Under the pieces are notes generated by a model. That model was not told the DNA's origin. It searched no databases and saw only the letters and a list, made by a program, of their open reading frames with translations. Positions 1 to 30,560 of a DNA stretch of 30,560 bases are shown here, piece after piece. Within the stretch, counting starts at the first letter, position 1. Each line of letters starts with the position of its first letter. The position numbers were made by a program, and so were the translations under genes. The DNA comes from Promethearchaeota archaeon (GTDB taxonomy: Archaea; Asgardarchaeota; Lokiarchaeia; Sigyniarchaeales; SOKP01), in contig JAHLWH010000088.1 of assembly GCA_019058015.1 (NCBI GenBank), forward strand, positions 1 to 30,560. The letters run 5' to 3'.

Positions 1-197
1 CGACCGCTATGAAGGGGGAAGGTTTAGCGGGCAAAGGAACTTAGAGGAAGCGAATGCCAATCTATATTTGATTGGAGAGGGTCTACTATATTAAATTTAT
101 AGTAGTAGATACCCATCTCGAAAGGGAGCTGACTTCGAAAGTGGTCGAGACTGAGAAAGCACTCTGAAGAAATTTTAACTATAAGAGGAGTTAGACG

Positions 198-1658
198 ATG
201 CGAAGCATTGAACGAACCTATAGGCATGGCGGATGGTGGGACGAGATAAACTGGTCTCAAGTGGAACGCGATGTAAGACGACTTCAGGGTAGGATCTACA
301 GAGCATCCAAGAAGGGTGATTATAAGGGAGTGGATAATCTGATGAAACTTCTGGTAAGGTCTGAAACTGCGAAATTGTTCGCGATTTATGTCATTACTCA
401 GAAGAACAAGGGTAAATCTACTCCTGGAGTAGATGGAAAGGTTTATCTGACAACAAAGGAAAGAATGAGGTTAAGTAAAGACGAGTTTGATTATAAGTCG
501 TATAAGTTTCAGCCTATATTAAGGAAATACATACCTAAAAACCAAGGGAATTGGAGAACAAGGATTTATAAATCTAAGAAAAGGGAATACGGAGAGGCAG
601 AGATGAGACCTTTAGGAATGATGACAATTAAAGATAGGGTGATGGCAACTATTATCTCGCTTGCTCTCTCAGCGAAATGGGAAGCGTTGTTAGAACCCAA
701 TGTTATGGGATTCCGTCCCGGAAGATGTACGCAAGACGCAATACAACGGATATATTTGGAGTTAATGAGAGGCGATAAAATAATTTTAGATGCGGACATT
801 AATAAATTCTTTGATAATATTAAGCATGATGCAATTTTAAGCAAGGTAAAAGTGTTTCGCAAGGCTCTATTTCGATGTCTGAAAGTGGGAGTTGTGGAAA
901 AGGGAAAGAGAATCAAAACCGAGAAGGGTATTGTTCAAGGAAGTCCTTTAAGTCCCATTTTAGCCAATATAGCTTTAAGTGGTATGCAAAAGGCTCTTGG
1001 AAGAGATATCTGTGTTATATCCTATGCGGACGACTTAATCGTAATTGCTCCAACGATACCAACGATGAAACGGGTAATACCGAACCTCGCAAGGTTTTTA
1101 AGAGAAAGAGGTTTGAGTTTAAGACGAGAAAAGACCAGAATAACTACAAAGAGAAGAGGCTTTAACTTCTTAGGTTTTAGAGTCGAGCAACCGCGAATGA
1201 AGTTGTATGTAAAACCCCAGAAAGAGAAAGTCAAGAAATTTCTCGATTATTCTAGGGAGTTAGTATGGTCGAATAAGCAAATAGAACAGAGGAAGCTAAT
1301 AGCGAAATTGAATCCCGTTATTAGAGGGTGGGCGATGTACTATAGATATTCAGACGCAAATGAAGCTTTTAGTTGGGTGGATCACGAAATTTTCGGGATA
1401 GTTTGGAGATGGGCGCGGAGAAAACATAATAAAAAGGGAAAGCAATGGATATTTAAGAAATATTTTGAGGAAGTAGGAAAAGACAAATGGATTTTCAAAG
1501 ACGCAAGAACTGAGTACGCGTTGGTTAAGGCGAGTAAGGTTCAAAGACTGAAATATGACTTTATAGTAAATGATCTTTCTCCTTTTAATCCCGATCCTGT
1601 TGTCAAGGAGATCTGGAATAGGAAAAGGTATCAAGAAGTTAGACATGCGATGATATAG
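198..1658 (+). CDS. ltrA: Group II intron reverse transcriptase/maturase without a C-terminal HNH endonuclease
   Basis: N-terminal W..INW..V...V.RLQ.RI; TPGVDG; RPLG..T..DR; GFRPGR; DADI.KFFD.I.H; QGSPLSPILANIAL; YADD; F.FLGF; maturase LNPVIRGWAMYY. RBS GAGGAG upstream. Confidence 0.96.
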   Translation: MRSIERTYRHGGWWDEINWSQVERDVRRLQGRIYRASKKGDYKGVDNLMKLLVRSETAKLFAIYVITQKNKGKSTPGVDGKVYLTTKERMRLSKDEFDYKSYKFQPILRKYIPKNQGNWRTRIYKSKKREYGEAEMRPLGMMTIKDRVMATIISLALSAKWEALLEPNVMGFRPGRCTQDAIQRIYLELMRGDKIILDADINKFFDNIKHDAILSKVKVFRKALFRCLKVGVVEKGKRIKTEKGIVQGSPLSPILANIALSGMQKALGRDICVISYADDLIVIAPTIPTMKRVIPNLARFLRERGLSLRREKTRITTKRRGFNFLGFRVEQPRMKLYVKPQKEKVKKFLDYSRELVWSNKQIEQRKLIAKLNPVIRGWAMYYRYSDANEAFSWVDHEIFGIVWRWARRKHNKKGKQWIFKKYFEEVGKDKWIFKDARTEYALVKASKVQRLKYDFIVNDLSPFNPDPVVKEIWNRKRYQEVRHAMI

Positions 1659-1758
1659 ATAAGATGACCACTGAAATCACCTTGAGTTTGATTAACTGTG
1701 AAGTGGCGACACTGAATAGCGAAAGAACACGCGGCGACGCGTTAGGAACTCTCGGCTT

Positions 1759-1792
1759 GAGCCGTGTGCGGGGAAACTCGCACGCACGGTTC
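1759..1792 (+). ncRNA. Group II intron catalytic domain V
   Basis: GAGCCGTGTGCGGGGAAACTCGCACGCACGGTTC: 34-nt hairpin with AGC triad, GAAA tetraloop and AC bulge. Confidence 0.95.
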
Positions 1793-1795
1793 TTA

Positions 1796-1833
1796 GAGGG
1801 CAAAGGGATAGTAATAACCCCGAGCTACTCGAC
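1796..1833 (+). ncRNA. Group II intron domain VI with branch-point adenosine (A1827)
   Basis: GAG(1796-98) pairs with CTC(1828-30), A1827 is bulged, GGC pairs with GCT, the distal stem is capped by a GTAA (GNRA) loop, and the intron ends in AC. Confidence 0.88.
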
Positions 1834-2169
1834 TGTAGATTGATTCTACACTTATTTTCGCCCTCCTCCTCCCCCTATTTGTTGATGGGCGGAGAAGCAT
1901 TAAAGACTTTATCCTCACTTTTTTAATTCTTTATTATTAATATTATCTATTGCAATAGAAATTTTTAAAATTCTCAAGGATTTTGTATGATTACAGAAGA
2001 TAGAGATGCTGGGTGAGATCGACTTTAATATGATGTTGGAGAGAAAAGCATTTTGTACTCTAAACGTCCCTTCCTAACAGCTTTTTCTTTTTATGAAAGC
2101 TTTGTACAAGATCACCGATGAGGATATAATGGAAGATATTTTTAAATAAAGAAAGTACGTGGAGGAAAT

Positions 2170-2409
2170 TTGAACTTAATAAATTCCCACAATTGGTGCG
2201 AGGATGCCTCGGATGAGCCTTTATTTATCGAGTTCTCAAAAATCTTTGAGGATAAAACTCTTTACGGACTGAACGAGAAAATAAGGCAGTTTGAAGCCAC
2301 CCACCCTCATTTAACATTGGTCAGTTCCGATGATTTTTCAGAGAGCGAATCGGTAAGTTTTATTTTTTATTTTATAAGAAACGTAAAAATTCTCTTACTT
2401 TATTTTTAA
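2170..2409 (+). CDS. Possible small hypothetical protein
   Basis: TTG start preceded by GGAGGA and protein-like composition. The 3' end overlaps the convergent gene by 38 nt and no motif is recognisable. Confidence 0.3.
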   Translation: MNLINSHNWCEDASDEPLFIEFSKIFEDKTLYGLNEKIRQFEATHPHLTLVSSDDFSESESVSFIFYFIRNVKILLLYF

Positions 2410-3232
2410 TTTTTTTTACAATCTTTGGATCATATTTTCTGGTGATATATTCTCTTAATACGTTAAGGCGATCGTTTGAAATTTTCGGCTGCATTAGTTC
2501 ATCTGAAAGTTTCTCAATTAAATCAACATCATAAATACTGTTTACTTGTTTTAGAAGATCGACAATTTTATCCGCTTGAATAAGAAATTTTTCAATTTCT
2601 TTTTTAATAATAATGTTCTGACCTTGAACATCTATTATGTCAAAAGCCTTTTTGATAATTTCCTCTTCAAATTTTAATTTACTACTCCATGGACTCTGAA
2701 TAACAATGCCTGATGGATCAATTAATAGTGATTTATCTTCTGTTAATTCTATCGCATCATAAGTCTTAAATTCAATAGAAGAAATAGTACCTGTCTTATT
2801 TAATTGAGTAGGTTTGAATTTAGGAAATAATTCATTAATAGAGTCTGTTAAATCAGGAATTTCTTTGCGTATTAAAATATATATTGGATAATTAAAAATA
2901 TACCCATGAAGGAGATTATAAAGGATGTATGTGCCCCATTTCTTAAGAATATCATTTATTGAAAATTTTGCAATAATATCTTCAGTAAGTTCTACGTCTT
3001 CCTCCTCAATAGGCATATCGAATTGAAAATCAATTTTTTCATACCCTTTCACTACGGCATTATTATCTAGAAATAGAATAAATGGATGTTTATCGCATAC
3101 TAATCCCTTAGAAACTTGGACTTTTATGTTTCCAAATTTTTTTTGTTGAAATAATGTTTGGGTGAGTTTTATTATTTTTTCGGAAAAACATACAGGGCAT
3201 TTAACTTTAATTTCTTTGTACTGTACAGACAT
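2372..3232 (-). CDS. Hypothetical protein with N-terminal putative Zn site (CPVC...C.KH.F..F.D.N..V.GY..ID)
   Basis: 286-aa ORF in AT-rich DNA with CxxC plus a distal C/H. The pattern resembles a family I recall from Lokiarchaeia; function unknown. Confidence 0.8.
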   Translation of the reverse strand: MSVQYKEIKVKCPVCFSEKIIKLTQTLFQQKKFGNIKVQVSKGLVCDKHPFILFLDNNAVVKGYEKIDFQFDMPIEEEDVELTEDIIAKFSINDILKKWGTYILYNLLHGYIFNYPIYILIRKEIPDLTDSINELFPKFKPTQLNKTGTISSIEFKTYDAIELTEDKSLLIDPSGIVIQSPWSSKLKFEEEIIKKAFDIIDVQGQNIIIKKEIEKFLIQADKIVDLLKQVNSIYDVDLIEKLSDELMQPKISNDRLNVLREYITRKYDPKIVKKIKNKVREFLRFL

Positions 3233-3411
3233 GATTTAGGATTTGTATTTTAAAATAAAATACAATGTATATTAAATTAATAGAATAAATATTTTTTTAT
3301 TGATTTTGAAATAAAACTAGTATTATTTCGAATATGAATGTAATCATGAGTATATTTTACTTAATAATTAAAAAGTTAATACATATATAATTATTATTTT
3401 AAATTAAAATT

Positions 3412-3416
3412 GAGGT
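3412..3416 (+). promoter_or_regulatory. Shine-Dalgarno GAGGT before TTG start
   Basis: TTGAGGTTAAAAATTG; a near-identical leader precedes the TTG at 17754. Confidence 0.6.
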
Positions 3417-3422
3417 TAAAAA

Positions 3423-4316
3423 TTGAGGTTTGGAATCCAACCAGTTAGTGTTGATAGTGTTATTGGACAAATGAAAGATTCGAGAAATATTTTAAAATTC
3501 GATTTTACTGAGATTGTTATAGATGCAGTCAAACGTGGTTATAGACATATTGAACTTACTCTTGACATGCATTACGTGTTACCCGAAGGATTTCAGAAAA
3601 AAGATATTGAAAATTTATTAAAAATCAAAGAAGAGCATAATATAACTTATTCGGTGCATCTTCCTCTTTGGTCGATTGAACCGAGTAGTCCAAATCGTTA
3701 TATTAGAAAAGGATCAACTGACTGTTTGATAAATGCAGTAAAAATGGTAGAACCTTTAGACCCAGAAGTATATGTTTTACATGCAACTGGGGCATTAGCA
3801 GCAGAATTTTCACGTATAGAAATACCTGAACAATATAAAAAATTTGTAATGAGCATATTCACAGATAATGGAGTGAGTGCAATAAACTGTATGATTAAAG
3901 AAACGAATTTAGATCCAAATAAACTTGCCCTCGAAACGATTGAATTCCCTCTTGAAAATACACTTGACCAAATCAAGAAGGTTAAAGGTGCAAAATTATG
4001 TATTGATACGGGACATGTTTTGGCGAAATATCCTGGTGATTACGACTTATTTGAACTCACTAAAAAATATATAGATATTACGAGCGAATTTCATTTGCAT
4101 GATGGATATAATTTTCCTAACAGAATAAAAGGAAAAAAAATAGAAGACCATATTGCTTTGGGTGAAGGACAATTACCAATAAAATTTTTGAAATTATTAT
4201 ATGAGAAGAATTTTCGAGGACCTATTGTTTTTGAGTTAAATTTTGATCAAGCAAAAAAATCTTTAGAATTTATAAGAAAACACGTCCCAGAAATAGAAAT
4301 TGATCTAAATGATTAA
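3423..4316 (+). CDS. Sugar-phosphate isomerase/epimerase / AP-endonuclease-2 family TIM-barrel metalloprotein
   Basis: SVHLP, VLH, LET, C.DTGH, FHLHD, DH..LG.G and FEL metal-binding motifs. Confidence 0.85.
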   Translation: MRFGIQPVSVDSVIGQMKDSRNILKFDFTEIVIDAVKRGYRHIELTLDMHYVLPEGFQKKDIENLLKIKEEHNITYSVHLPLWSIEPSSPNRYIRKGSTDCLINAVKMVEPLDPEVYVLHATGALAAEFSRIEIPEQYKKFVMSIFTDNGVSAINCMIKETNLDPNKLALETIEFPLENTLDQIKKVKGAKLCIDTGHVLAKYPGDYDLFELTKKYIDITSEFHLHDGYNFPNRIKGKKIEDHIALGEGQLPIKFLKLLYEKNFRGPIVFELNFDQAKKSLEFIRKHVPEIEIDLND

Positions 4317-4545
4317 GAAAAAGAGAATAATTTATTTTAGAAACCTTAAATTTTAAACGTAACGACATATTAATGAAGAAATTTTTTCTACATTGCCATT
4401 TATCATTCTACTATATTTTAGTCTGGAGATATATATCCATTCCATTAATCTTAATAAATAAAGAAAATAATAATAATAAAATCATAATAATAGAAATAAT
4501 AATAAAAATAGAAATCAATACAAAAAAATAAGGTAATTTTTTTAT

Positions 4546-5664
4546 ATGACTATTGAAAATTTTGCTATATATCGAGAATTGCAAGAACATCTCGATAAAT
4601 TGCCTATTGGGTTCCCACCCACAGAATCGGGTGTGGAATTACGCATTTTGAGATACTTATTTTCTCCAGAAGAAGCAGAAATCGCTACAATGTTGAATTT
4701 TATACCAGAATCATTAAAAGTTATTAACCGGCGTGCAAAAAAGAGGAGTATAACGATTGAGGAACTCGAACAGAGTTTAGATCGGATGGCACTGAAAGGA
4801 TCGATTAATTTTGGAAAAAAGATTGATGAAAAGGGAGAGGAAAAGTTTTACTCCAATGCACTTTTATTGGTCGGTATGTTCGAGAACCAACTAAATAATC
4901 TAACTAAAGAATTTATTGAAGACTTTGAACAGTACATGGATGAGGGATTTCTTAGAGAATTGAATAAAACACATATTCCCCAATTACGCACAATCCCCAT
5001 TGAACAAAGCATTACACCAGAGCATCATGTTGCAACATATGATGATATAAGAACAATTATTGAAAACATAGGTGAGCCAATTTCTGTGGCTATCTGTATT
5101 TGTAAACAAGCAAAAGACCTCCTTGGGCAACCTTGTAATCAAACCGACATGCGTGAAGTCTGTTTCCAATTCCGGACAGCAGCTAAGATTTTCATGGAGA
5201 AGGGGTTAGCACGTGAAGTGACTAAGGATGAAGCCCTTGAAATCTTAGGGAGGGCTGAGGAAGAGGGGTTGGTCCTCCAACCTGGGAATTCCCAGCGACC
5301 TAGTTATCTCTGTTGCTGTTGTGGTTGTTGCTGTGAAATTTTATCAAACCAGAAGAAACTTGAAAAATCAATAGAATTTTTCTCGACTAATTATTACGCT
5401 GAAGTGAATCCTGAATTATGTACGGGGTGTGAGACATGTTTGGAACGCTGTCAAATGGATGCTTTGACCATTATTGATGATATTTCTACTGTAAACCTAG
5501 ATAGTTGTATTGGCTGTGGACTTTGTATCCTTACTTGCCCGTCAGGGGCAATAACGCTTAAAAAAAAAGAGAAAGAGAGAGTTCCTCCGAAAAGGACGGC
5601 TGAAACCTACATGGAAATAATGAACAAGAAAGCGAAAATAGCCAGAGAGGAAAAGAATAGATAA
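4546..5664 (+). CDS. 4Fe-4S dicluster-containing protein with Cys-rich central domain
   Basis: CIC..., CCCCGCCC, and C-terminal CTGCETCLERC and CIGCGLCILTCP ferredoxin motifs; the N-terminus looks HTH-like. Confidence 0.88.
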   Translation: MTIENFAIYRELQEHLDKLPIGFPPTESGVELRILRYLFSPEEAEIATMLNFIPESLKVINRRAKKRSITIEELEQSLDRMALKGSINFGKKIDEKGEEKFYSNALLLVGMFENQLNNLTKEFIEDFEQYMDEGFLRELNKTHIPQLRTIPIEQSITPEHHVATYDDIRTIIENIGEPISVAICICKQAKDLLGQPCNQTDMREVCFQFRTAAKIFMEKGLAREVTKDEALEILGRAEEEGLVLQPGNSQRPSYLCCCCGCCCEILSNQKKLEKSIEFFSTNYYAEVNPELCTGCETCLERCQMDALTIIDDISTVNLDSCIGCGLCILTCPSGAITLKKKEKERVPPKRTAETYMEIMNKKAKIAREEKNR

Positions 5665-5822
5665 AATTTAACTTTTTTATTTATTTCATCTATGGGACAG
5701 ATAAATTCTTAGACTCAATTCTTAATAAAACACAACGTTCCGATTATTATTATTTTTTTATATTTTTAGCTTTTTCTCTAAAAAATCAAACTTTTTTATA
5801 AGAAAAGAATTAAAATGTTATT

Positions 5823-7331
5823 ATGTGTAGTTCAAAATCAAAATTAAAAGGATTATTTTCAATATTATTATTCTTACCATTAATTATATTTTTAAATACT
5901 GATATTGCTATTTTTATAACTAATCAAGTCTTAATTGTGGCAGAATTTGATTTAGGTGGTAAATTTATCGTTCTTGGGTTTATTGCAGGATTGTATTACA
6001 TAGTTCTTGCGGTTTTTACCTTAATTGCTGGTTATTTTTCTGATATATTTAAGCGAAAATGGCTATTAATTATTGCAGGTGGGATTTGGGCAATTTCAGA
6101 AATTTTTACAGCCTTTTCAATCAATATTGTTATGTTAAGTATTCTAAGAATAACTGCTGCAATTGGAATTGGAGCAGCAAGCCCAATTTCGATAAGTCTA
6201 TTGGCAGATATATTTTCTTCCGAGAAGCGGGGGACTTCATTTGCTTGGTGGAGCCTTGCAACAACTTTTGGTGGACTCATTGGGGGTGTCTTTTCATTAG
6301 TAGTTAATGTTATCCCGTATGATTTCCCTGAAAATTGGTCTTTAGTGCAAAAAATCAGTTTTATTAGGTTGAATTACCCAGTAGAAATGACCTATTGGCG
6401 ATTACCTTTTTTATGGGCAGGATTGATTGGTTTATGCTTAGTGTTTCTTTGTTTTTTAATTAAAGAACCGAAAAGAGCCAGTAAAGAAAGTATTTTAAAA
6501 GAGATATTATCAGACGAGAAAATTGATTATTCTCGCTCTTATCGAATAAAGATAAATGATTTGAAAAAAATTTTTACTAAACGTTCTAATTTTTGGTTGA
6601 TTATAAATTTTGTAGATACGATTTTATATGGATTTTTATTAACATATATCATAACATACATAACGGTGGAGGTTGGATTTTCTCTAACAGATATTACTTC
6701 AATTATAATGTTATTGGTTTTTCTTTTACCAATCATAATTTCAATGTTTGCTGGACAGTTTTATTTTGCTCGATTAGGTGATAAAAAAGTATCTAAAGGA
6801 GATCCGGCAGGTCGAGTTAAAGTTGCTATTATATGTGGTTTGGCTCATATTCCATTTTTAATTTTTGGCTTTTTATTTTATCCTAATGTATCGCATTTAA
6901 CTTTTTTTAAGGGAGCTCTAAATCTATCTAGTATGATACCACTATTTTGGATATTACTTATAATAATGAGTCTAACAATTGGAGTAGGCATGTTTTTCGA
7001 ATTCGGGATAGGTCCTTGTTGGTTTTCCAGTATAGTAGATGTAAATTTACCGGAACATCGAGGTACTGCATATGCTATGGCAGCTATGATGGATGCATTT
7101 GGAAGGGCTTTAGGACCTATTATAGGCGGGGCATTGGTGGATTATTATACGGGGATTGGAAATATTTACCCTTTTGGTACAACTATAGTAATTTCTATAT
7201 TGTCTTTTGGCATAATTTCGGGACTCTTATGGCTTCCCATTTATAAATATTGTAATAAAGATTTTGCTGAAATTGGGGCAATATTAGAACAGAGGGCTAA
7301 AGAACTTAAAAAACAATCAGTTATAAAGTAA
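5823..7331 (+). CDS. MFS transporter
   Basis: About 12 hydrophobic segments; motif A GYFSDIFKRK; L.D.F....RG; DVNLPEHRGTA. Confidence 0.9.
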   Translation: MCSSKSKLKGLFSILLFLPLIIFLNTDIAIFITNQVLIVAEFDLGGKFIVLGFIAGLYYIVLAVFTLIAGYFSDIFKRKWLLIIAGGIWAISEIFTAFSINIVMLSILRITAAIGIGAASPISISLLADIFSSEKRGTSFAWWSLATTFGGLIGGVFSLVVNVIPYDFPENWSLVQKISFIRLNYPVEMTYWRLPFLWAGLIGLCLVFLCFLIKEPKRASKESILKEILSDEKIDYSRSYRIKINDLKKIFTKRSNFWLIINFVDTILYGFLLTYIITYITVEVGFSLTDITSIIMLLVFLLPIIISMFAGQFYFARLGDKKVSKGDPAGRVKVAIICGLAHIPFLIFGFLFYPNVSHLTFFKGALNLSSMIPLFWILLIIMSLTIGVGMFFEFGIGPCWFSSIVDVNLPEHRGTAYAMAAMMDAFGRALGPIIGGALVDYYTGIGNIYPFGTTIVISILSFGIISGLLWLPIYKYCNKDFAEIGAILEQRAKELKKQSVIK

Positions 7332-7401
7332 AAAATTTCTGAATTTTGTAATAAAATTGAGAAATTTGTTAAACCCATAAGATTTTAGTTATAATTATTA
7401 T

Positions 7402-8211
7402 TTAAATTCCTTTCAAAAAGAGATTTTTATGACAAGCACAACATGGAATTCCAATTTTTATTTCATTTTGAAGAATATTGTCAATTTTTTTAGATTTTTT
7501 AATTAGAGTAAACAAACTTTCCCTTAATTTTATTAGATCAGAGGTTTTACTAAAATAAAACTTTTTTAAATATGAAATATGATTTTCTCTCTTACAAATT
7601 GGGCAAATTAAAAATAAATTTAAAAACTTTTTATAAAATCCTTTTTTAAAAACTCTTAATCTTTTCTCTAACTTAATAAAATTTGATTCTGAACCAATAT
7701 TTTTAAGAATTTTACTTGCTAATTGGGTTAGTATAATTTTTTTTTTGATTCCACTATGGGAGGATATTAGAAAAAAATTTTCAATTTGGTTGTTTTCAAC
7801 AAAATGATTGATTTTATCATAAAGTTCTTCATAGTTTATATCAGATTTATACCCTACTAAAAAGATTGGAATGTTATCGGTATTCTTTTTAATAATTCTT
7901 ATCCAATAATACAAATTATTGAATAAATCATCTTCTGAAGCATCAAAAAATAATAAGCACCCTTTAGCACCTCTGAAAAAATAGGGGTATATTGAATGAA
8001 ATCTATCGCTACCATTTATATCCCAAATAGTCATTTTTAAAATATCTTCGTGATCATTTAAACATTTTACAACTTTAATTGAAACACCTATGGTTAAAGA
8101 AGATGTGTTATCAAAAGAATTTGAATATTGATCTATACTATTAAAAAAATCAAATTTACCAGAATTATATGATCCAACTGCTATAACTTTAGAAATATAT
8201 AATCCTGGCAT
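7402..8211 (-). CDS. Rab/Ras-like small GTPase with degenerate G motifs, fused to a C-terminal Cys4 domain
   Basis: KVIAVGSYNSGKF, TIGV, IWDING.DRF....YFFRGA.G.LL.FD, IPIFLVGYKSD; tail with CPIC...CCAC. Confidence 0.82.
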   Translation of the reverse strand: MPGLYISKVIAVGSYNSGKFDFFNSIDQYSNSFDNTSSLTIGVSIKVVKCLNDHEDILKMTIWDINGSDRFHSIYPYFFRGAKGCLLFFDASEDDLFNNLYYWIRIIKKNTDNIPIFLVGYKSDINYEELYDKINHFVENNQIENFFLISSHSGIKKKIILTQLASKILKNIGSESNFIKLEKRLRVFKKGFYKKFLNLFLICPICKRENHISYLKKFYFSKTSDLIKLRESLFTLIKKSKKIDNILQNEIKIGIPCCACHKNLFLKGI

Positions 8212-8416
8212 ATTATATCCACGCGAATTAACTTAAAACATTTATAATACTTAACCCCAATCAAATTAATAAAAATTTAACTATAAAAATTTTAAGATTT
8301 TATTCATTTAATTGTTATATTTGAAGTAATTCCTAATTTAATTGATTTTGATCATTAACAATTATTAATTAAAACTCAAAATAGGTTTTAAGCAATTTCA
8401 TATAAAAAAAATAAGT

Positions 8417-9748
8417 TTAAAATTCAATTTTTGGAATAATATCCTCTTCTTTACGCAATGGTTTGTATTTAAAGAGCCGACGTGATTCGCTGTCCTCCAG
8501 CACTAGATTAGATCCGCCGCCATGGACCATACAGTATGGGTCAAGTATACCTATAGGGACGCTATACTGCCTAATGAATCCACGACCACCCATAGTTCGA
8601 AAACAGTGTACAGCTGCCTCAAAAGCTAATTCTGATGCAGTAACTTTTAAACCCATTGAATGTTGAGCCATTAATTTTGAGCTTCCCAATTCTGGATGTT
8701 TGTCCATTTCTCTCGCGTAATTAAATAATGCTGCAATTAATAAATTTAACTCACGAATATTTTTAGAAATAGGAAATCGAATAACTTGATATTGGTGTAG
8801 CTTTCTCTCAAATTGTTTTCTCTGAAGAGCGTATGTATGTGAATATAATAGTTTCTTCATTGCGTCACCAAGCGCTTCTGCGCTAATGACAAGGCGTTCT
8901 TCTGTGAGCTGGTGGAACATTATATCCATACCTGAACCTTCTAGCATATTCTCTTTAGGAATTTCTACTTTATCAAATATTAAACGACTTACAAATGCAT
9001 CCGTCATTCCGTATGTTCTTACTCTACTCGCTTTAAAATTCTCTAACTGTTGATTTTCAGTGTCAACAATAATTGCTCCGATTGGGCCTTTATTAACTCG
9101 ACCGTATAAAACTAAATATTTACAAATCATACCATTTGTTATAAAGACCTTTTTACCTTTTGCAATAACTTTATCTCCTTGGGTTTGGAGATTTAATTCC
9201 ATTCTTGCGATATCACTACCAGCATTAAATTCGGTCATAGCGGAAGCACCAACATCTCCATCCCTTGCAACAGGAACTAAGAATTTTTCCCATTGATATT
9301 CATTTGCTTTATAAGAAACGGGATTACAATATAATGTTCCTCCTGCTAGTCTCCCCATTTCAATACTCCAGTTCCCTGCTATATATTTTTCGCTTGTTTC
9401 TGACCATCTTCCACCACATAAAGCAAAAGCGATGAGAGCATTCCTCATTATCCTTCCAACTTCGTATTTTTCAGGATATAGAATTGTACTATAATATCCC
9501 TTCTCTGCCAATTTTTTCATTATTTTAATTACTATCTCTCTTTTTTTATCTTGAGTTGGTTCCTCCACAAGATAATTTAATTCTTCCAAAATCCTTAAAT
9601 CTTTATCAAGTTCTTTTTCTAAGAAATCATAAAAAGCAACTAAAAATTCCTTTTCTTGCACGTTTAATAATGGGCTATTTAATAAGTCTAATTCTGGGAC
9701 ATATTTTTGTATTTGAATTGGTTTAAACTCTCTTAATCTTGTATCCAT
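8417..9748 (-). CDS. Acyl-CoA dehydrogenase (divergent)
   Basis: AMTE..AGSD, G.K.FITNG, EERL, R.QF, MGG.GF. Confidence 0.9.
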   Translation of the reverse strand: MDTRLREFKPIQIQKYVPELDLLNSPLLNVQEKEFLVAFYDFLEKELDKDLRILEELNYLVEEPTQDKKREIVIKIMKKLAEKGYYSTILYPEKYEVGRIMRNALIAFALCGGRWSETSEKYIAGNWSIEMGRLAGGTLYCNPVSYKANEYQWEKFLVPVARDGDVGASAMTEFNAGSDIARMELNLQTQGDKVIAKGKKVFITNGMICKYLVLYGRVNKGPIGAIIVDTENQQLENFKASRVRTYGMTDAFVSRLIFDKVEIPKENMLEGSGMDIMFHQLTEERLVISAEALGDAMKKLLYSHTYALQRKQFERKLHQYQVIRFPISKNIRELNLLIAALFNYAREMDKHPELGSSKLMAQHSMGLKVTASELAFEAAVHCFRTMGGRGFIRQYSVPIGILDPYCMVHGGGSNLVLEDSESRRLFKYKPLRKEEDIIPKIEF

Positions 9749-9885
9749 AATGATTTACACGTTTTTTTATTACTTATAAATAAATAAGGTTGATTTTAAG
9801 ATACCATTATATAAAACATATATAAAAATTAAAATTTAATTCTAAAAAGAAAAACTAAATGAAAAAAAGAAGAATAACTTTTTTA

Positions 9886-12282
9886 TTATAATGAACACTC
9901 TGTTCGAGCAATAATATCGTCTTGTGCATTTTGCGATAATTCAGTAAACAGAACAGAATAACCTGCAATTCTTACAACCAAACCTCTATATTCATCTGGA
10001 TTTTTTTGAGCATCAAGTAGAATTTTTTTTCCAACAACATTGAATTGTACCTGGAAACCACCATCAGGTCCAAAAAATGTTCGAATCAGAGCAGGAAATA
10101 ATTCTAGTTTTAAAGAATTCGGATGAAATGCCAAAATGAGCGAATTTCCGTTAGTCATTAAATGATTCTGAAGCTTGCTGACCGAGTTAAGAATAGCTGT
10201 GGGGCCATTTTTATCCATGCCATTTGAAGGACAGAGACTAGCTGAAAGGAAATCCCTTGATTTTCTTCCATTAGCAGAAGCACCTGTAAAGAAACCAAAA
10301 GCTAAATGAAATGAGGTCGAGTAGAAGCCAGGATTAAATTTTCCGCCCCGATAATTTGTATGCTTTGTGATTTCATCACAATATACTTTTACCACATCCA
10401 TAGCAATTTGATCAACATAATCATCATCATTACCAAATTTAGGAACTTTATTAATAAATAACTGCCTCCATTCTGTTCCTTTTTTCCCTTGGTATATTCC
10501 TCTATAGTTTTTCCTTAGCATTTCAACTAAATCTTCGAACGGGAGAAGTTTCTCTTCAAAAACAAATTTCTTAATTACTGCAAGACTATCTACTACCGTA
10601 GCAAAGCCAACTAATTGTGGTCCAGTAAAGTCATATACTGCACCACCATTTGTTATATCAAGTCCTCGTTCAATACAATCATCTGTAGTTGCAGATAAAA
10701 ATGGCTGAGGATTAAGTTCGGAAATTGTTTTATCAAGGGCATTCATAATTGAAACCATATAATTAATAAAGTATTTCATTTGATTAACAAAGGCATCCCA
10801 AAGATCATCATAACTGGCAATTTTTTTATCATTTTTATATCCATATTCCCTTCTAGTAAACATATCAATTCCATTTGATAATGCTAATTCTAAGCATTTA
10901 ACGACGTTAATTTGGTTTGCATTGGTTGACCCAAATGATTTATGTGGATGCTGTGGTTCAACACAGCCGATTGGTGCATATTCACGAGCATCTTCAAGTG
11001 TAAAACCAAGATTTACAAGTCCTTTTATCATTACTTGATCATTAAATAATGCAATACTTACACCCGATTTTATGGATTCTCCAACTTTAAAAAGAAAATC
11101 TTCTGGTGTCTTTTTATGAATTCGAACGGAAAAAGTTGGTTGAACAGTTTTTAAATTAGTATATGCATCTAAAAAGAGGTATGATAATTCATTTGTTGCA
11201 TCGTTTCCCTCACGGTCAACTCCTCCTATCGTTAAATTTTCTGCTATCGGTGGCCCTTCTGAAGCAACAATCCCTTTACTGAGAAGATAATTCCACAATG
11301 TTGTTAATTTTATAAAAAATAATTCAATTAGAAATTGTACTTCTTCGTTTGAAATTTTTCCTTCATTTATGTCTTTTAAATAATATGGGTATAAATATTG
11401 ATCTAATCGACCAATACTTATTGCAAAGCCACCATCTTCTAAACCAGATATTAAATGAGTAAAAAAAATAAGTTGAAGAGCCTCTTTAAAAAACTTTGGT
11501 GGATTTTCAGAAATATTGTGACAAATTTCAGAAATTTCAAGAAGTTCTTCTTGACGTTTAGGATTTAATTCATTTTTTGCTAAATCTTTAGCCAAATTTG
11601 AAAATCTTTGAATAAGAGATTTTACTGCATTACAAACAATTATAACAGACTGTAAAAAAATTCTTTTTTTGGTATTTTCTGGAGTCGAACCATAAAAAAT
11701 CTTCATTTTTTCCTCAGCTTTTTGAATTAGACCATTTATTCCATATTTCAGAACATTTTCATGTCCAGGAAAAAAATGACCAACACCATTAGAAAGTTCG
11801 GCATCAACAACAAAAACAATTTTTTCCATCATATCTATTTGATCGGAATTTAAATAAGTTAAAAATTTTGCCCGAACAGTAAATTCTTCATTTTTCCAAT
11901 AAGGAATTATCTCTTCCTTTAAGATTTTTCTCTCTTCATCCGATATGATAAGTGGTTGTACAGGGCGACTCTCATAAGTATCACAATCTTGTTCAATTGT
12001 ATCAACTCGAATTTCGGGATATAACGGAGTTCCTACAAATTTAGTCGTTCGGTTACCGACTAAAAATTCATTATCCCAAATTATTATAGTCATATTAGAT
12101 AAATAATGTTCCATAGCTTTTGCGAATCGAATTATTGGATTTTCTCCTTTTGTTTTTTTATATGATTCCGTGATTAATTTGGCCCTTTCCATACAAATTT
12201 CTTTTGATTGTTTCACAACTTTTTTTTTCATTTCTAGAGTTCTTTGCTTATAATTTAAATGGGAAACTTGCTCTAAATGCAA
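9886..12282 (-). CDS. Glycyl radical enzyme (PFL-like superfamily, single-Cys GCVEP type), substrate unknown
   Basis: Gly loop LVVRIAGYS; Cys loop IGCVEP; GRLDQYLYPYY; NLTIGG; PKFGNDDDYVD; QFNV. Confidence 0.93.
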   Translation of the reverse strand: MHLEQVSHLNYKQRTLEMKKKVVKQSKEICMERAKLITESYKKTKGENPIIRFAKAMEHYLSNMTIIIWDNEFLVGNRTTKFVGTPLYPEIRVDTIEQDCDTYESRPVQPLIISDEERKILKEEIIPYWKNEEFTVRAKFLTYLNSDQIDMMEKIVFVVDAELSNGVGHFFPGHENVLKYGINGLIQKAEEKMKIFYGSTPENTKKRIFLQSVIIVCNAVKSLIQRFSNLAKDLAKNELNPKRQEELLEISEICHNISENPPKFFKEALQLIFFTHLISGLEDGGFAISIGRLDQYLYPYYLKDINEGKISNEEVQFLIELFFIKLTTLWNYLLSKGIVASEGPPIAENLTIGGVDREGNDATNELSYLFLDAYTNLKTVQPTFSVRIHKKTPEDFLFKVGESIKSGVSIALFNDQVMIKGLVNLGFTLEDAREYAPIGCVEPQHPHKSFGSTNANQINVVKCLELALSNGIDMFTRREYGYKNDKKIASYDDLWDAFVNQMKYFINYMVSIMNALDKTISELNPQPFLSATTDDCIERGLDITNGGAVYDFTGPQLVGFATVVDSLAVIKKFVFEEKLLPFEDLVEMLRKNYRGIYQGKKGTEWRQLFINKVPKFGNDDDYVDQIAMDVVKVYCDEITKHTNYRGGKFNPGFYSTSFHLAFGFFTGASANGRKSRDFLSASLCPSNGMDKNGPTAILNSVSKLQNHLMTNGNSLILAFHPNSLKLELFPALIRTFFGPDGGFQVQFNVVGKKILLDAQKNPDEYRGLVVRIAGYSVLFTELSQNAQDDIIARTECSL

Positions 12283-12621
12283 TTTAATTCACTAAAAATC
12301 GTCAAATTTTTATTTTTATTTAATAGATTAAATAAAACTATATATTTAACAGAATAAAAAATTATCGAAGATAATTAATAATTTGATTTATAGATCAAAA
12401 ATTGGTTGAAGACAAAAGAGTTTTTCCTTACCTAGAAAAAGAATATTAAATTTATCAATAAAATTTTTGCCAAGTAACGCGTGAAAAGAAAAATCTTCTG
12501 AAAAAGCAGCATGAATTAGATGTTAAATGAAATTTTAAAATTGAATATAAATTTTTGCTCATCTCTTCATACTAACTTGGATAGAAAAAAGTATGAAAAA
12601 AAAAGTATGAAAAAGAAATTA

Positions 12622-13215
12622 TTAAAAAGTAAAGTTATCTGGTAGTTCTGATTCGGATGTTCCTACTGGAACCCACGAGATATCCATAATTGTGTAAGTT
12701 GGTTTTTTAGTTTGAAAGATTGGTACTACTCGCATACCGATCTTTGGTTCACCTACTGAAAGATAACCCATAAAGATTGTGCATACATCTTCAAATTCCA
12801 CATTAATAAATTTAATTGGCTTTTTTAATGTATTAAAGGCGCCTGATCGTTCAGTAATTATAAAAGAGTGTATCATTGCCGTTTTCTTTGCTATATCAGT
12901 TATATCTATTACCGTATTTTTTCTAAGACAATCTGGACAATAAATTCTGAATGGCATAAATATGGAATCTTTTGAATCACATTTAGGATTATCACATCTT
13001 GAAGCCATTAATTTTCCTTTACTAAGTGATTCAAAAAATATTGCTTCTCCGCCATAGCTATGAATATAAGTCATGTCTCGTGGATTAGTTATTCCACATA
13101 GTTTTCCATTATCATCAAATATAGGTGTGTTTGGCTCTATTATATGAAATTTACCTTTAATTTTGTATCTGCCATTTTTTACGGAAACCCGTCCAATATC
13201 ATTTTCGCTTTTCAT
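12622..13215 (-). CDS. DUF35-type Zn-ribbon/OB-fold protein (thiolase partner)
   Basis: FF..L..GKL.A.RC....C...F.PFR..CP.C and IGMRV..F; starts 6 nt after the thiolase stop. Confidence 0.88.
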   Translation of the reverse strand: MKSENDIGRVSVKNGRYKIKGKFHIIEPNTPIFDDNGKLCGITNPRDMTYIHSYGGEAIFFESLSKGKLMASRCDNPKCDSKDSIFMPFRIYCPDCLRKNTVIDITDIAKKTAMIHSFIITERSGAFNTLKKPIKFINVEFEDVCTIFMGYLSVGEPKIGMRVVPIFQTKKPTYTIMDISWVPVGTSESELPDNFTF

Positions 13216-13221
13216 GATCTT

Positions 13222-14643
13222 TTAATCCTCCTTTAGTAGATGATTTGGATGCATTAAAATTGTAGCAGTAACATGGGATCCGACACCAGCGTGACTGATA
13301 GTTAACCCACGTTTAGCACCTTTAACTTGTAAATCAGTCCAGTCCTTCGGTTTTTCTCGTCCAAATTTCTTCCATTTCTTTTCATCACCGTGTATATCAG
13401 CCCATCGATTCCATATATGATATCCAATTTCAGCAATTTGCATTAAGCCCGTTGCACCAACAGCATGCATACATCCAATTAAACCTCCGCAAAGGTTGCT
13501 TGGTAAACGCCCGGGTTTGCCAGTTTTAGGATTTGTATGATAGGCATCTCCAGATTCAATATAATCACGACCTTCACCATATGGACGAAGTCCCACATCT
13601 TCATATGATTGAATATCACTAATTGTAAATGCATCATGTAGTTCAATTACGTCCAGATCTTCGCATGGATCAACAACTCCTGTCATATTATATACATAGT
13701 AAGATGCAATACGTGCAGCCAAAAAGCTAGAAAAACCAGGATATCGATCTCCTCCTGGAAATCTCTTTCCTAAATCATCATATAGTCCAGGTTCCTCATT
13801 TGGTAATAGTGGTATTTTCATATCTCGCCGATCTGCTACGCGTAAAGTATGGCTTCCTGCACCTATCCAAATTCTTAGAGGATTATCTGTAAGTTCATAA
13901 GCTGTTTTTTCATCACAGACAACACCACAAGCAGCTCCTACGCTCATTAAACAACAATCTAAAGCTCGAAGCGGATATGCTACAACTGGTGAATTTATTA
14001 CATCTTCTACAGTTATTTTCATACCACCATGTGCGTGAGGATTCATTCTTGCATAGCCACGATTTTTTACAGCAATTTCTGCCATTATTTTTCGAAAAGA
14101 GTCTTCAGCTTTCCCAAAAATTTGCCAATATCGCTGTGCCATAACAGCATAGTATCCTGTATAAATATGACCAAGTGGAGTTTCCCAATCTTTATCTGCT
14201 GCACATGAAATAAGGTGATTTCCTTCATCAGTAGGAACTTCATCCATTCTTTCCCATCCCATAGCTAGAGCACAATCGCTGTAACCAGAAGCTACAGCTT
14301 TAATAGCTTCCCATATGGTTGAACCACCTGTAGCACCCCCTGTTTTTACTCCAATAGTACCAAGAGGATCTAGACCAAGCCGATCATGAATAACTGCTTC
14401 TCCTAAAAGTTGATCTCCGAAATGATCCGCAAAATGCCCGTAATATGCAGTATGTATATATCGTTTTAATTCGGCAGGAGTCATTTTAATAAAATCTGCC
14501 GCTTCAGTAAGTGCTTCAATACATAGTTCTTCAGTTCGTAAAGTAGGAAAGGCACGACCAAATCTTGACATACCTGATGTTGCTAAATATACTGGTCGCG
14601 CCATTTTTGGAATCTTAAGTTGTTTATCACTAAATTTAATCAT
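13222..14643 (-). CDS. Thiolase-fold protein (SCP-x/Ltp-like) lacking the nucleophilic Cys
   Basis: TGGATGG where N/xACASG is expected; VKN....NP.A; PL..LDCC; ELHDAF; HAVGATG. Confidence 0.9.
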   Translation of the reverse strand: MIKFSDKQLKIPKMARPVYLATSGMSRFGRAFPTLRTEELCIEALTEAADFIKMTPAELKRYIHTAYYGHFADHFGDQLLGEAVIHDRLGLDPLGTIGVKTGGATGGSTIWEAIKAVASGYSDCALAMGWERMDEVPTDEGNHLISCAADKDWETPLGHIYTGYYAVMAQRYWQIFGKAEDSFRKIMAEIAVKNRGYARMNPHAHGGMKITVEDVINSPVVAYPLRALDCCLMSVGAACGVVCDEKTAYELTDNPLRIWIGAGSHTLRVADRRDMKIPLLPNEEPGLYDDLGKRFPGGDRYPGFSSFLAARIASYYVYNMTGVVDPCEDLDVIELHDAFTISDIQSYEDVGLRPYGEGRDYIESGDAYHTNPKTGKPGRLPSNLCGGLIGCMHAVGATGLMQIAEIGYHIWNRWADIHGDEKKWKKFGREKPKDWTDLQVKGAKRGLTISHAGVGSHVTATILMHPNHLLKED

Positions 14644-14936
14644 TTAAACTCATCTTTTGTATTTTTTTATTGGTTTTTTATAGTAATTGGTTTAATTAAG
14701 GATTATATTAAAATTAATTAGATTAAGATGATTATTTATTTTTCTGATTTCATATCGTTTCAATCGCTTAATTTAATAAATCGTTCTAAATTCTTGATAT
14801 TGACAAATTTTTATTCTGTTATAATAAGATTTGTATTTTTAGATGAGTGAATTTAATTGTAAAACTAGAATCTTATATCTTATCTAATAATTAAATAATT
14901 ATCAATATTCAATAAAAACAAAAATGAACGGTTAAA

Positions 14937-16472
14937 ATGGTTGATGTAGACACTTTTTTTTGGTGGAGTGATGAACAGAAAGAATTTGCGAAAAAAGTTG
15001 CTCAGTTTGTAGAGGATAATATAGAGGAAGCAGAATATTATTTTTGGAAGCAAAAATTCCCTCATTCAATAGTGAAAAAAGTTGCAAAAGAAGGTTTTTT
15101 TGGACCTGGCGTTCCAAAAAAGTATGGTGGGTTGGAATTGGGAGCCACAGGTGGGTGTATTGCAGCCGAACAATTAGGAAGATTATATGCAGTTGGACAT
15201 GTCTTCACAGTATCGATGTTGGCTGGATTAGAACAAATTTTAAGATTCGGTACAGAAGAGCAAAATAGGATGTGGCTTCCCTCTATTGCAGATGGCTCGG
15301 AAATAGGGGCGGTATGTATTTCGGAACCATTTGCAGGGTCAGACGCGGCAAATATTATGACAACTGCTACTAAAGATGGAGACGAGTGGGTTTTAAACGG
15401 TAAAAAGAGAATGATAACTGCTGCTGGAGTTGCTGATAGATATTTTATATATGCTAAAACCAGCGACGATCCAGAGGATCGAAAGCAGTACGCGCATATA
15501 ACCAGTTTTGTGGTCAAGAAAGGCACTCCGGGATTTAGTCTCGAAAAGATAAATCCGCTCATGGGTTTCGATAATGCCCCTAATGGTTATCTAGATTTTG
15601 ATAACGCCAGGATCCCTGATTTCAATAGAGTTGGTGAAGTAGGGAAAGGATGGGCCGTTATGATGGCAGGTTTAAATTTTGAGCGGTTGATTGGTTCTGC
15701 AGTTTTAATGGGCGAAGTAAAGGAGATCATTCAGTTTCTCTTCCATTATACTAAGCGCAGAATTCAATTTAATAGGCCCATTAATCGCAACACGAACATT
15801 CAGTTTGACATCGCTGATATCATCACTAGATACAAGATGGCGAAGCTATTTTCATATCACACTGCTTATCAACTCGATTCAGGTATGGAGCCAATGATTG
15901 AAGCGTCAATCGCGAAGATGATGAATACTGAATATCTAGTAGAAATTACGAGAAAAGCTTTACAGATTTGCGGTGGTGACGGGCTTACGAAATTTTATCC
16001 CCTCGAGAGAGTGTATAGAGAAGCGAAAATAGGTGAAATAGTCGCTGGAACTACTGAAATCCAAAAATTGATTATATATCGCTTTTCAGCAATGCTTCCG
16101 AGGTGGAATGTCCCTATAAAATTCAGATGGAACGATGAGGTAAATGCTCCTTTAATGTCAAAGAGAGATTCCAGGTTTAAAGGTTTAGAAATTAACGAAG
16201 AAAATTTATTAAAAGTTATTGCGCATGATTATAAGATAAATCCAGGAATTTATATGACTTTAGATGATGTTAGAGAAGATATTGGGGGAAGTAGAGTGAA
16301 AATAAAGCAGGGTATTGAATCTCTTGAAAATCAAGGGTTGATTGTTTGTCATCGGGATCGAAGCGGAAAGATTGGTCTTGTTAAGGCAACATACAAAGGA
16401 CTTTCAAAAGCCTTTCCAAAAGATTATTATAGATGGTTTCCTGCTTGGTATGATGAAGCAGACAAGTTTTAA
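14937..16472 (+). CDS. Acyl-CoA dehydrogenase (isovaleryl-CoA DH-like signature) with a ~125-aa C-terminal extension
   Basis: ISEP.AGSD, LNG.K..IT, LNFERL, R.QF, ALQI.GG.G, ERVYREAK..EI.AGT.EIQK. Confidence 0.92.
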   Translation: MVDVDTFFWWSDEQKEFAKKVAQFVEDNIEEAEYYFWKQKFPHSIVKKVAKEGFFGPGVPKKYGGLELGATGGCIAAEQLGRLYAVGHVFTVSMLAGLEQILRFGTEEQNRMWLPSIADGSEIGAVCISEPFAGSDAANIMTTATKDGDEWVLNGKKRMITAAGVADRYFIYAKTSDDPEDRKQYAHITSFVVKKGTPGFSLEKINPLMGFDNAPNGYLDFDNARIPDFNRVGEVGKGWAVMMAGLNFERLIGSAVLMGEVKEIIQFLFHYTKRRIQFNRPINRNTNIQFDIADIITRYKMAKLFSYHTAYQLDSGMEPMIEASIAKMMNTEYLVEITRKALQICGGDGLTKFYPLERVYREAKIGEIVAGTTEIQKLIIYRFSAMLPRWNVPIKFRWNDEVNAPLMSKRDSRFKGLEINEENLLKVIAHDYKINPGIYMTLDDVREDIGGSRVKIKQGIESLENQGLIVCHRDRSGKIGLVKATYKGLSKAFPKDYYRWFPAWYDEADKF

Positions 16473-16624
16473 CATTACTTTTTATCTTTTTTTTATTTTT
16501 AGTATATATATTATAATTTTCAAATATATTAAAAGAGCTTTAGAACCTTTTTAATTCATAAAAAATTTATAAAATAAATCAATAAATTCTAATTATTTCT
16601 TTTATCAATAAGTTTTTCATTTGA

Positions 16625-17617
16625 GTGAATGATTTGGAACATAACGTTGAAAACAAAACCGAAGATAAGAAAAGATATCTTAGTATAGATGTATTTAAAG
16701 GATTGACCATTGTATTAATGGTTTTTGTAAATTCAGTCCAATTATTTGATAGTGTTCCTGCTTGGACTAAACACGCAGGAGATTATGGACTTACCTATGC
16801 AGATCTTATTGCTCCATTCTTTGTTTTCATGATGGCACTCAATTTTAAAACATCATTTCAGCGTCGATTAGAACAAAATGGAAGGTTAAAAGCATATATT
16901 CACTTTATTCGGAGATATTTAATACTAATTGGAGTTGGACTTCTAATGAGCATTAATGAAGATATGGGAGTTATTTATTTTAGATGGGGCACACTGCAAG
17001 TGCTTGGTATATCGGGTCTTATATTATTACCATTGATTGAATTAAGACCAGAGATAAGGATGATTTTTGCATGTGTAGGACTGGTTTTATATCAAATTCT
17101 AATAGAAACCGATGTTAGTGAAATAATATATGATGGAGTTGAAGGTGGAATTATTGGCTCACTTTCTTGGGGTATAATAATGATTTTATCTTCTGTTATA
17201 GCAGAAGGATTAGTTAAAAGAAAAACTAATATATATTTTCTGTTAGGGGGTATAATTTGCACAATTTTAGGTATTAGCACACATTTTATCTGGGGAATAA
17301 GTAGGGCATATGTATCTAGTCCGTATGTTTTAATAAGTGTTGGAATTGCTTCCTTAATATTTTATGGAATATATTATATCTTCGAAATTTGGGGTAAGGA
17401 CTATAAATTTTCACAAAAAGATAATTTTTTAAGTGTTATGGGGAAAAACGCCTTTATGTTGTTTCTTTTGCATTGGCTTTTATTTATTATTACATATTTA
17501 ATACTACCATCAGACACTCACTTCTTAATTGTGTTTATTTGTGCTTTTATAAATATTTTTATCATTTGGATAATTGCTTTTATTATGAATCGAGAAAAGA
17601 TATTCATTATAATTTGA
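16625..17617 (+). CDS. Heparan-alpha-glucosaminide N-acetyltransferase (HGSNAT/NagX)-like membrane acyltransferase
   Basis: R..SID.F.G....LM.FVN....H...GLT.AD...P.F; G.LQ; multiple TM segments. Confidence 0.8.
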   Translation: MNDLEHNVENKTEDKKRYLSIDVFKGLTIVLMVFVNSVQLFDSVPAWTKHAGDYGLTYADLIAPFFVFMMALNFKTSFQRRLEQNGRLKAYIHFIRRYLILIGVGLLMSINEDMGVIYFRWGTLQVLGISGLILLPLIELRPEIRMIFACVGLVLYQILIETDVSEIIYDGVEGGIIGSLSWGIIMILSSVIAEGLVKRKTNIYFLLGGIICTILGISTHFIWGISRAYVSSPYVLISVGIASLIFYGIYYIFEIWGKDYKFSQKDNFLSVMGKNAFMLFLLHWLLFIITYLILPSDTHFLIVFICAFINIFIIWIIAFIMNREKIFIII

Positions 17618-17741
17618 TTGCTGTATAAGCTTTTAATTTTCTTTTCTCTAAAGAATTATACTTACTTAATTTATTTGAAAAATAATAAAAAATAACAATT
17701 ATTAATTCGTTTACTGAAAAGAATTATGTTAATATTTAATT

Positions 17742-17746
17742 GAGGT
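17742..17746 (+). promoter_or_regulatory. Shine-Dalgarno GAGGT before TTG start
   Basis: TTGAGGTTAAAAAATTG. Confidence 0.6.
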
Positions 17747-17753
17747 TAAAAAA

Positions 17754-18983
17754 TTGGAAAAAGTAGCAATAATTGGTATAGGAATTACTCCTTTTAAAGC
17801 ACGTTATTTAGATAAAACATATTTTGAGTTGGCTTACGATGCAACTAAATTAGCTCTTGAAGATGCAAATAAACAAGGCGCTGAAATTACCCATAAAGAT
17901 TTAGAATCCACCGTATATGGAATTTATAATGAGTTATTTGAGCGTCAATTCATGCCAGACATATTTATTAATAGTTATATAGGAATGAATAATAAACCAG
18001 GAACGCGAATTGCTACAGGTGGCGCAACTGGAGGATATACAGTAAGAATGGCTTACGCTGAAGTTGCTTCCGGATTGTCAGATTTGTGTTTATGCTTAGG
18101 CGTGGAAAAGTGCAATGACTGTTATGATGTGCAAACAGGAACAACCACCCCCGAAGTTCTAAATGCGATTGCTTATTCAGCAGATATGACTTATGAGTAC
18201 CCAATGGGAATGATGGCGGCGTCATCATATGTTTCTATGGTTAATGCCCATTTCGAAGAGTTTGGTAGTCCAACGGAAGAGCAGATGGCACTTGTCAGTG
18301 TAAAAAATCATGGGAACGCAATAAGTAATCCAAAAGCTCAATCACCAATGAAAATAACCGTAGAAGATGTAATGAATTCGAGAATTATTTGTTATCCGTT
18401 TAAAATGTTAGATTGCTGTTTATATTCAGAGGCATCCGCGGCATTAATTTTAGCCAACGAAGAAAAAGTTAAAGAATTGAAGGTTGAAAACCCAATTTGG
18501 ATTTCAGGAGTAGGTGCTGCAAATACAGATTGTTTTATTGGGAATAGAGAAGATATGGGACGTCTATATTCCAATATTTATGCAGCAAAAGTAGCATATA
18601 AAATGGCTGGACTAGATTATGATAAAATCAAGGAACAGATAGATGTTGCAGAATTACATGACGCATTTTCTGGACAGGAAGTCATCTCATATGAAGAGCT
18701 AGGATTTGTTCCTTTCGGCGAAGGTGGTAAATGGATTGAAGAAGGAGGTCCTATGATAGATGGAGAATTACCTTGTTGTCCCTGTGGGGGATTGATTGGA
18801 TGTGGTCATGCTGTTGGGGCAACTGGAATAATGTCAACTGGCGAAGCGGCGCTTCAATTAAGAGGTGATGCTGGAAAACATCAAGTAATAATTGAAAAGG
18901 GAAGGGGTTTAGCGCATTCAATCGGAGGTCCTGGTGCAGCATATGCAGCTATAATAATAATGGAAAATGAGGAGGCGAGGTAA
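17754..18983 (+). CDS. Thiolase-fold protein (SCP-x/Ltp-like) lacking the nucleophilic Cys
   Basis: TRIATGGATGG; VKNHGNA..NP.AQ; P...LDCC; ELHDAF; GHAVGATG. Confidence 0.92.
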   Translation: MEKVAIIGIGITPFKARYLDKTYFELAYDATKLALEDANKQGAEITHKDLESTVYGIYNELFERQFMPDIFINSYIGMNNKPGTRIATGGATGGYTVRMAYAEVASGLSDLCLCLGVEKCNDCYDVQTGTTTPEVLNAIAYSADMTYEYPMGMMAASSYVSMVNAHFEEFGSPTEEQMALVSVKNHGNAISNPKAQSPMKITVEDVMNSRIICYPFKMLDCCLYSEASAALILANEEKVKELKVENPIWISGVGAANTDCFIGNREDMGRLYSNIYAAKVAYKMAGLDYDKIKEQIDVAELHDAFSGQEVISYEELGFVPFGEGGKWIEEGGPMIDGELPCCPCGGLIGCGHAVGATGIMSTGEAALQLRGDAGKHQVIIEKGRGLAHSIGGPGAAYAAIIIMENEEAR

Positions 18984-18985
18984 AA

Positions 18986-19477
18986 ATGGAATTTCAAGCA
19001 CATCAAATAAAAGATATACTTAAAATTGATTATAGGTATACTATGGGAGGACAATCTAAGTTTTTCATAGAGTTGATGAATAATAAAAAACTATTAGGTA
19101 CAAAATGTACTAAATGCGGAAAGATTTGGATGCCTCCAAGAATAAATTGCTCGGAATGCTACGAACCAGCGGAGTGGGTCGAGATGAAACAAACCGGAAC
19201 AATAGATGTTAGCACTATTGTATGGTATACTACATCTGCTTTTATTAAGGCGATTCCCTACGGAATTGGTTTTATTAGATTAGATGGTGCAGATACAGCG
19301 ATGCTTCAAGGAATATTTTCCGAGAGTTTAATTCCATCCAAAGTTAAGAAAGGAAAAAAAGTAAGAGCAGTATTTCAAAAAGAAAGGGAAGGAAAAATGA
19401 CAGATTTTTTCTTTGTGCCAGAAGATGAATATGAATCTTGGATAATAAAATCAGAATATGAGGGGGGTTCAGAATGA
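18986..19477 (+). CDS. DUF35-type Zn-ribbon/OB-fold protein
   Basis: GTKCTKCG..W.PPR..C..C, G.I......W, PY..G.I.LDG; starts 2 nt after the thiolase. Confidence 0.92.
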   Translation: MEFQAHQIKDILKIDYRYTMGGQSKFFIELMNNKKLLGTKCTKCGKIWMPPRINCSECYEPAEWVEMKQTGTIDVSTIVWYTTSAFIKAIPYGIGFIRLDGADTAMLQGIFSESLIPSKVKKGKKVRAVFQKEREGKMTDFFFVPEDEYESWIIKSEYEGGSE

Positions 19478-19839
19478 ACGAAGCTAGAATAGAATTTGAA
19501 AAAATAATTGATTTAATAAATAAAACACCAAAATCAAAACAAATTTTCGAATCAGAGGATTGGAGATATACTATTCAATTTAAATTGGATAGAGAAGATG
19601 ATCCATTTTTTCTCGTTGTCAAGGATGGAATTGGAAAAGTTATTGTAGGTGAAGATATTAATGTGGATATGTTAATCACTGGCGATAATAAGAGTATTAT
19701 AAAAACTAGTCAAGGGAAAGGTGATTTCACTCATGGAATTAGTCGTGAAGAGATTATTGTTGAAAAAGGAAAAGTATTTGAACTTATGCGAGTTAGTCGA
19801 GCAATTGCTGCTGCATTAAAAGAATCGAAACAAAAATAA
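19474..19839 (+). CDS. SCP2 sterol/lipid-binding domain protein
   Basis: TIQF.L.....F.L.VKDG...V..GE....D..I.G pattern, 121 aa; ATGA overlap with the DUF35 gene. Confidence 0.75.
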   Translation: MNEARIEFEKIIDLINKTPKSKQIFESEDWRYTIQFKLDREDDPFFLVVKDGIGKVIVGEDINVDMLITGDNKSIIKTSQGKGDFTHGISREEIIVEKGKVFELMRVSRAIAAALKESKQK

Positions 19840-19880
19840 AAACAATTTTAAAAGAAATAAGGGATAAAAGATGGAATAAA

Positions 19881-20720
19881 CTATTCAGAATTATCCGCTC
19901 TCATTTGTTTTAATTCTTTTGAAAGTTTTTTAAAACCTTTTATAAGTTTCATGACCGAAAAGCCCCTGAAAGACTCACCGTTTTTTTTACATGTTGGCAA
20001 AGCATACGGAATAACAGTGCCACAACTTTTTTCAATATCCGTCATTACGTACTTCTTAACTAACTCCATTTCACGCTCATGGGTTTTCTTGTCTTTCCAA
20101 GCTTCAATTACTTGTGCTTTGTATAAATTTGTATTTATCATGCCAGGGAAAAATGAATTTATCTTAATATCGTTTTCATTCTTTTTAAATTCCTCCGCTA
20201 GGCATTTGGAAAAAGCAAGGACACCTCCCTTAGACGCCGAGTAAATAGTCATGTGTTCTACTGGTCTGTTGGCACCTCCACCCGCTAGTGTGATTACCCG
20301 TCCATATGTTTGCTTGATCATGTATGGTAATGCCGCTGCAACTGAATTAATGACTCCTATTAAATTAATTCCGATCATAGTTTTTGCATCAGAGTTTACT
20401 TTATCTAAAGAGAGATATTGAAATGGACCGTATGTTAAGTTCACACCAGCATTCGCTACTAAAATGCGCACCGAGCCAAAAGATTCAATAGTTTTGTCTA
20501 CGAGTGATTTAACTGCTATAGGATCTGAAACATCACACGGGGCTCCGATTACCGAGTCTCCAAATTTTTCTTTAAATTCTGCAAGGGTTTGATTAACTTT
20601 AGGCTCTGTTCGAGAGCAAATTGCAACTTTACATCCTTCCATAAGAAAAAGTTCAACAATTTTTTTCCCGATTCCGCTTGTGGAACCAGTTACAATTGCA
20701 GTTTCGTTTTCCATTTTCAC
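19881..20720 (-). CDS. Short-chain dehydrogenase/reductase
   Basis: TGSTSGIG, CDVS, NAG, YSASK, PG.I.T. Confidence 0.93.
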   Translation of the reverse strand: MKMENETAIVTGSTSGIGKKIVELFLMEGCKVAICSRTEPKVNQTLAEFKEKFGDSVIGAPCDVSDPIAVKSLVDKTIESFGSVRILVANAGVNLTYGPFQYLSLDKVNSDAKTMIGINLIGVINSVAAALPYMIKQTYGRVITLAGGGANRPVEHMTIYSASKGGVLAFSKCLAEEFKKNENDIKINSFFPGMINTNLYKAQVIEAWKDKKTHEREMELVKKYVMTDIEKSCGTVIPYALPTCKKNGESFRGFSVMKLIKGFKKLSKELKQMRADNSE

Positions 20721-20911
20721 TTAACTTTCACCATATTTTTTTCCTAAATTTAATTTTAAACAATAATAAATAATCTTTTATTTTAAAATTGTAAATGTTT
20801 TAAGGATTTTATTAATTTAATAAATCGTTAAATTCAAAAAAAAAACTAGCGATTCTGATTTCTTTAAAATATAATTTAAAATGAATAAGATTATAAAAAA
20901 AGGAGATAAAA

Positions 20912-22201
20912 ATGAGTCTACAAGAATGTTTGGCAAGTCGTAAAGATTGTTCGGGTGAAGGTCGATCCTTACTGCTGAAGGAAGTTTTGGATATTTGTAA
21001 TTCCACACATCAAGCGGCACCTTCAAAGTCTCTATTTATTGTGCTGCCTGATGGGGATGATTATACGGGTGGCATATATAAGTATAATAAAAAGGAGTTT
21101 AATTTAATAACAGATAAAGAAAAAACAAAATATAGCATAGAACTCTATCCAGAACTGCTTTTTAAAGATAAAATAGAGTTAAAGGAATTGATTCGAGTAG
21201 GACTTATTTGGCAATATCTCTCATTAAAAGTGGGAAGTATGGGGCTTGGAGTCTCACAACGTGCAATAGCTCCTAAAAAAATTAATAAGCTCCTTAACAA
21301 AGTCACAAATCAAAATTATGTTTTTTTGTATTCGGTGGCAGTCCGAGAACGCGATCGTCAAACTTTAATTGAAGATTCATCAGAACCTCTTCAGAAAGAA
21401 CTAGTGGAAGGAATCCTTCTCCTCGATACTCCAGAATGCTATAAAAATCGCGCAATTTATGAAAATCGTTATCAAGGTGTTCCGTTAGATGCTGCAATTT
21501 TCAATCAAATTGAAAAGAAAATTCCAGATATGACATCATTGTATGAACTTTCCCAACTACTCTGGGCATGCCAAGGAGAAACAGATCATACAACTCACGG
21601 TAACCGGGATGTTTTAGAAAAGAATGGTTATGGTCGTGTCCATGCATCAGGTTGTGCGGGATATGCCGTTTACCCGATTGTTATTGTAGATGACCTCGCC
21701 AGTTTGCCAAAAGGGGCCTATCTGTACAACTCTCTTGGGTTTTCCGCATTAAATAGATGGGTTCGTGTAAATGAAAGGTTAAATTATGATCATTTATTAC
21801 AAAAATTTACCTCTAATAAAGCCAAAGCAGATATTGAAAAGGAATTTGGGATTAAATTTTCAAACTATACAATTTTATTATGTATTGATAGAAAAAAACC
21901 GTGTTCAGGGTTTGCGCATAGCAAAATTGGAAAAGTATTTATGAACACCAAATACTGGGGGGAAGTTGAGGCAGGAATGGCACTGGCAGGATTACAACTC
22001 CAAGCCAATGCTTTAGGTTTCCATTGGCAAAAAAAAATATTATCAAATCCAGACGATCCCAAATACAGAAAGTTATTTAACCTTGATTCTGCTGAACAAT
22101 CAATTAATAAAATGGCATCAAATTTAGTGAATCTGCCAAAAAATGAGAAATTATCGCTTAAAGGTCATTTAGTACCAACAGTAATATTTTTCCTTCAATA
22201 G
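20912..22201 (+). CDS. Tandem-domain nitroreductase-fold (SagB/ThcOx-like) protein
   Basis: SL..CL..R at the N-terminus; second domain with ELSQLLWACQG, R..AS....YP and EAG.....L.L.A.ALG. Confidence 0.65.
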   Translation: MSLQECLASRKDCSGEGRSLLLKEVLDICNSTHQAAPSKSLFIVLPDGDDYTGGIYKYNKKEFNLITDKEKTKYSIELYPELLFKDKIELKELIRVGLIWQYLSLKVGSMGLGVSQRAIAPKKINKLLNKVTNQNYVFLYSVAVRERDRQTLIEDSSEPLQKELVEGILLLDTPECYKNRAIYENRYQGVPLDAAIFNQIEKKIPDMTSLYELSQLLWACQGETDHTTHGNRDVLEKNGYGRVHASGCAGYAVYPIVIVDDLASLPKGAYLYNSLGFSALNRWVRVNERLNYDHLLQKFTSNKAKADIEKEFGIKFSNYTILLCIDRKKPCSGFAHSKIGKVFMNTKYWGEVEAGMALAGLQLQANALGFHWQKKILSNPDDPKYRKLFNLDSAEQSINKMASNLVNLPKNEKLSLKGHLVPTVIFFLQ

Positions 22202-22271
22202 AGATCTTGGTATATGAAAGATTTTACATATATCAAAATTATGATATAATAAAATAAAAAATATTATTTTA

Positions 22272-22361
22272 TTATTTATGAAGCTTACCCTTAGTATTTT
22301 CGTAAAAATCATGTGATTCTGGATTTCTCAGAGCCCCTCGATTTGCAACTACCGTTCAATG
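22272..22361 (-). pseudogene. Relic 3' end of an acetoacetate-CoA ligase paralog
   Basis: Translates H*TVVANRGALRNPESHDFYENTKGKLHK*, versus HGMAIANRGALRNPESLDFYEKVKNKLK* at 24508-24594. Confidence 0.88.
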
Positions 22362-22447
22362 AGTGATTTAAGTATCAATAATATTTGCTTTTTTATTTGA
22401 AACTTAGTAGAGAATATTTATATAAATCTTTAAATTAAGAATAGACT

Positions 22448-23281
22448 ATGAACTTTGAAAATTTAATTTATGAAGAAAAGGATCAAGTGGCTTGGGTTAT
22501 ACTTAATCGACCTGAAGTCTTAAATGCATTAAGCATGAAACTTTCTGATGAGTTAGTTGCTGCTATAGAAATTGTAAGGCAATCTACAAAACTTAAATTT
22601 TTAGTTATTAAAGGAGCAGGTAACAATTTCAGTGTTGGAGATGACATTAAGGAAATGATTAAATGGGGCGATGCTAATGATATAACACGAAGAGCGAGAT
22701 ATTATCAAAATATGGCTAATCAGCTTGAAGAGTTGGATAAAATCACAATTGCCGCTGTAGATGGATATGCTGTAGGTGGTGGCTTAGAAATTACTATGGT
22801 ATGTGATTTTGTAATTGCCACTGAGCGCTCAAAATGGGGTATGCCAGAGGTGGATGTCGGAATAACTCCCGGATGGGGTGGGACCACAAGATTAGCTCGA
22901 CTTATAGGTCGAAGGAGAGCTAAAGAAATTAATCTTATTGGTGCACTTCATTCCGGAAAAAAGGCGGTGGATTGGAATTTGTGGAACCGGGTTGTACCAA
23001 ACGATCATCTTGATGATGAGGTGGAACGGTTATTGGAGGTACTTAAATCTAAAAATCAGCAAGGATTACGTCAATTAAAATTTATAATTAATCGCGGAGT
23101 AGAATGTGATTTGTATACTGCTCAGGGTTTTGAAGTTTTATCTGCTGGTTTAACTGGCGCTGTTAGTGGGATGTGGAAAATAAAAGATGCTGATCAGGGT
23201 AAGGGTATAATCGGCTTCACTGATAAGGCTGGTCTATGGCAAACAAGAAGACGAATGGCAAAAGACTTTTGGGTTGATTAA
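22448..23281 (+). CDS. Enoyl-CoA hydratase (crotonase family)
   Basis: LNRP..LNAL, FS.G.DI, AAVDGYAVGGGLE, MPE..VG..PG.GGT.RL; both catalytic Glu present. Confidence 0.93.
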   Translation: MNFENLIYEEKDQVAWVILNRPEVLNALSMKLSDELVAAIEIVRQSTKLKFLVIKGAGNNFSVGDDIKEMIKWGDANDITRRARYYQNMANQLEELDKITIAAVDGYAVGGGLEITMVCDFVIATERSKWGMPEVDVGITPGWGGTTRLARLIGRRRAKEINLIGALHSGKKAVDWNLWNRVVPNDHLDDEVERLLEVLKSKNQQGLRQLKFIINRGVECDLYTAQGFEVLSAGLTGAVSGMWKIKDADQGKGIIGFTDKAGLWQTRRRMAKDFWVD

Positions 23282-23399
23282 AAGATTTTAATCATAGATT
23301 ATTTCCCTAAATACTATTATTTTTTTTATAATTTTAATTTAGATAGAGATATGATTTTTAAAAAATTAATAAAAGAAAATATTTTATTTGATGATGTGA

Positions 23400-24242
23400 C
23401 TAAACTTTTAAAATTCGGTTTTCTTTTAGCCAATCTATTCCAAAGTCTACTATAGCTCGTAATGATATTAATCGAGCTTCTGCCAAACCAATTTTACCAG
23501 GTCTATAATTAATTTTAGACTCAAAATCCTTTCCAAGTTGCTTAAAATCATCACTATTATGATCCAAACCTTCCCATTCTACCCATTGTCTCTGATTATT
23601 CACAGTCATTGCACATCCATTCGAAATAAATTTTTTTCCAGGGAAATCACTTCGATATTCTGCAAGATGCAATGAAGAGTTATTCTCATGGGTAACACCC
23701 ACTAATAATATTTGTCCATCAAGATCATAAAGACGGGAAATAGGAGAATCTTCCCCCAAATCTGCTGTTAATTTATGATTTTCAGTAATAAATTTTGCAT
23801 ATTTACCCCACGCAGCGAATGATGATATGGGATGATTACTCCGTAAGACATTAGACCAATTTCTAAAAGTCTCTGCAATAACTCCCATTACTCTTGTAGG
23901 TGTTATTTTCGGCTTGAAGGCGGGCATCTCTTTTCTAATTGTATTCCACCAACTTTTAGGTACAGGAGGATTTTCCCATCGAGACGGGTCTGAGTTATCG
24001 CTAGTAAATGTTGGCATTATTAATGTACTCTCTGAGGTTAGAACTTGCATTAGAGCTTTAATTACTGATACTGGTCCTCCAACAGTCCAACCTATATTAC
24101 TTAGTGAACTATGCAGTATTATTATAGATCCCTGCTCAACACCGAGTGTTTTAAAATCACGTTTTAATGAAGTTATAGTGTTAGGATATTTTGTTATTTT
24201 AACAACATCGCCTTCAGAGATCTTTTTCATTTCAATTTCCAT
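23400..24242 (-). CDS. AAC(3)/YokD-family N-acetyltransferase
   Basis: HSSLS.IG.V.GG, MPTF, MG..AE.FR, RS.HP..SF.A.G, LG..SP, N.S.HLAE. Confidence 0.92.
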   Translation of the reverse strand: MEIEMKKISEGDVVKITKYPNTITSLKRDFKTLGVEQGSIIILHSSLSNIGWTVGGPVSVIKALMQVLTSESTLIMPTFTSDNSDPSRWENPPVPKSWWNTIRKEMPAFKPKITPTRVMGVIAETFRNWSNVLRSNHPISSFAAWGKYAKFITENHKLTADLGEDSPISRLYDLDGQILLVGVTHENNSSLHLAEYRSDFPGKKFISNGCAMTVNNQRQWVEWEGLDHNSDDFKQLGKDFESKINYRPGKIGLAEARLISLRAIVDFGIDWLKENRILKV

Positions 24243-24507
24243 AAGATATTAAATAACTAATTTAGTTAATTATTTTTTCCTTACAGCAATTATTATATAG
24301 AATACTATTAACCTTAGATCAATAGATAAATAGATTTTTCTATTAGAATTATTGTTAGAAGTAACTTTAAAGACAAATTACACTCACACGATAAAAACCA
24401 CCGACTAATAAAGTTTAAGAAGTTATCAGCAGATCAATTGTTTATAGACTTAAATCTATTAGAATTTAAAAAAAAATAAGAAGTAAAAAATATTGAGAAA
24501 TACTTCT

Positions 24508-26511
24508 TTATTTAAGCTTATTTTTTACTTTTTCGTAGAAATCTAAAGATTCTGGATTTCTAAGTGCCCCTCTATTTGCAATTGCCATTCCATGTAAGAT
24601 CTTTGTCACAGCAATCTCGACCTTTTTATTACTAAATGTATATGGTATATCTGGTGTTTCCATTATCAGTGCAGGCACATGTCTAGGGGAAGTCCTTTCT
24701 CTCAATGTTTTTTTAATTTTATCCTTAATCCCGTCAGTTAATTTATAATTCTCTGCCATTTGAACGAAAAGTACTATGTATTTAAATGTTCCATCTTTAA
24801 GATCTTTAAGACCAATAGCTAGACTATCTGCAATTTCAGGGAGTTGTTCAATAACATTATAAATTTCTGCAGTTCCAATACGAACACCTGATGGTTTTAA
24901 AACTGCGTCAGAACGACCCCAGAAGGTGATACCACCAGTATCGCTATGAATTACTATGTAATCACCATGTCTCCATACATTTTTCCCAGTATCTTTAAAG
25001 TGGTCAAAGTAAGCTGCTTTATATTTTGTCATATTATCATCATCATCATCCCAGAAATATATAGGCATTGAGGGTGCAGGTGCTTCACATACGAGTTCAG
25101 CCTGCTCATCAAGAACTGGTTCTGCATTATCGTTATAAGATTTAACTTTCATTGCTAGTGCAGGCCCTTGTAATTCACCGGAATAGACAGGAAGAATTGG
25201 GATAGCACCAGCAAAGCAGCCATTAATATCCGTTCCACCACTTATTGAATTAAAATATAGATCTTTCTTGATCTCATTATAGACATATTCAAATCCTTCT
25301 GGCGAAAGAGTGGAAGCAGTTTGAGATATAACTCTTAAGGCACTCAAATCATACTTTTCAGTTGGTTTAGCGTTAATACCCATTAGATAATGAAGATAGG
25401 ATGCACTTGTCCCAAAAATTGAAATTTTATGCTTTTCCATAAGTTCAAACATTCTAAGGGGATCTGGATATAGGGGATTACCATCATAAAGGAAGATTGT
25501 TGCACCTACCGCTAATGAACTTATCAACCAATTCCACATCATCCATGAGGGCGCAGTAATATAGATAATTACATCACTTCGTTTTAGATCTGTTGAGAGA
25601 ATAAGTTCATTTAAATGTTTAACAAGAACTCCACCTGCTCCTTGTACCATACATTTCGGCTTACCAGTTGTTCCCGAGGAAAACATAACATAAACTGGAT
25701 GGTCGAAAGGTAATTGTTCGAATTGGATTTCTGGATTTTCTTCTTTAGAGATAAAATCGTCCCAATGGACCCCATTAGGAATACTAATAATATCAGGTTT
25801 ATTATCAGAGATATATGAAACAATGATAACCTTTTCTATTGATGGAATAGCCTTAACTACTTCTTTAATATTAGGAATTATGTTAAAAACCTTATCTCTA
25901 TAATAGTACCCATCAACTGTGAATAGTACCTTGGGTTCAATTTGACCAAATCGATCAATTACAGCACTAGGTTGTAATTCAGCACCACAAGAAGCCCAAA
26001 TTGCACCAATGCTAGTAGCCGCGAGCATTGCGATGGGAGTTTCTATTAAGTTTGGTATATATGATACGACTCTATCTCCAATTTTAACCCCATTTTCACG
26101 GAGTGATTTCGCTAAACGAGCTACAACCTTATTTAATTCAGCATATGTCATTTTTTTAGTTACTTTTGTTTCACCTTGAAAGACAAACGCTAATTGATTA
26201 TCTTTAAATTTCAACATGTTTTCGGCAAAATTTAATTTTGCTCCGGGAAACCATTTTGTACCAGGATATACGCTTAAATCCTCAACTACCTTTTCATATG
26301 GTTGGGACGCTATTATTCCACTAAATTTCCACATCGCATCCCAGAAATCTTCTATTTTTTCGATACTCCAATCATATAGCTTTTTCCCGGTAGAGATGTT
26401 TTGATTATATTTTTTATTAATAAATTCGATAAATCGAGTAGCTTCGGCGTTTTTTATCCAATTCTCTGAGGGTTCCCATAATTTCTTTCGTACTGCTGTT
26501 ATTATTAACAC
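24508..26511 (-). CDS. Acetoacetate-CoA ligase (start codon uncertain)
   Basis: LW.PS, WFPGA.LNFAEN, FSSGTTG.PKC, WMMWNW, SISGGTD..GCF, W.HGD, GRSD..L.P.GVRIGT.EIY, KK.E, NPE.L. Confidence 0.93.
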   Translation of the reverse strand: MLIITAVRKKLWEPSENWIKNAEATRFIEFINKKYNQNISTGKKLYDWSIEKIEDFWDAMWKFSGIIASQPYEKVVEDLSVYPGTKWFPGAKLNFAENMLKFKDNQLAFVFQGETKVTKKMTYAELNKVVARLAKSLRENGVKIGDRVVSYIPNLIETPIAMLAATSIGAIWASCGAELQPSAVIDRFGQIEPKVLFTVDGYYYRDKVFNIIPNIKEVVKAIPSIEKVIIVSYISDNKPDIISIPNGVHWDDFISKEENPEIQFEQLPFDHPVYVMFSSGTTGKPKCMVQGAGGVLVKHLNELILSTDLKRSDVIIYITAPSWMMWNWLISSLAVGATIFLYDGNPLYPDPLRMFELMEKHKISIFGTSASYLHYLMGINAKPTEKYDLSALRVISQTASTLSPEGFEYVYNEIKKDLYFNSISGGTDINGCFAGAIPILPVYSGELQGPALAMKVKSYNDNAEPVLDEQAELVCEAPAPSMPIYFWDDDDDNMTKYKAAYFDHFKDTGKNVWRHGDYIVIHSDTGGITFWGRSDAVLKPSGVRIGTAEIYNVIEQLPEIADSLAIGLKDLKDGTFKYIVLFVQMAENYKLTDGIKDKIKKTLRERTSPRHVPALIMETPDIPYTFSNKKVEIAVTKILHGMAIANRGALRNPESLDFYEKVKNKLK

Positions 26512-26910
26512 CTCAAATTTTTTTATTTTAACATTTTGATAATTTCTAACTGATAATTAATTGAATAATTCTATTTACGATTCTTTTTTATTTAATTTTT
26601 CTTAAAAAGCTTCAAAATCAATAATTAAAGTTGATTAAAATATTCAATTATATTTAGGGATCTATGTTTTTTATATAGATAGTAGTAATTTTTCCAAATT
26701 TTATTATAAATTATCATATTTTCTTTGTAATTCTTCAACTATCGTTTAAATTTTTAATAAAATTTGAAAACTTTTGAATTAGGTTTTCCCATTTTCATCA
26801 AAAGGATATTTTTTTGTGAAATTTTTGGATAAGAATAAATCTAATCATTAATTACCTATTTTGAAAAAATTTAATAACTTTTTATTAATGAAATGAGGTT
26901 AAATTGCAAT

Positions 26911-27918
26911 ATGGAAATGAAAATTTTAAAAGAAGGAAGTGGAGAAATATTTTGCAAAAATACACCTTCTGAAGTTCGGGAATGGACAAGGAAAAATAAG
27001 ACAAGAGCTTTAATAGATAAAAGAATGCCCATTAAAGAAGCAATAAAAAAGTTCGTTCATAACGGAGATTATTTAGCTATTGGAGGATTTGGACATATTA
27101 GAATTCCGATGGTATCAATATATGAAATTGTAAGACAGCACATTAAGGATTTATCTGTGGCGGGACACACAGCAGTTCAAGATATTGATATGTTAATGGC
27201 TGGAGGTTGCGTTAAAAATGTAGATATTGCTTATGTTGTGGGATTTGAGCTCCGGGGACTTTCAGGAGTTCAGAGAAGGTTATTTGAAAGTGGAGAAGTT
27301 AAAAAAACCGAATACACAAATGGAGCAATGGCATATCGACTTCGCGCAGGCGCTCAAGGAATCCCTTTTATTCCTGTAAAGGTAATGCTCGGAACAGATA
27401 CAATGTTACATTCGCCTGGAAAGGTTGTGAGATGTCCGTTTACTGGTGAAAAAGTATTATTATTACCTTCATTAAATCCTGATGTATTAATAATGCATGC
27501 TCATCGAGCAGATATATATGGAAATGTACAAATTGATGGACATATAGTAAAGGATGATTTACAAGCAAGGGCTTCAAAACGTGTGATAGTAACAGTTGAA
27601 GAAATAATTAGTGATGACTCAATTAGAGCGGACCCAGGTAAGACTATTATCCCGTTTTATATGGTCGATGCTGTAATAGAACAACCATGGGGATCACATC
27701 CTGGAAATATGCCATACAAATACTATTTTGATCATGAATTTACTGAAGAATATTTAGCAGCGGGTAGAGATAAGGATCTGAAAGTTATAGAGAGATGGTT
27801 GGATGATTGGGTTTATTCTTTTGAAGATTTTGATGAATATCTAACAAAATTAGGTTCTAAAAGATTGTACCGATTAAAAGATGACGAATTTTTAAGAGTG
27901 AAAAATGGAGGGAGATAA
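26911..27918 (+). CDS. Family I CoA-transferase subunit A (glutaconate CoA-transferase GctA-like)
   Basis: EAI..FV..GD....GGF, AGA.G.PF.P, GTD, CPFTG, PDV...HA.RAD..GN, P.GSHP. ATG 26911 preferred because a GAGGT RBS lies at 26895-26899; the ORF track starts at 26893. Confidence 0.9.
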   Translation: MEMKILKEGSGEIFCKNTPSEVREWTRKNKTRALIDKRMPIKEAIKKFVHNGDYLAIGGFGHIRIPMVSIYEIVRQHIKDLSVAGHTAVQDIDMLMAGGCVKNVDIAYVVGFELRGLSGVQRRLFESGEVKKTEYTNGAMAYRLRAGAQGIPFIPVKVMLGTDTMLHSPGKVVRCPFTGEKVLLLPSLNPDVLIMHAHRADIYGNVQIDGHIVKDDLQARASKRVIVTVEEIISDDSIRADPGKTIIPFYMVDAVIEQPWGSHPGNMPYKYYFDHEFTEEYLAAGRDKDLKVIERWLDDWVYSFEDFDEYLTKLGSKRLYRLKDDEFLRVKNGGR

Positions 27919-27921
27919 AAA

Positions 27922-28698
27922 ATGAGTAGAAACTATACATTAAGAGAGTTAATGGCTTGCGTTGCTGCAAAACAATTAGAAGATGGAAAGGCTGTAGCTG
28001 TAGGAACGGGATTACCTTTAGTTGCAACCATGCTTGCGCAACAAACTCACGCGCCAAATTTGGTTATTATTTTTGAAGCTGGAGGTATTGCTCCACAATT
28101 ACCAATACTCCCCATATCAGTTGGAGATTCACGAACTATACATAAAGCACTTTGTACTACAACTTTAATTGATATTATGGATACCATTCGTAGAGGTTAT
28201 GTCGATTATGCCTTCTTGGGAGGGGCTCAAATAGACAGTTATGGAAATTTGAATTCTACTATGATTGGAGATGATTATGAAAAACCAAAAGTGAGATTTC
28301 CTGGTTCTGGAGGAGCAAATGATTTTGGATCACTCGCATGGGAAACTCTTATAATAATGGATCGACATAGTCCAAGGAGATTTGTTAAAAAAGTAGACTT
28401 TATTACAACACCAGGTTATTTATATGGTCCAGGTGCCCGAGAAGAAGAAGGTTTATCAGAAAATACAGGTCCATCACGTGTTATAACAGATCTATGCTTA
28501 TTTGATTTCGAACCAGAATCCAAGAGAATGAGATTGATCGCCTGTCATCCAGGAGTTACTGTTGAGGATGTTATAAAAGCAACGGGGTTTGAAATTATAA
28601 TAGCGGACAATGTAAGAACAACCGATCCCCCCACCGAAGAAGAATTAAGGTTATTACATGAAGTAATTGATCCTTTAGGATTTGTCTTTAAAAAATAA
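27922..28698 (+). CDS. Family I CoA-transferase subunit B (GctB-like)
   Basis: GTGLP, FEAG (catalytic Glu), FLGGAQID.YGNLNST, PGSGGAND, FV.KVDFIT.PG, HPGV. Confidence 0.92.
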   Translation: MSRNYTLRELMACVAAKQLEDGKAVAVGTGLPLVATMLAQQTHAPNLVIIFEAGGIAPQLPILPISVGDSRTIHKALCTTTLIDIMDTIRRGYVDYAFLGGAQIDSYGNLNSTMIGDDYEKPKVRFPGSGGANDFGSLAWETLIIMDRHSPRRFVKKVDFITTPGYLYGPGAREEEGLSENTGPSRVITDLCLFDFEPESKRMRLIACHPGVTVEDVIKATGFEIIIADNVRTTDPPTEEELRLLHEVIDPLGFVFKK

Positions 28699-28819
28699 AT
28701 CTTTTTTTTTAGAAAATTATCTAAAATGCGAAATAAAAAATTTTAAAATTCCAAAAATTAATATTATTTTAATTCAATTAAATTAGAACCAAAAAAAAGT
28801 AAATAAAAAGTGTTTTAAA

Positions 28820-29734
28820 ATGGAAGTATATGAAAATAATCCAGAAATTAAATTGGTAATAAGTGCAGCGTTAGCAGGTGCAGTAACTAGAAAGGATCAA
28901 AATCCTGCAGTTCCTTATTCACCAGAAGAATTTGGAGATGAAGCTAAAAAATGCTATGAAGCGGGGGCCGCAATAGTTCATATCCATGCAAGAGATGTAG
29001 CACAGGGGGGTATTGCCACAGCAAATTTGGAAATTATTAAAGCCACAGTTGAAAATATAAAGCAAAAAGCACCAGACGTTATAATTAACTTGAGTTCCGC
29101 AATTAGCGCGGTAGTTACTGATCGGGAACGAATAATGCCCGTGAGAAAATTCAAACCTCCTTTAGCGTCATTAAACACTAATTCAATGAATTTTTCGGTC
29201 GGAGATTTTAAGGCAGGAAAAGTACTTATGGGTGCTGGAAATATTTTTAATAACTCGTTTAGCACAATTCAAAATTTTGCCAAACATATGAGAAAAGCGC
29301 AGACCAAACCTGAGATGGAAATTTATGATTTAGGGGGAATGTATAATATGCTATTTCTCAACAAACAAGAAGGTATGTTTGAAAAACCTTTACATTTTCA
29401 GTTTGTTTTCGGTGTTCTTGGTGGAATACCCTTCAGCCCTCAGAATTTAGGGCGTCTACTGGACTTAAAGCCCCCAGGAGCAACATGGAGCGTATGTGGA
29501 GTTGCTAGGCAACAATTTCAGGCAGGTATGTGTGCTGCTGCATGGGGTGGGCATATTCGAGTTGGCTTAGAAGATAACATCCGGAATATCAACCGTGATT
29601 TAGCCAAAGGTTCATGGGAACAGGTTGCTTGGGCTAAAAAAGTGGCTGGAGATGCTGGAAGAGAAATTGCTCAAGGTGCAGAGGCAAGAAAAATATTCAA
29701 CCTTTTACGGGAAGATGTGGATTTATCTGGTTAA
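28820..29734 (+). CDS. Beta-keto acid cleavage enzyme (BKACE / 3-keto-5-aminohexanoate cleavage family)
   Basis: NP.VP..PEE, AGA.IVHIHAR, ASLN..SMNF, KPE.E.YD, QFV.GV.GG, GGH.RVGLED. Confidence 0.92.
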   Translation: MEVYENNPEIKLVISAALAGAVTRKDQNPAVPYSPEEFGDEAKKCYEAGAAIVHIHARDVAQGGIATANLEIIKATVENIKQKAPDVIINLSSAISAVVTDRERIMPVRKFKPPLASLNTNSMNFSVGDFKAGKVLMGAGNIFNNSFSTIQNFAKHMRKAQTKPEMEIYDLGGMYNMLFLNKQEGMFEKPLHFQFVFGVLGGIPFSPQNLGRLLDLKPPGATWSVCGVARQQFQAGMCAAAWGGHIRVGLEDNIRNINRDLAKGSWEQVAWAKKVAGDAGREIAQGAEARKIFNLLREDVDLSG

Positions 29735-29760
29735 AAAATAGTAATAAATTAATTCTAACC

Positions 29761-29796
29761 TTTTTATGTTATTTTTTTTTTTTGTTATTTTTTTTT
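29761..29796 (+). terminator. Oligo-T tract, probable archaeal intrinsic terminator after the BKACE gene
   Basis: Long T runs about 30-60 nt after the stop codon; similar tracts follow genes ending at 5664, 16472, 23281 and 28698. Confidence 0.45.
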
Positions 29797-30051
29797 CATA
29801 TTTTTTCGCGATTTATCTGATATATATAGAGTTATCGCATTATTTAGGCATTTTTTTGTTCATATATTACAACCGAAACATTGTCCAATTATAATTGCCT
29901 TTCCATCGAGACCAAACTCTCGAATTTTCAATGGACAAATCCTTATACAAGTCCCACAAGATTTACACTCTAATAAATCTGTTACTGCCTTAAATGCTCG
30001 TAATTTTAACTCATTTATTTTATTTTGTAAGGCATGGGATGCAGCTTTCAT
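29785..30051 (-). pseudogene. 2x[4Fe-4S] ferredoxin-like ORF interrupted by an in-frame TGA at a Cys position (pseudogene, or selenoprotein candidate)
   Basis: CKSCGTCIRICP ... CFGCNI[TGA 29862-29860]TKKCLNNAITLYISDKSRKNMKKK*. Confidence 0.7.
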
Positions 30052-30137
30052 AATTATGGATTTTGGATGTTTTTTATTAATATAAATTTATTAAAAATTA
30101 AAAAAAAAGAAAAGATGATGAGAACCGTTTAAATAAA

Positions 30138-30560
30138 TTAAGAAATATTTGAGCAAGCTTTTTTTAAGAGTTCTTCAGCTTTCTTTGTAAAACTACTTAG
30201 GATGTCATTAACACTTAAAATATCATCAATTAATCCTACAGTTTGACCAACAGGTATGGCTCCTTCCTCAACATCACCTTCTGTATATACAATTTCATAC
30301 CTGCGTAAATCTTCCAAAAATCCATCTAGATCATAGGCTAATTCTTGGGCAATTTTATTATCCTTAGAAATAATTTCACCATGTTCCAGAGCATATTTAT
30401 TTTTTAGTAGTCTTATTGGACCAAAACCACCAGTTGTAAGTATAGTATCTCTTGCTGTTGCTGGAGGAATTAAATCCTTGTAATTTTGATGAAATTCGCT
30501 CTCTTTACAGGCAATAAATCGAGTTCCCATAGCAATTGCATCGGCGCCTGCAGCAATACC
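30138..30560 (-). CDS. Nitronate monooxygenase / FabK-like flavin oxidoreductase, 3' part (5' end beyond the window)
   Basis: The frame stays open to the window edge: GIAAGADAIAMGTRFIA..ES..H..YK; GD...G....GQ..GLI.DI. Confidence 0.88.
   Translation of the reverse strand, partial: GIAAGADAIAMGTRFIACKESEFHQNYKDLIPPATARDTILTTGGFGPIRLLKNKYALEHGEIISKDNKIAQELAYDLDGFLEDLRRYEIVYTEGDVEEGAIPVGQTVGLIDDILSVNDILSSFTKKAEELLKKACSNIS

Follow-up and report, generated by a model that had tools for sequence, protein, structure and literature searches.

Two separately conserved modules of cysteine-less thiolase-like and DUF35 proteins in a variable acyl-CoA-metabolism neighborhood of a Promethearchaeota archaeon

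Two thiolase-like genes without the codon for the nucleophilic Cys, each paired with a DUF35 gene, lie among genes of acyl-CoA metabolism in a Promethearchaeota archaeon (assembly GCA_019058015.1). Does this neighborhood encode one pathway, and which reaction do the two thiolase-like proteins catalyze? The window, i.e., the whole stretch of DNA that was analyzed, comprises 30,560 nt of contig JAHLWH010000088.1, and the span studied covers positions 8417 to 29734. A Pfam scan of the 24 open reading frames (ORFs) of the window was combined with NCBIfam profiles (Table 1). All genes listed in a sequence-only reading of this DNA were present in the span, but four further genes had been left out: those for the glycyl radical enzyme, the DUF5009-like membrane protein, the SagB/nitroreductase-like ORF, and the AAC(3)-family acetyltransferase. 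That reading had also noted the lack of a biotin carboxylase and a 3-hydroxyacyl-CoA dehydrogenase (3HCDH). The scan of the 24 ORFs detected neither Pfam family; however, the SDR could be a 3-hydroxyacyl-CoA dehydrogenase. As claimed, both ACADs carry an ERL-type Glu, at what we take to be the catalytic-base position of the isovaleryl-CoA dehydrogenase-type site; their MCAD-type Glu site is occupied by Gly or Ala. The crotonase, also as claimed, contains both motifs that presumably hold its two catalytic Glu residues. The best solved matches of ACAD1 were ACADs and isovaleryl-CoA dehydrogenases.

Table 1. Genes of the studied span and the ORF at the window end
Feature	Position	Strand	Length (aa)	Description and profile evidence
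ACAD1	8417..9748	-	443	Atypical, extended N terminus, EERL; Pfam ACAD middle and C-terminal domains only
Glycyl radical enzyme	9886..12282	-	798	Dehydratase/eliminase class; TIGR01774, 755 bits (cutoff, 678)
DUF35a	12622..13215	-	197	Divergent, zinc ribbon and OB fold, N-terminal extension; partner of Thl1
Thl1	13222..14643	-	473	SCP-x/archaeal-type thiolase fold; Pfam Thiolase_N and Thiolase_C_1
ACAD2	14937..16472	+		Ordinary three-domain ACAD, FERL, C-terminal extension (~125 aa); transcribed away from Thl1 in this lineage
DUF5009-like or acyltransferase-3-like membrane protein	16625..17617	+		Pfam DUF5009, E=2.4e-7
Thl2	17754..18983	+	409	Thiolase fold, Cys-less; Pfam Thiolase_N and Thiolase_C_1
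DUF35b	18986..19477	+	163	Canonical; Pfam OB_ChsH2_C and zf-ChsH2; partner of Thl2
SCP2-like small protein	19474..19839	+		Pfam SCP2, E=0.0027, 18.5 bits (cutoff, 21.3)
SDR	19881..20720	-		Possible 3-hydroxyacyl-CoA or 3-oxoacyl reductase; Pfam; strain-variable
SagB/nitroreductase-like ORF	20912..22201	+		TIGR03605, E=1.9e-9, under cutoff; strain-variable
Enoyl-CoA hydratase (crotonase, ECH)	22448..23281	+		Pfam; GGGLEI and MPEVDVG motifs
AAC(3)-family N-acetyltransferase	23400..24242	-		PF02522, 296 bits; unrelated to acyl-CoA breakdown
Acetoacetate-CoA ligase	24508..26511	-		NF002937, 828 bits (639); TIGR01217, 798 bits (521)
CoA-transferase, subunits A and B	26893..28698	+		Two-subunit family I, glutaconate-CoA-transferase-like; Pfam/NCBIfam
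BKACE (beta-keto acid cleavage enzyme)	28820..29734	+		PF05853, 284 bits
NMO/FabK-like flavoenzyme	30138..30560	-		Cut by window end; Pfam/NCBIfam

HMMER alignments confirmed that both thiolase-like proteins have Gly at the site of the nucleophilic Cys: the loop AAC(A)SG of the archaeal thiolase 6ESQ corresponded to TGGATGG in Thl1 and Thl2, and alignments to 7YVY and 7PXP likewise placed Gly at the nucleophile position and HDAF opposite HDCF. The Cys of HDCF is thus replaced by Ala. Both proteins retain the GH His, and both oxyanion-hole and activation loops keep the two His residues found in thiolases. Across 33 Thl1-family sequences of 34 to 86% identity, G102, G103, H336, D337, A338, N383, G386, G387, H393, S450, and H451 were invariant. 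All of these residues sit in loops that bear the catalytic residues of thiolases, a pattern that speaks for a functional pocket and against decay. At the position of HN(V/L/I)GG in Cys-bearing relatives, the Thl1 subclade reads SHAG or HSHAG. The Cys-less state is shared by the nearest full-length 50%-cluster representatives, and Thl1, Thl2, and two more paralogues of the same genome fell into a wholly Cys-less clade of 25 rows (FastTree, local support of 93), while ACxSG and HDCF occurred in most of the 52 Cys-bearing representatives. The genome also encodes thiolases that do carry the Cys; three belong to the SCP-x/archaeal type and three to the classical one. With NF004982 (PRK06365, thiolase domain-containing protein, equivalog), Thl1 scored 663.5 bits, just under the cutoff of 695, which was exceeded in none of the 14 control genomes. 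Sources label close Thl1 homologues acetyl-CoA C-acetyltransferase. Without a nucleophilic Cys, however, thiolysis via an acyl-enzyme intermediate should be impossible for Thl1 and Thl2; judged by these residues, the proteins are probably mislabeled in databases and catalyze a different carbon-carbon reaction on acyl-CoA.

Both DUF35 partners are free-standing ORFs. DUF35b passed both ChsH2 Pfam models as expected, but DUF35a remained under the Pfam threshold (E=0.038) and was called from its match to the solved DUF35 protein 3IRB (E=1.1e-5, residues 55 to 162) and from the zinc-ribbon residues C74, C79, C93, and C96, which were invariant in 35 sequences. The predicted DUF35a/Thl1 complex reached an ipSAE of 0.58 compared to 0.01 for the best control, with at least 95% contact agreement between runs and a partner pLDDT of at least 86. 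This gives weak support: of 157 solved complexes, 116 passed the ipSAE mark, as did 2 of 215 mismatches, but passing scores no higher than 0.60 came from only 18 of the 157 and from both of those mismatches. The pass may, moreover, stem from resemblance to similar thiolase/DUF35 complexes that have already been solved. We infer that Thl1 and Thl2 form heteromers with their own DUF35 partners, in the manner of these solved complexes.

The sequence-only reading had proposed Thl1 and Thl2 as candidate aldolases of the Ltp2 type. The resemblance to TcLtp2-ChsH2 (6OK1) and CtSal-Shy lies in a Cys-less thiolase fold (Gly in CtSal) with a zinc-ribbon/OB partner; in those systems, the aldolase step follows those of an ACAD and a hydratase, and the DUF35 partner is obligatory. 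As described in PMC12329534, the base of Ltp2/Sal aldolases is the Tyr of a YDHF, YDCY, or YDCF motif (Tyr294 in TcLtp2, Tyr302 in CtSal), and the second catalytic residue is Cys304 in CtSal, at the third motif position, or Tyr344 in TcLtp2. Thl1 and Thl2 have HDAF instead of YDHF (Ltp2) or YDCY (Sal), and their Ala at the third motif position takes the place of the Sal-type Cys. In ChsH2 and Shy, furthermore, a MaoC hydratase carries DUF35 as its C-terminal domain, in contrast to the separate DUF35a and DUF35b; no MaoC domain was found by Pfam in the 24 window ORFs. Archaeal thiolases matched both proteins far more strongly than Ltp2 did (for Thl2, 7YVY with E=3.7e-52 versus Ltp2 6OK1 with E=4.7e-25). 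Solved Cys-bearing archaeal thiolase/DUF35 enzymes were among the best solved matches, top-ranked for Thl1 and second-ranked for Thl2. They share with Thl1 and Thl2 the thiolase-then-DUF35 order, the GH His, and the HD-F motif, but they have the Cys nucleophile and HDCF for Claisen condensation or thiolysis where Thl1 and Thl2 have Gly and Ala. The Ltp2-type assignment was therefore not upheld. The base position is Tyr in tandem thiolase-like paralogues encoded at other sites of the genome, which are thus better aldolase look-alikes than Thl1 and Thl2.

Other systems resemble the modules in part. Benzoylsuccinyl-CoA thiolase BbsAB (7PXP) combines an HDAF thiolase subunit with a DUF35 subunit in a beta-oxidation-like set of ACAD, hydratase, and SDR; BbsB, however, still has its nucleophilic Cys, which the alignment shows within SACSAG, and the glycyl radical enzyme of the window is dehydratase-like, not fumarate-adding. 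Eukaryotic SCPx is a thiolase fused to SCP2. Module 2 (Thl2-DUF35b-SCP2) likewise joins an SCP-x-type thiolase fold and an SCP2-like protein in one operon, but its genes are separate, DUF35b lies between them, and the thiolase-like partner is without the catalytic Cys. The trypanosomatid SCP2-thiolase-like protein TbSLP has YDCF where Thl1 and Thl2 have HDAF. TbSLP passages from the abstract and the discussion of PMC12329534 describe it as having no thiolase activity and an unsettled function and as a proposed aldolase, and mention no DUF35 partner for it.

We examined the distribution of the first module, Thl1-DUF35a. Thl1 relatives were encoded in 472 genome stretches; the best 80 of the 472 were 77 to 98% identical, and titles among them named Marinimicrobia/Neomarinimicrobiota, the FCB group, and a 2.6-Mb Desulfarculia chromosome. 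Other source names of close homologues included Thermoplasmata, Cytophagales, Planctomycetes, and Gammaproteobacteria. DUF35a lay directly downstream of Thl1 in all archaeal (56/56) and bacterial (20/20) loci with room, and Thl1-DUF35a is a tightly conserved two-gene unit of Asgard archaea, Thermoplasmatota, and a number of bacterial phyla. ACAD1 was divergent to Thl1 in 49 of the 54 archaeal loci with room in Loki relatives, and BKACE followed within 3 kb downstream of the pair in 33 of 47. The order of this cassette is ACAD1 (divergent), the Cys-less thiolase-like/DUF35 module, and BKACE (convergent), and it often extends to two thiolase-like genes in tandem, two DUF35 genes, and an enoyl-CoA hydratase gene. 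Among the 40 archaeal loci whose downstream sequence covered 8.5 kb or more, the tandem module was present in 29, ECH in 20, BKACE in 30, and SDR-like genes in 8. A classical 3HCDH-type 3-hydroxyacyl-CoA dehydrogenase was not recognized in the annotated neighborhoods, but the SDR-like genes there and in the window might supply this activity, so its lack is not firm. Where Thl1 was not detected in a genome, ACAD1 adjoined the tandem Cys-less thiolase-like/DUF35 module and BKACE in all seven loci with room. The bacterial loci differed: ACAD1 and BKACE were found in 0 of 21, ECH directly flanked Thl1-DUF35a in 6 of 16, and the pair stood alone amid unrelated genes in some, for example L072. With eight candidates scored per genome, ACAD1 occurred in at least 28 of 40 same-family genomes compared to at least 15 of 40 for Thl1, and ACAD1 was found in none of the other families sampled.

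The second module behaved as a separate unit. Among 24 other genomes of the family, 17 had Thl2 orthologues with 85 to 97% identity, and DUF35b adjoined Thl2 in 14 of 14 fetched loci; an SCP2-like protein and an NMO/FabK-like orthologue (each at 40% identity or more) were each found in 9 of these 14. In the window, 2 nt separate the Thl2 stop from the DUF35b start, and the SCP2-like ORF overlaps the DUF35b stop by 4 nt. The SCP2 assignment held in part: the window ORF stayed under the Pfam cutoff, but its orthologue in locus L090 passed with 27.1 bits. Thl2-DUF35b-SCP2 reads as a translationally coupled operon, and the family conserves it. At another site of the genome, a Cys-bearing thiolase gene directly follows an SCP2 gene.

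In contrast to the two modules, the 21 kb as a whole proved to be a mosaic. Of the linkage expected across genomes, that of pair 1 with ACAD was kept in Loki relatives, but gene content varied even within the genus. The relative L010, with a Thl1 that is 97% identical, had no SDR, SagB-like, or AAC(3) match at the locus; the SDR and the SagB-like ORF were also without a match at the corresponding place in L095, and an ACAD2 orthologue was at the same place in both. In G004, a 100% complete genome of the same genus, no Thl1 orthologue was found, which makes Thl1 dispensable, and its locus had no match for DUF35a, SDR, the SagB-like ORF, or CoA-transferase. Since several genes are missing at this place in same-genus genomes, the 21 kb does not form a single conserved pathway. 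It is a variable acyl-CoA-metabolism neighborhood with two separately conserved submodules, Thl1-DUF35a and Thl2-DUF35b-SCP2.

What, then, might the modules do? The reading that we tentatively prefer is that Thl1/DUF35a and Thl2/DUF35b are heteromeric, non-thiolytic C-C enzymes whose step comes after those of an ACAD and a hydratase. They would bind acyl-CoA without thiolysis through an acyl-enzyme intermediate and take what the neighboring ACAD and hydratase produce as the substrate of a non-covalent C-C cleavage or condensation, either retro-aldol or Claisen-like; BKACE and acetoacetate-CoA ligase would then process the beta-keto-acid/acetoacetate branch. A retro-aldol step is plausible; branched or isoprenoid substrates are conjectural. 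Speaking against the preferred reading are the absence of the catalytic Tyr of the only characterized Cys-less thiolase-fold aldolases, the dispensability of Thl1, the occurrence of ACAD1 in more family genomes than Thl1, the bacterial loci without ACAD1 and BKACE, and the SDR-like genes as a possible source of a 3-hydroxyacyl-CoA dehydrogenase. The original, stricter version, in which the whole 21 kb is a carboxylation-free pathway and Thl1 and Thl2 are Ltp2-type aldolases that release acetyl-CoA and a ketone from the tertiary 3-hydroxy-3-methylacyl-CoA of phytanyl, terpenoid, leucine-type, or steroid-like chains, appears decidedly unlikely. It draws on the Cys-less fold with DUF35 as in Ltp2 and Sal, the linkage to ACAD and hydratase, the Glu at the presumed isovaleryl-CoA dehydrogenase position of both ACADs, and a CoA-transferase of the glutaconate type (closest solved chain, glutaconate CoA-transferase 1POI, E=7e-50; second-best solved match, 5MZW, "Glutaconate CoA-transferase family, subunit A," E=1.8e-26). 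A parallel comes from anaerobic limonene breakdown, for which PMC12583861 proposes that a thiolase-superfamily enzyme cleaves a tertiary 3-hydroxy-3-alkylglutaryl-CoA. However, HDAF in place of YD(H/C)(F/Y), the better matches to archaeal thiolases, the free-standing DUF35 partners without a MaoC gene in the window, the gene content differing within the genus, and the Tyr-bearing tandem paralogues all weigh against it.

If the proteins were instead pseudo-enzymes, i.e., scaffolds binding acyl-CoA or lipids and channeling them to ACAD, hydratase, or reductase, with module 2 assisted by SCP2, then the loss of both catalytic Cys residues, the SCP2 lipid-binding partner, and the very high whole-sequence conservation of Thl1, fitting many binding surfaces, would be accounted for; DUF35 also mediates the assembly of the fatty-acid synthase complex in Sulfolobus, with Saci_1121/1120 as the documented multi-enzyme case (bioRxiv 10.1101/2024.07.05.601840). 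We regard this as unlikely, as dead enzymes usually lose catalytic-loop residues, which are here invariant apart from Cys over 34 to 86% identity, and Thl1-DUF35a stands alone in some bacteria. [quoted passage not shown] This would suit the neighboring ACAD, ECH, SDR, and acyl-CoA ligases, as well as the average of 3.8 ketothiolase/DUF35 pairs in Asgard genomes given in the same bioRxiv text. Such a role is very unlikely with Gly at the nucleophile in every close relative examined and Cys-bearing thiolases already in the genome; CtSal, with the same Gly, is incapable of thiolysis according to its authors (PMC12329534). Finally, the retained His pair, the lost Cys, and BKACE as a conserved neighbor in Loki relatives recall the Cys-less ketosynthases, which decarboxylate. 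A decarboxylase for a malonyl-type thioester or beta-keto acid, tied to BKACE, is nevertheless highly improbable: no precedent was seen in the thiolase/SCP-x branch, bacterial loci are without BKACE, and CtSal given malonyl-CoA made no acetyl-CoA in the experiments described in PMC12329534.

An extension of the preferred reading, unlikely in our estimate, concerns the Loki cassette of ACAD1, Cys-less thiolase-like/DUF35, BKACE, and ECH, which might be an undescribed route for 3-substituted acyl-CoA or 3-alkylglutaryl-CoA that is independent of biotin and HMG-CoA lyase; the skeletons could be of isoprenoid, leucine-type, or alicyclic origin. Dehydrogenation and hydration would yield a tertiary alcohol, which the thiolase-like/DUF35 enzyme would cleave in a retro-aldol step to acetyl-CoA and a ketone or beta-keto acid. 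BKACE would convert the beta-keto acid and acetyl-CoA to a shortened acyl-CoA and acetoacetate, to be recovered by acetoacetate-CoA ligase. The BKACE of the window scored under every NCBIfam equivalog cutoff (Kce, 247.7 versus 382 bits; 3,5-dioxohexanoate enzyme, 205.9 versus 430; 3-oxoadipate enzyme, 170.9 versus 350). If this were true, many of the ketothiolase/DUF35 pairs counted in Asgard genomes would not be thiolases, and beta-oxidation or fatty-acid synthesis inferred from such pairs would be weakened.

In the genus of the window, the cassette is rearranged: BKACE lies 15 kb off, and the glycyl radical enzyme, present at 2 of 59 archaeal Thl1 loci, is a lineage-specific insertion between DUF35a and ACAD1. 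Its sequence has a GCVE Cys loop and an RIAGYS glycine motif, and the closest solved chain was the B12-independent glycerol dehydratase 1R8W (E=1.2e-173), compared to E=9e-80 for benzylsuccinate synthase 4PKC. No activase was found in the window. The whole genome encodes five glycyl radical enzymes and three activases, each of which adjoins a glycyl radical enzyme different from that of the window.

The genes of the span were called from an ORF listing and from Pfam and NCBIfam scans of 24 window ORFs. Every gene listed by the sequence-only reading was found between positions 8417 and 29734 (see the table), so its observation was real; however, it was incomplete, having missed a glycyl radical enzyme, a membrane protein, a SagB-like ORF and an AAC(3)-like gene. 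It had also stated that biotin carboxylase and 3-hydroxyacyl-CoA dehydrogenase were absent. The Pfam scan of the 24 ORFs indeed found no member of the biotin-carboxylase or 3HCDH families, but an SDR, such as the one present, could serve as a 3-hydroxyacyl-CoA dehydrogenase. DUF35a was not recognized by Pfam (E=0.038) and matched a solved DUF35 protein (3IRB) at E=1.1e-5; its four zinc-ribbon cysteines were invariant in 35 orthologues. BKACE (beta-keto acid cleavage enzyme) is followed by an NMO/FabK-like gene that is truncated by the window end. Past its ACAD domains, ACAD2 extends C-terminally by about 125 aa (residues about 385 to 511), a stretch that has no Pfam match. The AAC(3)-like gene of this archaeal host scored well in Pfam, yet below the NCBIfam AAC(3) cut-offs.

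Genes identified in the span and the basis of each call
Feature	Positions	Strand	Basis
ACAD1	8417-9748	-	ORF, Pfam/NCBIfam scan
Glycyl radical enzyme, 798 aa	9886-12282	-	ORF, Pfam/NCBIfam scan
DUF35a	12622-13215	-	3IRB match; unrecognized by Pfam
Thl1	13222-14643	-	ORF, Pfam/NCBIfam scan
ACAD2	14937-16472	+	ORF, Pfam/NCBIfam scan
DUF5009-like membrane protein	16625-17617	+	ORF, Pfam/NCBIfam scan
Thl2	17754-18983	+	ORF, Pfam/NCBIfam scan
DUF35b	18986-19477	+	ORF, Pfam/NCBIfam scan
SCP2-like ORF	19474-19839	+	Below Pfam cut-off; one orthologue passes Pfam
SDR	19881-20720	-	ORF, Pfam/NCBIfam scan
SagB/nitroreductase-like ORF	20912-22201	+	ORF, Pfam/NCBIfam scan
Crotonase	22448-23281	+	ORF, Pfam/NCBIfam scan
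AAC(3)-family acetyltransferase	23400-24242	-	PF02522, 296 bits
Acetoacetate-CoA ligase	24508-26511	-	ORF, Pfam/NCBIfam scan
Two-subunit CoA-transferase	26893-28698	+	Glutaconate-type; 1POI, E=7e-50
BKACE	28820-29734	+	ORF, Pfam/NCBIfam scan

Active-site residues of the thiolase-fold proteins Thl1 and Thl2 were mapped by HMMER alignment to 6ESQ (an archaeal thiolase), 7YVY and BbsB (7PXP). In both proteins, the nucleophile loop AAC(A)SG corresponds to TGGATGG, HDCF to HDAF and the GH loop to GC(M/G)HAVGATG. Thus, both catalytic cysteines are gone while both histidines are kept, and the missing Cys nucleophile noted from the sequence was confirmed. The nearest full-length 50%-identity cluster representatives all read GG(A/G)(T/S)G, with Cys-bearing ACxSG/HDCF proteins only further out, so the loss is no sequencing artifact. 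Four representatives with garbled motif regions were removed before a FastTree was calculated from 94 rows; in it, 25 rows form a wholly Cys-less clade (local support, 93; this is not a bootstrap value), whose members include Thl1, Thl2 and, from contig C117 of the window genome, two tandem paralogues. This genome encodes ten full-length thiolase-fold proteins, namely, three Cys-bearing ones of the SCP-x/archaeal type, three classical ones and four (4/10) without the Cys nucleophile, in addition to two thiolase fragments and one weak 544-aa match. The residues left in the catalytic loops, G102, G103, H336, D337, A338, N383, G386, G387, H393, S450 and H451, were invariant in the Thl1 family (34 to 86% identity), as were Tyr161, Tyr165, Tyr301 and Tyr318. 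A His is conserved within the Thl1 subclade in the loop that reads HN(V/L/I)GG in Cys-bearing relatives. A look-up in the ESM Atlas returned generic thiolase clusters only.

The sequence-only reading had proposed an Ltp2-type active site, after the steroid side-chain aldolase Ltp2, which is Cys-less, as is the aldolase Sal. The base of TcLtp2 is Tyr294 of a YDHF motif, together with Tyr344; in CtSal, Gly occupies the site of the thiolase nucleophile, and Tyr302 and Cys304 of YDCY are used in catalysis; the TbSLP motif is YDCF (PMC12329534). Thl1 and Thl2 resemble CtSal in the Gly at the nucleophile position. However, HDAF stands in place of the catalytic-Tyr motif, so that both the catalytic Tyr and the Sal-type Cys are missing and the proposed site is not supported; furthermore, DUF35 is fused to a MaoC hydratase in Ltp2/Sal, whereas the DUF35 partners in the window are free-standing. 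Thl1 matched 6ESQ at E=6.7e-32 versus E=8.3e-13 for 6OK1 (Ltp2), and Thl2 matched 7YVY at E=3.7e-52 versus E=4.7e-25 for 6OK1, which places both, by sequence, much closer to archaeal thiolases than to Ltp2. HDAF, the free-standing DUF35 and these closer matches together argue against membership in the Ltp2/Sal family, which lowers the chance that either protein is an Ltp2 but not necessarily that it works like one. Tandem paralogues outside the window have Tyr at the base position (YDLF and YEPT on C117, YAPF at locus L090 and YDPF in G004, a genome of the same genus) and are the better aldolase look-alikes. As the active sites of Ltp2 and Sal differ from those of the window proteins, a characterized member would add a third solution.

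A scan of one genome per species identified 472 genome stretches encoding Thl1 relatives. The best 80 of these 472 were 77 to 98% identical and included Promethearchaeota, Thor- and Hermodarchaeota records as well as Marinimicrobia/Neomarinimicrobiota, FCB group and Pseudomonadota records and a 2.6-Mb Desulfarculia chromosome; homologues in the protein database came from Thermoplasmata/Thermoplasmatota, Cytophagales, Planctomycetes, Gammaproteobacteria and others. The family is thus widespread; its Asgard and bacterial members, the latter from several phyla, are about 80% identical, and such high identity across domains points to horizontal spread and strong constraint. Grouped by record title and protein variant, the best 80 loci comprised 59 archaeal and 21 bacterial ones, counts that represent kin and not independent events. 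Where the locus had room, DUF35a lay directly 3′ of Thl1 in all cases (56/56 archaeal, 20/20 bacterial). ACAD1 was found divergent upstream in 49 of 54 archaeal loci (downstream in 4 more) and in 0/21 bacterial loci, and a BKACE orthologue was found ≤3 kb downstream in 33/47 and 0/21, respectively. Among the 40 archaeal loci that extended ≥8.5 kb downstream, 29 contained a tandem thiolase-like pair plus DUF35 genes, 30 contained BKACE, 20 a crotonase and 8 an SDR-like gene. A crotonase was the immediate neighbor in 6 of 16 annotated bacterial loci, the remaining neighbors being varied. At one locus in a record titled Pseudomonadota (L062, 2338-8438), a crotonase, an ACAD and the large and B12-binding subunits of a methylmalonyl-CoA-mutase-family enzyme directly precede Thl1-DUF35a; at this single locus, the arrangement hints at branched or rearranged acyl-CoA substrates. 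A predicted complex of Thl1 and DUF35a gave an ipSAE of 0.58 (best control, 0.01; "weak support"), with contacts agreeing in ≥95% and a partner pLDDT of ≥86. Of 157 solved complexes, 116 passed the threshold, as did 2 of 215 mismatches; scores of ≤0.60 came from only 18 of these 157 and from both mismatches that passed. Since solved thiolase/DUF35 complexes exist and may explain the score, the prediction indicates likeness at most.

Genome searches for ACAD1 and Thl1 covered 201 genomes, with at most 8 candidates scored in each. ACAD1 was present in at least 28 of 40 genomes of the window's family (at least 29/201 overall), and 0 were found in the other families sampled at this depth; Thl1 was present in at least 15/40 (at least 18/201 overall), and a full search confirmed its absence from five genomes. 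Of eight ACAD1 loci fetched from genomes in which no Thl1 was found, one begins at a contig end. The other seven had room, and in each of them (7/7) ACAD1 is divergent from an adjacent tandem pair of Cys-less thiolase-like genes accompanied by DUF35 genes, with a BKACE orthologue at the close of the cluster. In G004, which is 100% complete, the glycyl radical enzyme and ACAD2 flank the tandem module (L095, 2780-6236 on contig C8; thiolase-like proteins of 418 and 386 aa, DUF35 proteins of 183 and 158 aa), so that it occupies precisely the site held by Thl1-DUF35a in the window. Thus, the conserved unit consists of ACAD1, some nucleophile-less thiolase-like/DUF35 module and BKACE, and the modules are interchangeable or additive. 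This conservation constitutes the strongest evidence for a putative functional link. The linkage test suggested by the sequence-only reading came out partly in its favor, for this sub-cassette and not for the 21 kb. L010, a close relative with a 97% identical Thl1, had no SDR, SagB-like or AAC(3) match at the corresponding place, and G004 had no match there for Thl1, DUF35a, SDR, SagB-like ORF or CoA-transferase. BKACE adjoins the thiolase-like module in most relatives but lies 15 kb away in the window, where its neighbors are the CoA-transferase and the acetoacetate-CoA ligase. Judged by gene content, the span as a whole is a mosaic, and the claim of a single 21-kb pathway was not upheld. Elsewhere in the window genome, on C117 (L103, 5936-10292), a crotonase gene lies divergently to a pair of thiolase-like genes without the Cys and to the gene of a fused double-DUF35 protein (332 aa), with an SCP2 gene nearby, and on C18 an SCP2 gene lies directly 5′ of a Cys-bearing thiolase, like a split SCPx (L106, 3797-5430).

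A Thl2 orthologue (85 to 97% identity) is encoded by 17 of the 24 further genomes in the window's family and by 1 of 11 in a second family (19/41 in all). DUF35b followed in all 14 fetched loci and an SCP2-like gene (≥40% identity) in 9; an NMO/FabK-like gene lay within the locus in 9/14, and acyl-CoA ligases, crotonase and flavin amine-oxidase-like genes recurred nearby. The Thl2 orthologue was interrupted in 5/14 loci (L093, L094, L100, L101 and L102). In both copies of genome G024, some 16 codons, including an in-frame TAA, are inserted right after HDAF (L093, 9394-10665 on C14), and three other genomes have a frame change near residues 147 to 178; these may be pseudogenes, assembly errors or small inserts.

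The glycyl radical enzyme is glycerol/diol-dehydratase-like, with a GCVE loop and a RIAGYS motif. Its position beside an ACAD and a thiolase/DUF35 pair led us to consider a fumarate-addition (Bbs-like) hydrocarbon pathway, which was rejected: the loop reads GCVE, glycerol/diol dehydratases were matched far better than benzyl- or alkylsuccinate synthases, and the enzyme lies between DUF35a and ACAD1 only in L009 and L010 (2/59 archaeal and 0/21 bacterial Thl1 loci). It also adjoins ACAD1 in G004, a genome without Thl1. The window genome encodes five glycyl radical enzymes and three activases; neither the window enzyme nor its counterpart on contig C87 has an activase next to it. A Fer4 ORF (4546-5664) was rejected as the missing activase, as only its C-terminal ferredoxin domains match and the activases are on other contigs. 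Lysine fermentation was likewise rejected as the role of BKACE, which scored below the Kce equivalog cut-off; the annotated neighborhoods contained no aminomutase, Kdd or Kal genes.

Thl1 and Thl2 are always encoded with a DUF35 gene, and they would form complexes with these partners in which the conserved pocket could still bind and polarize a thioester. As covalent thiolysis would be impossible, their chemistry is likely a noncovalent C-C cleavage or condensation, which would come after ACAD1 and a hydratase; the role of BKACE and acetoacetate-CoA ligase would lie in a branch for beta-keto acids and acetoacetate. At a little short of even confidence, we tentatively favor a nonthiolytic complex that is catalytic and operates in the setting of an ACAD, a hydratase and BKACE. 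The simplest guess for its reaction is a retro-aldol step: Ltp2 and Sal provide a precedent, and a thiolase-superfamily lyase has been proposed to act on tertiary 3-hydroxy-3-alkylglutaryl-CoA in anaerobic limonene degradation (PMC12583861).

Loss of both cysteines would also suit a noncatalytic scaffold, which we consider unlikely; the invariant residues include both retained histidines. The full model of the sequence-only reading was partly supported, in that thiolase-fold/DUF35 proteins lacking the Cys are linked to an ACAD and to a hydratase. Neither the Ltp2-type active site nor the single 21-kb pathway was supported, and its isoprenoid or branched substrates found no direct support; as a whole it is quite improbable. 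Source labels of Thl1 homologues are mostly acetyl-CoA C-acetyltransferase or thiolase domain-containing protein and would suggest an ordinary thiolase. The former is probably a mislabel, because the residue defining such chemistry is missing, and this assignment is very improbable. A decarboxylase has only a slight chance of being correct.

Several ketothiolase/DUF35 pairs (mean, 3.8 per genome) were reported for 67% of 62 screened Asgard genomes and interpreted in favor of fatty-acid synthesis (Schmerling et al., bioRxiv 10.1101/2024.07.05.601840); the word "cysteine" is absent from the main text of that study. Such pairs are counted in Asgard metabolic reconstructions, including fatty-acid arguments on the archaeal-eukaryotic transition. 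Our literature search, which covered main texts, found no description of a Cys-less Asgard thiolase-like/DUF35 family. The ACAD1/thiolase-like/DUF35/BKACE cassette gives a concrete starting point in the search for a C-C cleavage route of anaerobes that may be new.

Outside the span, the window contains a group II intron (198-1833, plus strand), in which an ORF for a reverse transcriptase/maturase (198-1658) lies ahead of a match to Rfam Intron_gpII (1757-1833; 71.6 bits). A Ras/Roc-family small GTPase of 269 aa (7402-8211, minus strand), a type of protein typical of Asgard archaea, has an orthologue in L009 and L010.
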